This document shows, one piece after another, positions 1 through 64,000 of a stretch of DNA of 64,000 nt. The position numbers were made by a program, and so were the translations under genes. How positions within the stretch are numbered: position 1 is the first letter of the stretch; each line of letters begins with the position of its first letter. The stretch is from Arsenophonus sp. GTDB lineage: Bacteria > Pseudomonadota > Gammaproteobacteria > Enterobacterales > Enterobacteriaceae. The notes beneath the pieces were generated by a model, which did not search any database, was not told where the DNA came from, and was given only the letters and a program-made list of their open reading frames with translations. The DNA is taken from the NCBI GenBank assembly GCA_031446105.1, contig CP132907.1:67921-131920 (forward strand), written 5' to 3'.

Positions 1-1849
1 TGCTCCAAAATAAAGTTCCTATTTTATTTTATTTATTATAATAAAAATTCAATAAAAATTAAAAAATGATTTTACATATTGCAAGATATTTACTTTATAA
101 AAAGAATTATACTAAAAATTTATTAATATTTTTAAATAATCATGGTTTTATATATTCTCTTATATAAATACTGATATGTTATTATAAATAAATCATAATA
201 TTTTTTAACAAAAAAATGTAATTTCTTTTGTTGATTTTTTGTGATAATCATAATGAATAAAAAAAATATTTTTAATCAAAAGATTATTTATAATGAAATT
301 TTTGATTATTGATAATAAATTTTATAAAAATAATTTATTTTTGTATTTAAATATGCTTATAGAAATTAAATATTCTTTTTATAATTTTTTCTAAAAATTA
401 TTTTTTTAAATATTATTTAACGATTTATAGTCTATATAAAATAATTATATTTTATATAAAATAATAAATGAAATTTATAAAAGATTTGTATATATTAAAA
501 ATATAAATTATGTTATCGCTTTTTAAGCGTCTTTAATAATAAAAGTAATTAATATTAAAATAAAATATATCTTTTTTTAAAATGGGTAAAATGAATTATT
601 AAAGATAATTATTATTTTTTTATAAAAAATCAAGTATTATATTAATATAATTCTTAGATTTATAAAGGTTAATAATTATTGTGTTTTTATTTTATAAAAA
701 TGATATATTTTTGTAATATCAATTAAGTTATCTGCAATGATTTTTTTTAGATAAGGTTTAATTTGCATTTTATAAAAATGTATTAAACAAGAAATATTAA
801 TAATTTAAAAAATATTTAAGGATTATATCTAAAGATTTAGCAGTATTTTTAAATATTTTTATTGATTTTGAATGGATAATTTCATGAATACAATATATAT
901 AATGTTGTATTAATAAAAATTTTTATAAAAGAAAAAATATGATTTTTTCATATATAATTAATTTTTTTTAAATTGTATAATCCAGAATATGTGTTCCAAA
1001 TATAAAAAACTGTTGTTTTTTTTATTTGTTTTTTGATATTTTTATTTTAGATTTTTTATTATATTTAATAATATAAAAAAATAATTTTTAGTATTTAAAG
1101 TAATTGAGTAACTATTTATTTTTTAGCATTCTTTGATAATATGTTTTAAGAATTAATATTTTTTGATTTGTTAATAATTTTGATATATTTTAGTAATTAT
1201 TTTAATTTATGTATTATAGAACATTTATAGATAATTTTTTGTTTTTTTAATAAAATAATAATGATTATAAAATATTTTTTAATATTCTTTAGTTAATAAA
1301 TTATTATTGAGCATTAGTTATTTTTATTAAAATAAAAAAGATATTAGTTATTTTTTAATAAGTATTCAGTATTTTATTTTAAAAATTTATTAAATTTATT
1401 AAATTTTATAGAATATAAAAAAATCATGTTAATAAAAAAAATATAAAAATAATAGAGTTTTATCTAAGATAAATCATAATAAATAATGTTTTTTTTGACA
1501 TAAAAGTTATGATTCTATTTTAAAAAAAGCAGAAATATTATAAAAATAATGTAAAAATGTATAGTAAAATGTTCTATATAAAATTATAGAAATTTAATTA
1601 AGATTTTTTTAATTATTTTATATTATAGAATAAATAATTCATATAATGAAAATAAATAAATATTATTAAATTAATAGTTTTTATAGTATGTAAAGAAAAT
1701 TATTTATTTTTTATAAAAAATAAAATTTGAGTATAAAATATTAGTATTTTAATTGTTTTTTTGTGCACAAAAGAGTAAAATATTTTTTTTATTAATTAAA
1801 TTTTTATTTAAATGATTTTAGTATTTTTTGAACTAATTAAGAGAATTTT

Positions 1850-2092
1850 ATGGTAATAATCCGTTTAGCTAGATGTGGTGCGAAAAAACGTCCATTTTAT
1901 CAAGTGGTTGTTACAGATAATCGTAATGCACGTGATGGTCGTTTTATTGAACGAATAGGTTTTTTTAACCCAATTGCATCAGGTCGAGCAAAAAAAATAT
2001 TTTTAAAATTAGATCGCATTGATTATTGGATTTCTGTAGGTGCACAAATTTCTAACCGTGTTTTCACGTTAATTAAACAACTAAAAAAATAG
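1850..2092 (+). CDS. rpsP: 30S ribosomal protein S16
   Basis: 80-aa [24 protein letters not shown]...[12 protein letters not shown] matches E. coli S16 ([21 protein letters not shown]...GRFIERVGFFNP, from memory). It is the first gene of the conserved rpsP-rimM-trmD-rplS operon. Confidence 0.97.
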
Positions 2093-2107
2093 TTTATTTT
2101 TTTATAT

Positions 2108-2649
2108 ATGATTAAAAAAAAAATATCAATTTAATTCATCCAATTGTATTAGGAAGATTAGGTTCAACATATGGAGTTAATGGTTGGATGAAAGTATTTT
2201 CATTTACTGAAAATATTCAAGATATTTTTAATTATCAACCATGGTTTGTTAAATTGTTCAAAGAATGGTACAAATTAGAAATAGAAGATTGGAAATATGA
2301 TAATAAAAATATTTTTATAAAATTTAAAAATATTTATGATAAAGAACATGCTAATTTAATGATTAATTATAAAATTATAGTAGATTCAGCACAGTTTCCT
2401 ATTCTTAAAAATGGTGAATACTATTGGAAAGATTTGATTGGTTGTAAAATTTTTAATACTCAAAGTTATTATTTGGGTTGTGTAACAAATTTAATTGTAA
2501 CAGGAGCAAATGATGTATTAATATCAAAAAACTTTAAAGATTTTTTTGGAATTAAAGAAAGACTAATACCATTTATTTATAAAAAAGTTATAAAGAAAGT
2601 TGATATTAATACTAAAATAATTCAAGTAGACTGGGATCCAAGTTTTTAA
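2108..2649 (+). CDS. rimM: 16S rRNA processing protein RimM, reading frame interrupted at an A10 tract
   Basis: The ORF from ATG 2188 matches RimM ([41 protein letters not shown]). The same frame upstream of that ATG encodes [22 protein letters not shown], matching E. coli PIVLGKMGSSYGIRGW, but it is closed by TAA at 2113-2115. The only upstream ATG (2108) is in another frame and joins across A10 (2114-2123) if one A is added. Length is 542 nt, i.e. 2 mod 3. Confidence 0.8.
2114..2123 (+). repeat. A10 homopolymer at the rimM frame break
   Basis: Ten consecutive A counted directly (attAAAAAAAAAAtatc). An eleventh A gives [16 protein letters not shown]... Confidence 0.9.
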
Positions 2650-2680
2650 AGATTTTTTAAATATTTTTAGTGGAAAAATT

Positions 2681-3423
2681 ATGTGGATTTGGACTATTAG
2701 CTTATTTCCTAAAATGTTTCATGCAATAACAAATTATGGCATAACAAGTCGTGCAATAAAAAAAAAACTATTGAGAATAGAGTGCTCTGATTTAAGAGAT
2801 TATGCTCATGATAAAAGACGTACTGTAGATGATCGTCCTTATGGTGGAGGGCCGGGAATGTTAATGATGTTTCAACCTATTAGGGATGCAATTAATACCG
2901 CAAAATCTTTTATGGGTCGGGATGCTACAGTGATTTATCTTTCACCACAAGGTAGAAAACTAAATCAAAAAGGTATTTTTGAATTATTATTAAAAAAAAA
3001 ATTATTTTAATATGTGGTCGATATCAAGGTATAGATCAAAGAATTATTGAAAGTGAAATTAATGAAGAATGGTCAATAGGTAATTATGTTCTTACTGGTG
3101 GAGAATTAGCTGCAATGGTAATGATTGACGCTATTTCTCGTTTTATTCCTGGTGTTTTAGGTCATAAGCAATCAGCAGCAGAAGATTCTTTTATAACAGG
3201 ATTATTTAATCCACCTTATTATACACGTCCTAAATCATTAGACAACATGGTAGTGCCTGATGTTTTGTTGTCTGGTAATCATAATAAAATTCACCGTTGG
3301 AAAAAAAAACAGGCATTAGGATGTACTTGGCTTAAAAGACCTAAACTTTTGATAAATTTAAAATTAACTCAAGAACAAAAAATGTTGTTATTAGAATTTC
3401 AACAGGAGTATAAAAAAAAATAA
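2681..3423 (+). CDS. trmD: tRNA (guanine37-N1)-methyltransferase TrmD, reading frame interrupted at an A10 tract
   Basis: ORF 2681-3010 matches the TrmD N-terminal half ([30 protein letters not shown]). ORF 3115-3423 matches the C-terminal half ([26 protein letters not shown]). The frame of the second ORF is open back to 3001 and encodes [38 protein letters not shown] (E. coli [38 protein letters not shown]). The two frames meet at A10 (2992-3001). Length is 743 nt, i.e. 2 mod 3. Confidence 0.87.
2992..3001 (+). repeat. A10 homopolymer at the trmD frame break
   Basis: Ten consecutive A (ttaAAAAAAAAAAtta). One extra A gives ...[17 protein letters not shown]... Confidence 0.9.
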
Positions 3424-3496
3424 TAATATATTTTATAAAATTAATAATATATTTAATATATATTTTTTGTAATGGTTTTTTTGAAAAAAGGTAACT

Positions 3497-3850
3497 ATGA
3501 ATAATATTATTCAAGAATTTGAAAAAGAACAAATAAAAAATTGTATTCCATTATTTAGACCAGGTGATTCTATAGAAGTTAAAGCGTGGGTCGTGGAAGG
3601 TTCTAAAAAAAGGTTACAGGCATTTGAAGGTTTAGTAATTGCTATGCGTAATCGTGGTTTTCAATCTTCATTTACTTTAAGAAAAATTTCAAATGGAGAA
3701 GGTATTGAAAGAGTATTTCAAACTTATTCACCAATTATAGATAGTATTATTGTAAAACGGTATGGCGTTGTGCGTAGGGCTAAATTATATTATTTAAGAG
3801 GGCGTTCTGGAAAAACAGCTCGTATTAAAGAACGTCTTAATATCAAGTAA
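3497..3850 (+). CDS. rplS: 50S ribosomal protein L19
   Basis: 117-aa ORF with typical L19 motifs ([42 protein letters not shown]). It is the last gene of the rpsP operon. Confidence 0.97.
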
Positions 3851-4156
3851 TTTTTATTTTTTAAAAAAAATTGTATTTGAAAAATCAAGATAGTCTAATA
3901 ATATCAAATTGCTATGTTTTTAAATTTTTCTTATGAGAAATTTTAGTAAATTTTGTGTTTTATTTATATAATAAATTTATTAATTTCAAAAGATTGATAT
4001 TTTGATTTTTTTATAAAGTTATATTTTTATCTTATTTTAAAAAAAATAATTTTAATAAATGTTATATATAAAAAAGAAAAATAATTTTTTTTAAACAATA
4101 TAAATTATTTAAGCATAAAGTAAATAAATGTTATTGGAATATAAGGTAGATTAATT

Positions 4157-4426
4157 TTGTTAGAATTATTAAAATTACGTAAAAAAATAGATAAAATTGA
4201 TACATTATTATTAAAATTATTAGCAAAAAGAATAAAATTAGCAACGATAATTGGCGAAATTAAATGGAAAAAAGGATTGCCAATTTGTGAAAGAGAACGT
4301 GAAAATAAAATTTTGGAATTACGACGTAAAGAAGCACAAAAAATAGGTATTTCAGCTGATTTAATAGAAGATATTTTACGTCGTATTATATGTGAATCTT
4401 ATAAGTATGAACAAAAAAAAATATAA
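4157..4426 (+). CDS. tyrA: stand-alone chorismate mutase domain (N-terminal fragment of tyrA; the prephenate dehydrogenase domain is missing)
   Basis: 89 codons with a TTG start, AAGG 10 nt upstream and an in-frame TAA at 4142. LELLKLRKKIDKIDTLLLKLLAKRIKLATIIGEIKWKKGLPI...DLIEDILRRIICESYKYEQKK aligns without gaps to E. coli TyrA residues ~4-92 ([42 protein letters not shown]...DLIEDVLRRVMRESYSSENDK). It sits at the syntenic tyrA position between rplS and bamD. No ORF or recognisable similarity follows it. Confidence 0.72.
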   Translation: MLELLKLRKKIDKIDTLLLKLLAKRIKLATIIGEIKWKKGLPICERERENKILELRRKEAQKIGISADLIEDILRRIICESYKYEQKKI

Positions 4427-5326
4427 ACATGTATTTTTTTATTTTTATGATAAATTTATTAAATAAAATTTTTTATTTTTATTTTTTACTAATATTTATT
4501 TAAAAATTTTTTATTGTCTCTTAAAGTATATTGTGCAGTAATATTTTTATAAGTGATAATACGTTTATTTTACTTTAAGTTATTTTTTTCAAAAATTAAA
4601 TTATTTTTTCTCAAAACAATAAATATTTATATTTGTTAATTATTAATTAATAATTATTATAAAGTTTTTAAAATTTTATTGCTTGTTATTTTTTATATAT
4701 TTTTTTAGAGAACATCTTTTGAATATAAAATAAAATTACATTATGTAAAATTAGCAAAAAATTTAATTATCTATATTTGATTTTAAAAATTATATTTTTA
4801 TTGATTATTTTTACTTGGTTTATCAAATTTAAAAAAAATAAATATTAAAATAAAAAGATATCATTTTATGCTATATACTTATATTATATATAAATTTAAT
4901 TTTTTATTTTATATATAAACAAACAATAATTTTATTAAAAAATATTTTAATTTTTATCTGTATTATTATTCTTTTTGTTTTAAAAGATCTTTAAAATAAA
5001 TAATTATCAAATATAAAATTACATTTTTTTAATTAATGAAAATCTGGTAATTATTTCTTTATAACTATTTTCTATTATAAATAATTTTTTTTGTAGAAAT
5101 TTTTTATGATTTTTTTTAAATATTAAAAATTTTTATCATTTTTTTAAAAAAAATAATTATCTGTTAATTCATAAATGATATTTTAAAAAATTTAAAATTT
5201 TTAATAATAAATTTATTATATGTATTAAAAAATAAAAATGTCTTTATTATTTTTAATTATTTTCTAAATTAAGAAATATGTATTTTTAAATATAATATTT
5301 TATTTTTTTAGATTATTTCATATTTT

Positions 5327-6061
5327 TTATTTTTTAAAAGGATTCAGTATTAATTGAACTACTTTGTTTTTTTCATCTTCTAAACCTAATTTATCATAGG
5401 CGTTTTTCATATAATGCAATGCATTTCTTGTGTATTTGCTTTCTGGAAAATTTTTTAACATCTCTTCAGTGCGATTAATAATTGCAATGTAAGCACCACG
5501 TTTATTATAATATTGAATAATAGACAATTGATACTTAGCAAGTCTTTCTTTTATTAGGATTAAACGTTTTGCAGCATCCTTAATATAAACACTATTAGGA
5601 TAAGAATGAATAATTTGATTAAAACTCTTAAAAGCTGCGATAGCATATTGAGGATCTTTATCAGAATAATCAATACCAAAAAAATCTTGTAATGCATTTT
5701 TGTCTATTTTTTGTGCACTTAATCCTCGCATATATAAAACATAATCAATATTAGGATCATTTGGATTTGAGAGAATAAAATTATCAATTGTTTTAATGGC
5801 TAATAATAATTCTGATGATTTATAATAAGCATAAATTAAATCTAATTGAGCTTTTTTTTTATATAAACTTAATGGATAATTATTATATAATTGTTCTAAT
5901 AATTTTATAGCTCCTTTATAATTGTATTTTTTTAATTTATCTTGACTGCTTTTGTAAATACTATTTTGAGAATTTTCTGATATAATATTATTTCTGGAGC
6001 ATCCAATAACAAATAAATTAATCGTAATAAGTATTAATAGATATCGTAATTTTATTTTCAT
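5327..6061 (-). CDS. bamD: outer membrane protein assembly factor BamD (lipoprotein)
   Basis: 244 aa with lipobox FVIGCS. LDLIYAYYKS, NPNDPNIDYVLYMRGL, DKDPQY, YPNS.Y..DA.KRL...K.RLAKY match E. coli BamD. It is divergent from rluD as in E. coli. Confidence 0.93.
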   Translation of the reverse strand: MKIKLRYLLILITINLFVIGCSRNNIISENSQNSIYKSSQDKLKKYNYKGAIKLLEQLYNNYPLSLYKKKAQLDLIYAYYKSSELLLAIKTIDNFILSNPNDPNIDYVLYMRGLSAQKIDKNALQDFFGIDYSDKDPQYAIAAFKSFNQIIHSYPNSVYIKDAAKRLILIKERLAKYQLSIIQYYNKRGAYIAIINRTEEMLKNFPESKYTRNALHYMKNAYDKLGLEDEKNKVVQLILNPFKK

Positions 6062-6191
6062 TTATTTATTTCCTATAAATATTTTTATAAAATTTCTAAT
6101 TTTTGTTTAATGAATTTATATAATAATTATATATTTTAATTAAAAAATAGATATTTCAAATAAAACATAAATTTTTATTTTATTTATATAT

Positions 6192-7145
6192 ATGTTTAAA
6201 AAAATACAACTTAATGCAAAAATATTACCATCACAATTTTCTCAACGTTTAGATCAAGCACTAGTTATTTTATTTCCTAATTATTCTAGAACACAGATAA
6301 AAAAATGGATTTTAAATAATAGAGTTCAGGTTAATGGTAGATATATAAATATTCCAAAAAAAAAAGTTTTAGGTAATGAAAACATTTTAATCAATCTTTT
6401 GATTGAAAAAAAAATATCTTTAAAAGCAGAAAATATTCCTTTAAATATTATTTATGAAGATAATGCAATACTTGTTATTAATAAACCTTCAAATTTAGTT
6501 GTCCATCCTGGAATTAAAAATCCAAATGGAACATTATTAAATTCATTATTATTTCATTATCCTAAAATTATTAATGTTCCTAGAGCAGGTATAGTCCATA
6601 GATTAGATAAAGGTACTACAGGATTAATAGTGATTGCAAAAACAATAACTGCTCATTTTAATTTAAGTCAAGCTATAAAAAATAGAAAAGTTATACGTGA
6701 ATATGATGCTGTGGTAAATGGTCTTATGCAATATAATGGGACAGTAAATCAGCCAGTTGCTCGTCACCCTATTAAACGTATATATATGTTCATTCATAAA
6801 GCTGGAAAACCTGCTATTACGCATTATAAAATAGCAGAAAAGTTTCGTATACATACTAGAATAAAATTAAGATTAGAGACAGGTAGGAAGCATCAAATTC
6901 GTGTTCATATGGCATATATTAATCATCATATAGTTGGTGATCCTGTATATCATGGCTCAATTCGATCATTAAAAGGTTTTTCTAAATCATTTATAAGAAT
7001 GCTTAAAAAATTCAATCATCAGGCACTTCATGCTAGAAAGTTGCGTTTGTATCATCCTATAACAGGTAATTTAATGGAATGGTATGTAGATCCTCCAGAA
7101 GATATGCTGATGTTAATTGATATGCTTAAGAAAGATTCATTGTAA
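6192..7145 (+). CDS. rluD: 23S rRNA pseudouridine synthase RluD
   Basis: 317 aa. Has the S4-like N-terminus (QRLDQAL...), IIYEDNAILVINKP, the catalytic HRLDKGTTGLIVIAKT, LETGRKHQIRVHMA and QALHARKLRLYHPI. Confidence 0.95.
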   Translation: MFKKIQLNAKILPSQFSQRLDQALVILFPNYSRTQIKKWILNNRVQVNGRYINIPKKKVLGNENILINLLIEKKISLKAENIPLNIIYEDNAILVINKPSNLVVHPGIKNPNGTLLNSLLFHYPKIINVPRAGIVHRLDKGTTGLIVIAKTITAHFNLSQAIKNRKVIREYDAVVNGLMQYNGTVNQPVARHPIKRIYMFIHKAGKPAITHYKIAEKFRIHTRIKLRLETGRKHQIRVHMAYINHHIVGDPVYHGSIRSLKGFSKSFIRMLKKFNHQALHARKLRLYHPITGNLMEWYVDPPEDMLMLIDMLKKDSL

Positions 7146-7749
7146 ATAAGTAAAATAAAAAAATAATATTAATATAAAATATTAATATATTTATTATTTT
7201 ATTAATAAAAATCTTTAGATTTTTTTTATAAAAATTGTATTTTTAATAAAAAATTTTGAATGGTAAAAATTAAAATTTAAATATAAAATATTTATTAATT
7301 TTTTATTTATTTTTAAATTGATATTTAAATTAATTGATAATATTTGTATTATAATTTTGTAAAAAAATAATTTTTTTATATAAAATTTATTTATTTTTTT
7401 AATAAAAATGCTTTTTATACATGTATCGACTATTTTATTTTAAATAAAAGATAAGAAACAAGTATTTTTATTATTAAATATTGTAATTTTTTTATAAAAA
7501 GATATTTTTTATGATAAAATAAATTTAGATAAAACATTTATTGTTAAATAAATTTTAGTATTTATTTTTATGTAATTTACAAAAAAATTATAAGAAAATA
7601 TTTTGAGAATTAATATAAAGAATAATATTCATATTTTTATAAATTAATAAAATTATTGTATAATAAATATATTTTTTATAAAAAATGATTTATATAAAAA
7701 TATTACAATATTTTTTATAGATTTTTTTGATTATCTTTTGGAGATTTTT

Positions 7750-10323
7750 ATGTATTTTGATCGTTTTACAAATAAATTAAAAGATGCATTAATTAATGCT
7801 CAATCTTTAGCGATTAAACAAGATAATCAATTTATTGAACCGGTGCATTTATTGGTTGCTTTATTGGAACAAGAAGAGAGTATTGTTAAGTTTTTATTGA
7901 CTTCAATAGGTATCAAAATTAGAAATTTAAATAATCAGTTAAATGATATTTTAAATTCTTTACCACAAGTTCATGGAGTTATTTCTGATGTTCAACCATC
8001 AAATGATCTTATTCGTCATTTAAATTTATGTGATAAATTAGCACAAAAAAAAGGTGATCAGTTTATTTCGTCAGAGATATTTCTTTTAGCAATTTTTGAT
8101 GCAAAAACTTTTCTTACTGATAAATTTAGAAATTTAAAAATTAGTAAAGAAGATATAGAAAAGGCGATTTTATTAATGCGTGCTGGAAATAATATTAATA
8201 AAAAAAGTGCTGAAGATCAGCGTAATGCACTTAAAAAATATGCAATAGATTTAACTCAAAAGGCTGAAGAAGGAAAACTTGATCCTGTTATTGGACGTGA
8301 TGAAGAAATTAGAAGAACTATACAAGTGCTTCAGCGTAGAACAAAAAATAATCCAGTTTTAATAGGAGAACCTGGAGTGGGAAAGACAGCTATTGTTGAA
8401 GGTCTTGCTCAAAGAATTGTTAATACTGAAGTACCTGAAGGTTTAAAAAACAAACGTGTTTTTTCATTGGATATGGGTAGTTTACTTGCAGGAACAAAAT
8501 ATCGTGGTGAATTTGAAGAACGTTTGAAATCAGTTTTAAGTGATCTCAATAAAAAAGAAGGTAATGTTATATTATTTATTGATGAACTGCATACTATGGT
8601 TGGAGCAGGTAAATCTGAAGGTGCCATGGATGCTGGTAATATGTTAAAACCAGCATTAGCAAAAGGAGAATTACATTGTGTCGGTGCTACAACATTAGAT
8701 GAATATCATAAATATATAGAAAAAGATGCAGCATTAGAACGTCGTTTTCAAAAAGTTTATATTGTGGAACCAACTGTAGAAGATACAATAGCGATTTTAA
8801 GAGGATTAAAAGAACGTTACGAATTACATCATCATGTTCAAATTACAGATCCTGCTATTGTCGCAGCAGCGAATTTATCTAATCGTTATATTTCTGATCG
8901 TATGTTACCAGATAAAGCAATAGATTTAATTGATGAAGCTGGAGCAAGTTTGCGAATGCAAATGGATTCTAAACCGGAATTATTAGATCGTTTAGAACGT
9001 CGAGTTATGCAATTAAAACTTGAACAAGAAGCTTTGAAAAAAGAATTGGATAAAGATAGTAAAAAACGTTTAAAAATGTTACAAGAAAAATTAATAGAAA
9101 AAGAAAAAGAATATTTGGAATTAGAAAAAAAATGGAATGCTGAAAAAGTAGAACTAACAAATACACAAGATATAAAATCGAGATTAGAAAATGCACGTAT
9201 AAGTTTAGAACAAGCTCGTCGTATTAGTGATTTAGCTAAAATGTCAAAATTACAGTATGGAGAAATTCCAGAATTAGAAAAACAACTTTCATTAGCAACT
9301 AGTGTTGAAAATAAACCCATGAAGTTATTACGAAATAAAGTTACTGATATTGAAATTGCAGAAATTGTAGCACGGTGGACAGGAATTCCTGTAATTAAAA
9401 TGTTAAAAAATGAACGTGAAAAATTATTGCATATGGAAGAAGAACTTCATAAATGTGTTATTGGACAAAACGAAGCAGTAAATGCTGTATCAAATGCTAT
9501 TCGTCGTAGTCGAGCTGGTTTATCGGATCCTAATCGTCCTATTGGTTCTTTTTTATTTTTAGGTCCAACCGGTGTTGGTAAAACTGAGTTATGTAAAGCA
9601 CTTGCAAATTTTTTATTTAATAGTGATAATGCTATAATACGTATTGATATGTCAGAATTTATGGAAAAACATGTTATTTCAAGATTAGTTGGAGCACCTC
9701 CAGGTTATATAGGATATGAAGAAGGTGGTTACTTAACAGAAGCAATAAGAAGACGTCCTTATTCTGTTATTTTACTTGATGAAATCGAAAAAGCACATCC
9801 AGATGTTTTCAATATTTTATTGCAAGTTCTTGATGATGGAAGATTAACAGATGGGCATGGTCAGACAGTAGATTTTCGTAATACTGTTGTTATTATGACG
9901 TCTAATTTAGGTTCTGATTTAATTCAAGAACGTTTTGAAACTTTTTCTTATGATAATATAAAAGAAATTGTTATGAAAGTAGTCGGCCTTAGTTTTCGTC
10001 CAGAATTTATTAATCGTATTGATGAAGTTGTTGTATTTCATCCATTAAATCAAATACAAATTAAAAATATTGCAAAAATACAATTATCACGTTTATATAA
10101 ACGATTAGAAGAACAAGGTTATAAAATAACTATTACTTCAGAAGCTTTAGAAAAGTTAGTCGAGATAGGATTTGATCCGATATTTGGTGCTCGTCCTTTA
10201 AAACGTACAATTCAACATAAGATAGAAAATATGTTAGCTGAAAAAGTATTATCTAATGCACTATTGCAAGGAAAATTGATAACACTAGATTTTAAAGAAA
10301 ATAGTTTTGTTGCTATTCAATAA
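7750..10323 (+). CDS. clpB: chaperone/disaggregase ClpB
   Basis: Near-colinear with E. coli ClpB. Two AAA+ modules are present ([18 protein letters not shown]; [19 protein letters not shown]; [25 protein letters not shown]). I moved the start from TTG 7738 to ATG 7750 because GGAG (7740-7743) lies 6 nt upstream and E. coli begins MRLDRLTNK versus MYFDRFTNK here. Confidence 0.97.
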
Positions 10324-11161
10324 TTATATTAAGTATTTTATATAATTTTTTTATTTTTATTTTTTTATAATTTTTAATTTTGTTTTGTTTATTTGTAAAT
10401 ATTATTTTGATAATCAAATTATGATAATTCTAAATTTTTATGGATTTGAATATTAAAAATAAATATGATATAAATATTTGCAAAAAAGTTTAATTGATAA
10501 GTTATTTATATTTTTTTTGGCTACAATGTTGTTTTATTTATTTCTGAATATATTTTTTATATTTTTTACAGAATATTTTAATTTTAAAGTAATACACATA
10601 ATTTTAAATAGAAAATAATTTTATATAGAATTTATATTTTTTGATTAATATATATTTTTTTAAAACACGTATTTTTTGTTTGAAGAAAAATAAATTATTT
10701 TCTAAGAAGAATGTAAAAAATATTATATAATATTTTAATTGAATATTCTTATCTTTTAAATGGTATTTAAATATATTAAAAAAATATTGCTTTAATATTT
10801 CTTGTATAATAAAATCATATTTATAGAAAATTTTATTTAATTTATTTTTATTTTCATTAAAATAATAGAATTAAAATAAATAATTTTATTTAAAAAAACA
10901 AAAACAAAAACTATATATCTTCTTTTAATTAAAAAATATTTCATATATATTTATATCAATAAAATTACTGAATTAATTTTTCACAAGAAATAACAAAGAG
11001 ATTTATTATAAATTTATTGAAAGTATAATATAAATGATATAATAATGGTTAGTTTAATTTACTTATAGTAAATATTTTTAAAATAGACCAATATATTTGA
11101 TTTTTAAATTAATTAACAATAAAATTAGATATTCTAGAATATTAGAAGAAATAATTTAAAA

Positions 11162-11491
11162 ATGAATAAAAACTTAGTGCTTAATTTGTCTGATAAAGAC
11201 TTTCAAATAAAAGTCATAGAAGCAATAAAACCAATATTAATTGATTTTTGGGCAGTTTGGTGTGCTCCTTGTAAAATAATTTCTTCTATTTTAGATGAAA
11301 TAGCCAATCAATATGCACTAAAATTAATTATTGGAAAGTTAAATATTGAAAATAATCCAATTATAACAGCTAAATATAATATTCGTAGTATTCCAACTTT
11401 ATTACTTTTAAAAAAAGGAATAAAGATTGATGAATATATAGGTTTATTATCTAAAGATCAATTGCAAAATTTTATAGAAAAAAATATTTAA
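11162..11491 (+). CDS. trxA: thioredoxin 1
   Basis: 109 aa, same length as E. coli TrxA. Thioredoxin fold motifs are present (DFWA.WC.PCK, IRSIPTLLL). It lies upstream of rho as in E. coli. The active site reads WCAPC rather than WCGPC. Confidence 0.93.
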   Translation: MNKNLVLNLSDKDFQIKVIEAIKPILIDFWAVWCAPCKIISSILDEIANQYALKLIIGKLNIENNPIITAKYNIRSIPTLLLLKKGIKIDEYIGLLSKDQLQNFIEKNI

Positions 11492-11934
11492 TTTTTTAAA
11501 AATTAAAAAGATTAAAAAAGTAAATAGTATATATTTTAAAAAATTTTTTTTAAATGATGATAATGTAAGGTTGTAATTTAATGCATATTTTAATAAGATT
11601 TAAAAGATAAATACGTAATTTTTTATATACATTTTTTATAAAAAATGCCGAAAATAAATTAAAAATTCTACCAATTAAAAGTATAATTTTTATTTTTTTT
11701 CGCAGTTAATCTGTGTTTTTATTTTGTTTTATTTTATTTTGTAATAAAAAAATATAAAAAGATATTTGCTTATTCTTTAAATTACATATAATTTTTCAAC
11801 ATGAAGTTATATTATAATAAAATTTTAATATTATTTATTAAAAATATTAATTATTATTGATATTATATAAATACATCAATAATCTATTATATATAATTTT
11901 TAAAAATATACCGCAAGTTTAAGAACCCACCATT

Positions 11935-13194
11935 ATGAATCTTACCGAATTAAAAAATACGCCAGTTTCTGCATTAATTACTATTGGCGAAGGTATGGGA
12001 TTAGAAAATTTACCTCGTATGAGAAAACAGGACATTATTTTTTCTATTTTAAAGCAACATGCTAAAAGTGGAGAATATATTTTTGGTGATGGCGTATTAG
12101 AAATTTTACAGGATGGATTTGGATTTCTTCGTTCTTCTGATAGTTCTTATTTAGCGGGACCTGATGATATTTATGTTTCTCCTAGTCAAATTCGTCGTTT
12201 TAATTTACGAACAGGTGATACCATTTCTGGAAAAATTCGTCCACCGAAAGAAGGAGAACGTTATTTTGCTTTATTAAAAGTTAATGAAGTAAATTTTGAT
12301 AAACCTGAAAATGCTCGTAGTAAAATTTTATTTGAGAATTTAACACCATTACATGCTAATAGTCGTTTGCGTATGGAACGTGGTAATGGATCCACAGAAG
12401 ATTTAACTGCTCGTGTTTTAGATTTATCTGCTCCTATTGGATGTGGACAACGTGGTTTAATTGTTGCTCCTCCAAAAGCAGGTAAAACTATGTTATTACA
12501 AAATATTGCCGCTAATATTGCAAATAATTATTTAGATTGTGTTTTGATGGTTTTGCTGATTGATGAAAGACCAGAAGAAGTTACAGAAATGCAACGTTTA
12601 GTAAAAGGAGAAGTTATTGCTTCTACTTTTGATGAACCTGCATCTCGTCATATACAGGTTGCTGAAATGGTTATAGAAAAAGCAAAACGCCTAGTTGAAC
12701 ATAAAAAAGATGTTATTATTCTTTTAGATTCTATTACACGTCTTGCTCGTGCTTATAATACTGTGATTCCTTCTTCTGGAAAAGTATTAACTGGTGGAGT
12801 TGATGCCAATGCTTTACATCGTCCTAAACGTTTTTTTGGAGCTGCCCGTAATGTAAAAGAAGGTGGAAGTTTAACAATTATTGCTACAGCTTTGGTAGAT
12901 ACAGGATCAAAAATGGATGAGGTAATATATGAAGAATTTAAGGGTACAGGAAATATGGAATTAAATTTATCAAGAAAAATAGCAGAAAAACGTGTTTTTC
13001 CAGCAATTGATTATAACCGATCTGGTACCCGTAAGGAAGAATTATTAACTTTACCAGATGAGTTACAAAAAATGTGGATCTTGCGTAAAATTATTCATCC
13101 TATGAGTGAAATTGATGCAATGGAATTTTTAATAAATAAATTAGCGATGACAAAAACTAATAATGAATTTTTTGATTTTATGAAACGTTCTTAA
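11935..13194 (+). CDS. rho: transcription termination factor Rho
   Basis: 419 aa, the same length as E. coli Rho and almost identical over long stretches ([17 protein letters not shown], Walker [27 protein letters not shown]...SGTRKEELL). Confidence 0.98.
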
Positions 13195-14972
13195 GTGATT
13201 TATAATTACTTTTAATTTAAAATTTATAATTGTTTTTAATTTAAATTAAGTAAAAAAATTATTTTTATTATATAAAATTAATATTATATTTTATTATAAT
13301 TTGTCATATTATTTTAATGCAGAGATATTTTTAAAAATATGAATTTATTATAATGATATTTTTTATAAATTTATGTACAAGTTTTTAAAAATTTTAATTA
13401 TTTTTTAATAAATTTTTATAAATTTAAATTATCAGAATTTTTTATCGTTTCTTAATAAGTATAAAGATTTATTTTTAAAATATTATTAAATATAGAATAA
13501 ATTTATTTGCATAATATTAATTAATATTATTTTTGCAATAATTAAAAAATTTATTAAAAAAATAAATGTTTTTCTTAAAATAAAATGGGTTAATTTTATT
13601 AAGTAAAAAAATTTGTTTTTTTATTTATTAAATCTAATAATTTTTTTAAAATTGGTAAGTTATTTTTATTTTTATCTTAAAATATAATTTTTTAATAATT
13701 TATTTTTTAATTTTTTAATGGAATTAGTATTTTTTTATTAAATATATTATAGAATATTTTTTATTTTATATTATAAATATTTTAGTATTTATTAATTTTA
13801 ATTTTTAATAGTTTAAGGTGATTTAATTTATATTTTTTTAAAATATCAGAAAAAATAGTAATTAAGATATGTATAATTTTTTTATTTATGTTTAAAATAG
13901 ATTTTTAATCTATTTTATTATATTTTAATTAGTTAATTAACAGTGTGTTTTTATGTTAGTTTAAGATTTTTCTTAAATTAAAATTTTTATAATTTTGATT
14001 AGATTATACTTAATTTTTATATTTTTTTCTAAAATTTTATTTCATTATTCTAATTAATATAAATAATTTTATAGTAAAATAATAATTTTCATGGATTATA
14101 AGAGATTTTTTATAACATTTTTTTAATTAAAAATTTTAATCATTTAAAATCTATAAAAAATTAAAAAAATAAGTTTTAAGAATTAAAATTAAAATATTTT
14201 ATTAAAAATTATTATTTTTATTTATTTTTATATTTTAATTTATTTTTTTTCTTAGAAAATAATTTTAATATTAGTTTTTTATAAAAAATATTTGATATAT
14301 AAATATTATATTTTTTTAAAAATAAATTTTGCTGTATTTTTATTATAGTATTTTCAAGTTTGTAATATTACTATTTGCAGTGGTTCTTTTATAATATATA
14401 ATTATTTAATAATTATTACTTAATTTTTTAAAAAATAAAGTAATATTAAAAATAATATTTTTTTTGCATAATTTATTATAAAATTTTTTATATTTAAAAA
14501 AATATTGGTTTAGCTTATTTTTTATCTATAAATAAAAAATTTTATCTATGTGTATTATTATTTATGATATCATAGTTTCAGTTATATTAAATTCATAAAA
14601 TTTAAGAAAATAAATAATAAAAAAATTAAAAAAAATTATATTTTAAAATTAATATTATTTTTCTTATATAAATTATTGCATATTATTTTTTTTGCTTTAT
14701 GTTATATTAAAACAGTTTTTAACCCAGAGATTTATTTTTTTCGGTTGATGCTTAATATTACTTTTAATTTATATTTAAAATATTATTTTTTATTGATTAT
14801 ATAAAATTTTATGTTAATCATTAATTTTGTTATATTTAATCTAAAAATATTTAATTATTTTTTAAAAACATATGTAATTTTCTAATTATAGAAAATACTG
14901 CACAATTTCTAATAAAATTCATAGTATAAAAATAATTTAATATAATATTGTTTATTTAGATTTTTTTTATTT

Positions 14973-15047
<75 letters not shown>

Positions 15048-15089
15048 TTTTATTTAATATTTTTTTATTTTTTAATTAAATGGTTTTAT

Positions 15090-15166
15090 GGTGGCTATAG
15101 CTCAGTTGGTAGAGCTCCGGATTGTGATTCCGGTTGTCGTGGGTTCGAATCCCATTAGTCACCCCA
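15090..15166 (+). tRNA. hisR: tRNA-His (anticodon GUG)
   Basis: Has the extra 5' G(-1) typical of tRNA-His. The anticodon arm is CCGGA-TTGTGAT-TCCGG and the T loop is GGGTTCGAATCCC. CCA is encoded. It is close to E. coli hisR. Confidence 0.92.
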
Positions 15167-15203
15167 ATAATTTATTTTTACATTTATTTTGTTTATTTTT
15201 TTT

Positions 15204-15290
15204 GCGATTGTGGCGGAATGGGTAGACGCACTAACTTCAGATGTTAGTATTCTTTTTATGAATTTAGGGGTTCAAGTCCCCTCTTTCGCA
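15204..15290 (+). tRNA. leuT: tRNA-Leu (anticodon CAG), long variable arm, acceptor stem with two mismatches
   Basis: Type II tRNA. D region is TGGCGGAATGGGTAGACGC, anticodon arm is CTAAC-TTCAGAT-GTTAG, variable stem is ATTC/GAAT, and T arm is AGGGG-TTCAAGT-CCCCT. The acceptor GCGATTG pairs with CTTTCGC, leaving T5-T68 and T6-T67 unpaired. It occupies the leuT position in the argX-hisR-leuT-proM order. Confidence 0.72.
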
Positions 15291-15347
15291 TAATAAATTG
15301 TAAATTTATTAATATAATAAGTGGTATGATAATAAAAAAATCTTTTT

Positions 15348-15424
15348 CGGCGAGTAGCGCAGGTTGGTAGCGCAACTGGTTTGGGACCAGTAGGTCGGAG
15401 GTTCAAATCCTCTCTCGCCGACCA
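15348..15424 (+). tRNA. proM: tRNA-Pro (anticodon UGG)
   Basis: Perfect acceptor CGGCGAG/CTCGCCG. The anticodon arm is CTGGT-TTGGGAC-CAG..., the T loop is GGTTCAAATCC, and CCA is encoded. It is almost identical to E. coli proM. Confidence 0.92.
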
Positions 15425-16479
15425 TAATAAAATACATTTTGTTATTTTTTGATTTTTATTTTTTATTATATAGGAATTATTTTTATTATAAATTTGTAAT
15501 TTTTATTACAGTTGATATGATAAAAAAATATTTTTTAATATCAGATTATAATAAAATATATTATATAGAATATAAAAATATCGGTAAAAATTTATTCTTT
15601 ATAATTTTTTTATTATTTTTTTTAAATTAAAAAATTATCAACTTTATATTATAAGATATAATTAAAATAAATTAAAAACAATTTTTTATAAAATTTAATA
15701 GATTATTTTTAAATTTGTAATAATTATGAATATAAATACTTTATTTATTTTTTTAAAATATTAATTGTATTACTATTAATAATTTTATTATAAAATAAAT
15801 TTTATTTTTTTTAAAATTTTTATTAGTATTTTTTAAGTTATTAAAAAATATTAATTTTATTTTATTTTTTTTAATATATTAAATATAATTTATAAAATTA
15901 TTAATTTACAAAATGCTTTAATTAAAAAGCATAATTTTTAGTACATTTATCTGTTTTGATTGATTTTTAATCAAAATTAATTATCACATATTAGTGAAAT
16001 ATGTACTAAAAAAATAGATAATAAAACAACAAACAAGATTGATGATCTTTTTTAATTAGATTAAAAAATAACTAAATTTAATATTTTTTTTATTAGCTAA
16101 AATAATTTTTTTAATATTTTTATTTTAAAATATTTTTATTTTGACATTATATTTGAAATAATTTTATATCATATTTTGTTATTTAATATTTATAACAATT
16201 TATAAAATAATCAATATTATTTTTCGTAATTTTAATATTTTTGCAATTAATTCTTGTTTACTATTTTCTTAATAATAAAAATTTTTTAGAAATTGCAAAA
16301 AAGATAATACGAGGAATGTTTATTTTTTTGGATCTTTAAATTAATAAATTAATTAATATTTTAAAGATTTTTTTTGTTTTTGAATGTTATATTTTTTAAT
16401 ATAATAAGTCATTATGCCATTTTTTGAATTGTAACAATTTTGATTAATAAACTATAAAAATAATTATTTAATTTAATTA

Positions 16480-17420
16480 TGTGTACAAGTTTTTTTTAAT
16501 TTATATTTTGTTTTGTAATTAATATTTTTCTTAATTTTATTTTATATTTTTTTATTCTTTATCATTAAATATTTTTTTTATAAGTTTAGTATTTGTCTTT
16601 GTAAATTTTCTATGTTTTAAATTTTTTTTTACTAAAATAATTTTACTAAAATTTGAAAAAACTGATAAGTGTTTTTATCTAAATATTTTTCAAAAGTATA
16701 ATTATACATTTTAACTTGATAACTATTTCTAAAATATAATTAAAAATTTATTTTTTTAAATAAAGACAAAAATTTTATAATAATGTAATGATTTTAAAAA
16801 GTATAATAATTTTTAAGGTAATATTCTATATCAATAGTAGTTTATTTAAAATTGCAGAAAATATTTTTTTAAATATAATGGTAATGCGTATTTGTTTTTT
16901 TAAACCAAATCTCTTAAGAAAAGCGACAAAAAAATAAAGTATTATTTAATTTATTTAGTTTTATTTTTAATATCTTTTAAATCTTTTAAAAAATAAGTGC
17001 AAAAAGAAATGAGGCATTTTGTATTGACGATATAAACTCAATTTTTTTATAGTATTGCTGATAATTAATAAATTTTTAGATAAAGAATTTATGAATATTT
17101 CTTTTTATAAAATATATTGCAATATTGGTTTCTTTATTTAGCAATGCATTTTCTATTTTTTAACAAATAAACTTTTTCTACTAATTTTTTTATATAGAAA
17201 AGTATTTATAAAAAATAATTATCTTGAATAATTATTGAAATAATTTAAATTTTTAATTTTATATGATATTTTTCTATATTTTTATAAAATATTTTTTTTA
17301 AAGTTTTAATAAACTTTTTCTATATAGTTATATTTAGTTTTTTAGTAAAAAACTAAATTTTTTATGAAAGTGAAAGTTACATTTAAATTATTAAGTGATT
17401 TAATTAAATTTAAAAAAATT
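16480..17420 (-). pseudogene. hemC: eroded relic of porphobilinogen deaminase gene hemC (boundaries approximate)
   Basis: The minus-strand translation of 16933..16868 is FFVAFLKRFGLKKQIRITIIFK. E. coli HemC has LAVAGLKRLGLESRIRAAL (from memory), giving 9 identities in 19 positions with no stop over 22 codons. Flanking codons are riddled with stops. Position and strand fit the E. coli order proM...hemYXDC(-) cyaA(+) cyaY lptM dapF. Confidence 0.4.
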
Positions 17421-18594
17421 CATATTTTTAGTTATTTTTAAGTATTTTATATAATTTTAATAAAATATATCATCTTTAATAAAATTATTTTTTTTATTAA
17501 AGACTATTTTATATAAAATATAAATCTATTAAAATACATAAAATATGAAGTATCATAAAAAATTTTTTATATATTTAATATATTTATTTTAATAAATAAT
17601 CTTTATTTTTTATTTATAAAAATTATCATATCTGTTTATTTCTATTTTTTTAAATATTATTATTTTTTATTTAATTAAATTTGACAATAAATTAAATTAT
17701 TTTATAATTTTTTTATATTCTTATATTTAGATTTTTAATAAAAAATATATTTATTTATAAATAATTAATTAATAAAAATATCATATTTTAAGTTCAATTA
17801 TTTTAAAAATATTTATTTATTTTTAAAAATTTAAAATTAAAATATATTTATGCTATTCTAAAATTAGAAATTAAAATATTATTTATATAATCAATATGTT
17901 GTTTTTGAATATTTTAAATACTTAAATATTAAAAAATTTTAAATTAAAAAAAATAATAATTTAATTTTATTTAATAAATTTTAGAATTTATAATTCTTAA
18001 TTTATATTTTTATTATTAATTTAAAATAAAAATTATTAAATTAATAAAAGTAATATTTTTTATTTACAGAATTTTAATTTATAATAAAAATAACAATGTT
18101 TTATATTTTTAAATAAAATTTAATAAATATTTTTTAAATATATTTCTTATAAAAAATGTATTATTTAGTATAGTCTAAAGTAATTTTTATGTAATTTTTT
18201 GTGAATTAATAAATAAATATTTATATATATTAAACATCGATTATTAATTATTTTTGTTGTATTTTAGATTTTTAGAAATGTAATAATTTAATAAATTTTA
18301 AATAATTTATGATATTAAAATATAATTAAAATTTTTAATTTAAGAATTTTAGTATTTTTTTTAAATAGTTAAAAAAATTTGTAAAAATATTAAAAAATAA
18401 TGTATTTAATTTTTTATTATTTTTTGATTAGTTTTTTTAACTATATTTTTTTAAAAAAAGTATTTTTACAATAAATGATTTTTTATTTATTAATTTATTA
18501 AATTATTTTATGATTATTTAATATCATGATTATTTATATTAATATCATTTTTTTGTTTATTTTTAACTTTAAAAACATAAAGGGTAAAAAAATA

Positions 18595-18765
18595 ATGATT
18601 AAAATATTTAATATAAAAAAATTTTTTTTTATAATTTTGGTAAGTGTTTTATTAAAATTACTTTCAGGTTGTGGTATAAAAGATGTTCTTTATTTAAATT
18701 CTGAAGTAATAAAAAGTAATGAGAATGAAGAAGATAAATTTTTATTAAGAGATATCAAAAATTAA
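18595..18765 (+). CDS. lptM: small lipoprotein LptM (YifL)
   Basis: 56 codons from an internal ATG. The signal peptide plus lipobox LLSGCGIKDVLYL matches E. coli YifL LTGCGLKGPLYF. It lies immediately upstream of dapF as in E. coli. The longer ORF from 18526 is probably an artefactual extension. Confidence 0.7.
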   Translation: MIKIFNIKKFFFIILVSVLLKLLSGCGIKDVLYLNSEVIKSNENEEDKFLLRDIKN

Positions 18766-18829
18766 TAGAAAATATCATAATTAATCGATTAATTAAAATA
18801 TGTAATTTTTTGATTATTTTGGAGAAAAA

Positions 18830-19654
18830 ATGCAATTTTCAAAAATGCATAGCTTAGGTAATGATTTTATGGTAGTAGATGCAGTTAATCAAAATATTTT
18901 TTTTTCCTCTAAGTTAATTTGTCATTTATCAGATCGTCATAAGGGTATTGGTTTTGATCAGCTTTTATTGGTCGAGGCACCTTATTACCCAGATTTTGAT
19001 TTTCATTATCGTATCTTTAATGCCGATGGTAGTGAAGTTTTTCAATGTGGTAATGGTGCTCGTTGTTTGGCACATTTTGTTCGTCTTAAAAAATTAAGTC
19101 ATAAACGTAATATAAAAGTTAGTACTAAATCAGGAAAGATGACATTATTTATATTAAATAATCAAGATGTTTGTGTAAAAATGGGTATACCTCAATTTGA
19201 GCCACATAAAATACCATTTAAAGCTTTTAATATAAAAAAAAAATATAAGATTAAAATTAAAAAGAAAAGAATATTATGTGGTGTAGTTTCGATAGGTAAT
19301 CCACACTGTGTTTTACAGGTTGAAAATATTGATACTACCGAGGTTTTATTATTAGGTAGCTTAATAGAAAAGCATAAATGTTTTCCTGAAAGAACCAATG
19401 TTGGTTTTATGCAAATTATAAATAATAAAAATATTCGATTGCGTGTATATGAACGGGGTGTAGGAGAAACAAATGCTTGCGGAAGTGGTGCTTGTGCTGC
19501 TGTTGCTATTGGTATTCAGCAAGGTTTGTTACAAAAAAATGTTACTGTTGATTTACCTGGTGGTATTTTAAAAATTTTTTGGAATGGATTTGGTCATTCT
19601 TTATTTATGAGTGGTCCTGCAACGCATGTTTACGATGGTATCATTAATATATAA
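18830..19654 (+). CDS. dapF: diaminopimelate epimerase
   Basis: 274 aa, same length as E. coli Dap[36 protein letters not shown] and [17 protein letters not shown] carry both catalytic Cys motifs. GGAG lies 6 nt before the ATG. Confidence 0.96.
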
Positions 19655-19837
19655 ATTTATATTTTTTAGTTAAAATTGTATTTTTTTATAAAAACTATTT
19701 TTTATTAAGTAATATTTAAACTGAAAAATTTATTTTTTAAAAAAATATTTTTCTTATAATATAACTTTTATTTATAAAAATTGTTTTTTAGAAAAAATTT
19801 TAACTATATTTTTTTGATATTATAGAATTTTAATTAT

Positions 19838-20929
19838 CTATTTTTTAAATAAAAAATAGATAATATCACCATCTTGTACAATATAATTTTTTCCTTCACT
19901 GCGCATTTTTCCAGCTGCTTTTGCAGCAGTTTCTCCTTTATATTTAACAAAATCAGAGAATGAAATCGTTTGTGCACGTATGAATCCTTTTTTAAAATCT
20001 GAATGAATTTTTCCAGCTGCTTCTGGTGCAGTAGTATTAATTGGAATACTCCAAGCACGAATTTCTTTTGGTCCAGAAGTAAAAAAAGTTTGTATATTCA
20101 ATAAGTTATAACCAGCCAGTAATACTTTACTAAAACCAGTTAGTGTCATATTAAATTCGATCATAAATTCTCTTTTTTCATTCTTTTTTAGTTTGCTGAT
20201 ATCTGATTCGATAATGGCACATATTGGTATAACAATGGTATCTTCTTTTTTAGCTATTAACTTTACTGAATTTAAATAAGAATTATTTATAAAATTGTTT
20301 TCACTAACATTTGCAATATATATAATAGGTTTTAAAGTTAAAAAACTAAGATATTTAATTAGTTTTTTTTCTTCTTTTTTTAATACTAGATTGCGTAACA
20401 TACAAGATTTTTCAAGATGATGATAACACTTCAATAAAGTATTTAATCTAATTTTGATTTCTTGTGTTTTATTTTTTTCTTTTTTTTGTATCCTGTTAAT
20501 TGCTTTTTCACAAATATCTAAATCAGATAATATTAATTCAGTATTAATGATATTAATATCAATTAATGGATCAATTTTTCCATTAACATGTGTAATATTA
20601 TTGTTATCAAAGCATCGAATAACGTGTATTATAACTTCAGTTTCACGGATATTGTTTAAAAATTGATTACCTAATCCCTCTCCTTTAGATGCTCCTTCTA
20701 CTAATCCAGCAATATCAACAAATTCTATTTTAGTTGGTAATATTTTTTTCGGTTTAACAATTTTAGCTAATGTGTTAAGACGTGGATCAGGAATTTCTAC
20801 AATAGCATTGTTGGGTTTTATAGTGCAAAATGGAAAATTTTCTGCTTTAATATTAGATTTAGTAAGTGCATTAAAAAGTGTTGATTTTCCTACATTTGGT
20901 AAACCAATAATGCCACATTTAAATCCCAT
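19838..20929 (-). CDS. ychF: ribosome-binding ATPase YchF
   Basis: 363 aa. [23 protein letters not shown] (P-loop), [24 protein letters not shown], and the C-terminal TGS-like RAW.I..G..AP.AAG.IH.DF..GFIRA. It is adjacent to pth as in E. coli. Confidence 0.96.
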
Positions 20930-21052
20930 AATTAATTTTACCTAATTTTAAATATTTCTTGATTATAAGTAAGGATAAATAAATTTATTTATTAATAAAT
21001 AATATAAAATAAATAATATATATGATATTAATTTATATAATAATCATTATTT

Positions 21053-21643
21053 TTAATAAAATGCTTTAAAGTTGTGTAAACGAGTGATTGCTTTATTTAT
21101 TCCTTGATCTAATAAAATTTCAGTACAGAATATTGCTTCTTTAATAGTTGTATTAATTAATTTTTTTTCGTGTATTTTTGGTTTATTTAATAAAAATTGA
21201 ACAACTTTATTTTTATTTCCAGGATGACCAATTCCAATTCGTAAACGATAAAAATTAGCATTATTACCAAGTTTTTCTTGGATATCTTTAAGTCCATTAT
21301 GTCCATTATTTGTACCACCAAATTTTATTTTAGCTTTTCCTGGAATTAAATTTAATTCATCATGAACTACGAGAATTTTTTCTGGTTGGATATGATAAAA
21401 ATTAACTAACGATAAGACTGCTTTACCATTAAAATTCATATATATTTTTGGAATTAATAAATAAATAGATCCTCCGTATAAATTAATTTTTCCTATGTAA
21501 CCAAAAAAATTTTTTTTTGGTTTTAAAATTTGTTTATATTTTTTTGCTAATAATTTTATATACCAAGATCCTACATTATGACGAGTTAATTCATATTTAA
21601 TACCTGGATTAGCTAAACCTACAATTAGTTTTATATTACCCAT
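21053..21643 (-). CDS. pth: peptidyl-tRNA hydrolase
   Basis: 196 aa. IKLIVGLANPG..Y..TRHN.G.W, HDEL.L.PG.AK.K.GG...GHNGLKDI and FYRLRIGIGHPG.KNKV match E. coli Pth. Confidence 0.95.
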   Translation of the reverse strand: MGNIKLIVGLANPGIKYELTRHNVGSWYIKLLAKKYKQILKPKKNFFGYIGKINLYGGSIYLLIPKIYMNFNGKAVLSLVNFYHIQPEKILVVHDELNLIPGKAKIKFGGTNNGHNGLKDIQEKLGNNANFYRLRIGIGHPGNKNKVVQFLLNKPKIHEKKLINTTIKEAIFCTEILLDQGINKAITRLHNFKAFY

Positions 21644-21826
21644 AATATTGTATTTATTTTATTGATTTTATGAATATTTATTATTTAATTTTGTATAAAA
21701 TATATCTTATTTTTTATTAAATATTTTTTTATTTATGTATATTTTAAGCTATAAAATGATATATAAAATATTATAAATTATTATTTATTGATATATTTAT
21801 AGCGTATTGATTTTTTAAATATTTTT

Positions 21827-22774
21827 TTAATGTTCGAACATAGCAGCAATTGATTCGTCATTACTAATTCTACGAATTGCTTCAGCTAACATTTCCGCTA
21901 ATGTTAAAGAACGAACTTTATTTAGTTTTTTTATATCAGAAGATAAAGGAATTGTATCACAAACTATAATTTCATCAATTACTGATTGTTTAATATTTAT
22001 TATTGCATCTCCTGAAAATATTGGATGAGTTGCATAAGAAAATACTCTTTTAGCACCTTGTTCCTTTAGGGCTTCGGCAGCTTTACATAAGGTGCTTCCA
22101 GTATCAATCATATCATCAACTATTACGCAATCTCGATTCTTTACATCTCCAATAATATGCATTACTTGAGAAACATTTGCTCTTGGACGTCTTTTGTCAA
22201 TAATTGCCATATAAGTATCATTTAGTAGTTTTGCAATAGCTCGTGCGCGAACAACTCCTCCTATATCAGGTGATACTACAATTGGATTAATTAATTTTTT
22301 TTTTAACATATCTTCTAATAAGATTTTGCTGCCAAAAACGTTATCTACTGGAACATCAAAGAATCCTTGAATTTGTTCTGCATGTAAATCAACAGTTAAT
22401 ACGCGATCAACCCCAACACTAGAAAGAAAATCAGCTATTATTTTAGCAGTAATTGGAACTCTAGCTGAACGTACTCTTCTGTCTTGACGTGCATAACCAA
22501 AGTATGGAATTACGGCAGTAATACGACCTGCAGATGCTCTTCTTAATGCATCAATCATTACTACTAGTTCCATTAAATTATCATTTGTTGGAGCACAGGT
22601 TGATTGTATTATAAAAATATCATCACCACGAACATTTTCATTAATTTTTACACTAATTTCACCATCACTAAAACGACCTACTTCAGCATCTCCAAGAGTA
22701 GTATCTAGACGATTAGCAACACGTTTAGCGAGTGTAGGTGTAGCGTTACCAGCAAAAAGTTTCATATCTGGCAT
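21827..22774 (-). CDS. prs: ribose-phosphate pyrophosphokinase
   Basis: 315 aa, very close to E. coli Prs throughout ([61 protein letters not shown]). This is the most GC-rich coding stretch in the window. Confidence 0.98.
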
Positions 22775-22847
22775 TTTGGAACAGCCTCACTTTTGAAATA
22801 TTTAAAAGTATTATTATATTTTAACAAAAAATATATAAATTATGAAT

Positions 22848-23717
22848 TTAATATTGATTAATCATTGTATCACGAAATGTATGTAATGGAGAACGATTAA
22901 TACCTTTTGTAATAAAAAATTGTATCCATTTAGGAGCACTATCTAGTATTTTATAGGCTGCTGTTTTAGTCTGAAAAGTACCAAAAACGCAAGAACCTGT
23001 CCCTGTAAGACGTGATGGTGTATGCTTTTGCATCCATAAAATTAATTTTTCAACTTTAATAAATTTTTTTCTGACAATTGTTTCACAATCGTTTACGTAT
23101 TTTTTTTGTAATATTTTCTTTAAAGATAATTTTGGTGAATTTCTTTTTAATTCAACTTCAGAAAATACTTCTTGAGTAGGAATTACTATTTTTGGATATG
23201 CTACTAAATACCATTTTTCTTTTAAATTTATTGGAAACAGCTTGTTTCCAATGCCTTCTGCAAAAGATGAATAACCATTTATAAAAAATGGAATATCTGC
23301 ACCAAGTTTATTAGCAAGATTAATCAGTATAATATCATTTATATTAGTTTTCCAATGAAAATTTAAAGCAATTAATGTTGTTGCCGCATTAGAAGACCCA
23401 CCACCTAAACCTCCACCAATAGGTAATTTTTTTTTAACATAAATATCTGCGCCTTGATATTCATTTAATAAGTTCATTTGTATACAATAATTTTGTAGTA
23501 AATGAGCAGCTTTAAGAATAAGATTATTTTTTTCTATTATATTAATAAATGGTGTCATTAATTGAATTTTATTATCTCTACGTGATTTAATTGTAATTTC
23601 ATCACCATAATTTAAAAAATGCAATAGTGTTTGAATATTGTGGTAACCGTCATTTCTTAAACCGTTAATATAGAGAAATAAGTTAATTTTTCCTGGTGAA
23701 GGCCAGCTTAAAATCAT
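22848..23717 (-). CDS. ispE: 4-diphosphocytidyl-2-C-methyl-D-erythritol kinase
   Basis: 289 aa. WPSPGKINLFLYI.G.R.DGYH..QTL has the E. coli pattern. The GHMP kinase motif KKLPIGGGLGGGSSNAAT is present. The lolB-ispE-prs order is conserved. Confidence 0.94.
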   Translation of the reverse strand: MILSWPSPGKINLFLYINGLRNDGYHNIQTLLHFLNYGDEITIKSRRDNKIQLMTPFINIIEKNNLILKAAHLLQNYCIQMNLLNEYQGADIYVKKKLPIGGGLGGGSSNAATTLIALNFHWKTNINDIILINLANKLGADIPFFINGYSSFAEGIGNKLFPINLKEKWYLVAYPKIVIPTQEVFSEVELKRNSPKLSLKKILQKKYVNDCETIVRKKFIKVEKLILWMQKHTPSRLTGTGSCVFGTFQTKTAAYKILDSAPKWIQFFITKGINRSPLHTFRDTMINQY

Positions 23718-23720
23718 TGA

Positions 23721-24371
23721 TTAAAAATCCCAATTGTTTATTTTTAATTTAATAAGTTTATCAGATTGTTTTAATTCAATATTACTTGGAAGTTTAAATT
23801 GATTTTTTTTTAAATAAGAAAGATAATTTATGTTCCATTTTTCTCCATTTTTTATATATTTTATTTTTTTTAGAAGTCCATTATTTTTTAATGTAAATGA
23901 TGTGGCATTAATTGGTAAACCAATTAACCAATAAGAGAAGTTTTCTATAGGAATTTTTATATTTATTAGTTGATAAATTAATTCTTCTGGTTTTTTATTT
24001 GTATATTTTTTATTATTCTTATCTGTTATTATAGTAAAATCTGGTGTTACATAAAGCATGAATTCTGTAATTCCTAAAGGATTATTAAAAAATAGTTGGT
24101 AATTTAAAAAATTATTTTGTTGCCAAAAAAAATTAGCATAAATTTTATTATAATTATCAATATAAGTAAAAGAACCTCTGGTATTAAATTTTTTTAATTG
24201 TATTATTTTTTTTTGATGGATAATCCATTCTGTATTTATTTTTTTATTGATTGATTTTATGTTTAATTTTTTTGTAAATGTACAAGCAGTTAGTAAAATA
24301 TTACATAAAAAAATAAATATAATATAAGTAAAGAAAGATAGACTTTTAAAGTTTTTTTTATTTAGTATCAT
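23721..24371 (-). CDS. lolB: outer membrane lipoprotein LolB
   Basis: 216 codons from the internal ATG (the ORF track starts 34 codons earlier at 24473). The signal peptide has lipobox LLTAC and AGGAA lies upstream of the ATG. Size is close to E. coli LolB (207 aa). The stop is 3 nt before the ispE start. Confidence 0.85.
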   Translation of the reverse strand: MILNKKNFKSLSFFTYIIFIFLCNILLTACTFTKKLNIKSINKKINTEWIIHQKKIIQLKKFNTRGSFTYIDNYNKIYANFFWQQNNFLNYQLFFNNPLGITEFMLYVTPDFTIITDKNNKKYTNKKPEELIYQLINIKIPIENFSYWLIGLPINATSFTLKNNGLLKKIKYIKNGEKWNINYLSYLKKNQFKLPSNIELKQSDKLIKLKINNWDF

Positions 24372-24712
24372 AAAAATATTTCCTAGATTTTTTATAAATA
24401 TTAATATTAGTCCATAGTTATAAAAAATTTTCTTGATAAAGGTAATCAAAATTTGTTTTGATATCGAATGCATTTAGTATATTTAATAATTTATACATTT
24501 TATTATATAATTATATTAATTAACTAAAATATCTTTTAAAAATTTATTTATGTAAGTTCATTGTTTTTTATAAAATAACATATTTAAAATTATTTAATTG
24601 AGTAAATATAACTTTTTTACATTTGATAAAAATCATAAAATTAAGATAATAACTTTACTAGGATTTTTAATTTATAATACTGAAGATGTACTAAATAAAT
24701 TTATTGCAAAAA

Positions 24713-25860
24713 TTATTTTTTCATATTGGGGGCTTTTATATCTAATGCATTAAAATATTTTTATTTTTTTAATTAAAATGATATTTTATATGATAAATTA
24801 AAATAATATTAATTAATAAATTAATTTTTTTATTTATTATTTTTTAAATATAAATATTCTTTAAATATAAATTTTTTAATATAAATAATATAAAAACCAG
24901 TATATTTTTTACTAAAAAATAGTATTTAATTTTTGATGTTTTTTCAATAAACTAAATTTATTAGCATTTTATTAATTATAAATTTTTGGTCAAGAAAAAA
25001 ATAAATCTCAGAATTATAAAAAATATCTAGTAAACTTGAGAATTTATTTTAATATTTTTTGCAGATAAAATTTATTTTTACTGAAATAGAAACTGGGATC
25101 AATTTTTGTTTTATTTTTTTTATTTAGATATCAGTAAGTCAATTTTTTAAATTTTTATCTAAATTGAACATTTTTTTATGTGTAAAAAAAATATTGAAAT
25201 TATTGCATGTAATTTTTATAAAATATTATTTTTAATATTTAATTACAGTTAGAAACCTAAATATTTTTTAGTATTTATAGAAATAATTAATCGTAAATTT
25301 ATTTACTTATAGTGAGTTAAATATTCTTTTATGATAAAGCTGATATTGTTATTATTTCTACTAAAACTTTTATGTCAATAATAAATAAAGCGATAATTAA
25401 ACGTGCAATAAAAGTTAGAAATAATAAATTTATTTTATTAATTTATATGCTGTTTTTCAAAGAAATTGAAGAAAATGTTAAAAAATAAATAATATTTATT
25501 TTTTATATAATTGATTATTTAGAATTTATTATTCAAGAAAGTAAAAAAAATAGAAAAGTAATTGTTATTTAGGGAAAAAAGATTATTAAATAAAAAACAG
25601 TATTATTTTTATAAAGTGATTGTGTTATTAGGCATTAATTAACATAATTTACAATTATGGTAAATAATCAGAAAAAATAAGAATTTTAATGGCAGAAAAG
25701 TACTAATTTCGTTAAAAACTCTTATAAATATTAGATTAATAATTAATAAATGAACTTACTTAGTTAATAATTTTTTTAATTTATGTACTACTAAATCGCT
25801 TAAAAAGCAATTTTATATAATAATATTAATTATTTTAATATTTTAAAAGATAGTTTAGGA
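24713..25860 (+). pseudogene. hemA: eroded relic of glutamyl-tRNA reductase gene hemA (boundaries approximate)
   Basis: There is no ORF of 60 aa or more here, but three translated blocks in three different frames match E. coli HemA in order. Block 1, 24980-25000: KFLGQEKK vs QILGQVKK. Block 2, 25032-25125: KLENLF*YFLQIKFIFTEIETGINFCFIFFI vs [34 protein letters not shown]. Block 3, 25321-25487: IFFYDKADIVIISTKTFMSIINKAIIKRAIKVRNNKFILLIYMLFFKEIEENV vs ...[49 protein letters not shown]. It sits at the syntenic slot between lolB and prfA. Confidence 0.72.
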
Positions 25861-25890
25861 TTAAAAGATTCTTAAGGTTTTTAAAAAATA

Positions 25891-26967
25891 ATGAAGGTTT
25901 CTATAATCAAAAAGTTACAATTATTAGAAAGACGTTATGAAGAAATTCAAATAAATTTAGGTAAAAAAGAAGTAATTGTTAATCAAGAATATTTTAAATT
26001 ATTATATAAAGAATATTCTCAGCTAAATGATTTAATTAAATGTTTTAGATCATGGCGTGTTCTTCAGGAAGAAATAGTTACTACTCAGATATTATTAAAT
26101 GATCCTGAATTACATGAAATAGCTAATGAAGAACTCATACATTTTAAAAAACTTAATGAAAAACTTGAAAAACAATTACATATTTTTCTTATACCTAAGA
26201 ATCCAGATGATAAAAAAAATTGTTTTTTAGAAATTCGAGCAGGTACTGGTGGTGATGAAGCGGCAATATTTGCTGGTGATCTTTTTAGAATGTACAATAG
26301 ATATTCTGAATCACGTGGTTGGGGTTTTGAGGTAATGCATTTGACCGAAGGAGAACATGGTGGATATAAAGAAATTATTATTAAAATTTCTGGTGATTCT
26401 GTATATGGTCGGTTAAAATTTGAATCAGGTGGACATCGTGTTCAACGTGTGCCAACTACAGAATCTCAAGGTCGTATTCATACTTCGTCTTGTATGGTTG
26501 CTATATTAGCTGAAATTCCAGAAAAAGAATTATCTGCAATTAATACAAGTGATTTAAGAATTGATACCTTTCGTTCATCAGGTGCTGGTGGACAACACGT
26601 GAATACTACTGAATCTGCTATTCGTATTACTCATGTTCCTACTGGTATTGTAGTTGAGTGTCAAGACGAACGCTCACAACATAAAAATAAAGCTAAAGCT
26701 TTGTCAGTTTTAGGTTCTCGTATTAGAGAGAAAGAGATACAAAAACGACGTGAAGCAGAAACATCAGAACGTCACAATTTACTTGGCTCTGGAGATCGTT
26801 CAGATAGAATAAGAACATATAATTTTCCACAAGGTCGTATTAGTGATCATCGAATTAATTTAACACTTTATCGTTTAGATGAAGTAATAAATGGAAAATT
26901 AGATTTATTAATTCAACCTATTGTTGATAAATATCAAACAGATCAATTATCTTTTTTTCAGAAGTGA
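25891..26967 (+). CDS. prfA: peptide chain release factor 1
   Basis: 358 aa with a PxT-type decoding region and the GGQ motif ([42 protein letters not shown]). The stop codon is TGA. Confidence 0.98.
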
Positions 26968-26972
26968 AGTAA

Positions 26973-27824
26973 ATGAATTATCAAGATTGGTTATTTTATG
27001 CATCTAAAAAGCTTGTTGATAGTGATAATGCTCAATTAGATGTTGAAGTTTTATTAAAATATATAACAAAAAAGAGAAATACTGATTTTCTAGCATTTGG
27101 AGAAATACAATTAACCATTTATCAAGAAGAAGAATTAGAGAATTTATTAACGCGTAGGATTATAGGGGAACCAATAGCTTATATAATAGAAGAAAAAGAA
27201 TTTTGGTCTTTACCAATAAAAGTCTCTCCTGTTACTTTGATACCACGTTGTGATACAGAATGTTTAGTTGAAAAAGCTTTGTTATTATTAGGAAAGAAAA
27301 AATCAGCAAAGATATTAGATTTAGGAACTGGTAGTGGTTCTATAGCTTTAGCTTTAGCATCAGAATGTCCAGAATCACAGATAGTAGGAGTTGATATTAG
27401 TGATTTAATAATTAATCTTGCAAAACTGAATGCGTATAATCTAGCGATTAGAAATGTAAAATTTTTAAAAAGTAATTGGTTTTCTTCACTGCCTATTCAA
27501 AAATTTGATATGATTGTCAGTAATCCACCTTATATTGATGTAGATGATCCATGTTTAAAGCAAGGTGATCTTCGTTTTGAACCAAAAATAGCATTGATTT
27601 CTGGTAATCATGGATTAGCTGATATGCAGTATATAATTGAAAAATCTAATAATTATTTAGTTAATACGGGGTGGCTTTTACTGGAACATGGGTGGTTGCA
27701 AGGAAGAACAGTAAGAGAGTTGTTTTATTTTTTTAATTATAAAAAAGTAATAACTTTCAAGGATTATAGTGGTAATGAACGTGTTACAGTAGGTCAATGG
27801 AAAAATGATGAAAAGCATAGCTGA
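26973..27824 (+). CDS. prmC: release factor glutamine methyltransferase PrmC
   Basis: 283 aa. The SAM motif ILDLGTGSGSIALALA and the catalytic NPPY (SNPPYI) are present. It lies directly after prfA. Confidence 0.93.
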   Translation: MNYQDWLFYASKKLVDSDNAQLDVEVLLKYITKKRNTDFLAFGEIQLTIYQEEELENLLTRRIIGEPIAYIIEEKEFWSLPIKVSPVTLIPRCDTECLVEKALLLLGKKKSAKILDLGTGSGSIALALASECPESQIVGVDISDLIINLAKLNAYNLAIRNVKFLKSNWFSSLPIQKFDMIVSNPPYIDVDDPCLKQGDLRFEPKIALISGNHGLADMQYIIEKSNNYLVNTGWLLLEHGWLQGRTVRELFYFFNYKKVITFKDYSGNERVTVGQWKNDEKHS

Positions 27825-28617
27825 TTATGAATTTAATAAAGCACCACTGATCGAAGGTATTATTTTTGTTTCTAAAATTATTCGTCAAGATTTTCCTGTT
27901 GAAGCTGTTAATAGTCAACTAGATTTTTTTGTAGAAGAAGCAAAAAAAGCAATATTAAATGATGATGATATAGAAAAACAAATATCTATTTTGATAAAAT
28001 TATTTTATCGAGATTGGTTATTTAGTGGTGTAGCTGGGATTTATTCACTTTCAGAAGCACTTTGGTTAGATAAAGTTTTAGTCAAAAGGCAAGGAGCATC
28101 TGTTTCATTAGGTACAATTTTTTTGCATGTTGCAGATCAATTAGAATTACCGGTTATACCTATTGTTTTTTTGACTCAGCTTATTTTATGTATTCGTCTT
28201 GATAATGGTACTGAATGGTATATTAATCCAACAAATGGTGAAACTCTTACCGAACAGATGCTTGATTTATGGATTAAGGGTACCATTAGTCCTTTTTCAC
28301 ATCTCACTCGTAAAGACATAGAGGCAACTGAAAATAAAATTATTATACGTAAAATTTTTGATACTATAAAAGCTGCTTTGATGGAAGAAAAAAAAATGGA
28401 ACAGGCGTTAAAAGTTTGTGAAACATTATTAATTTTTGATCCCAAAGATCCTTATGAAATACGTGATCGAGGTTTAATTTTTGCTCATCTTGATTGCAAT
28501 CATGTAGCGATTTCTGATTTGAGTTATTTTGTTGAACAATGTCCAGAAGATCCTGTCTCTGAAATAATAAAAATGCAAATTTATTCGATAGAAGGACAGC
28601 AAGTTATATTACATTAA
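27805..28617 (+). CDS. sirB1: SirB1/YchA family protein (transglutaminase-like plus TPR-like)
   Basis: 270 aa, colinear with E. coli YchA (ADYEFNKAPL, LSEALWLD.VL..RQG..VSLG, DPYEIRDRGLI.A.LDC.HVA..DLSYFVEQCPEDP.SE). It overlaps the prmC end by 20 nt. ychQ (sirB2) is absent. Confidence 0.85.
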   Translation: MMKSIADYEFNKAPLIEGIIFVSKIIRQDFPVEAVNSQLDFFVEEAKKAILNDDDIEKQISILIKLFYRDWLFSGVAGIYSLSEALWLDKVLVKRQGASVSLGTIFLHVADQLELPVIPIVFLTQLILCIRLDNGTEWYINPTNGETLTEQMLDLWIKGTISPFSHLTRKDIEATENKIIIRKIFDTIKAALMEEKKMEQALKVCETLLIFDPKDPYEIRDRGLIFAHLDCNHVAISDLSYFVEQCPEDPVSEIIKMQIYSIEGQQVILH

Positions 28618-28657
28618 TAAATATATTTTTTATATGATTTATAATGAAGATATATAA

Positions 28658-29542
<885 letters not shown>

Positions 29543-30220
29543 AATAAATATTATTTTAAAAGATTATTATAAAATTTTATTGAAATTTTTTATGAAATAA
29601 CATTACTTTAATAATATTTTATTTAAATTTTTAGGCATATTATTTTTAATATTTTTTGCATTAATTTTATATAATAAGAGTAATAAAATTATAAAAAATA
29701 ACAATTTTTTTATGCATCAAAAAAATTATTTTTGATTTTTTTAATTAAAATTTTATAAATTATTTTTTTTATGTTATATTTTAATTTTTATTAAGTTTTT
29801 ATAATAAAAATTATTTAATTTTTTATATTATTTTAATCAAATATTTATTAATGCAGAATTATATTATCATGTGATTTTTGTGATATTTTTTTATTAAAAA
29901 AAAGTTATTTTATTTATATAAATTGGATATTATAAGATTTGTATTTTTTTTTAATAAATCTAAATTATTAAAAAATAAATAGAAATTTATTTTTTTAATA
30001 TTATTTTTTAAAGAAATATATAAAAATTAAATAATATAATTAATAAAACATATAAAATTATTTTTTTATATACAAATACGTGCTAATTTATAAGATAAAA
30101 ATTATTTTTTCTTTGCTAATGTTTTCTGTTGATTTTTTAAAGTTTTATTATTTTTTAAAAAAATTATATTTTTTATATATTATTATTTTATAAAATATTA
30201 ATTAAATATTTTATTTTTAT

Positions 30221-30310
30221 TGGCGGTGAGAAAGGGATTCGAACCCTTGATACAATTTAATGTATACATACTTTCCAGGCATGTTCTTTAAGCCACTCAG
30301 ACACCTCACC
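30221..30310 (-). tRNA. serX: tRNA-Ser (anticodon GGA)
   Basis: The reverse complement GGTGAGGTGTCTGAGTGGCTTAAAGAACATGCCTGGAAAG...GGGTTCGAATCCCTTTCTCACCGCCA is a type II tRNA with a long variable arm. CCA is encoded. It is close to E. coli serW/serX. Confidence 0.9.
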
Positions 30311-30830
30311 ATATAAAAAAAATTATACATTTTTTTTTATAATATTTTATATAAAAAATTGCATTGAGATTTGAAAATATAAAGATTATAAAAAATACTT
30401 TTTTAAAAAAATATATTATTTTTATAGAGTGTAATTTTATATATAATTTATAATAAATGAATTAATATTTTAATTATTTTTTTAATATATAATTTAATTT
30501 TAGAAATTTTTTTAATCTTGTAGATATTTTAATATATATTATTTCTTAAGTAAAAGGATATTATCAATTTAATAATAATTTATTTTTACATTTTAATTTA
30601 AATTTATATTTTTTTAATATATTTTATTAAAAATAAAAATATATTTTTCTTTTTATTATATTTATTTATATCATAGTAAAAAAAATAATGCTAAATTTAG
30701 TGTGTATAAATTGAAATAATTGATTTGTTTTTTATTAAAAAAATTAATAATTATTTTTATTTTAGTACCTTTTGAAAGTGATTAGTGCACTTTGTGAATT
30801 TTATTACAGTAATTTTTTAAAAAATATTAT

Positions 30831-32351
30831 ATGAATTTATTGAAAACATTAGCAGCAATAAGTTCTATGACTATGTTTTCTAGAATGTTGGGATTTATTC
30901 GTGATGCTATTATTGCACGTTTTTTTGGTGTTGGTGTAGAAACAGACGCTTTTGTAATTTCTTTTAGATTACCAAATCTTTTGCGCCGTATTTTTGCAGA
31001 AGGAGCATTTTCTCAAGCTTTTGTTCCTATATTAGCTGAATACAAAAATAAAAAATCTGATAATGAAACTCGTACTTTTATTTCTAATATTGCTGGTTTT
31101 TTAATATTGGTTTTAGCAGTTATTACATTAATTGGGATGTTTAGCGCACCTTGGATTATTTACATAGTTACACCTGGTTTTAGTGAAATCAGTAATAAAT
31201 TTGATTTAATATTTTCTTTATTAAAAATAACTTTTCCTTATATATTTTTTATTTCTTTAGTATCTTTAACTGGTGTAGTTTTAAATACTTGGAGCTGTTT
31301 TACTGTTCCTGCTTTTACACCTGTTTTTCTTAATATTAGTATGATTATTGCAGTGTTATTTTTGGCACCATACTGTACACCTCCTATTTTAGCGTTAGGA
31401 TGGGGAATTTTAATAGGAGGTATATTACAGTTATTTTATCAATTACCTTTTTTGCAAAAAATAGGTATGTTGGTACTACCTCGTATTTCTTTTACAAATA
31501 AAGATATGTGGCGTATGATTAAGTTAATGGGGCCATTGGTTATCTCTGCTTCAATAAGTCAAATTTCTTTAATTATGAACACTATGTTCGCTTCTTTTTT
31601 GCGTGAAGGATCTGTTTCATGGATGTATTATGCTGATAGATTGATGGAACTTCCTAATGGTGTATTAGGTGTTGGATTAGGCACTATTTTATTACCTTCT
31701 TTAGCAAAAAGTGTTTCAATTGGTGATAATAAAGAATATCAACGTTTAATAAACTTAGGATTAAAGTTATGTTTTTTATTAGCATTACCTTGTTCTATAG
31801 TGCTTGCTATATTGGCTCATCCGTTAACGGTTTCACTTTTTCAGTATGGTAATTTTACTTCTTATGATTCAAGAATGACACAATACGCATTAATTGCTTA
31901 TTGTAGTGGATTAATGGGAGTGATTGTAGTTAAGGTTTTGGCCCCTGGATTTTATTCTAAAAAAGATATAAAAACTCCTTTAAAAATTGCAATCATCACT
32001 TTAATTTTAACGCAATTTATGAATTTTATTTTTGTTGATTTTTTAAAACATGTTGGATTAGCATTATCACTTGCTTTATCTTCTTGTTTTCATGCGTTGA
32101 TGCTTTATTCAGAGTTGCGGAGAAAAAAACTATTTTCTCCCTTATCTGGTTGGAGAAAATTTTTTTTTAAATTAATTATAGCTTTGATTGTTATGACATT
32201 TGTTTTATTACTTATGTTAAATTTTATGCCAATTTGGGAACAAGGTAATATGGTGCTTCGTATTATTCGTTTATTATCGGTAATTTTTATTACTGCTATA
32301 AGTTATTTTTTTACTTTGTTTGTTTTAGGTTTTCGGTTGCGAGATTTTTAG
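30831..32351 (+). CDS. murJ: lipid II flippase MurJ (MviN)
   Basis: 506 aa polytopic membrane protein. The N-terminus [33 protein letters not shown].....[31 protein letters not shown] is typical of MurJ. Confidence 0.95.
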
Positions 32352-32491
32352 TAAATAATACTTTAGTAAAAATTTAAGAAATTTTTTATTTCTGTAAAAT
32401 ATTGTAGGATATTGATTGCAAAAGATTTTTTTATACTTATATGGTTTAAAATATAAATTAATAAAACAAAAATTAATAAAAATATTTTTTG

Positions 32492-32566
32492 TGCGTCTGA
32501 GTGGATTTGAACCACTGACATCCATCATGTCAAGATGGTACTCTAACCAATCTGAGTTACAGACGC
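32492..32566 (-). tRNA. valV: tRNA-Val (anticodon GAC)
   Basis: The reverse complement GCGTCTGTAACTCAGATTGGTTAGAGTACCATCTTGACATGATGGATGTCAGTGGTTCAAATCCACTCAGACGCA has a perfect acceptor GCGTCTG/CAGACGC and anticodon loop TTGACAT. No CCA is encoded. Confidence 0.9.
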
Positions 32567-32876
32567 AGTAAAATAATATTTTTAATAATTAAAATAATAC
32601 ATTAGTATAATAAATTTTAAATTTGATTTTATCAAATTTATTTTTATTCTCCTTATTATTTAAATAATTTATTAATTAAAAAAAATAAAACAGTATTTTA
32701 AATTAGATATAATTTAGTTAATTTATTTATATGTAAAATTGTTTATTATTTTTTTATCAGATTATTTCTTACTTATAAATATTATAAAATATTTTATTAT
32801 ATTGTTTTTTAAAATATGATTTTTAAATTTTTAAGAATTATAATTAATCTTTTATTAAATTTAGGAATAAAAATTT

Positions 32877-33500
32877 ATGTTTACTGGTATAGTTAAAGGA
32901 AAAGGAACATTAGTTTCTATAAAAAAAAAGATTAATTTTAAAATTTATACTATAAAATTCCCAAAAGAATTACTTATTGGTTTAGAAATAGGTTCTTCTG
33001 TTGCTAATAACGGGTGTTGTTTATCTGTTACTCAAATTTTTAAAGATAAAGTTACTTTTGATTTGATGCAAGAAACTTTAAATATAACGAATTTAGGAAA
33101 ATTAAGAATAGGTGATAAAATTAATTTAGAAAGATCAGCAAAATATGGAGATGAAATCGGTGGACATATTATGTCTGGACATATAATTTGCACAATAAAT
33201 ATTAATAAGATTTTAAAATCACATAAGAATGTAACAATGTGGTTTTATGTCCAACATCCATTTTTGATGAAATATATTTTTTATAAAGGTTTTATTGGAA
33301 TTGATGGTATGAGTTTAACGATAGGAGATATAAAAAATCATTGTTTTTGTGTACATCTAATTCCAGAAACAATTGCTCGTACTAATATTGCAGATAAAAA
33401 TTTAGGTGATACAGTTAATATTGAGATTGATGCACATATTCAAGGAATTGTTGATACTGTTGAGAGAATGATGTTAAAGATATATCCTAAAAGTAAATAA
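32877..33500 (+). CDS. ribC: riboflavin synthase (alpha chain)
   Basis: 207 aa. MFTGIVKGKG.LVSI, NGCCL.VT, FDLM.ETL..TNLG, GGH.MSGHI, KGFIG.DG.SLT.G and HLIPET match E. coli riboflavin synthase (RibC, called RibE in some annotations). Confidence 0.94.
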   Translation: MFTGIVKGKGTLVSIKKKINFKIYTIKFPKELLIGLEIGSSVANNGCCLSVTQIFKDKVTFDLMQETLNITNLGKLRIGDKINLERSAKYGDEIGGHIMSGHIICTININKILKSHKNVTMWFYVQHPFLMKYIFYKGFIGIDGMSLTIGDIKNHCFCVHLIPETIARTNIADKNLGDTVNIEIDAHIQGIVDTVERMMLKIYPKSK

Positions 33501-33801
33501 TTATTTAAATTATATTATTAATAATTATAAAAAATAACAAAAAATTAAAATTAATCATTATTTTTTTAGAAATATATTGATAATAATTTTTTATGTTTGT
33601 TTTATTTAATTAATTGTGATATAATTTTTTTTTATTTTAAATGAATATGAAAAAAAATTTTATTAAAAGTTTAATTTGATAAGAAATTTTTAGGGATTAA
33701 TTATATATTCTTTAGAATATAAAAATAATATTTAGTAATATAAAAAGATATTTAAAACTTGTAATAAAAAATATTATTAGCAATTTTTTAAATAAAATTT
33801 A

Positions 33802-35529
33802 TTACATTCTTTCTATTGTTTCAATACCTAATGTATCTAAACCGATTTTTAAAGTTTTTTGTGTTAATAAAACAAGTTTTAATCGACTTTCTTTCAAAAT
33901 ATCGTTTTTTTCGTTTAAAATAGGACAATATTCATAAAAATTAGAGAATATACAAGCCAAGTTATATAAATAAGTACACATAATATGTGGCATTCCTGAA
34001 TGAGCAACAGATAAAATTGTTTCTTCAAATTGTAATAAACGAATAGCTAGAATTTCTTCATATTTATCATTTAATGTTACTGGTTTTATTAGATTAATCA
34101 AATTGACATTTATATGTTTTAAAATAGAACATATTCTTGTATATGCATATTGCAAGTAAGGTGCCGTATTACCTTCAAAAGTTAATATATTATCCCAATC
34201 AAATACATAATTTGTAGTACGATTTTTTGATAGATCAGAATATTTAATTGCACCAATAGCAACGGCATTAATAACCACAGATAATTCGTTTTCTGGGATT
34301 TTTGGTGTTTTTTTTCGAATAAAGTTTCCTGCTCTTTTAATTGCTTCATCTAGTAAATTTTTTAATTTAATTGTTTTTCCAGATCGGGTTTTAAAGGGTT
34401 TTCCATCTTTAGATAAAATCATACCAAACATATGATGTTCTACTTTTATTGATTCAGGAACATATCCTGCTTTATAGATAATTTGCCATACTTGCATTAA
34501 ATGTTGATGTTGTCGAGAATCTGTATAATATAATATTCTATCAGCATGTAATACTTCGTATCTATATTTCCCACAAGCTATATCTGTTGTAGTATATAAG
34601 TAACCACCATCTTTTTTTTGAATAATAACTCCCATAGAATGACCATTTTTGTTTTTAAATTTATCAAGATAGACAACAATAGCTCCATTACTTTCAACAG
34701 CTAACCCCTTGGCTTTTAGATCAGTAACAATTTCCGGTAACATATTATTATAAAAACTTTCTCCTATGGTATCTTTTTCAGATAATGTAACATTTAATCG
34801 ATTATATATTTTTTGATTATGTTTCATACTAAGATCAACTAAATGATTCCATATTTTGCGACAATTTTTATTGCCAGATTGTAGTTTGATAACATAATTA
34901 CGTGCAAGTGAAGAAAATTCTTTATTTTTATCGTAATATTGTTTAGCCTTTTGATAAAAAAATTCTATTTCAGATAATGATATATTTTTTTTTTCTTTTT
35001 TTGTGGTTTTAAGATATGCAATTAACATACCAAATTGTGTTCCCCAATCACCTATATGATTAGCACGTATAACTTTATGACCTAAAAATTCTAATGTACG
35101 AGCAATAGCATCTCCCAGTATAGTAGAACGTAAATGTCCAATATGCATTTCTTTTGCTATATTTGGGGAAGAATAGTCAATAATTATTGTTTGTGGATTA
35201 ATGGAAGTAATGCCTAATTTAGAATCTTGTAGAGTTAGTGAAATATTTTTTTCTATCCATGATTTATTAAGAGAAATATTGATAAAACCAGGTTCAGCGA
35301 TTTCTATTTTACTGGCAATTTCATCTATTTTTAATAGATTTAAGATTTTTTCAGCTAATTGACGAGGAGGAATACCCATTTTTTTTGCTGCAATCATAAT
35401 TCCATTAGATTGATAATCACCAAATTTTCTTTTTTTTGAAGTACGTATATTAGCATCACTATTTTTAGGGGCACCTGCAGTGATTAATGCATTAGTAATT
35501 TTTTCTGAAAGTAAAGCATAAATGTTCAC
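33802..35529 (-). CDS. argS: arginine--tRNA ligase
   Basis: 575 aa. Class I motifs are present: HIGH-type [16 protein letters not shown] and KMSK-type ([15 protein letters not shown]). [11 protein letters not shown] and DIACGKYRY also match. The C-terminus ends in M as in E. coli ArgS. Confidence 0.97.
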
Positions 35530-36156
35530 TTCATGACCTAAGAATAAAAGTGTTGTATTTGATTTGTAAATATTAGCATAATATTAATTATTTTATCTAA
35601 AATTTATGCAAATGGTTTTTTTATTTTTTAATAAAATGCAAGTTTATTAAAAATAATGATGTAATTCTATATTAGAATTAATAATTTTTTAAAAAAATAT
35701 TAACTTTATTTGATTTATTTTAATTTTATATTTTTTTTAATTTTTTTAATTAAACTATTATTTAAAAATATTGTTTGATATTTTGATTATATCTTTTAAT
35801 AAAAATATTATTTTTTAAAAAATATTTTATTACTATATTTCTATTACTATGATTTTAAACAAGATTTTATGAAATATAATAAATTTAAATAATTGATTTA
35901 TATTTTTTAATTTTTTTTAAAAAATAAAGTTATTATTTTTTTGCATGAGATAATATTTTTTATATTTTGAACTTATTAAAAAAAATTATCAAAATTATAA
36001 AAATTTTATTTTAATTAAGTAATTATTACATGATTATATATTTTTTTATATAGATTATATATTTATTATGCACATATTTTTTTATTATGATTTTTTTATT
36101 TTAAATACAATAATATAAACATTATTTATTTTTCTAATTAAAAAGTAATTATTTTT

Positions 36157-37125
36157 TTATATTTTTTTTGCAATTAAAATAGCTCGTATTGGAGCAGGAT
36201 ATCCTTCTATTGTTAAATTATGATTTTCTGGTTTAAGAAAGTCTTCCAGTGATTCATTTTTCATCCAGAGTGTTTTTCTTTGTTCTTGTATTGTTGTTGG
36301 TGTTTGATTTATAATTTTTATATCGTAAAATCTGCATTTTTTTAACCAAATTTTTAACATTTTTGCTGATGGGATGAAATATACATTGCGCATTTTAGCA
36401 TAACGTTCAGTAGGTATCAAACATTGATTTTCATCACCTTCAATCACTAAACTTTCTAATATTATTTCACCATCTGAAACTAGTTGATTATTTATTTTAT
36501 ACAAATGTTCTAATGGTGAACGGGAATGATAAATAACACCCATCGAAAATACTGTATCAAATATATTCGATACAGGCAGTTGTTCAATAGTTAATGGCAA
36601 TAAATTTATTTTTTGAATGTTACCAAGTAATTTACGAATCGCTTCAAATTGATATAAAGATTTTTCGATAGGATCAATTCCTACTATAAATTTTGCATTT
36701 TCACCCAGTATTCTCCACATGTAATATCCATTACCACATCCTACATCAAGTACTAATTTATTTTTTAATGTTGAAATATAAGGGATTATACGCTGCCATT
36801 TTAAGTTTGATTGCCATTCACTATCAATTTTAATACCATATATAGAAAATGGACCTTTACGCCATGGCATTAACTTTTTTAATAATTGAATAATTTTTTT
36901 CATATCTTTTAAAGAAAGATTTACTTTTTTTTTTGCAATAATTCCTGTTTTTAGATTTATATAATCTGGTGTTATTTTTGGTAAATTATATACTATTTTT
37001 TTCCAATATTGAGATTGTTTATTTTGTTTTTTTTTCCATTGTTCAATTTGATATGGTATAGTTTTTAGCCAAATACTCAGTGGTCCAAGAGCTATTTTTT
37101 GATAAAAAAATCCAAAGTTTATCAT
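36157..37125 (-). CDS. cmoB: tRNA U34 carboxymethyltransferase CmoB
   Basis: 322 aa. PWRKGPF, LDVGCGNGYY.WR, G.DP, FSMGV.YH.RSP..HL and RNVYFIPS match E. coli CmoB. Its ATG overlaps the cmoA stop (ATGA). Confidence 0.94.
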   Translation of the reverse strand: MINFGFFYQKIALGPLSIWLKTIPYQIEQWKKKQNKQSQYWKKIVYNLPKITPDYINLKTGIIAKKKVNLSLKDMKKIIQLLKKLMPWRKGPFSIYGIKIDSEWQSNLKWQRIIPYISTLKNKLVLDVGCGNGYYMWRILGENAKFIVGIDPIEKSLYQFEAIRKLLGNIQKINLLPLTIEQLPVSNIFDTVFSMGVIYHSRSPLEHLYKINNQLVSDGEIILESLVIEGDENQCLIPTERYAKMRNVYFIPSAKMLKIWLKKCRFYDIKIINQTPTTIQEQRKTLWMKNESLEDFLKPENHNLTIEGYPAPIRAILIAKKI

Positions 37126-37876
37126 TTGTTTTGTGCTTTAATGGCTAAGAATGAACCGAAATTAAAATATTGAAAGTATAATTCGTAATGCTGGAAACCA
37201 GCTATATTTAATCTTGATTTGTGTTTTTTTATTGAATCAGTAATCATAATATTATCTAACATTTTTTTTTTTGATGAATTTCTTTTATACTGTATCCATT
37301 AGCAAGTTTAAAATCATAATGCATATTAAATAATAAATTATGAATTTTTTTGTCATTAAAACTAAATTTTTCTGATAATACCAATAATCCGCCAGGATTT
37401 AAACCTTTATAAATGCGATTAATTAATCTTTGACGTTTTATTGGAGTAATGAATTGTAATGTAAAATTCAAGACTACCATGGAAGCATTTTTTATTTTTG
37501 TATTAAGAATATCTTCTAAAATTATTTCAACAGGTATTTTTGTTTTGTAAGCATATAGATATTTTTTGCAAAGTTTAATCATGGATTTTGAATTATCAAT
37601 AGCAAGTATTTTATAGTTTTTTAAATTACTATTACAAAGTATTGATAGTGTTACTGCTCCTAAAGAGCAACCTAAATCATAAACAAAACTGTTAGGTGTT
37701 ATAAAATATTTTGCTAACATTCCTATTATGCTAAGAATATCAGTATATCCAGGAATAGAACGTTTTATCATATCAGGAAAAATTTTTGCAATTTTTTCGT
37801 TAAATTCCCAATTATCTAAGTTTTTAATAGGTTTTATAAATAAAATATCTTTTTTTGTTATTTTTTTTTTAATCAT
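37122..37876 (-). CDS. cmoA: carboxy-S-adenosyl-L-methionine synthase CmoA, reading frame interrupted at an A11 tract
   Basis: ORF 37876..37256 matches CmoA residues 1-~205 ([60 protein letters not shown]). After A11 (plus-strand T11, 37262-37272) another frame encodes [47 protein letters not shown]. coli has [48 protein letters not shown]. That frame ends in a TGA overlapping the cmoB ATG. Length is 755 nt, i.e. 2 mod 3. Confidence 0.87.
37262..37272 (-). repeat. A11 homopolymer (T11 on the plus strand) at the cmoA frame break
   Basis: Eleven T counted on the plus strand (ctaacaTTTTTTTTTTTgatg). A twelfth A in the mRNA gives ...[13 protein letters not shown]... Confidence 0.9.
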
Positions 37877-38080
37877 TTGAAGATGTATTATAAACTATAC
37901 TAATTTTTGAAAATTAAGATTTATAATCTTATCCTAATAAATTTAAAATGAGATTACAAATAAGAAAATTTATTTTTTTAAAAAAATAAATTTTAAAAAA
38001 TATAATTAAATTTTAAATATAAAATTTAAACTTATTTTTTATGATTTATTATGTATTTTAAGGTACACTAATTTTAAATT

Positions 38081-38126
38081 AAAAGTTTTTATTTATATAG
38101 ATTAAAAACTTTTATTTATATAGATT
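38081..38126. repeat. 23-bp tandem duplication (2 copies, 21/23 identical)
   Basis: aaaagtttttatttatatagatt (38081-38103) is followed directly by aaaaacttttatttatatagatt (38104-38126). Confidence 0.85.
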
Positions 38127-38808
38127 TAAAGTGTTTCAGTATATTTTATTTAGTAGAGAATAAATTCATAAAAATATAAATAATATTTTATCAAATAAAT
38201 TATTTTTTTATTGATCAAATTTTATTAATACATAAAAATTTGATTATCTTATAATTATTTAAAAAAATAATTCAAATTTATTAATAAAAATTATTAATTA
38301 AAATAACATTTTTATAAAATAAAATACATATTTATATTTTTTTATATTAAAAGACTATTTGATATTAAAAAATATTTTAAAGTAATTATTTTTTATTAAT
38401 AGTTATTTTTTGATTTTTTCATAAATATTTCTTAAATTATTAATTATTTGTTTTATTTAATAAATATTAAAAATTTATATTAATAATTAAAAAAATATTA
38501 TTTAAAAAGTTGATGACAATTAATGAATGTATATTATGAATTTATTTAATTATATTTTTTGTAAAAATATTTTTAATAAAAAATACCATTTATTTTCAAT
38601 AAAAATAAAGAATATTTAAAAAATTTTTTATAATAATTCTATATTTAATCTCGATTAAAATAATTTTATGTTTTTCTAAAAGTGACATAAAATTTTTATC
38701 GTTTTTGTTTTAAAATAAATAATAATAATTACAACATAAGTTTTTATAAAAAAAACAAAAAATTAATTATTTTTTTTGCTAGTTAATTGAGATTCTATGG
38801 AGGATAAT

Positions 38809-39429
38809 ATGCGATTAATCAATGTAGCTATTATTGCATGGTGCTTATCTATTATTATGTATTTTAATGGATTTTTTTGGATGTCTTTTGGTACCGGATT
38901 AATCTCTATTTTTCTTATTATCTATTATTTTAGGAGAAATATTTTGTTTAAGAAAAAAGAAATAGAAGATGTAAAAAACAAAAAAAAGAAAATTGAAACT
39001 GAAAATGATAAAAAAACAATTATATGTTCTAAAACTTGTTTTACTGGAGATATTATATCAGATTCAGATATATTTATTGATGGTAAATATGTTGGAAACA
39101 TTTTTTGTAAAGAAAATACTGTGATTGTAACAAAAAATGGTATAATTAAAGGTAGTATTTTAGCAAAAAAAATAATTATTTATGGAAAAATAGATGGTCG
39201 TGTAGAATCTAATATTATTAAAATTCAGTTAAATGGTATAATAGAAGGTGAAATTTTTAGTGAAAATTTATCAATTGAAAATGGTGGATTTTTTATTGGT
39301 ATATCCAAAAAAATTACGTTAGATTTAAATAAAAAAATACCTGAATGTAATGATATTAAAGATAATATTAAGTATGAAAAACAAAAAATAAATATAGGGA
39401 ATTCTATTGTTTTAAAAGAAAAAAAATAA
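38809..39429 (+). CDS. bactofilin-family (polymer-forming cytoskeletal) protein with two N-terminal transmembrane helices, CcmA-like
   Basis: Hydrophobic segments are LINVAIIAWCLSIIMYFNGFFW and FGTGLISIFLIIYYF, followed by a Lys/Glu linker. The beta-helical repeat that follows is typical of the bactofilin domain (F.GDI.S.SDIFIDG...G.I......V.V...G.I.GSI.AKKIIIYGKIDG.V.......I...G.IEGEI....LSIENGG.F.G). I moved the start from ATG 38797 to ATG 38809 because GGAGG (38799-38803) lies 5 nt upstream. Confidence 0.75.
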   Translation: MRLINVAIIAWCLSIIMYFNGFFWMSFGTGLISIFLIIYYFRRNILFKKKEIEDVKNKKKKIETENDKKTIICSKTCFTGDIISDSDIFIDGKYVGNIFCKENTVIVTKNGIIKGSILAKKIIIYGKIDGRVESNIIKIQLNGIIEGEIFSENLSIENGGFFIGISKKITLDLNKKIPECNDIKDNIKYEKQKINIGNSIVLKEKK

Positions 39430-39933
39430 AAAATATTAATAAATAATTATTAGCTATATCAATATTTTAAAATTTTATAAAAAAATATTGTATATTGATA
39501 TTTTTTTTATAAATAAATAAAAATAATCATTACCATATTTATTATCGTATTTTTTTTAAAAAAAAGTATTATAAATAAATACATTTAATTTAAAAATATG
39601 CAGATATTTTTAGAATTATATTTTAAATTTTTGTTTTTTTATTTTGTACAAAAAAATATTTTTTAATATAATTTTGTAAAATTTTTCATATAAGTAGTAA
39701 TTATTTTTTTTGGAAAATTTAAAAAATTTCAATAAAATTCCATTTTTTTTGTTTTTTATTTTTAAAATTTATCTTTAAAAAATTTTTTAAAAAATCTTTA
39801 GTATATATGTTAATATTGATATAATAATAACTAATGATAATTACTTTGTTTATTTAATATTTTTTAAATATTTTATAAATAAAAAAATTATAGTTTTATT
39901 GATAAAAAAGAAAAAAAGAGAATAAAAAAATAA

Positions 39934-41202
39934 ATGGATCTTTTAAATCAAAAAGCATTAAAAAATTTTTCAGAAATTTTTCACAGTAGTAATAGAGCAA
40001 AAGAAAAAGAAGCATTAAATTATTGGCGTTTAGTAGAAAAAATTGGATTTTCATCATTTCAAGATGAAGAATTGCATTCTACTCCTTTAAAAAATATATT
40101 AACTTCTAAATATCAATTAACCAATAATAATTTTTTTAATATCCAATCTAAAAATTTTAAAAATATAGGTATTAATGATTTAGACGGATGGCGAATTGTA
40201 TTAATAGATGGATATTTTATTCCTTCTTTAAGTAGTAATGATTTTTTTCCTTATCAGATTAATACAAAAAATATAATTAAAAATTTTCCCTTTCCTATTC
40301 TCAATAATGATATATTTTTATATTTAACAGAAAGCTTATCTGTTCAACCGTTATTAATTAAGTTGTGTGCTAATCAAATAGTAAAAAAAACACTTTATAT
40401 TTTAAATATCACATCAGGATCAAATTCAAAGTATTATATTAATACTAGTCACTATCGTTATCATTTAGAAATTGAAGCTAACAGTAAAGCACAAGTTATT
40501 GAACATTTTATTTCTTTAAATGATAAACCACATTTAACAGGAAGTCGTTTAACGGTTAATCTTGGCGAGAATAGTTTTTTAAATCATATAAAATTTAGTT
40601 TTGAAAATAAAAAAAGTTTTCATTTTTCTCATAATGATTTTATTTTAAGAGAATATAGTAATATTAAAAGTATTGGTATTTTTTTTGGTTCTAGTTTATG
40701 TCGAAATCATACAAGCATTAATTTACAAGGTAGAGAAAGCACATCTTTTTTGAAAAGTTTATTATTAGCAAAAAATAGTCAAATTATTAATATAAGAACT
40801 TATCTTGAACATAATGAGCCATTTTGTAGGAGTGATCAATTACATAAATCTATTGTATTAGATCATAGTAAAGCAATTTTTAATGGTATAATTAAAGTTT
40901 TAAAAAAAGCAGTAAACATTTCTGCACAAATGAAAAATAATAATTTGTTATTAGGAAAAAAAGCAGAAGTATATACAAAACCACAATTAGAAATTTATTC
41001 TGATGATGTTAAATGTACTCATGCTGCTACTGTAGGAAGCATTGATGTTGAACAGTTATTTTATCTTTGTTCCCGTGGCATTAATTTTCAAGATGCTAAA
41101 CATATAATTATGGTTGCATTCACATATGAAGTAAGCAAAAACATTTATAATGATGTTATAAAAAATGAGATAAACAAAAATATTCAGAAATTTTTGCTAT
41201 AG
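39934..41202 (+). CDS. sufD: Fe-S cluster assembly protein SufD
   Basis: 422 aa vs 423 in E. coli and colinear with it: NTSHYRYHLEIEANSKAQVIEHFISLND (E. coli NTAHYRHHLDLAEGAEATVIEHFVSLND), RTYLEHNEPFCRSDQLHKSIV, MKNNNLLLGKKAEVYTKPQLEIYSDDVKCTHAATVG.ID.EQLFYL.SRGIN.QDA. Confidence 0.9.
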   Translation: MDLLNQKALKNFSEIFHSSNRAKEKEALNYWRLVEKIGFSSFQDEELHSTPLKNILTSKYQLTNNNFFNIQSKNFKNIGINDLDGWRIVLIDGYFIPSLSSNDFFPYQINTKNIIKNFPFPILNNDIFLYLTESLSVQPLLIKLCANQIVKKTLYILNITSGSNSKYYINTSHYRYHLEIEANSKAQVIEHFISLNDKPHLTGSRLTVNLGENSFLNHIKFSFENKKSFHFSHNDFILREYSNIKSIGIFFGSSLCRNHTSINLQGRESTSFLKSLLLAKNSQIINIRTYLEHNEPFCRSDQLHKSIVLDHSKAIFNGIIKVLKKAVNISAQMKNNNLLLGKKAEVYTKPQLEIYSDDVKCTHAATVGSIDVEQLFYLCSRGINFQDAKHIIMVAFTYEVSKNIYNDVIKNEINKNIQKFLL

Positions 41203-41988
41203 GTTTTTTTATTTTTAATTCTAATAAAAAAAATTTAGATTTTTTAAAAATTAAAAATTATATAAAAAATATTTTTAATTTGGGAAAGATAGGTTAAATT
41301 TTATAAAAATATTTATTAGATTAAACTTTTTTAAAAATTTTTATATATTAAAGATTTATATATAAATATTTAAAATTATAATTAATTTATGTTTAAAATA
41401 AATTATCGTAATCATATTATTAGACTAATGTATTTTAATAATTTTTTTTAAAATTATGTATTAAATTTATAAAAATAATATTAAATATAATAAAAGATAT
41501 TTTTTTATTACTTTTAAATATTTTTTAATATAAAAATATTTGTTTTGTATATTTAAAAAAAGAAATAATAATTTTATTTATGTATATTATCGTATTAAAT
41601 AGATATTTGATGTTTTTTGAAAATTATCAAATATTATTTTTTAAGAGTTATTTTTATGTCATTATTATTTTATATTTTTTAATTGTGATTTATATAAAAA
41701 ATTTATTTTTATTTTAATTATTTTTAAAGAAAGATTTATGTATTAGATTTTTCATATAAAATAACAAAAATTTTATTTTTTATTAGTAATTTTTTAATAA
41801 AAAATTATCGATTTTTTATATAATAAAATTAAATCATTTTCTTTAATATTTAAATGTAATAATATTTTATATTCTTATTTTTTAATTTTTTGTACAATTA
41901 TTTTATTCTTAATATTTTAATATATAATAAATATTTTAAGTATATAATATGTCTAAAAAAAATTATTAGTAAATTTAAGGAAATAAAA

Positions 41989-42327
41989 ATGAATATTTTA
42001 AAAAAAATCGAAAAACAAATAAAAGAAAATCCAATTCTTTTATACATGAAAGGATCTCCTAAATTTCCAAGTTGTGGTTTTTCAGCAAAAGCTGTACAAG
42101 TTCTTTCTTCTTGTGCTAAACGATTTGCTTATATAGATATTTTAGAATATCCCGATATTCGTGCTGCATTGCCTGATTATGCTAATTGGCCAACATTCCC
42201 CCAGTTATGGATAGAAAGCCAATTAATTGGTGGTTGTGATATCATAGTTGAGATGTACGAACAAGGTGAATTACAAAATTTAATTAATAAAATTGATAAT
42301 AAAAATGATGTTAAGAAAGTTAAATAA
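41989..42327 (+). CDS. grxD: monothiol glutaredoxin Grx4
   Basis: 112 codons from the internal ATG, with AAGGA upstream. IEKQIKENPILLYMKGSPKFPSCGFSAKAVQ (CGFS active site) and YANWPTFPQLW..S.LIGGCDI..EMY..GELQ are near-identical in pattern to E. coli GrxD. The 33-codon upstream extension in the ORF track is pure AT-rich filler. Confidence 0.93.
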   Translation: MNILKKIEKQIKENPILLYMKGSPKFPSCGFSAKAVQVLSSCAKRFAYIDILEYPDIRAALPDYANWPTFPQLWIESQLIGGCDIIVEMYEQGELQNLINKIDNKNDVKKVK

Positions 42328-43381
42328 TAAATAGTTAAAAATTCTTATATAAAAATACAAAAAATGCGAATATTATTTTTTATGTGCATAATTTGTTATT
42401 TTTAGTAATTATAAAGACAATTATCAGTAACTTTAAAATATTAAACTATAAGTGTTTTTTTATAAAAAAATTTAAGTTTTATATAAAAATTAAATAATTT
42501 TAATACAGCTTAAATAAAATTTTAATTTTATATGATTGTAAGAAAAAAATCGATATATCATAGATTAACTTTACATCTTATATATATTTATATATGAAGT
42601 TTTATTAATTATTTTGATAATATAATATTATTAGATATTTATTTAATATATAACTTTTTAAAAAATAATGTATTAAAATTAATATATAATTAAATATATT
42701 TTTTAAAATATTTGTTAAATTAAAGTTTTTTTAAAATTTGACTTTTTAAAAAAATAATAATTTTTGAAATGTAAAATTATATATTTTCAGATTTTATTTA
42801 ATTTTTATATAAAATTTGTATTTATAAAAATAAGATTTATTGCAAAAAAAATTTTTAATTAATTTTTATGTTGTATAAAACTATAATTTTATTTCAACGT
42901 TTTATGTTATATTTATTTAAAAATATATAACTTTATATATTTTCATGAAGAATTTTTTAAAAAAAATTATAGTAAAAAAATAATTTATATTTTTATTATT
43001 TTTTATGTATTTGATAAGTAATGTGTTTAAATGAATTATTATTTTTTAGATAGGTATTAAAACATTTTTTAAAAAAAACTATTATTTTAATATTTTAAAA
43101 TATTATTTTTATAAATATAAAGAGAATGATTTAAGTTTTTGATTAATAATAATTTATATAAATTTAATTTTGATAGTTTTTAAAGTAATAAAAATTAATA
43201 TTAATAATTATGAGATTAGTTGTTTTATTTTCGCTATACTTAAATTATGTTTTTAATATTTTTTAAAATAAAATTTTGATTACATTAATAATGTTCTTAT
43301 TTTTTAAAAATATATTTTTAACAGTATTACTGATTTTTAAAAAAATTAAATTATAATTTAAAATTAGTACAGAGTATTTTA

Positions 43382-44470
43382 ATGAATAAAATATATAATT
43401 TTAGTGCTGGTCCATCTATGCTACCAGAAAAAGTTTTACAGTATGCAAAAAAAGAACTTTGCAATTGGAATGGTATGGGTGTTTCTATAATGGAAATTAG
43501 TCATCGTAGTGAAGAATTTTTAGAAATGGTGCAAGAAGCTGAAGAGAATTTGCGTACATTGCTTAAAATACCTAAAAATTACAAAGTATTGTTTTGTCAT
43601 GGTGGTGCAAGAGGGCAATTTTCTGCATTACCATTAAATTTATTTCAATATAATGAAATAGTGGATTATATTATTTGTGGATATTGGTCGCAATCTGCTG
43701 CAAATGAAGCTAAAAAATATTCTATTGTTAATACAATAAATATTATAAAAGAAGATTCTAATTATATAACTATAAAATCTATGAATGATTGGTTATTGAC
43801 GAATAATGCAAGATATTTGCATTATTGTCCTAATGAAACAATTGATGGTATTGCTTGTCGTGAATTACCTCATTTTTCATCAAATAAGACTGTTATTATT
43901 GATTATTCTTCAGCAATATTATCTGAGCCGATTGATGTTAGTAAATTTGGAGTTATTTATGCTAGTGCACAAAAAAATATTGGTTCAGCAGGTATTACAT
44001 TATTAATTATTAGAAAAGATTTATTAGGAAATCCTAGAAAATCTACACCTTCTATTCTTAATTATACTTTATTAGCTAATAATAAATCAATGTATAACAC
44101 ACCATCTACTTTTTCATGGTATTTATCCAGTTTGGTTTTTAAATGGCTTCAAGAAGAAGGTGGATTAGAAGAAATAGCAAAAAGAAATAAAGAAAAAGCT
44201 AAATTATTGTATGATACCATTGATAATAGTAAATTCTATATTAATAGGATCCATCCTGTCAATCGATCATTAATGAATATCCCTTTTAAAATAATAAAAA
44301 ATGATTTAAATTCTGAATTTATAAAAGAAGCTAAAAAAAAAGGATTGCTTTTTCTTAAAGGGCATAAAGCAAAAGGAGGAATGCGTGCTTCAATTTATAA
44401 TGCTATGACTTTAGATGGTGTAAATAAACTCGTTGATTTTATGATGCATTTTGAACATAAAAATAAATAA
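43382..44470 (+). CDS. serC: phosphoserine aminotransferase
   Basis: 362 aa, same length as E. coli SerC. NFSAGP.MLP..VL, EISHRS.EF, GGARGQF, PNETI.G, the AQKN.G.AG lysine motif and GHKA.GGMRASIYNAM all match. The serC-aroA pair is conserved. Confidence 0.96.
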   Translation: MNKIYNFSAGPSMLPEKVLQYAKKELCNWNGMGVSIMEISHRSEEFLEMVQEAEENLRTLLKIPKNYKVLFCHGGARGQFSALPLNLFQYNEIVDYIICGYWSQSAANEAKKYSIVNTINIIKEDSNYITIKSMNDWLLTNNARYLHYCPNETIDGIACRELPHFSSNKTVIIDYSSAILSEPIDVSKFGVIYASAQKNIGSAGITLLIIRKDLLGNPRKSTPSILNYTLLANNKSMYNTPSTFSWYLSSLVFKWLQEEGGLEEIAKRNKEKAKLLYDTIDNSKFYINRIHPVNRSLMNIPFKIIKNDLNSEFIKEAKKKGLLFLKGHKAKGGMRASIYNAMTLDGVNKLVDFMMHFEHKNK

Positions 44471-44568
44471 ATTAAATTATTTATTAATTTTATGAATTTT
44501 TACATAACATACATAGTATACATATTAAAATTTTAAATTAAAATATTTGCTAAAATTTTTATTTATTA

Positions 44569-45870
44569 ATGAAAAGTTTAACTATACAACCAATTTCTTA
44601 TGTTAATGGTATTATTAAATTACCTGGTTCAAAAAGTATTTCGAATAGGGTGCTTTTGTTGTCTGCATTAGCAAAAGGTAAAACAGTATTATATAATTTA
44701 TTAGAGAGTACCGATATTTTTTACATGTTAAAAGCTTTAAAAATTTTAGGTATAGAATATCAATTATTTAATAATCGTAAAAAATGTATTATAAAAGGTA
44801 TTGGAAATTTTTTTGATTATCAAAATAATTTAGAAATTTTTTTAGGAAATTCAGGTACGACAATTCGTTTCTTAACTGCGGTTTTATCATTAAGTAGTAA
44901 TTCGATTGTTTTAACTGGAGATTCTAGAATGAAACAACGTCCAATTTTGCATTTAATCGAAGCATTACAGAAAGGTGGTGCAAAAATTGAATATCTTAAA
45001 AAAGATGGGTATCTACCTATAAAAATAAAAGGAGGATTTTTAGGTGGTAAAAATATCACATTAGATTGCCATATTTCTAGTCAATTTTTAACAGCTATTT
45101 TAATTGCAGCACCATTAGCATCGCATCATTCTATTATCCAAATAAAAGGTAATCTTGTTTCAAAACCTTATATTGATATTACTCTTAAATTAATGCGTAT
45201 TTTTGGAGTTGAAGTGGAAAATGAATGCTATTATAAATTTTATATTAAATCTCAACAAAAATATATTTCTCCAGGTAAGTATATTATAGAAGGTGATGCT
45301 TCTACTGCTTCATATTTTTTAGCTGCAGCAGCAATAAAAGGTGGTATTGTTAGAGTTACAGGTGTTGGTAAAAATAGTTTACAAGGTGATATTAAATTTG
45401 CTTTTCTGCTTAAAAAAATGGGGGCTCATGTTTTTTTAGGAAAAAATTTTATTGAATGTAAACGTAATACATTAATTGGGATTGATATGGATTTAAATGA
45501 GATTCCTGATGCAGCTATGACAATTGCTATTTTAGGAATTTTTGCTCATGGTGAAACAGTTATTCGTAATATTTATAATTGGCGAGTAAAAGAAAGTGAT
45601 AGATTAAGTGCAATGGCATTTGAATTAAGAAAAATTGGAGTTGAAGTTAAAGAAGGATATAACTATATTCGAATATTAGCGACTAAAAAGTTAAATTATG
45701 CGAAAATAATGACTTATAACGATCATCGTATTGCTATGTGTTTTTCGCTTATTGCTTTATCTAATACGGCGGTTACACTTTTAAATCCTAATTGTGTTAA
45801 TAAAACTTTTCCAAATTATTTTCAACAATTAGAAATGTTAAGTTATCGATACTATAATGTAATAAATTGA
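44569..45870 (+). CDS. aroA: 3-phosphoshikimate 1-carboxyvinyltransferase (EPSP synthase)
   Basis: 433 aa. [55 protein letters not shown] and [10 protein letters not shown] are present. Confidence 0.97.
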
Positions 45871-45941
45871 GTATAATAAAATAAATTTTGATAGAGTATT
45901 AGTTTTTAAATTTTTTTATAAAAAGGAGGAGTATAATAAAA

Positions 45942-46640
45942 ATGGTAATTGTACCACCTGTTATTACAGTTGATGGTCCAAGTGGAGTTGGTAAGGGTAC
46001 ATTATCTAAAGCATTGGCAAATAAATTAGGTTGGAAGTTATTGGATTCTGGTGCTATTTATCGTGTTCTTGCTTTAGCAGCAGTATACAATCATGTTAAT
46101 ATTAAATCTGAAAAAGCATTGATTTCATTAGCAGTTAATCTTGATGTATCTTTTAAAGCTAAAGATAAAGAATTAAATGTTTTTCTTGAAGGAAAAGAGG
46201 TAAGTAATGAAATTCGTAGAGATAAGATTAGTAATCTTGCATCTCTTACAGCGGTTTTTCCAGAAGTTAGAAAAGCATTATTAAGTAGGCAAAGAAGGTT
46301 TCGTATAAAACCAGGTTTAATTGCCGATGGACGTGATATGGGAACTGTAGTATTTCCTGATGCATCAATAAAAATTTTTCTTGATGCAACACCTGGAGAA
46401 TGCGCTCGTAGACGTATGAAACAGTTACAAGAAAAAGGTTTTAATGTAAAATTAAGTGATCTTTTAGTAAAAATTAAAAAACGTGATTATCGTGATCGAA
46501 ATAGATTGATAGCACCTTTAAAACCTGCAAAAGATGCTTATGTTTTAGATTCTACAAAATTATCTATTAAAGGAGTAATTAAAAAAGCACTTGATTATAT
46601 AAAAAAGCAAATATTATCAATACAATATGATGAATATTAA
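45942..46640 (+). CDS. cmk: cytidylate kinase
   Basis: 232 aa. [59 protein letters not shown] and RD.RD.NR..APL.PA.DA.VLDST are present. GGAGG lies upstream. Confidence 0.95.
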
Positions 46641-46812
46641 GATATATAATAAACAGTCATATCTATTAATTTTTATCAGTATAAGTTTTGATTTTTATTT
46701 GATTTAATAAAGATTTGTGACAAGGAATGTTACAAAATATGTATTTAAAAAAAACCATTTTATCAGGATGTTAAATGGAAAATGAAAAATAAAAATTTTT
46801 GAAGATCTTACT

Positions 46813-48489
46813 ATGACAGAATCGTTTGCTGAACTTTTTAAAAAATCTTTACAAAGTGTTGAAACTCGCACAGGTGCTATTGTTAGTGGTATTGTTGTTG
46901 CTATAGATAAAGATATGGTATTAATTGATGCAGGTTTGAAGTCAGAATCAGCAATTCCGATAGATCAATTTAAAAATGTACAGGGTGAATTAGAAATCCA
47001 GATTGGTGATAAAATTGATGTTGCATTAGACGCAGTAGAAGATGGTTTTGGTGAAACGATTTTATCTCGTGAAAAAGCAAAGAGACATGAAGCTTGGTTA
47101 ATGTTGGAAAAAGCTTATGAAAATACTGAAACAGTAATTGGAATTATTAATGGTAAAGTAAAAGGTGGTTTTACTGTAGAATTAAGAGGTATTCGTGCAT
47201 TTTTGCCTGGTTCATTGGTAGATGTTCGTCCTGTTCGTGATGCAATTAATTTAGAAAATCAAGAACTTGAATTTAAAGTTATTAAATTAGATCAAAAACG
47301 TAATAATGTTGTTGTTTCAAGACGTTCTGTGATTGAGTCTGAAACTAGCGCTGAACGTACTCATTTGCTTGAAACCTTACAAGAAGGTATGGAGGTTAAA
47401 GGTATTGTAAAAAATTTAACTGAATATGGTGCATTTGTTGATTTAGGTGGAGTCGACGGTTTATTACATATTACTGATATGGCTTGGAAGCGAGTAAAAC
47501 ATCCAAGTGAGATTGTTAATGTTGGTGATGATATTAATGTTAAAATATTAAAATTTGATAGAGATAGAACACGTGTTTCTTTAGGTTTAAAACAACTTGG
47601 AGAAGATCCTTGGATAGACATTGCTAAACGTTATCCAGAAAAAACTAAATTAAAAGGACGCGTAACTAATCTTACTGATTATGGGTGTTTTGTTGAAATA
47701 GAAGAAGGTGTTGAAGGTTTAGTACATGTTTCTGAAATGGATTGGACTAATAAAAATATTCATCCATCTAAAGTTGTTAATGTATTTGATATTGTTGAAA
47801 TTATGGTATTAGATATTGATGAAGAACGTCGCCGTATTTCATTAGGTTTAAAACAATGTCAACCAAATCCATGGCAAAAATTTGCAGAAAAATATAATAA
47901 GAATGATCGTGTTGAAGGAAAAATAAAATCGATTACTGATTTTGGTATTTTTATTGGTTTAGAAGGTAATATTGATGGATTAGTTCATTTATCTGATATA
48001 TCTTGGGATATTCCAGGTGAAGAAGCTGTACGTAAATATAAAAAAGGAGATGAAATTTCCGCTGTTGTTCTGCAAGTTGATGCCGAACGTGAACGTATTT
48101 CATTAGGAATTAAACAATTAGGTGAAGATCCATTTAATATTTATTTATCTTCTCATAAAAAAGGTATTATTGTTAGTGGTCAAGTACTTTTAGTTGAAGA
48201 AAAAGGAATTACTATCAAATTAGCTTCAGGTGTTGAAGGTTATTTACGTATATCAGATATTGTGCGTGATCGTTTAAAAAAAGATATTTTTCAAATATTT
48301 AAAATTGGTGATATTGCTGAAGCTAAATATACTGGTGTTGATAGAAAAAATCGTATGATTGTTTTATCTTTTTATACAAAAGATGAAGTTAATGAAAAAG
48401 ATTTAAGTGCTACTATTAGTAAAAAAGAAAGTAGTGATTTTATCAATAATGCTATGGCTGAAGCATTTAAAGTAGCTAAAGGTGAATAA
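46813..48489 (+). CDS. rpsA: 30S ribosomal protein S1
   Basis: 558 aa with six S1 repeats, colinear with E. coli S1 ([70 protein letters not shown]). There is no strong SD upstream, as expected for the S1 leader. Confidence 0.98.
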
Positions 48490-48570
48490 AAAGTAATTTT
48501 TTATCATAATAAAAAAATATTATTTTTATTTTTTAGTATAAAAAAGCAATATTTTTAAAGGAGAAATATT

Positions 48571-48855
48571 ATGACAAAGTGTGAACTTATAGAAAAACTT
48601 GTTAATGAATTATCTCATATACCAGCAAAATTAATTAAAAAAACTATAAAATTAATTATTGAGCATATGAGTATTACCCTTACTAAAGGAGAACGTATTG
48701 AAATTCGTGGATTTGGAAGTTTTTCCATGCATTACCGTATTTCACGTATTGGTCGTAATCCTAAAACTGGTCATCAATTTTTTTTAAAAGAAAAAGTTGT
48801 ACCTCACTTTAAACCAGGTAAAGAATTACGTGAGCGTGTTAATATATATGTATAA
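48571..48855 (+). CDS. ihfB: integration host factor subunit beta
   Basis: 94 aa, same length as E. coli Ihf[25 protein letters not shown]......[16 protein letters not shown] is present. It follows rpsA as in E. coli. Confidence 0.95.
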
Positions 48856-50267
48856 AAAATAAGATAATTTTTATAGCCGAATATTTATTATGAATATTAA
48901 TTTATTATTTTTAATAATAGTTAAGATATTTATAAAAAATAAAGAAAAATGAATTATTATATTTACTTCTTTAAAATATAAAATTTTAGATTATTTAAAA
49001 TAGCAATATAATTAATAAACTAATAATAGTTATTTGATATAAATATTTTTTAATTTTTTTTAAAATTAATAAAAAATATTATTAATTTTATACTTTTTTA
49101 GATAACATTTAAAATGTTAAATATTTTTTGCATTTTAGAAAAAATTATATGAATATTCTTTATATGTATATCAATAAAAAATATTAAAATTAATTTATTT
49201 TAAATATTAATTTGATTACATTAATTATATTTATTAATTTTAATGATAAAAGTTTAATAGTAAAATATTTTGTATAGTATATTTTTTATATAAATTATTT
49301 TTTATAAATTTATAAAATATATTAATTTTAATTTTTTAATAAAAATTAGAAAAAATAAAAAAAATATAAAATTATATAAAAATAATATTTATTATAAGCT
49401 ATGAAAATATAAATTAAAAAGGATTATATGTATATTTTAAAAATTTATATTTTTAATTTAAAATATTTTATAATAAAAAATATTTTTATTTAAATAATTA
49501 TAAAAATTAAAAATATTTTATTTCATAATTATTAATTTTAATAAACTAATAATATATTTTTATTAAAAAATTATTATTTTAAAATATATTTTTGAATATA
49601 ATATTATTTTTTTTACATTATTTTTTTAGTTACTATAATAATATAAAATATTGTTAATAAATATAAAAATAGTTTTTTGTTTTTTTAATTGATTTAAATT
49701 TATTATGATTATTCTTTAAACTATAAAATCTTTAAAGATATTATAATTTTTCTTAAAAATAAAATTAGATAGTTTATTTTTTTTGTTTTATAAAAATTAT
49801 ATTTTATATTATTTTTTAATTATATTTTTTATTTTAATAACCATGAAAAATATGTAATAAGTTTTTAAAATATTGTAAGATAAATTACATAAGTAATATT
49901 AAAATTATATTATTAATTATTTAGATTTTATTATTTTATTATAAAAAATATAAATAATAATTTTTAATTTTTTTATTGGTTACAATTATAAAAGGGTAAT
50001 GCATAATATTTTTAAATTTACTATAAATATAAAATATTTTTTTGATATATAAAATTATATAATGTAGTAGTACATTTTTAGAAAAAAAATTTTAATTTTT
50101 AAAGTTATTTGTAAATAGTTAAAATTAAATTAATAAAATAAATATATATTATATAAAAAATTTTCATTAAAAAATATAAAGATTTAATCTTAAAGTTTTT
50201 AATAAAGTATTTTTACAATATAATTTTATTAAATTATTAATATTGCAATAGTTATATGGAGTTAATT

Positions 50268-51125
50268 ATGAGCAAATTATTGATTATTTTATTAATATTG
50301 ACGATGATCATTGGTTGCTCTTCTAAAAAAAATATTATTGATAAAGGTAATTATTATATAGATCAGTCTTTTTCTTCTATTAGTCAAAATCATAGAATTA
50401 AATTTTTGATATTTCATTATACAGTAGTGAATGATGTCAGATCATTAGATCTTTTAACTCAAAGTCAAGTAAGTGCTCATTATCTTATTCTTAAACATCT
50501 TAAAATAAAAAATGGAAAACCAGTAATTTTTAATTTGGTTCCAGAAAATAAAAAAGCTTGGCATGCAGGTTTGAGTAATTGGGATGGAAAATTAAATATT
50601 AACCATACTTCTATTGGTATAGAAATAGTTAATACAGGATTTACTGAAGATTTATTTGGGAGAAAAATATGGTATCCATTTACAGAAAAACAAATTTCTG
50701 CAATTATTTTTTTGGCTAAAGATATCATAAAAAAATACAATATTTCTCCTGTTAATGTTTTAGCACATAGTGATATTGCTCCCTTAAGAAAGTATGATCC
50801 AGGAAAATTTTTTCCTTGGAAACGGTTAGCTGCATTTGGTATTGGTGCTTGGCCAGATGAGGTAACGGTTAAAAAATATTTAGCAGGTCGACCTCCATAT
50901 TCTCTTGCTAACGTATTAGTAATTCAAAAACAATTAAAAAAATATGGATACGATAAAATTCCTCAATCAGGTGAACTTGATGAAGAAACACGTAAAATTA
51001 TTAGTGCATTTCAGCTGCATTTTCGTCCAATGGATATCAGCGGTAATCCAGATGCTGAAACAGAAGCCATTGCTTGTGCATTAGTTGAAAAATACAGAAC
51101 CCCAAGTATTAAAGTTACGGTATAA
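50268..51125 (+). CDS. amiD: N-acetylmuramoyl-L-alanine amidase AmiD-type lipoprotein (Amidase_2 plus a peptidoglycan-binding-like C-terminus)
   Basis: Lipobox MIIGCSS. It is colinear with E. coli AmiD (RIKFLIFHYT, QVSAHYL, GKP.IF.LVPE...AWHAG.S.W.G...LN.TSIGIE..N.G, LAKDII..Y.I.P.NV.AH.DIAP.RK.DPG..FPW..LA..GIGAWPD, FQ.HFRP, DAET.AIA.AL.EKY). I moved the start to ATG 50268 because GGAG (50258-50261) lies 6 nt upstream. Confidence 0.88.
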   Translation: MSKLLIILLILTMIIGCSSKKNIIDKGNYYIDQSFSSISQNHRIKFLIFHYTVVNDVRSLDLLTQSQVSAHYLILKHLKIKNGKPVIFNLVPENKKAWHAGLSNWDGKLNINHTSIGIEIVNTGFTEDLFGRKIWYPFTEKQISAIIFLAKDIIKKYNISPVNVLAHSDIAPLRKYDPGKFFPWKRLAAFGIGAWPDEVTVKKYLAGRPPYSLANVLVIQKQLKKYGYDKIPQSGELDEETRKIISAFQLHFRPMDISGNPDAETEAIACALVEKYRTPSIKVTV

Positions 51126-51359
51126 TAAAATACTTTTAATAATTTATTGAAAGATAATCTTATTAATATTTTTTCAAAAACACTGATTATATTTTTTTTA
51201 AAATAAAAAATAGTTTTTATAATTTTATTGTTAATAAAAATTAATAAAAAAATATTAAATTTATTAATTTATTAGACTTAATAAATTCATTTTTTTTAAA
51301 TATTAAATTATTATTTATTTAATTAAAAAATTGGAATATTATAATGATTAAAAATAAAG

Positions 51360-52505
51360 CTAAATTGCTGCACATAGTGCAGATACTTTGTCTGTTTTTT
51401 CCCATGGAAATTGAGAACGTCCAAAATGCCCATATACTGATGTTTCAAGATAAATTGGTTGTAATAAGTTAAGCATTTTAATTAAACCATAAGGTCTTAA
51501 ATCAAATATTTCATTTATTAAGTGTATTAGTTTATCATTTTTTATCTTTCCTGTACCAAAAGTATCTATCATGATTGATGTAGCTTGAGCTATTCCTATA
51601 GCATAAGACAATTGGATTTCACAACGAGAAGCTAGTCCTGCTGCAACAATATTTTTTGCTATATATCGAGCTGCATAAGCAGCAGATCGATCAACTTTAG
51701 ATGGATCTTTCCCAGAAAATGCCCCCCCTCCATGTCGAGCCATACCTCCGTAAGTATCAACAATAATTTTTCTTCCAGTTAAACCACAATCCCCCATTGG
51801 TCCACCTATGACAAAACGACCTGTTGGATTAACAAAATATTTTGTATTGTTTGTTAACAATTTTTTAGGTAATACTGGTTTAATGATTTCATCCATAACA
51901 GCTGAAAATAATGCTTTTTGATTGATTGCTTGATCGTGTTGAGTGGATAATATAATAGTATCAATACCAATAATTTTGTTGTTTTCATACTGAAAAGTAA
52001 TTTGACTTTTAGCATCTGGACGTAACCAAGGTAAAGTACCGTTTTTTCTTAATTTAGCTTGACGTGCTACTAAACGATGAGCATAAATAATTGGTGCTGG
52101 CATAAAAACATCGGTTTCATTATTAGCGTAACCAAATATAATTCCCTGATCGCCTGCACCTTGTTCAAAAGGATTTTTTCGCTCTATTCCTTGATTAATG
52201 TCGGGTGATTGTTTCCCGATAGTATTTATAACAGCACAAGAATTAGCATCAAAACCCATATCGGAGCTTGTATATCCAATTTTACGTATTGTTCGGCGAA
52301 TAATTTCTTCAATATCCACCCAAGCGGTGGTTGTAATTTCACCACCAACCATTACCATACCTGTTTTTACATAGGTTTCACATGCTACACGTGCTTTTAA
52401 GTCTTGCTCTAAAATTGCATCAAGTATTGCATCTGAAATTTGATCAGCAATTTTATCAGGATGTCCTTCTGATACTGATTCAGAAGTAAAAAGATGTTTT
52501 GTCAT
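51360..52505 (-). CDS. metK: S-adenosylmethionine synthase
   Basis: 381 aa, near-identical to E. coli MetK over long runs ([106 protein letters not shown]). Confidence 0.98.
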
Positions 52506-55500
52506 AGATTTTTTTGCCTTAAATTTTTAAAATGATATTAAATATATTGACATTTAATAATTAATAATATTATTTAATAATTATTTTATGGGATATTTTA
52601 AATATTGATATAATTTTTATTTTTTTGTTTTTAAATATTTATATTTTATATGATTAGAAAATATTAATATCTTGTAATTATTATAAATAAATTTATTATT
52701 TTTATGATATAATTGATATAATTATTTTTTACAATATTTTTAATTTTGTAAAAATTATGTTTAGTGTAGATATTTTATTTTTTTTGGCATATATCATAAA
52801 ATCTGTATAATTAAAATAAAAATAAAAATTTTTATTTATTCAAAAAATAAGTTTTATATATAAAATTATATTTTTTAAAATGTGTTTAAGATATTATTAA
52901 ATATAAAAATATAAAAAATATTTTATTTTTTCAGGAAATAATGTTTTTTATATAAAAAAATATGAATATAATATTAATTTATATTTAATTTTGAATATGA
53001 TATAAATATAAAGCTTATATTATATAAAAATATTTTGTATAAAAAGTATTTGATTATCATAAAAAAATATTCAATTTAATTAATATTAATATCTTTGATT
53101 AGTATTTGACTAGTATTTTTTTTAAGATGAAAAGATGTGGTTATGTTTTTTTATGTCTGACATTATTTTATTGATATATTTTTATTAATTATTTTAGTTT
53201 AAATTTATAATATTTTTTATATTTTTTTAAGTTCTTCATATAATCTAAAAAATAATTATATTTATTGATTATTTTTAACTTTTTTTATCATTTTTTATTA
53301 ATTTTTTTCTAGAAAGTATTGGATAGATAATTTTATTTTATCCTAATATTTTTTTATTTTTTAATTAGAATATATAATATTCTTAAAAATTTATATTGTA
53401 AATCACTAAAATTATATTTTATTTTAATATTTTTTTATTAATATATAAAGTGACACAAATAAAAAAATAAGTTTCTAATTGTTGACTATAGTTATTAATA
53501 GGATTTGTTTTAAACTCAATTCCTAAATTAAAATTTTTTTTAGCATCTGTAATTTAAAAATATTTTATCAATTCTTCTATCTAAATTTTGTTATTTTTAA
53601 ATCAAATAAAATAAATATAAAAAGATAATTCTGTTATTATATATTTTGTTAATGTATTTATTTTAAATAATTTTTATTCGATATTATTAAAAATAAATAA
53701 ATAGTTAATGTTTTGTATAGAAATTTAATAATTAATAAAAATATTTTTTATTTTATCTTTATTTTTTTTATATTAATTTTATAATAAAATTTATATTTTA
53801 TTTAGGTATATTATTTTTTTAAAAAATATAGGAATATTCTGTATTTAAAAAAATATAAAATATATCTAAAAAATAATATAAAATTTATTATTTATTAAAT
53901 ATTACACAAAAAAAATATTAATTATTTTATATTTTTTATTAAATTTTAATATTTTTGTATTATGTAGAAAATTTATTTGAATGGTTTTTTAAAATTAATT
54001 ATTTAAAAAAAACTTATGATTTTATTATAAAAATATATTTTCAGTATAATTTTTAATAAAATTTTATTAAATATTTTTGATATTTTTTATAAAAAATTAT
54101 ACTTATTTATACTTTTTTATTAAAAATAAACTAATTTAGTTATCAATTATTATTAAATGCAATACTTTTTTTATAATAAAATATTTTTTATTGGATATTT
54201 TTTAAATAAATTATTAAGAAGGGTTATTATTTTTTTAAATAATGTTTAAATTATATGATATAAAAATATCATTTTAGTTACTTTTTTAAAAATTAAAAAA
54301 TAAATTAACTAAAAGTTTTATATAAAAACTTAAAAAATAATATAAATCAAATCATTTTAATAAATATAAAAAATACCTTTTTATGAATTTTTTTTCAAAA
54401 ATATTTTATAATTAGAATCAATATTTATTTAAATATTAAAATAGTTATTTTTGGAATACATAATGAAAATGATTAACTTATTTGTCAATTTTTACTATGA
54501 TAGATTGAAAATAATTGCAATAAATTTCATTAAAAAGTTTCAGATGGTTTTACATGTTTATTAACATTATTTATTTTTGTTATTGATTATTCCATGTCGT
54601 TTTTTTAGTTTATCTTAAGTAGTAAAAATGATGCCATTATTAGATTTTATTTATACAATTTTGTCTGGTTGAGGTTGTTGTATTTTCTCTTTAGTATTCA
54701 TGATTTTTATAATAAACAATTAGATTTACCAGTTATTATAGATATTTTATTAATTATTTCAGTTGTTTTAGTTATTAATTTAGTTTTTTATATTTTTTTT
54801 TATTAATTCAGTAATATATTTTATTTTATAATTTTTTTATATAATTAAGGAAAATATTAATAATAGTTATTAATTACTATTATATATTTTTTTAAAAATC
54901 AAAATACTCTCATTTTTTAAAAATAAAATATTTTTTATATATCAATATTTTTGTTTATTTTACGTTATTTAATTTTTGAAATCATAAATTATAAATATGA
55001 TTTAAAATAATAAATATTTTTTATAAAACCTGATCTATTTTTATATTTATTAAAAAATGAATAATTAAAATTAAATAATTTATATTTACTATAAATGAAA
55101 AAATAAAAATTTTAAAAATTTTATAATTTATATATAAATTTATAATATATTAAATTTATACTTTTTGTAGTTAGATATTTTATAATTAGTCATTAATAAA
55201 ATTATAAATACATAAAAATCTTTGCTTATTTTAAATATATAAATAGATTAGATAGTTATTTTTACTGGATATAGATCTTTTAATGAAGATAGATATAATA
55301 TACAATAATTTTTTTATAAAAAACAAAATATTTAATGTAAGCAATATTTTTTAAAATTTTGATTTTATTTTTTAGTACATTTATTAGATAAATATTATTT
55401 TTTTAATATAAATCAAATGCTTTAAAAAGATTTTTTTTATTTTGTAGTTTTTATTATATTTTTTATAGATTATCTAAAGTGCAGTACTTATTTCTTTGTT

Positions 55501-56045
55501 GTTATATTTTAATTTTTAATATACTAAAAATATTATCATTAAATTACAAAATATTACTATTTTTATTATTACAGAAAAAAACATTTTTAAAATATCAGCT
55601 TTAATATTAAATATTCTATTAGATTTAATATTTTTTTATAGTTAATTTTCTTAAAAAATTATTAAGGAAATTAATTTTTTACAAATAAAAAAATTATTAA
55701 AGTAATCATTAAAAAACAATATTTAGGTATTTGTATTGATTTATTTTAAATAAAAAATATTTTTATTTTCTTTATAATAAAAATAGTAATTTTAATAAAA
55801 AATTGTTGATTTTTAGAAAATATATTTGAAATATAATCAATATTTTTTACGTTCTGCATAAATAATTTTTATACTTATTCTAATATTTTTTAATTATATT
55901 AACATAAAATCAAAAATTTTTGAAAATTTTATGTAGATTATAAAAATAAAATATCAAATATTTTATTAAAAATTGTGCGTTAATATTTGATTTTTGTTAT
56001 AATAAACCATTTTATGTTAATAAAAAGTTTTAAGATTTACTTTTT

Positions 56046-57098
<1,053 letters not shown>

Positions 57099-57574
57099 TT
57101 AACTTTTAAAATGATATTAATCTCATTAAATTATTTTATGTTAAAATTTTGTTTATTTTTAATAAAAAATAAAAGTTTTGATTTTTTCTTAATTTTATTT
57201 TTTATTTTTTTATGCAATATTTTAAATTTAAATTTTACTAAAATATTTTATATTATCTATAAATTATTTTTTTATATCTTAGAAACTGATAGTTATATAG
57301 AAAAGATTTCTTTTGATTTTTATTTTTTTGAATTTTAAAGATTAATTAAAGAAAAAATAGTTATTTTTATATAAAAAGTGGTTCATAATTATTTTTTTTA
57401 AAAAATGATTTATTTTAATTAAAAATAATTAGATTTACGTTAATATATTAATAATATAATATATTATTATATTTTTTTAATTTTAATTTTCTTTGTTTAT
57501 AAAAGTGAAAAGTATTTTTTAGAATCTCTTTTTAATAAAAAAATTATTTATGTATTCTTAAGAAGGATAAAATT

Positions 57575-58597
57575 GTGGAATTTATTTTATCATATATATT
57601 ATTTGTTGCCAAAACTCTTACTTTTATAATTACTGTTATATTAATTTTATTTATTTTTTTTAGTGTTATATCTAATAAAAAAAATAAAAAAGGTGATTTA
57701 AAAATTGTTAATTTAAGTGAAACTTATCGTGAGCGTCAACGAGAAATGCGACAAGTAAAAATGAGTGATATAGCATATAAAATTTGGCTAAAAGCTCATA
57801 AAAAAAAAATAAAAAATGAAGAAAAAAAAGAAAAAAATCTTATTAAAATAGAAAAAAAAACAGTAAGAAAACCATGTCTTTTTGTAATTAATTTTAAAGG
57901 TAGTATTAATGCTAATGAAGTTTATGCATTGCGTGAAGAAATTAATGCAATTTTATCGATTGCTGATAAAAAAGATGAAGTTTTGCTTAGGCTTGAAAGT
58001 TCAGGTGGAGTAATACATGGATACGGTTTAGCGGCTTCTCAATTATACCGATTGCGAAAAAAAGGATTAAAATTAACTATCTCTGTAGATAAGGTAGCTG
58101 CAAGTGGAGGGTATATGATGGCTTGCGTTGCTGATTATATTATAGGAGCTCCTTTTTCCATTATTGGTTCTATTGGAGTTATTGCGCAAGTACCTAATAT
58201 TCATCGTTTATTAAAAAAGAATGATATTGATATAGAATTACATACAGCCGGGGAATATAAACGAACATTAACTATTTTAGGTGAAAATAATGAACATGGA
58301 CGTAAAAAATTTATAGAAGACTTAAATGAAACTCATCAACTTTTTAAAGATTTTGTTCATCAAAATCGACCTTCTTTAGATATTAATGCTGTTGCAACAG
58401 GAGAATTTTGGTATGGTATTCAAGCGAAAGAAAAAGGTTTAATTGATGACATAGGATTAAGTGACGATGTAATTTTAAAACAAATAGATACTAGTGAAAT
58501 TATTGAAATAAGTTATCTTCCACCTAGACGTTTTATTGATCGGTTTATTGGTAGTATAAAAGAAAATGTAGATCGTTTCTTAAAACGCAGCTTATAA
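57575..58597 (+). CDS. sohB: S49-family inner-membrane peptidase SohB
   Basis: 340 aa with a GTG start and AAGGA 7 nt upstream. It has an N-terminal TM helix and a Lys-rich linker. LRLESSGG..HGYGLAASQL.RLR, VDKVAASGGYMMACVAD.I..APF.I.GSIGV.AQ.PN, DI.LHTAG.YKRTLT.LGEN and LNETHQLFKDFV match E. coli SohB. Confidence 0.9.
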   Translation: MEFILSYILFVAKTLTFIITVILILFIFFSVISNKKNKKGDLKIVNLSETYRERQREMRQVKMSDIAYKIWLKAHKKKIKNEEKKEKNLIKIEKKTVRKPCLFVINFKGSINANEVYALREEINAILSIADKKDEVLLRLESSGGVIHGYGLAASQLYRLRKKGLKLTISVDKVAASGGYMMACVADYIIGAPFSIIGSIGVIAQVPNIHRLLKKNDIDIELHTAGEYKRTLTILGENNEHGRKKFIEDLNETHQLFKDFVHQNRPSLDINAVATGEFWYGIQAKEKGLIDDIGLSDDVILKQIDTSEIIEISYLPPRRFIDRFIGSIKENVDRFLKRSL

Positions 58598-58827
58598 ACT
58601 ATTGGTGTGATTATTTTAGAAATTTATTATATAAGCAGTGTATATTATATTTTTATTAATTAATATTTTTCAATAAAAAATAAACATTTCAAATTAATGA
58701 TTGATATATAAAATATTATTTTTTATATCTTGATTATTTATAAAAAAAATAATTATAATTTTTTAAAAAAATATTTTTATAAAATTTAATACGATTTATA
58801 AATACAATATTTTAGGTAAGTAAATAT

Positions 58828-61425
58828 ATGGGGAAAGCTCTTGTTATTGTAGAATCTCCGACAAAAGCTAAAACAATCAATAAATATTTAGGGAATAATT
58901 ATATTGTTAAAAGCAGTGTTGGGCATATTCGCGATTTATTAAAAAGCAGTCTTCTTAGATCACAAAAAAAAAGGAATTTAACAAAAAAAAATCAAAAATC
59001 TATTAAAAATAAAGAAGAACTGTTTGTTACCAATATGGGAGTTGATCCATATCATGGATGGAAAGCTAATTATCAAATTTTGCCAGGAAAAGAAAAAATA
59101 GTTTCTGAATTAAAAATTTTAGCCATTAATTCAGAACATATATATTTAGCAACAGATCTTGATCGTGAAGGAGAAGCAATCGCTTGGCATTTAAGAGAAG
59201 TAATTGGTGGTGATTATCAGCGTTTTAGTCGTGTTGTTTTTAATGAAATAACCAAAAAATCTATAAAAACTGCTTTTGATAATCCTTGTGAATTAAATAT
59301 TCATCGGGTTCAAGCTCAACAATCTCGTCGTTTTTTAGATCGTGTTTTTGGTTATATGCTTTCTCCTTTATTGTGGAAAAAAATTGGTCGTGGATTATCT
59401 GCTGGACGTGTTCAATCAGTAGCTGTAGGATTAGTTGTTAAAAGAGAACGTGAAATTAAGACATTTATTGCTGAAGAGTATTGGGAGCTTCATGCAAATT
59501 TGTATATTAATGATACTACATTGCCTATAATGAAAGTAGTGAATAATAAAGGTAAAATATTTAAACCTGAAAAAAAAACAGAAATTGATGATGCCATTTT
59601 TTTATTAAAAAATATAGATTATCAAGTTTTAGAATGTAAAGAAAAAAATACTTTTAGTAAACCAAATGCACCTTTTATTACATCTACTCTTCAACAAGTA
59701 GCAAGTACACGTTTTAATTTTAGTGTCAAAAAGACTATGATGATTGCACAAATGTTATATGAAGCAGGTTATATAACTTATATGCGTACTGATTCAACCA
59801 ATTTAAGTTTAGATGCAATAAATATGGTGCGTGATTATATTTACGATAATTTTGGTAAACAATATTTATCTCAAAAAATAAATTTTTATATAAATAAAAA
59901 AAGTTCACAAGAAGCACATGAAGCTATTAGACCTTCAAACATTTATGTTAAAAGTGAAGATTTAAAAAATTTAGAGTCTGATAGTAAAAAATTATATCAA
60001 CTTATTTGGAATCAATTTGTTTCTTGTCAAATGAAATCAGCAAAATTTTCTTTAAAAATATTAACTGTTAAAGCTGGAAATTTTTTATTACAAGCAAAAA
60101 GTCGTCTTTTAAATTTTGATGGTTGGATAAAAGTGATGCCACTTTTGCATAAAAATAACACAGATAATTTTTTTAAAAATATTTCAGTTGGTACAAAATT
60201 AAAATTAAAAGAATTATTGTTTAGTCAACATTTTACTAAGCCACCTGCACGTTTTACTGAAACTTCTTTAATTAAAGAATTAGAAAAACGTGGAATTGGA
60301 AGACCATCAACTTACCCAATTATTATTTCTAATATTCAAGAGCGTGGTTATGTAAAAATTAAAAAACGTCGTTTTTATGCTGAAAAAATAGGTGAAATTG
60401 TTACTGATCGATTACATGAAAATTTTAAAGAATTAATGGATTGTGATTTTACAGCTAAAATGGAAAATCAATTAGATTTGATAGCAAATGGTCATATTGA
60501 ATGGAAAAGTGTTTTAGATGATTTTTTTTCTTCTTTTGTTCAGCAGCTTGCAACTGCGTATAAAAGTCCAGAAAATGGTGGTATGAGATTAAATCCAATG
60601 GTATTGACATCAATTTTATGTCCAAATTGTAACAGGAAAATGGGAATTAAAAATGCTGCAACTGGTGTTTTTTTGGGATGTTCTGGTTATCAATTTTCAT
60701 CGGGATATTGTAGAAATACCATTAATTTGATTCCTGAAGATGAATTATCAACATCTTTAACAGATTCTTCTATAGAGAAATTTGAAAAAGATTCTTTGAT
60801 AGTACGTCGTAGATGTTCTAAGTGTGGTACTGCAATGGATAGTTATTTTATTAATAATAAATCTAAATTATATGTATGTGGTAATAATCCAGTTTGTAAT
60901 GGTTATGATATCAGAAAAGGTGATTATTATATTAAAGGTTATAATAAAATAATATCATGCGATAAATGTGATTCTGAAATGCATTTAAAGATAGGAAAGT
61001 TTGGAAAGTATATGGGATGTATAAATAAAAGCTGTAAAAATATACGTAAGGTGTTAAGTAATGGTGAAATTTCTCCACCGAAAGAGTTACCGATTCCATT
61101 ACCAGAATTAATTTGTAAAACAACTAATACTTATTTTGTCTTAAAAGATGGTGCTGCTGGAATATTTTTAGCTGCCAGTAATTTCCCAAAATCAAAAGAA
61201 ACTCGTACACCATTAGTAGAAGAATTAATTAGGTTTAAAAAACGGTTACCATCTAAATTTATTTATTTAACAGAAGCACCAATTATTGATCCTGAAGGAA
61301 ATAAGACAATTATTAAATTTAATCGTAAAACTAAGGAACAATATATTATTTCTAAAAAAAATGGAAAAAATACCGGTTGGAGTGCATTTTATATCAATAA
61401 TCGATGGATAACAAATAATAAATAA
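58828..61425 (+). CDS. topA: DNA topoisomerase I
   Basis: 865 aa, same length as E. coli Top[34 protein letters not shown] (TOPRIM), [15 protein letters not shown], the active-site region [11 protein letters not shown] and three Cys4 zinc-ribbon motifs in the C-terminus are present. Confidence 0.97.
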
Positions 61426-61961
61426 ATATTTTTTTATTTATATAAAAAATATTATAATTATTTTTTTTTAAAATTATTTTATATGAGTAAAGAAATTCTG
61501 TTGATTTTGTTATTTTTAATAACATTTTTTATAAAAATATTTTAGTTAAAAATTTAAAGTTTTATAATGTTAAATTTTAAGTCAAATAAGTTTTATCGAA
61601 TTAAGTATATAGATTAGCATTTTTGTTCATATAATATGATATATTGATATTTTTTATTTATTATATTTATAAGAAATTTTTATGTAATTTATAAAAATTA
61701 TTAAAATTCTTTATATATTATTTTATTTTTTACTTAAAATAAATATATCTTATTTGATATGATTTTAAAGTATTCAGTCAATGTTAAATAAATATTATAA
61801 TTTTTAATAACGTTAAATATAATAATAAGTTTTGTAGAATTTATATAACTATTTATTATAACTTAATATTTACTTGAAAAAAAAATTTATAGTAAATTCT
61901 TTACATTATAATATTTCCAATTATATATATTCTTGATTATAATAAAGTAGCTTAATATTTC

Positions 61962-63002
<1,041 letters not shown>

Positions 63003-63274
63003 TGTTTTATTTTTTTTGAAAAAATTTATTATATTAAGCATTTTTTATAATTTTTTATTTTTTAGATACATTAAAATATTTTTTATGTTTTTTAGTAAAA
63101 TACTTAAATAAAATATTTAAAAAATATAGAATTTTATATTTTTATCATTAAAAAATAAATAAATATTTTTTAGATTTATAAAAATAAATTTATTTTTTAA
63201 TAAAAAAATTAGATAAAGTTTATATAATTTTTTTTTAAAAATTTTTTTAATTTTAATATTTATTAATAATTAAT

Positions 63275-63307
63275 AATAGCTTAATACTATAAAAGTATTA
63301 AGCTATT
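63275..63307. terminator. perfect 14-bp inverted repeat (hairpin) between convergent cysB and ribA, T-rich on the plus-strand 3' side
   Basis: aatagcttaatact-ataaa-agtattaagctatt is followed by taatttttt. The stem contains G-C pairs, which is unusual in this spacer. Confidence 0.35.
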
Positions 63308-63888
63308 TAATTTTTTAATAAAAATTATTTTTTTCAGCATTTTAAATATGCGTATTATTTTAAAATACATATATATATTTTATTAATAAATGACTAATCA
63401 ATAAAATCCTAAATATATAAAATATCTTATTTGCTTTATATTTTAATATAGTATTTATTTAAAATTATTTTTTATTTTTAAAATATAAAATAGTTTTTTA
63501 AAAAATTATATATTAATATATAATATATTGTAAATATTTCATAAGATATGTATCTTTAATACATAATAATTGTATTTTTTTTTGAAAATTTTATAAAAAT
63601 TTTTTTCTAGATTCTAGATAATAGATAAATATATTTTTTATAGAAATATTTTTATTTTTTATTTTTTTTAAAATTAAAGTGGTTATTATATTGATAATAT
63701 TATATTATATATTTTGAAATTTGTCTTTTTGTTTTTTGTTGATTTTTTGCTAAAAATCAATTTTTTAATAAAAAAACTTTTTTATAAAAAATTTTTGTTA
63801 AATTTAAATATATTATTTATTGTATAATTAACAATTTTTTATATATTAAGAAATGTTTATTTAAAAAAATAAAGTTATTTTAAAAAAA

Positions 63889-64000
63889 TTATTTTTTGTA
63901 TATAAAATTAGGTAATATATGACCTAATTTTTTAGCTTTAACATTTAAATAATTGTTATTTTTTGGATTACGTCCAACAATTAGAGGTACGCGCTCTACT
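63889..64000 (-). CDS. ribA: GTP cyclohydrolase II, C-terminal 36 codons only (the gene continues beyond the window)
   Basis: The minus-strand translation is [36 protein letters not shown]. The E. coli RibA C-terminus is [31 protein letters not shown]. It is convergent with cysB as in E. coli (cysB...acnA ribA). It is not in the ORF track because the fragment is under 60 aa. Confidence 0.85.

Follow-up and report, generated by a model that had tools for sequence, protein, structure and literature searches.

A rimM frame broken at a poly(A) tract in a louse-fly Arsenophonus and its possible rescue by slippage

The gene rimM was examined in a 64-kb stretch of DNA (the window, meaning here the whole of the analysed sequence at its full length) from a genome of 874,825 bp, which was taken to be that of the Arsenophonus symbiont carried by Ornithomya biloba, a louse fly. 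The ATG at the 5′ end of this gene and the codons of the RimM protein lie in different frames, and a run of ten A's stands between them. The locus raises the question of whether this break is real and, if so, whether and by what route RimM is still made.

Anatomy of the rimM 5′ end

The rimM gene belongs to the operon rpsP-rimM-trmD-rplS. The first gene of the operon, rpsP (1850-2092, + strand), encodes ribosomal protein S16 and was placed by the open reading frame list and by alignment with relatives. Its stop codon TAG (2090-2092) lies 15 nt upstream of an ATG at 2108-2110 (+ strand), which is followed by ATT (2111-2113) and then by exactly ten A's (2114-2123, + strand), the proposed site of slippage. 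In an unslipped mRNA, the frame of ATG 2108 reads MIKKKISI* and is ended by TAA at 2132-2134, giving a product of eight codons (2108-2134, + strand; translation and sequence). The frame of the RimM body is closed upstream by TAA at 2113-2115. It is then open for 24 codons (2116-2187, + strand), which correspond to the strands that open the N-terminal domain of RimM, up to the methionine encoded by ATG 2188, and translation of these 24 codons revealed no ATG, GTG or TTG. The body that begins at this first in-frame ATG (2188-2649, + strand; 153 aa) comprises the rest of the N-terminal domain and the PRC barrel, according to the open reading frame list and Pfam.

The frame of ATG 2108 is brought into the RimM frame either by one additional nucleotide (A11) or by a -1 shift of the ribosome. 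The resulting read-through RimM is 180 aa long, is interrupted by a single lesion and is 84% identical to its closest relative; a second lesion was not found in its 180 codons, which have a GC content of ~20%. A slippery heptamer, A AAA AAA (2116-2122), is in phase with the frame of ATG 2108. The RimM frame contains the near-cognate codons ATC 2125, ATT 2134 and ATT 2143, and the stop codon TAA 2132-2134 of the 8-codon reading overlaps the ATT at 2134-2136 (UAAUU in the mRNA). The protein on record for the source genome (P0001) begins at ATC 2125. The earlier note on this DNA had described a rimM frame broken at the A10 tract with conserved residues upstream of ATG 2188, a RimM frame closed by TAA 2113-2115 with no ATG, GTG or TTG in between, and an ATG 2108 that reaches this frame with A11. 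All of these coordinates and translations were reproduced, and the geometry proved right, with the -1 shift as the alternative to A11.

A stop-free stretch of 24 codons is non-significant by itself at ~20% GC, where ~9% of such stretches are estimated to be stop-free. Addition of the upstream codons raises the Pfam score of the RimM N-terminal domain from 49.9 bits (from ATG 2188) to 75.5 bits, a gain of 25.6 bits, and the match then spans profile positions 2-83 in place of 15-83. In the alignment with the Haemophilus RimM structure 3H9N (E = 1.9e-61 for the match of the read-through protein), residues 13-27 of the window's RimM fall on residues 3-17, i.e., on 15 residues of the structured N-terminal domain. 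The read-through protein scores 75.5, 42.7 and 32.6 bits with PF01782, PF24986 and PF05239, respectively. An N-terminal RimM domain (PF01782) joined to a PRC barrel, in the operon rpsP-rimM-trmD-rplS, identifies the product as a member of the RimM family. Judged by these matches, the upstream codons are genuine RimM sequence and no chance open stretch, and the claim that they match the conserved RimM N-terminus was borne out. The alignment with 3H9N indicates that the RimM domain needs only the residues from about I13 onward, so that a complete RimM would likewise result if translation began at ATC 2125 or ATT 2134.

rimM, trmD and cmoA in the window and in related genomes

The best relatives of this RimM are found in reduced Arsenophonus genomes of 0.92-0.94 Mb. 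Four relatives were compared with the source genome and were taken as the symbionts of O. fringillina (K20, L004/L007), Crataerina hirundinis (K22b, L001/L005), O. avicularia (L003) and O. chloropus (L002/L006/L008), the last of which comes from a separate project. The Arsenophonus genome of O. biloba is a SPAdes assembly of Illumina NovaSeq 2x250 reads (PMC10654098). A search of sequencing runs for reads of this genome gave three candidate runs with word shares of 0.02-0.11; the pieces matched in two of them were short AT-rich stretches or belonged to a 92-96% relative, and no RNA run of this symbiont or of that of O. chloropus was retrieved.

In all four relatives, rimM starts at a homologous ATG, 15 nt past the rpsP stop, and the N-terminus M-[I/V]-K-K-K is encoded by an in-frame A9 tract followed by G. 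Since the relatives begin rimM at this position, ATG 2108, which is the same in five of five genomes, is on sequence comparison the ancestral start. The claim that it is the only plausible start is thus upheld as regards ancestry, but ATC 2125 and ATT 2134 are further candidates on the domain evidence given above. K20 carries A9-GATTTTTTTA-TCAAT where the window carries A10-TA-TCAAT, and the frame break results from this net loss of 7 nt in the window just after the tract. With a hypothetical A11, the difference from K20 would be reduced to one G-to-A substitution and a clean in-frame deletion of 6 nt. As read from these sequences, the last step at the rimM tract would be either a 1-nt contraction of a new A11 or an under-call in the assembly. 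A comparison of the tract across relatives, which the earlier note had proposed, therefore gives an in-frame A9 in four genomes and a broken A10 in the source genome only.

The next gene of the operon, trmD (2681-3423, + strand), is in frame at its first A10 tract (2758-2767) and broken beside its second (2992-3001). The lesion in the window is the loss of one A from TTAATT (giving TTATT) 2 nt past the second tract, in comparison with all relatives, and one added A yields a TrmD of 247 aa. All four relatives have A9 where the window has the in-frame A10 at 2758-2767, and their reading stops after AIKKNY; +1 A restores trmD to 245-247 aa in every genome. For the O. chloropus symbiont, whose genome (OZ accession) is presumably a PacBio assembly of the Darwin Tree of Life type, a second run provides a contig of 151 nt that covers the A9 and shows no difference. 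Read across the five genomes, the O. biloba lineage has regained the frame at the first trmD tract and lost it at the second.

The break at the first tract is common to the four relatives, and both halves of their trmD are under constraint. The pN/pS ratio in these frameshifted genomes is 0.15 upstream of the break (28 codons) and 0.19 downstream, and pairwise omega is 0.14-0.20 at dS values of up to 0.43. A search of 5.8 billion proteins did not retrieve an intact TrmD of this clade; it retrieved one 217-aa product starting at TTG, and the TrmD proteins of all other Arsenophonus, which are ~251 aa long. The trmD gene is essential in nearly all bacteria. This essential gene has remained out of frame while the clade diversified, with equal constraint on its two halves, so that on this comparative evidence expression of trmD must bridge the break. 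With trmD broken at a poly(A) tract in five genomes and yet under strong purifying selection, it is very probable that this Arsenophonus clade makes use of slippage rescue.

When runs of eight or more nucleotides in the window were scanned for changes of frame and all of its open reading frames were put through family searches, exactly three once-broken genes emerged among ~40, namely rimM, trmD and cmoA. The third of these, cmoA (37125-37876, - strand), is broken at an A11 tract (37262-37272, + strand coordinates). The homologous site in K20 and in the O. chloropus symbiont is A10-[C/T]-A and in frame, and what the window lacks is this interrupting pyrimidine. With +1 A, a CmoA of 251 aa is restored that is 87% identical to that of K20 over 100% of its length. 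The lesions at rimM (A10, 2114-2123), trmD (A10, 2992-3001) and cmoA (A11, 37262-37272) have the anatomy of poly(A) frameshifts: each lies at, or no more than 3 nt from, a run of ten or more A's on the sense strand, and each needs +1 A. Among the genes of the window, breaks are found at 0 of 17 A9 tracts, two of ten A10 tracts and the one A11 tract. Eight further A10 tracts in genes are in frame, as are 20 genic runs of nine nucleotides, of which 17 are A9 and three are T9 on the sense strand.

The whole window has a GC content of 20.5%. Its genes stand at 27.6% GC and its non-coding DNA, 41% of the total, at 10.4%. Rfam models identified six tRNAs in the whole window and no known frameshift or leader element. 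A promoter scan of the window gave 23 promoter-like sites against 22 expected, and no terminators.

Routes to RimM and the possible loss of the gene

The preferred reading, to which about an even chance is assigned on the sequence evidence, is that the rimM break is real and is rescued by slippage that is mostly transcriptional. Translation would begin at ATG 2108, in coupling with the rpsP end that lies 15 nt before it. RNA polymerase would slip backwards on the ten template T's that are the complement of A10 and add an eleventh A, and full-length RimM would be made from the fraction of the mRNA with A11. Slippage or sliding of the ribosome by -1 on the same A-run may contribute. The yield of RimM would be below that of an intact gene, which may be tolerable because RimM is an assembly factor in low demand and its ribosomal-protein operon is highly transcribed. 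In E. coli, the levels of RimM and TrmD are many-fold below those of S16 and L19 from the same operon, and a reduced yield should therefore be tolerable. The same process would rescue trmD and probably cmoA in the source genome, and trmD in the four relatives. We infer both slippage at rimM itself and a continued need for RimM.

Polymerase slippage is favoured as the main route because all of the breaks need +1 and because of what has been described in other symbionts. In Buchnera transcripts, 151 of 157 insertions were found in homopolymeric A or T runs and were mostly of a single nucleotide, and the frequency of insertion climbs exponentially with run length (PMC5574713). Insertion of a single nucleotide is the direction needed for rimM, trmD and cmoA. 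For poly(A)-frameshifted genes of Buchnera and Blochmannia, correction of 12-50% of the transcripts is quoted in a passage of PMC5009743 that cites Tamas 2008, and a transcript correction of ~30% has also been given (PMC3017870). Against slippage, no transcript error restoring a reading frame was found for Buchnera pseudogenes (PMC5574713). At rimM, the points that count against it are the confinement of the break to one lineage, a window-branch omega of ~0.63, the clean history obtained with A11 and the possible starts at ATC 2125 and ATT 2134.

The first of these points bears on the foremost alternative, unlikely in itself, that rimM is newly broken and is being lost, with at most a non-functional, N-truncated protein made from ATG 2188. 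The break is found in the source lineage only, and the source genome is the smallest of its cluster (874,825 bp vs 919-936 kb) and has undergone extensive gene loss, as seen in the gene-less 41% of the window at 10.4% GC. The rimM gene is non-essential in E. coli, and cmoA is non-essential as well. On the window branch, rimM has accumulated six synonymous and 17 non-synonymous changes (omega ~0.63), compared with five synonymous and seven non-synonymous changes on each of the sister branches of K20 and K22b (omega ~0.31); the counts are small and the difference is non-significant. This pattern of a one-genome break and a raised branch count is compatible with some relaxation of constraint. One claim of the earlier note did not hold up well: conservation of about 20 codons is weak evidence that the protein is still made when the break is confined to one genome and may be recent.

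Several observations nevertheless speak against decay of rimM. The single lesion has not been joined by a second in 180 codons at ~20% GC. The window-specific RimM replacements are conservative (I/V, K/R, L/F, Q/K, S/T), and three in the N-terminal segment shift towards residues of other RimM proteins. A start at M28 would remove the structured residues 3-17 of the domain, and the neighbouring trmD demonstrates that genes of this clade can retain a one-lesion poly(A) break while under selection.

It is also improbable, to a slightly greater degree, that RimM is produced with no change of frame from ATC 2125 or ATT 2134, perhaps by reinitiation after the 8-codon reading. The in-frame ATC 2125, ATT 2134 and ATT 2143, the overlap of the 8-codon stop with AUU 2134-2136 and the ATC start of P0001 all agree with such initiation. 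The Haemophilus structure begins 2 residues ahead of the segment aligned at I13, so the leader is dispensable, and the leader differs in length and sequence among the relatives. However, no purine stretch resembling a Shine-Dalgarno sequence precedes ATC 2125 or ATT 2134, and at the homologous positions the relatives have ordinary I or T codons, internal to the gene. A near-cognate codon with a ribosome-binding site and conservation as a start was thus not found at rimM. AUU, AUC and AUA starts have ~1% or less of the efficiency of AUG in E. coli, and such a route would fall far below the 12-50% correction described for slippage. A non-AUG start would also leave the internal breaks in trmD and cmoA unexplained, both of which need a change of frame.

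A little less probable again is restoration of the frame in translation only, in which the ribosome would step back by one on A AAA AAA or slide along the lysine-coding A-run. The heptamer at 2116-2122 is in the correct phase, and the three breaks of the window are all of the -1 type. In E. coli systems, ribosomes have been found to slide along repeats of the AAA codon (PMC4363877), which counts for this route. A hairpin is predicted at 2135-2192 (-15.5 kcal/mol, z = -2.1), but it starts 12 nt past the tract and its arms are mismatched in the relatives. Structures that stimulate frameshifting usually lie 5-9 nt downstream of the slippery site. An upstream stimulator resembling a Shine-Dalgarno sequence is impossible because ATG 2108 stands only 6 nt before the tract, and no G-containing stretch is present. 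The regions after the trmD and cmoA tracts are unstructured (z = 0.03 and -1.0, respectively), and in insect symbionts the precedent established by experiment is heterogeneity among transcripts. The claim that the locus fits -1 slippage on A-AAA-AAA is therefore sustained for the heptamer and its phase, but not for the stimulators, which are absent or, in the case of the hairpin, badly spaced and unconserved.

That the break is absent from most genome copies, through an under-called A11 or an A10/A11 mixture produced by replication slippage in polyploid symbionts, is very unlikely: A11 would give the clean 6-nt deletion and one substitution relative to K20, the three breaks are all one A short and PCR stutter is biased towards contraction, but systematic homopolymer under-calling is unlikely in an Illumina 2x250 and SPAdes assembly in which the frame is kept at eight other A10 tracts and at 20 of 20 genic runs of nine, the bases missing from trmD and cmoA are, respectively, outside a homopolymer and an interrupting pyrimidine, and the trmD A9 of a relative was confirmed by a second run. 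Homopolymer error of the Nanopore type was ruled out as a general cause on the same grounds (the read type and the other runs of nine and ten in frame). The argument that the lesion lies outside the homopolymer, and is no length miscall, holds for trmD and partly for cmoA; it was dropped for rimM, where A11 leaves a clean 6-nt deletion.

Resemblance to known systems and meaning for Arsenophonus

Rescue by slippage, mostly transcriptional, would place rimM, trmD and cmoA beside the frameshifted genes of Buchnera and Blochmannia (Williams and Wernegreen 2010, PMC3017870), and on the analysis presented here the three breaks fit the phenomenon established in those symbionts. The host bacterium is likewise an AT-rich, vertically inherited insect endosymbiont, and the lesions are single +/-1 changes in or beside sense poly(A) tracts of at least 9-10 in genes that are otherwise intact. 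Frameshifts common to several species without further decay are represented here by trmD. The same gene has independent breaks at different tracts, as does ytfM of Blochmannia (PMC3017870). Among the genes hit are ones of information processing, namely dnaX, dnaG and pth in the aphid and ant symbionts and rimM and trmD in Arsenophonus. In contrast to Buchnera and Blochmannia, the symbiosis of Arsenophonus with hippoboscid louse flies is younger, and 41% of the window is non-coding. The rimM tract lies at codons 3-5, right behind the start codon, which makes a non-AUG start a live alternative of a kind closed to internal frameshifts, and the present case is built on DNA sequence. The density of three broken genes in 64 kb is also high beside the four to eight per whole genome of Blochmannia (PMC3017870). 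The earlier suggestion of a fit with Buchnera and Blochmannia is thus retained at the level of the clade, in which trmD is broken in five of five genomes and yet constrained, with the amendment that the organism is a louse-fly Arsenophonus.

The likeness to programmed systems is more partial. The -1 frameshifting known from dnaX (slippery site A AAA AAG, stimulated by a Shine-Dalgarno sequence and a stem-loop) shares with rimM a lysine-codon slippery heptamer in phase and the need for a -1 shift, whereas rimM has neither the upstream stimulator nor a conserved downstream structure. The rimM site is not conserved as a frameshift, and the shift would be needed for the only product of the gene, not for a second one. 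Slippage of RNA polymerase on runs of ~9 or more A's or T's inserts nucleotides and shifts the frame in Thermus dnaX, in Shigella mxiE and spa13 and in IS elements (PMC5009743), but those are conserved sites with defined products or ratios. The trmD tract varies by lineage and the rimM lesion is unique to one genome, and the frame lesions in this clade look like tolerated damage. The infC gene, with its AUU start, resembles rimM in that ATC and ATT codons stand in frame upstream of the conserved domain, the former being the start of the recorded P0001; the rimM codons are unlike it in having no Shine-Dalgarno sequence, no conservation as starts and no known regulatory logic.

Of these observations, the clade-wide, relocated break in the essential trmD is the more remarkable. 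A more speculative and unlikely proposal, drawn from the same sequences, is that poly(A) slippage has become an obligatory, long-maintained step for the essential trmD in the Ornithomya/Crataerina clade of Arsenophonus, and that the out-of-frame A-runs of rimM and trmD, the two genes of the operon in low demand, may set a low expression heritably, the breaks being selected and not tolerated.

The words frameshift and homopolymer do not occur in the text of the genome paper on this clade (PMC10654098). Automatic annotation of the breaks is inconsistent: a TrmD is on record in one of the five genomes (217 aa, TTG start), and the RimM of the source genome is started at ATC. If the preferred reading is true, reconstructions of what these symbionts can do in metabolism and translation should not score genes such as rimM, trmD and cmoA as lost. 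Slippage rescue would then extend from the old symbionts of aphids and ants to the younger, independently reduced Arsenophonus of louse flies. The trmD gene, which is essential, broken in five of five genomes and held at an omega of ~0.15, would offer a clean natural test bed for the minimum of slippage, transcriptional or translational, with which a bacterium can live.

Frame-broken trmD and cmoA genes and their database records

Each of the clade's five genomes carries an out-of-frame copy of trmD (window 2681-3423), a gene that most bacteria cannot do without. Two A10 tracts are present in the window copy (tract 1, 2758-2767; tract 2, 2992-3001). The frame is broken at tract 1, which is A9, in the four relatives, the symbionts of Crataerina hirundinis (L001:3660-3668), Ornithomya chloropus (L002:3657-3665), O. 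avicularia (L003:3675-3683) and O. fringillina (L004:4635-4643), whereas in the window the break lies beside tract 2. With one A added, trmD encodes 245-247 aa in every genome, and pN/pS is 0.15-0.19 for both halves of the gene. The gene cmoA (37125-37876, minus strand) is broken at an A11 tract (37262-37272). The relatives' cmoA genes are in frame with A10-[C/T]-A, and the interrupting pyrimidine is missing from the window. The downstream gene, cmoB (36157-37125), is intact.

The frame breaks of rimM and trmD are treated inconsistently by automatic pipelines. The RimM protein on record for the window genome (P0001, 2125-2649) has 174 aa and begins with MNLIHP, its first Met corresponding to ATC 2125. 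For TrmD, four of the five genomes have no protein entry, and the O. chloropus symbiont has just a 217-aa product from a TTG start.

Start regions of rimM and cmoA

The N-terminus MIKKK is shared by rimM (2108-2123) and cmoA (37861-37876, minus strand), each with an A9-A10 run immediately 3' of the start codon, and M-[I/V]-K-K-K also opens rimM of the relatives. No Shine-Dalgarno sequence was found upstream of rimM. The A-rich start may help initiation in this AT-rich genome. A hairpin with an 11-bp outer stem (2135-2192; -15.5 kcal/mol, z = -2.1) is predicted in the rimM 5' region, in which UUCAUCCAAUU would pair with GGUUGGAUGAA and bury AUG 2188. This structure is probably due to chance, because its arms contain mismatches in all relatives.

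Gene-less DNA, a reduced pheA and a weak AmpD match

The coding share of the window is about 59%, and several stretches of 1-5 kb with approximately 10% GC are gene-less (13195-18525, 52506-56045 and other gaps). Four tRNA genes (14972-15424) are the sole content of one such stretch; rRNA and other Rfam families were not found in those of the window. The gene pheA is cut down to an 89-90-aa open reading frame corresponding to the chorismate-mutase (CM_2) domain (window 4157-4426), its size being kept in relatives (L001:5058-5330, L002:5002-5274, L003:5004-5276), while the prephenate dehydratase part is missing. A 289-aa open reading frame (50256-51125) shows a weak and partial match to AmpD (anhydro-N-acetylmuramyl-L-alanine amidase) over residues 65-192 (86.6 bits; cut-off, 143); this gene may have diverged or be in decay.

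Homopolymer length in the window

Homopolymer length in the window has a ceiling. The 26.5 kb of non-coding DNA (10.4% GC) contains 166 runs of length 7, 79 of length 8 and 9 of length 9, and none of at least 10, against 12-26 expected (none of 500 shuffles lacked such runs). In the O. chloropus symbiont, two runs of 10 or more do occur in non-coding DNA (L002:1558-1567 and 2385-2395). The window has 11 runs that reach 10 or more, and every one of them lies in a gene and is poly(A) on its sense strand. This distribution, together with the absence of such runs from the window's non-coding DNA, suggests that slippage is contraction-biased and is held back by frame selection alone.

Follow-up and report, generated by a model that had tools for sequence, protein, structure and literature searches.

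Three genes in a 64,000-nucleotide stretch of Arsenophonus DNA (the window, i.e., the whole stretch analyzed) are each broken by a frameshift in or beside a run of 10 or 11 adenines, and the question raised by the locus is whether the breaks belong to the assembly, to genes that are being lost, or to genes that are still in use. The window very probably derives from the 874,825-bp genome of the Arsenophonus symbiont of Ornithomya biloba, a louse-fly gut symbiont; this genome was sequenced on the Illumina NovaSeq 2x250 platform (reads under PRJNA949118) and assembled with SPAdes, and mismatch repair is among the functions given as missing in a figure legend (PMC10654098). The words frameshift and homopolymer are absent from that paper, its supplements do not contain trmD, rimM, or cmoA, and a literature search combining Arsenophonus with slippage, homopolymer, or trmD turned up no account of such frameshifts in this genus. 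On the evidence presented here, the lesions are probably genuine frameshifts, located at poly(A) tracts prone to slippage and tolerated because slipping restores the frame in some transcripts.

Three Genes Frameshifted at Poly(A) Tracts

The affected genes are rimM (2108..2649, plus strand), frameshifted after codon 5; trmD (2681..3423, plus strand), frameshifted at codon ∼109; and cmoA (37122..37876, minus strand), frameshifted at codon ∼207. Their spans of 542, 743, and 755 nt are each 2 mod 3, and a recount bore out both this arithmetic of the first-pass annotation and its proposal that one added A in tracts of 10, 10, and 11 A repairs the genes. Each gene carries one lesion, and all three tracts lie on the sense strand. 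The putative slippage site of rimM is an A10 tract (2114..2123, plus strand; zero frame AAA AAA AAA A), at which frame is restored either by +1 A in RNA or by a -1 ribosomal shift. In trmD, tract 1 (2758..2767, plus strand) is an in-frame A10 in the window, and tract 2 (2992..3001, plus strand), also A10, is a putative slippage site that would rescue an adjacent lesion, whereas the candidate site in cmoA is an A11 tract (37262..37272, minus strand; T11 on the plus strand) where +1 A is needed.

With one A added, all three genes encode uninterrupted proteins that score above the cut-offs of full-length equivalog profiles. Repaired RimM (180 aa) matches positions 2–165 of the 166 in TIGR02273 (169.7 bits vs. 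a cut-off of 66.2), TrmD (247 aa) matches positions 1–231 of 233 in TIGR00088 (306 vs. 195 bits) and is 84–91% identical to its relatives, and CmoA (251 aa) matches positions 2–245 of 247 in NF011995 (348 vs. 285 bits). The rimM start codon (ATG at 2108) is homologous to that of four relatives, and the cmoA stop overlaps the start of cmoB (ATGA). Re-initiation was also considered, with the next in-frame canonical start at 2188 in rimM and the first such start for the C-terminal part of trmD at 3115; alternative starts were rejected as the main explanation because conserved, still-constrained residues would be lost from both proteins.

Homopolymer Runs and Other Decayed Sequence in the Window

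The out-of-frame tracts, comprising two of the ten A10 tracts and the sole A11, belong to the longest homopolymers in the window. The remaining eight A10 tracts (trmD 2758, rluD 6356, dapF 19234, prs 22295, argS 34985, cmoB 36925, cmoA 37861, and sohB 57800), the 17 A9 tracts in coding sequence, and every shorter coding run keep the frame, in agreement with the earlier count that in-frame A-runs are A10 or shorter; among A/T runs of 7–10 inside window genes, >100 are in frame. With three out-of-frame cases among the 28 coding tracts that reach A9 or more, the suggestion that slippage constitutes a genome-wide expression mode was overstated.

No other gene in the window had been thought to be broken; however, two further remnants were found. 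A hemA relic upstream of prfA (25336..25869, plus strand) is a true pseudogene with multiple frameshifts, in which tblastn with the HemA of the sister genome K9a as query recovered residues 242–419 over frames 1, 3, 2, and 1 at 41–68% identity (joint E = 1e-23). The gene is intact in K22b and K9a (420 aa), and the relic agrees with the reported absence of the heme pathway from the O. biloba symbiont (PMC10654098). The second is a remnant of a TyrA-type gene (4157-4426), of which the chorismate-mutase domain alone survives. ORF-free DNA makes up ∼41% of the window and has 8–13% GC; a scan of these spacers for stop-free segments, and a comparison with proteins of the relatives in the regions covered by sister loci (the window other than ∼13–24 kb and 46–64 kb), left hemA as the only recognizable relic.

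Frameshifts in Sister Genomes

The loci were compared with their counterparts in K22b, K9a, K20, and the O. chloropus symbiont, four sister genomes that two independent projects produced and whose records comprise CP132903, CP132905, CP132909, and OZ032148; three are Illumina-based, and the fourth is apparently PacBio HiFi, judging from the host genome paper, which omits the symbiont. A trmD frameshift is present in each of the five genomes, beside tract 2 in the window and at tract 1 in the others, where an A9 that is one A short (+1 needed) places the gene out of frame in four of four. Tract 2 is an in-frame A10 in the O. chloropus symbiont and A9 followed by G in K22b, K9a, and K20. Directly after tract 2, the window has TTATT (3002..3006, plus strand) where relatives have TTAATT, and the alignment requires 1–2 substitutions and one gap at TTA[A]TT vs. 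3–4 substitutions if the lesion is placed inside the tract; most parsimoniously, the lesion would be a 1-nt deletion in which an A was lost from TTAATT, 3 nt after the tract. At the rimM site, the relatives have an in-frame A9 followed by G, and a net 7 nt are missing from the window directly 3′ of the tract. The earlier description of the tracts as one A short stands as a repair, but not necessarily as the event that broke the genes. The rimM and trmD lesions of the window (for trmD, that at tract 2) were found in the window lineage alone among the five genomes.

The cmoA site reads A10-Y-A in K20 and the O. chloropus symbiont, in which the gene is in frame and intact (252 aa). In the window, the interrupting pyrimidine was lost, or converted and then lost, and K22b carries an A11 in another phase that requires -1 A. 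Two sister genomes have independent cmoA frameshifts at poly(A) tracts, the gene is broken in three of five with the window included, and the window lesion is possibly common to K22b. The uniform direction noted in the first pass holds for the three window lesions (+1) but not for the clade; a mixture of directions had been named there as the mark of a biological origin, which is favored on that criterion. cmoB (36157..37125, minus strand), a 322-aa ORF, encodes the partner enzyme, for which the CmoA product is the substrate. It is intact in each of the five genomes, even the three whose cmoA is frameshifted, and has an omega of 0.17–0.20.

Across the five genomes (∼60 kb each), all single-lesion frameshifts lie at poly(A) tracts at least 9 long. 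Several lesions are found in each of the true pseudogenes, hemA of the window and trxA of the O. chloropus symbiont; in the latter, a nonsense mutation is joined by a duplication and a frameshift. Run-length distributions are alike in shape across the five assemblies.

Phylogeny and Selection

Neighbor-joining bootstrap analysis of 4,775 concatenated residues gave the tree ((window, K22b) 99%, K20, (K9a, O. chloropus symbiont) 100%), which was used instead of an ArgS-only tree that had been dropped with 36–53% support on the ingroup nodes carrying values. This topology implies that the trmD tract-1 A9 frameshift is ancestral to the clade and that the A10 is a reversion on the window lineage. 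In the four carriers of the tract-1 frameshift, the downstream, out-of-frame 213–215 codons of trmD are under purifying selection (omega 0.15–0.19, p ≤ 2e-7 vs. neutrality), and change in the upstream 27 codons is mostly synonymous. Overall, omega was 0.11–0.29 for trmD and 0.10–0.26 for cmoA, with controls at 0.06–0.39. The C-terminal part of cmoA is likewise constrained between the window and K22b, in both of which the same tract is frameshifted (omega 0.10, p = 1e-4). The picture is less clear for rimM (0.38–0.64), for which the comparison of the window with K22b gave 0.64 (p = 0.14 against neutrality). Because the window lesions in rimM and trmD are lineage-specific and may be recent, pairwise omega for these two genes mostly reflects pre-lesion history.

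Amino-acid changes unique to the window branch amount to 3.9% in rimM, 3.7% in trmD, and 2.9% in cmoA, and to 3.4% in 15 intact controls pooled. The signs taken to mark decay, i.e., several lesions and/or relaxed constraint, were thus not seen, as each gene has one lesion and substitutions are not in excess. Within the clade, decay is fastest in the O. biloba symbiont, whose branch is 2.8 times longer than that of K22b and whose genome is ∼50 kb smaller, and the triple breakage of cmoA in five genomes is compatible with relaxed selection too.

Alternative Explanations and Proposed Mechanism

An artifact of sequencing or assembly, in which each tract in reality has one more A and the genes are intact, would account for the need for +1 at all three window lesions and for their position at the longest homopolymers (two of ten A10, sole A11), and the first-pass annotation regarded under-calling by pyrosequencing, Ion Torrent, or nanopore as a serious competitor and advised checking the platform. 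We consider it very improbable: the source is an Illumina 2x250 assembly rather than one from 454, Ion Torrent, nanopore, or any homopolymer-prone platform; the frame is kept at 17 of 17 coding A9 and eight of ten A10 tracts; the preferred position for the trmD lesion is an AA dinucleotide that the tract does not include, and the rimM difference amounts to 7 nt; and like frameshifts, one in the opposite direction, are seen again in the four sister genomes, which come from two independent projects and of which one is apparently PacBio HiFi, with run lengths distributed alike in the five assemblies. The biological reading first proposed beside it survives in outline, in that the lesions look real, are associated with poly(A), and have counterparts in sister genomes that are conserved under purifying selection. 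Less improbable, but still unlikely, is that rimM and cmoA are early pseudogenes without rescue, inactivated by the first homopolymer indels to follow the loss of mismatch repair. Both genes are non-essential in E. coli. The clade's smallest and fastest-evolving genome, reportedly without mismatch repair and with hemA already decayed, is where such losses might be expected, and the independent breakage of cmoA in three of five genomes and the rimM omega of 0.64 between the window and K22b (p = 0.14) point the same way. This explanation is excluded for trmD, which is essential in bacteria and constrained while frameshifted across the whole clade; it is further opposed by the constraint on the cmoA C-terminus between sister lineages that both carry the frameshift (omega 0.10), the retention of cmoB everywhere, window-specific substitutions that are not in excess in rimM, cmoA, or trmD, and the absence of any second lesion despite the dense stops of off-frame AT-rich sequence.

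If the genes are rescued, the rescue might act mainly in translation, by -1 frameshifting or sliding of ribosomes with tRNA-Lys on A AAA AAA, and not by slippage of RNA polymerase. All three sites contain a zero-frame A AAA AAA heptamer conforming to X XXY YYZ, the zero-frame stop follows within 2–4 codons, and the product of a -1 shift is identical to that of a +1 A transcript; moreover, A-AAA-AAG and AAA-AAA are described as -1 shift sites of E. coli in PMC1851650. We nevertheless give this version a low probability, as no consistent downstream structure was found (fold z = -2.0, -0.25, and -1.1 vs. 0.13, -0.95, and -0.84 for control tracts that are in frame), cmoA of K22b requires the opposite shift, and the direct cDNA evidence from precedent systems indicates transcription.

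The probable explanation is rescue chiefly by transcriptional slippage in a very AT-rich obligate symbiont, reportedly without mismatch repair, whose lesions lie in or a few bases from sense-strand runs of 10–11 A. Such runs are hot spots of replication slippage, and lesions are frequent there as a result. RNA polymerase also stutters at these runs, which would yield some mRNAs with one extra A, coding for the full-length protein, and a -1 ribosome slip on A AAA AAA may contribute. Because loss of function would be only partial, lesions could become fixed by drift and afterward persist under purifying selection. Slippage in the Arsenophonus symbiont, and the amount of full-length protein it would provide, we infer by analogy with the precedent systems.

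It is also conceivable, at low odds, that the trmD frameshift was selected as a built-in attenuator that holds TrmD, and here also RimM, far below the ribosomal proteins of the same operon. Translational control of the rpsP-rimM-trmD-rplS operon is known from E. coli, and an attenuator would stand in for the loss of that control; the lineage in which tract 1 was repaired (A9 to A10) would then have regained a frameshift at tract 2, being out of frame the favored state.

Significance and Comparison With Known Systems

Slippage as the favored explanation would extend slippage-dependent expression beyond the symbionts of aphids and ants to an independently evolved clade of blood-feeder symbionts, in which the gene for an essential tRNA methyltransferase, trmD, has been out of frame throughout the diversification of the Ornithomya-Crataerina symbionts. 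In functional and metabolic reconstructions of these genomes, trmD, rimM, and cmoA should then not be counted as lost, and automated pseudogene counts will run too high. The O. biloba symbiont, reportedly without mismatch repair, offers a natural test of the rate at which such lesions accumulate.

The lesions share with 454, Ion Torrent, and nanopore miscalls the concentration of one-base length differences in long homopolymers, but differ in their Illumina source, in not being widespread, in the placement of one lesion outside a homopolymer, and in their recurrence in independent assemblies. A slippery lysine heptamer, as in E. coli dnaX, where -1 frameshifting occurs at A AAA AAG, is present at all three sites; however, the upstream Shine-Dalgarno-like element and downstream hairpin stimulator of dnaX were not found at the window sites. 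In programmed transcriptional slippage, as in Thermus dnaX (A9), Shigella mxiE (T9), IS-element ORF fusions, and Citrobacter tssM, the polymerase adds or drops bases at runs of ∼9 or more A/T, and frames are fused (Baranov et al., 2005, PMC1088944). Those systems are regulatory or make two useful products, whereas the zero-frame product here is a short truncation of no evident use and the sites change position between lineages.

The closest match is with Buchnera and Blochmannia, whose poly(A)-frameshifted genes give 12–50% corrected transcripts and in which some frameshifts are conserved from one species to another (Tamas 2008 and Wernegreen 2010, cited in PMC5009743 and PMC3017870). As in those AT-rich obligate insect symbionts (Williams & Wernegreen 2010, PMC3017870), a single frameshift lies within or next to a tract of 9–12 A on the sense strand of a gene that is otherwise intact and constrained, although less clearly so in rimM; information-processing genes are hit; and independent events or reversions affect different tracts of one gene, as in erfK and ytfM there and in trmD and cmoA here. 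Retention across diverged lineages is likewise seen, in the trmD tract-1 A9 of four of the five genomes. The present case differs in its lineage (Arsenophonus, Morganellaceae), in its blood-feeding louse-fly hosts, in its genes (trmD, rimM, and cmoA), in being known from DNA rather than cDNA, in the apparent placement of two of its three lesions just outside the tract, and in that trmD is frameshifted in every one of the five genomes examined. It is probably a known phenomenon in a new clade.

Gene Content of the Window and Genomes Compared

The window has a GC content of 20.5% and an enterobacterial gene order, comprising rpsP-rimM-trmD-rplS, bamD, rluD, clpB, trxA, rho, a tRNA cluster, dapF, ychF, pth, prs, ispE, lolB, prfA-prmC, kdsA, murJ, ribE, argS, and cmoB-cmoA, followed by topA and cysB. 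The nearest relatives of its TrmD, CmoA, and ArgS proteins belong to reduced louse-fly Arsenophonus symbionts. Four sister genomes of this kind were compared, specifically those from Ornithomya chloropus (Ochl; OZ032148, 928,669 bp), Crataerina hirundinis (K22b; CP132909, 919,248 bp), O. avicularia (K9a; CP132905, 936,503 bp), and O. fringillina (K20; CP132903, 933,061 bp). The window very probably derives from the symbiont of O. biloba, whose genome is 874,825 bp and comes from a study that used Illumina NovaSeq 2x250 reads and SPAdes for every genome (PMC10654098). The O. chloropus host genome is based on PacBio HiFi reads, and its paper makes no mention of the symbiont; we infer that the Ochl record came from the same reads. 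Phylogenetic analysis of 4,775 concatenated residues from the five genomes grouped the window with K22b (99%) and K9a with Ochl (100%), with K20 on a separate branch.

Frameshifts in rimM, trmD, and cmoA

The spans of all three interrupted genes are 2 mod 3, as the first-pass annotation had calculated, and one added A restores an uninterrupted protein in each: rimM (2108–2649, + strand, 542 nt; A10 at 2114–2123; 180 aa), trmD (2681–3423, + strand, 743 nt; A10 at 2992–3001; 247 aa), and cmoA (37122–37876, − strand, 755 nt; A11 at 37262–37272; 251 aa). Against full-length NCBIfam equivalog models with curated cut-offs, the repaired RimM scored 169.7 bits (TIGR02273, cut-off 66.2), TrmD 306 bits (TIGR00088, cut-off 195), and CmoA 348 bits (NF011995, cut-off 285). 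Runs of at least 10 number 11 across the window, and every one is a sense-strand poly(A) tract within a gene; eight of the A10 tracts, and all 17 of A9, keep the frame. Zero-frame stops follow 2–4 codons past the tracts, at 2132–2134 (rimM), 3008–3010 (trmD), and 37256–37258 (cmoA). Given the off-frame stop density of such AT-rich sequence, all three would be this early by chance in ∼4% of cases; they may be coincidental or may limit the length of truncated products.

Comparison with the sister genomes showed that the lesions differ by lineage. The first trmD tract (2758–2767) is A10 and in frame in the window, but A9 and followed by a stop in all four sister genomes, each of which needs one added A; given the five-genome tree topology, this frameshift is taken as ancestral to the clade and reverted in the window lineage. 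At the second tract (2992–3001), Ochl shares the A10 of the window, where it is in frame; beyond it, every relative has TTAATT and the window TTATT, so that the missing A is most parsimoniously placed three bases past the tract. On this tree, the window lineage repaired the first tract and now carries a new lesion beside the second. In rimM, an in-frame A9 plus G in the relatives corresponds in the window to A10 with a net deletion of 7 nt directly 3′. The cmoA gene is intact in K20 and Ochl, both with A10-Y-A; it needs one added A at A11 in the window, the removal of one A from an A11 in another phase in K22b, sister to the window, and one added A in K9a, where it is broken at a different tract (AAAACAAAAA to A9).

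Constraint on the Interrupted Genes

Selection was measured as omega, a dN/dS-type measure, with fifteen intact genes as controls (0.06–0.39 against K22b or K20). In the four relatives carrying the first trmD frameshift, the 213–215 codons downstream had omega of 0.15–0.19 (p ≤ 2e-7 against neutrality), and changes in the 27 upstream codons were mostly synonymous. Both parts being constrained, each half must be read in its own frame, which requires frame correction. The C-terminal part of cmoA had omega of 0.10 between the window and K22b (p = 1e-4), and all five genomes retain an intact cmoB. The weakest of the three cases is rimM (0.64 against K22b, p = 0.14; 0.38 against K20). Amino acid changes unique to the window branch amounted to 3.9% in rimM, 3.7% in trmD, and 2.9% in cmoA, compared with 3.4% in the pooled controls.

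Over ∼4,500 sites, the window had 155 lineage-specific amino acid changes and K22b 55 (2.8 times). Its GC content in syntenic DNA, 20.5%, is below the 23–24% of K22b and K20. The longer branch and lower GC are consistent with the reported loss of mismatch repair, which a figure legend includes among the functions missing in the O. biloba symbiont (PMC10654098).

Decayed Genes, Small Open Reading Frames, and Homopolymers

An all-against-all frameshift survey of about 60 kb from each of the five genomes revealed a sharp divide between tract-borne single-lesion genes, confined to poly(A) tracts of at least 9, and recognizable dead genes, which carry several lesions each. The first-pass annotation saw no other broken gene in the window and overlooked a hemA relic upstream of prfA (recognizable at 25336–25869 within 24473–25891, + strand, 13% GC), in which four frame segments together cover HemA residues 242–419, with 41–68% identity. 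K22b and K9a retain an intact hemA of 420 aa, and its decay in the window fits the published absence of the whole heme pathway from the O. biloba symbiont (PMC10654098). Likewise, trxA is a true pseudogene in Ochl (positions 18537–18880 of the Ochl locus, not of the window), with a CAA to TAA nonsense change, a short duplicated stretch, and a frameshift; the window, K22b, and K20 have the gene intact, and in K9a it is undetectable.

An 89-aa open reading frame (4157–4426, + strand) encodes, on its own, the chorismate-mutase domain of a TyrA (T-protein) type protein (98 bits to TIGR01799, against a cut-off of 95.9). The dehydrogenase part has been lost, and an AT-rich spacer (4427–5326) adjoins the reading frame. 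This looks like a retained mini-gene rather than debris, since a ∼90-aa counterpart is kept in all four relatives (81–91% identity, omega about 0.15). In two spacers, about 3.1 and 3.5 kb long (15424–18525 and 52505–56046; about 10% GC), neither an open reading frame of at least 60 aa nor recognizable homology is present; they presumably represent genes that have eroded completely. A bactofilin-domain protein (38797–39429, + strand; Pfam PF04519 in orthologs) with a hydrophobic N-terminus had no NCBIfam match and is conserved in all five genomes (87–90% identity).

Homopolymer length is capped differently by context. The 26 kb of non-coding DNA (∼10% GC) contain 79 runs of 8, nine of 9, and none of at least 10, against 13–25 of the latter predicted by shuffling. 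Sense-strand poly(A) in genes extends to 10–11, and genic sense-strand A runs of at least 9 number 28, compared with 14 in codon shuffles (∼2-fold). The shape of this coding versus non-coding pattern is shared by the five genomes.

Origin and Probable Rescue of the Frameshifts

A sequencing or assembly artefact is very improbable, with a small chance left for the single cmoA A11 or the rimM A10. The systematic under-calling of homopolymers entertained in the first-pass annotation is at odds with the Illumina platform of the O. biloba symbiont source, with a trmD lesion best placed outside the homopolymer, and with the mixed direction of repair across the clade (K22b cmoA needs one A fewer). 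Moreover, more than 100 coding runs of 7–10 in the window are in frame, the rimM lesion spans 7 nt, the run-length spectrum is alike in shape among the five assemblies, and equivalent lesions recur between two independent projects, with one of the assemblies apparently HiFi-based. It is possible that rimM and cmoA are purely early pseudogenes; this is not plausible for trmD, which is essential in bacteria. A −1 ribosomal slip would yield the same protein as a transcript with one added A, and an A AAA AAA heptamer is present at all three sites; however, no consistent downstream stimulator was found at them. Most notable is that the essential trmD is frameshifted in each of the five genomes, at a site that varies by lineage.

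Slippage of RNA polymerase, which would insert one non-templated A, is the most likely means of rescue for these genes, by analogy with Buchnera and Blochmannia. In those symbionts, 12–50% corrected transcripts are reported for poly(A) frameshifts, and some frameshifts are conserved between species (PMC5009743, PMC3017870). The lesions in rimM, trmD, and cmoA are real and belong to this known kind of system, in which the clade and the affected genes are new.

Follow-up and report, generated by a model that had tools for sequence, protein, structure and literature searches.

Split trmD in a louse-fly Arsenophonus symbiont: a one-base deficit beside a poly(A) tract and its probable rescue by slippage

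How could a symbiont obtain full-length TrmD, the housekeeping tRNA methyltransferase that makes m1G37, from a gene that is split between two reading frames? The question is raised by a stretch of 64,000 nucleotides, here called the window, that belongs to a clade of obligate Arsenophonus symbionts of louse flies (Hippoboscidae), with genomes of about 0.9 Mb and about 21% GC. The window itself has 20.5% GC, and its closest relatives are louse-fly Arsenophonus of 0.92 to 0.94 Mb. The evidence set out below suggests that trmD probably is functional and genuinely lacks one base, and that its full-length product would arise by +1 slippage at an A10 tract. The features of the locus are as follows.

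1850-3850, + strand: operon rpsP-rimM-trmD-rplS, with the gene order found in E. coli and all relatives
2681-3423, + strand: trmD, whole gene, split into two frames and one base short
2681-3010, + strand: trmD 5' part, frame 0, codons 1 to 109, the ORF ending in ELLLKKKLF and a stop; PF01746 profile positions 2 to 84
2983-3423, + strand: trmD 3' part, -1 (= +2) frame, codons 108 to 247 of the repaired protein; PF01746 profile positions 81 to 195
2992-3001, + strand: A10 tract, proposed slippage site; frame 0 reads TTA AAA AAA AAA, which contains the heptamer A_AAA_AAA
3002-3006, + strand: TTATT, inferred site of the actual lesion; TTAATT in the sister genomes, one A lost (alignment columns 343 to 349)
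2758-2767, + strand: upstream A10 tract (tract 1), in frame in the window; A9 with a frameshift in four sister genomes
3301-3309, + strand: A9 tract, in frame, reading W KKK Q
3412-3420, + strand: A9 tract, in frame at the C terminus, reading Y KKK stop

An earlier note on this DNA had placed the split at the A10 tract at 2992 to 3001, after a frame 0 ORF ending in ELLLKKKLF, and had claimed that conserved TrmD sequence continues in a second frame; both statements were borne out. The frame 0 stop, a TAA at 3008 to 3010, lies two codons past the tract, and the last codons, LF plus the stop, are out-of-frame read-through. The -1 frame has a TGA at 2980 to 2982 and is then open from 2983, where it begins with an 18-residue stretch (letters not shown), to its stop at 3421 to 3423. 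This 3' part carries the knot and the AdoMet loops, GRYQGID and a second loop of 11 residues (letters not shown), together with the catalytic R154 and D169. The two open frames overlap by 25 nt (2983 to 3007), and the A10 tract is the only slippery element within the overlap. Only one lesion is present in trmD, both frames being otherwise clean, with no other stop or indel. The split lies far beyond chance: the off-frames of trmD hold 26 to 28 stops per 247 codons, a run of 141 codons would be free of stops with a probability of about 4e-6, and a sense A tract of at least 10 nt falls inside a random 25-nt overlap window with a p value of about 0.001. The note had also listed three more A9 tracts in the gene. 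Those at 3301 to 3309 and 3412 to 3420 stand as described, and the one near 2758 proved to be an A10 (2758 to 2767).

Adding one A to trmD gives a product of 247 aa that is, as the note had proposed, colinear with E. coli TrmD. The alignment of residues 1 to 245 of the repaired protein with E. coli 1p9p (E value, 2e-107) and with H. influenzae 4mcb contains no gaps. The protein scores 203.8 bits against PF01746 (cutoff, 27.3) over profile positions 2 to 195 of 195, each half alone matching its own part only, and it lies above the equivalog cutoffs of TIGR00088 (306 bits; cutoff, 195) and NF000648 (295; cutoff, 220). The active-site residues of TrmD are E116, R154, and D169 (PMC1829167), and mutations at Y86, Y115, G117, G141, and S165 impair function (PMC8643618). 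The repaired protein keeps R154 and D169 as well as all of the latter residues. Residue 116 is Q in the window and in the sister genomes L002 and L004, and E in the sister genomes L001 and L003; the changes E116Q, H180Y, and R215C all replace residues that at least 95% of homologues share. The window still encodes tRNA substrates for TrmD, since tRNA-Pro(UGG) and tRNA-Arg(CCG) retain G36-G37; tRNA-Leu(CAG) has A37. A search for a second trmD copy, whose presence in intact form the note had said would refute its reading, found none within the 64-kb window. A two-piece enzyme was also considered. The -1 frame contains no ATG, GTG, or TTG before M146 (3115), so a separately initiated C-terminal fragment would miss residues 110 to 145 with the GRYxGID and SIGxYVLxGGE loops, and a two-piece TrmD was therefore rejected.

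We compared the locus with four sister genomes (L001 to L004) that had been sequenced independently, three as separate Illumina assemblies and the fourth as a separate isolate record. In the tree, (L003,(L001,(window,(L002,L004)))), the window is nested, and its grouping with L002 and L004 has a bootstrap of 100%. In all four sisters trmD likewise lacks one base, there at the upstream tract: they have A9 where the window has an A10 that keeps the frame. The window's own shift site was not found in the four sisters and is unique to the window genome. The gene is broken across all sampled members of the clade, and the broken site has moved. In the alignment with the sisters, the missing base is best placed in the change from TTAATT to TTATT, 2 to 3 nt 3' of the A10 tract, and a window-specific change of AAG to AAA stretched this second tract from A9 to A10. 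The lesion that the earlier note had assigned to the tract itself is thus next to it and, judged by homology, is the loss of one A outside the tract rather than a homopolymer miscount.

Further sequences were sought. Exact-protein look-ups with the 109-aa ORF and with RplS gave no match to an independent sequence of the window organism, a gapped DNA pattern spanning the shift site had no match in metagenome contigs, and a protein search with the C-terminal half of TrmD returned only a fragment from O. chloropus. That record holds only an N-terminally truncated TrmD of 217 aa (P0001), starting at a TTG, codon 30. For the relatives, translation from a start inside the gene past tract 1, as in this record, was rejected as the functional form because the 26 codons upstream of their shift are conserved, with a dN/dS of 0 to 0.33 and no indels. 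Reassignment of UGA is irrelevant here, the blocking stop being TAA in the window and, in the relatives, a TGA followed two codons on by a TAG. Splits at the same position elsewhere, with fragments of 142 to 146 aa (P0135 and P0230), were set aside as unrelated errors of assembly type: their loci (L008 to L010; 42 to 56% GC) have no poly(A) tract, neighboring genes are broken too, and two assemblies of one organism contradict each other.

Despite its broken state, trmD is still under purifying selection. Within the clade, dN/dS is 0.13 to 0.19 in every segment, at dS values of 0.2 to 0.42, and it is low both in the codons ahead of the relatives' shift and in those that follow the shift of the window. 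The part of trmD downstream of the shift has, on the window branch, a dN of 0.033; the regional dS is 0.132, and intact neighbors have a dN of 0.042. The value for trmD is about 0.25 of the regional dS, about four times below neutral, with some 11 nonsynonymous changes where about 43 would be expected under neutrality (P of about 5e-9), so that neutral evolution could account for no more than about a quarter of the branch. Downstream of the shift the ratio of nonsynonymous to synonymous changes on this branch is 6:2, and the local omega is about 0.5 versus 0.13 to 0.14 in the sisters (Fisher p = 0.09, from small counts), which is compatible with some relaxation and counts against a rescue of the gene. 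Relaxation specific to trmD, suggested by a raw ratio that looked neutral, was rejected, since intact neighbors on the same branch have equal or higher dN. The window lineage as a whole has a dN/dS of 0.32, versus 0.16 to 0.20 in the sisters.

The lesion in trmD does not stand alone. The 64 kb hold 40 tracts of at least 9 nt, and inside ORFs there are about 27 sense poly(A) tracts versus 3 sense poly(T) tracts. Frameshifts occur at 3 of the 11 tracts of at least 10 nt and at none of the 29 nine-nucleotide tracts; the remaining eight long tracts and all other genes in the window are in frame. As the note had stated, rimM, directly upstream in the same operon, is also broken, by a 7-nt deletion abutting its own A10 tract, and cmoA has a lesion at an A11 tract. 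Both are of the same type as the trmD lesion, and all three, like those in the relatives' trmD, need one additional nucleotide.

How might the frame be restored? By analogy with other endosymbionts, transcriptional slippage is the most likely route. RNA polymerase would slip backward on the T10 template and yield A11 mRNAs that read through the tract in the restored frame (a 14-residue stretch, letters not shown), and the share of expression events that read an additional A there would supply full-length TrmD. The rescued product is predicted to differ from the sister proteins here only by L108I. A8 or A14 mRNAs would be back in frame as well, with one lysine fewer or more in a region that aligns to a TNQ stretch of E. 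coli TrmD. The output of TrmD would be reduced, presumably to a tolerable level, since little TrmD is needed relative to the cotranscribed ribosomal proteins S16 and L19. The change of AAG to AAA that lengthened the run from 9 to 10 favors slippage by RNA polymerase. In E. coli dnaX, A_AAA_AAG is a better ribosomal shift site than A_AAA_AAA, so the same change would not aid a ribosomal route, and a -1 ribosomal shift on A_AAA_AAA may be a minor or alternative path. Transcription errors of Buchnera in A/T runs are overwhelmingly +1 insertions that rise exponentially with run length (PMC5574713), and in Buchnera and Blochmannia 12 to 50% of the transcripts from frameshifted genes are corrected (PMC5009743). 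B. vafer has frameshifts in the essential genes dnaX, dnaG, and pth, and the indel sites of ytfM differ between species (PMC3017870). Against a rescue, the Buchnera data of Traverse and Ochman showed no restoration of the reading frame (PMC5574713), and the three further long in-frame tracts in trmD must slip too, which lowers the yield.

Three other accounts of the locus have to be weighed against transcriptional slippage. That the split is absent from the genome, or from some of its copies, through a consensus error or a polyploid symbiont population with mixed tract lengths, is very unlikely. It is true that every sequencing platform has most difficulty with homopolymers of at least 10 nt, that all three broken genes in the window sit at tracts of this length, and that the search for an independent assembly of the window species gave none. 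However, the missing base lies in an AA dinucleotide outside the tract, a true A11 would require two extra transversions, and the 7-nt deletion in rimM cannot be a miscount; moreover, the reading frame is unbroken in every other gene and at 8 of the 11 long tracts, and four independently sequenced relatives carry an analogous lesion. A genuine lesion could have left trmD a recent pseudogene in a symbiont that lives without m1G37 or adapts, for example, through proS or changes in tRNAs, a reading that we regard as unlikely. The earlier note had argued that a null allele is improbable in an essential gene. Its conclusion gains from the gap-free full-length product and from the sisters, whose similar deficit is under purifying selection, but its premise is weaker than stated, because E. 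coli trmD knockouts are viable, grow slowly, and adapt quickly via proS (PMC8643618). The 6:2 ratio downstream of the shift, the three substitutions at conserved sites, the A37 in tRNA-Leu(CAG), and the raised dN/dS of the window lineage, as in ongoing erosion, also speak for loss of function. On the other side are the single lesion, with 141 codons at 80% A+T free of stops and further indels, the downstream dN below that of intact neighbors, and the sisters' one-base deficit at a poly(A) tract of the same gene, which coexists with long-term purifying selection. In Mollicutes, moreover, TrmD is one of a small set of tRNA modification enzymes that withstand genome erosion (PMC4014445), and G37 is retained in tRNA-Pro and tRNA-Arg(CCG). 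The marks of a decaying pseudogene, multiple lesions and a dN/dS near 1, are not found in trmD, although the gene could have been inactivated very recently.

If trmD is functional, the frame could instead be restored mainly in translation, by a dnaX-like -1 shift of tRNA-Lys on A_AAA_AAA. The heptamer is correctly phased at tract 2 in the window and at tract 1 in the relatives, the conserved protein is precisely what a -1 shift yields, the frame 0 stop is only two codons downstream, and endosymbionts may evolve efficient corrective frameshifting, according to a review (PMC5009743). Nevertheless, the 70 nt downstream are no more folded than shuffled controls at the site of the window and at that of the relatives (z of -0.6 to +1.5), no Shine-Dalgarno-like (GGAGG-like) element lies about 10 nt upstream of the tract, and the position of the shift site is not conserved. 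The window's own substitution exchanged a more shift-prone heptamer for a less shift-prone one while lengthening the homopolymer, and the experimental precedent in endosymbionts is transcriptional. We therefore think it improbable that ribosomes do most of the work, and transcriptional slippage at the A10 tract remains our preferred reading.

A rescue by slippage would bear on how these genomes are read. In annotation, trmD, rimM, and cmoA would be labeled slippage dependent rather than as pseudogenes or truncated ORFs, and reconstructions of metabolism and translation should include m1G37. Louse-fly Arsenophonus would become a fourth symbiont lineage, with a central translation-fidelity gene added, in which a gene is expressed only through slippage at poly(A). 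The five genomes also form a natural experiment, trmD having been one base short for a dS of about 0.4 while the site of the deficit moves, and with them one can ask if frameshifts of this kind are damage from a neutral ratchet or valves that tune expression. The latter idea, that the frameshift is a selected or entrenched attenuator rather than tolerated damage, is doubtful at present. It draws on the finding that no sampled genome of the clade has an intact trmD, on the similar break of rimM, which encodes the other scarce protein of this ribosomal-protein operon, and on the history of the window lineage, in which tract 1 was repaired (A9 to A10) and a new deficit then arose beside tract 2, itself lengthened to A10. 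If it were true, decoding that depends on slippage would take the place of a lost translational control, the one that in E. coli holds RimM and TrmD at much lower levels than S16 and L19, and the output of a frame-maintenance enzyme would be tied to polymerase fidelity. There is some irony in that the affected enzyme itself guards the cell against +1 ribosomal frameshifting. Lack of m1G37 promotes +1 ribosomal shifts at proline codons, and trmD needs a -1 shift (or one more nucleotide) at lysine codons, so autoregulation through m1G37 was rejected as a feedback that does not fit.

Among known systems, the closest are the poly(A) frameshifts of endosymbionts, reportedly rescued by transcriptional slippage in Buchnera and Blochmannia in the work of Tamas et al. 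in 2008 and Wernegreen et al. in 2010, which PMC5009743 and PMC3017870 summarize. Such frameshifts are already well described in other endosymbionts, and trmD in louse-fly Arsenophonus is a new example; a literature search linking trmD, frameshift, symbiont, and slippage found no report of a trmD case. As in Buchnera aphidicola and Blochmannia, the host genome is that of an obligate symbiont, reduced and extremely AT rich, and the affected housekeeping gene is intact apart from a single frameshift at a sense A tract of at least 9 to 10 nt and evolves under purifying selection. The frameshift can be common to several species, as is that at tract 1 of trmD in four genomes, and the position of the indel varies by lineage with apparent reversion, for which ytfM and erfK of B. 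vafer are precedents (PMC3017870). Unlike those cases, this one concerns another lineage and another gene, trmD is broken in every sampled member of the clade, the window lesion lies just outside the tract, and the case is known from DNA alone.

Programmed transcriptional realignment in free-living bacteria uses runs of 9 A or T, as in dnaX and in Shigella (PMC5009743), and is also reported for Citrobacter rodentium tssM (PMC4256274). There, too, RNA polymerase slips on an A/T run of about 9 to 11 nt and produces mRNAs of mixed length, a subset of which encodes the full-length protein. Those sites are conserved and provide two useful products or regulation, whereas the trmD site is not positionally conserved and the truncated 109-aa TrmD shows no sign of a role. 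With dnaX-type -1 frameshifting in E. coli (A_AAA_AAG), trmD shares an X_XXY_YYZ lysine heptamer in phase and a -1 shift that leads into a conserved downstream frame, but it has neither an upstream SD-like stimulator nor a downstream stem-loop, its heptamer ends in AAA and not AAG, and the shift is needed for the only functional product rather than for a second isoform. Finally, the length of a homopolymer sets the frame in phase-variable contingency genes, much as tract 1 is A9 or A10 according to lineage; phase variation works through heritable DNA changes in surface or restriction genes of pathogens (PMC2831843), whereas the product of trmD is a tRNA methyltransferase with a housekeeping role, and the symbiont that carries it is clonal and vertically inherited.

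The trmD gene, which encodes a tRNA (guanine37-N1)-methyltransferase, lies within an rpsP-rimM-trmD-rplS operon of the usual order, and its frame is broken beside a run of ten A residues. The relevant features are as follows.

2681-3423, forward strand: trmD
2681 (ATG) to 3008-3010 (TAA), forward strand: frame 0 of trmD, C-terminal end ...ELLLKKKLF*
2992-3001, forward strand: A run in trmD (tract 2), exactly A10
2983 (after TGA 2980-2982) to 3421-3423 (stop), forward strand: open -1 frame of trmD, encoding [20 protein letters not shown]...

Adding one A at tract 2 yields a protein of 247 amino acids, and removing two yields one of 246. The repaired protein (one A added) aligns gap-free and residue for residue with E. 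coli TrmD (1p9p; E = 2e-107), and likewise gap-free with the H. influenzae protein. It scores above the NCBIfam equivalog cutoffs and fully covers the PF01746 profile, whereas the separate halves cover just 2 to 84 or 81 to 195. The G+C content of the window is 20.5%, the off-frames of trmD hold 26 to 28 stops per 247 codons, and the chance probability of the 141-codon stop-free continuation is about 4e-6. The frames, stops, alignments, and profile matches thus confirm what an earlier note had claimed, namely, that trmD is split at A10 with conserved sequence continuing in the other frame and that one extra A joins the halves into 247 residues colinear with E. coli TrmD. Its only factual slip was to describe the further in-frame tracts of the gene as all A9, which does not hold for the first (tract 1, 2758-2767), an A10.

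Scanning one genome per species gave four close relatives with 84 to 91% TrmD identity, all obligate Arsenophonus symbionts with chromosomes of 0.92 to 0.94 Mb: L001, from Ornithomya chloropus (OZ032148), and isolates K22b (L002), K9a (L003), and K20 (L004). The window differs from each of them, and exact look-ups of its 109-residue frame-0 product and of RplS gave no recorded protein. Illumina 2x250 reads underlie the published symbiont genomes of O. avicularia, O. fringillina, and Crataerina hirundinis (Rihova et al. 2023; PMC10654098). The window may represent a fifth member of this cluster, the O. biloba symbiont. In all four relatives trmD is one base short too, at another site than in the window. 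Tract 1 is A9 in the relatives versus the in-frame A10 of the window; their frame 0 terminates in ...AIKKNY*, and the -1 frame carries everything that remains up to the stop, tract 2 included. Tract 2 is in frame in the relatives, reading TTA AAA AAA AAG TTA ATT TTG (in L001, TCA AAA AAA AAA TTA ATT TTG), and the window reads TTA AAA AAA AAA TT- ATT TTA. The simplest path to the window state is an AAG-to-AAA change, extending the run of 9 to 10, together with a one-A loss in TTAATT; were A10 a miscount of A11, two additional transversions would be needed. The outgroups are without tracts at both sites (KNGLL and NKKLIL).

A tree of RpsP, RimM, TrmD, and RplS (625 gap-free columns), rooted with two distant Arsenophonus genomes having intact trmD (L005 and L007), had the topology (L003,(L001,(window,(L002,L004)))), with 100% bootstrap support for the group of the window, L002, and L004. 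On this topology, parsimony (three events versus four) favors a shift at tract 1 in the ancestor, its A9-to-A10 reversion on the way to the window, and a fresh deficit by tract 2; given high homopolymer indel rates, the origins may instead be independent. Whichever path is assumed, none of the sampled clade genomes has an uninterrupted trmD.

The sole trmD product of L001 (3001-3734) in the protein collection is a 217-amino-acid fragment (P0001) from an internal TTG start at codon 30; it misses the first 28 codons, which are conserved and out of frame. This open reading frame was ruled out as the whole TrmD of the relatives, as 26 out-of-frame N-terminal codons are conserved, and the O. chloropus symbiont gene calls for slippage-aware annotation. 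Unrelated metagenome contigs (L008, 1181-1929; L009; L010; 42 to 56% GC) also have trmD in two ORFs, with the break near codon 107; these were rejected as the same phenomenon because no poly(A) tract lies there. They are most likely assembly errors, since two assemblies of one organism disagree and adjacent genes are broken.

The window has 11 A/T tracts of 10 nt or longer and a further 29 that measure 9 nt, and those of at least 9 nt in genes comprise about 27 sense-strand poly(A) tracts (lysine codons) versus 3 sense poly(T) tracts. A frameshift adjoins 3 of the 11 longer tracts (trmD, rimM, and cmoA) and none of the 29 of 9 nt; for a random 25-nt overlap window to hold such a tract, p is about 0.001. 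The other genes concerned, and a neighbor of trmD, are as follows.

2108-2200: start of rimM, out of frame past codon 5, with A10 at 2114-2123
4157-4426, forward strand: stand-alone chorismate mutase, 89 aa (TIGR01799 CM_T, TyrA N-terminal domain)
36157-37125: cmoB, intact, next after cmoA
37122-37876, reverse strand: cmoA (carboxy-S-adenosyl-L-methionine synthase), with A11 at 37262-37272, frame ending ...EIHQKKKC*

The claim that trmD is the second broken gene of its operon proved correct. Compared with the sister genomes, in which it is intact, rimM carries a 7-nt deletion (GATTTTT...) immediately 3' of its tract and has A10 in place of A9G. Once repaired, its product fits the RimM equivalog from position 2 to 165 (of 166), and the first in-frame ATG (2188) would drop a conserved segment, [16 protein letters not shown]. 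One added A likewise gives a full-length CmoA equivalog (348 bits; cutoff, 285). All of these lesions, including that of the relatives' trmD, require +1 nt. Because two lie outside the homopolymer proper, the association of tracts and lesions is better explained if lesions persist where a slippery tract can rescue them than if runs were miscounted.

Elsewhere in the neighborhood, no ffh (SRP54) precedes rpsP: tblastn with an Arsenophonus Ffh had no hit anywhere in the window or, for L001 to L004, within the 2 kb 5' of rpsP. AT-rich DNA devoid of ORFs fills the space over about 1.8 kb (window 1-1850; L001 to L004, 1-2150). At that place ffh is decayed in a more distant Arsenophonus (L005/L006) and intact in L007. 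The chorismate mutase ORF ends just past an A9 tract and is conserved, at 90 amino acids, in each of the four sisters; tyrA has lost its prephenate dehydrogenase part, and some 900 nt without ORFs follow on the 3' side.

Pairwise dN/dS over 245 trmD codons, every sequence being repaired with one A, was 0.13 to 0.19 at dS of 0.20 to 0.42. The values were 0 to 0.33 for codons 1 to 26 (5' of the relatives' shift), 0.11 to 0.19 for codons 30 to 103, and 0.13 to 0.28 for codons 108 to 245 (3' of the window's shift). Changes on the window branch, in small counts, were 6 nonsynonymous to 2 synonymous downstream of the shift (leaving out the repair-dependent L108I) and 3 to 5 upstream (Fisher p = 0.09 versus the sisters). 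A trmD-specific relaxation was set aside, since the intact neighbors (rpsP, rimM, rplS, chorismate mutase, bamD, and rluD) have a dN of 0.042 on that branch (dS, 0.132; omega, 0.32) versus 0.033 for downstream trmD. The neighbors' ratio is roughly double the 0.16 to 0.20 of the sister lineages. Measured against regional dS, downstream trmD has about 11 changes where some 43 are expected under neutrality (P of about 5e-9), which suggests that either the lesion is recent (less than about one-quarter of the branch) or this part is still selected.

We consider slippage at tract 2 the best explanation: one nucleotide would be added in part of expression, giving full-length TrmD reading ...[15 protein letters not shown]..., its sole difference from the sisters here being L108I (L in 71% of homologues). 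A8 and A14 variants would change the lysine count in the segment aligned with E. coli TrmD TNQ, just N-terminal to KLILVCGRY. For Buchnera and Blochmannia genes that are frameshifted and carry long poly(A) runs, 12 to 50% of transcripts are corrected (Tamas et al. 2008, as cited in PMC5009743), and 151 of 157 transcription insertions in Buchnera fall in A/T homopolymers, mostly +1 and at a rate exponential with run length (PMC5574713). This bias and length dependence match the direction of all lesions here and their restriction to tracts of at least 10 nt. The yield would have to be low, because tracts 1, 3 (3301-3309), and 4 (3412-3420) would slip as well. In the E. coli trmD operon, TrmD levels are far below those of S16 and L19. 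With this low natural level, the co-transcription of trmD with highly expressed ribosomal protein genes, and the viability, at reduced growth, of E. coli strains with <10% of normal m1G (PMC8643618), a low yield is plausible.

A -1 ribosomal shift on A_AAA_AAA would yield the identical protein but is an unlikely alternative: the 70 nt that follow show no stronger folding than shuffled sequence, whether at the window site, the relatives' site, or cmoA (z, -0.58 to +1.46), an SD-like upstream element is absent, and the site position is not conserved. The AAG-to-AAA change in the window also favors RNA polymerase slippage over dnaX-type shifting, given the site preference of dnaX. Assembly error or heteroplasmy is very improbable: the trmD lesion sits outside the tract, that of rimM is a 7-nt deletion, and an analogous lesion recurs in four independently sequenced relatives.

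That the window trmD is a recent pseudogene, as the viability of E. coli trmD nulls would allow, is unlikely, though somewhat less so. Catalytic R154 and D169 persist, along with Y86, Y115, G117, G141, and S165. E116, listed among active-site residues (PMC1829167), is Gln in the window (codon 116, 3026-3028) and also in L002 and L004, the probable symbionts of C. hirundinis and O. fringillina, and Glu in the two outer sister genomes; D128N, D135N, D177N, H180Y, and R215C alter further sites at least 95% conserved. The relevant tRNA genes of the window are as follows.

15203-15291: tRNA-Leu(CAG), A at position 37, loop TTCAGAT
14972-15048 and 15348-15424: adjacent tRNA-Pro(UGG) and tRNA-Arg(CCG), G36-G37 kept

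In E. coli, tRNA-Leu(CAG) has G37 and is a TrmD target; A37 could reflect AT pressure or less reliance on m1G37. E116Q, R215C, H180Y, and A37 hint at a pseudogene; against it speak the presence of one lesion only, a low dN downstream, the precedent within the clade, and G36-G37 in the other two tRNAs. Also discarded were a two-piece split enzyme, autoregulation dependent on m1G37, and recoding of UGA. The least conventional reading, in which the shift has become entrenched as a means of attenuating the expression of the low-abundance proteins encoded in a ribosomal-protein operon, we likewise consider unlikely.

Among papers that connect trmD, frameshift, symbiont, and slippage, we found none on this case. 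Mildly new are an essential-class translation gene one base short in every sampled clade genome, a deficit whose place has shifted between tracts, two affected genes in one operon in the window, and the circumstance that TrmD itself guards against ribosomal +1 frameshifting. Such frameshifts in Buchnera and Blochmannia are shared from species to species and also affect the essential genes dnaX, dnaG, and pth, and in ytfM and erfK the position differs, or the frameshift reverts, among species (PMC3017870). In function and anatomy the trmD case belongs with these poly(A) frameshifts, to which it adds a lineage and a gene.
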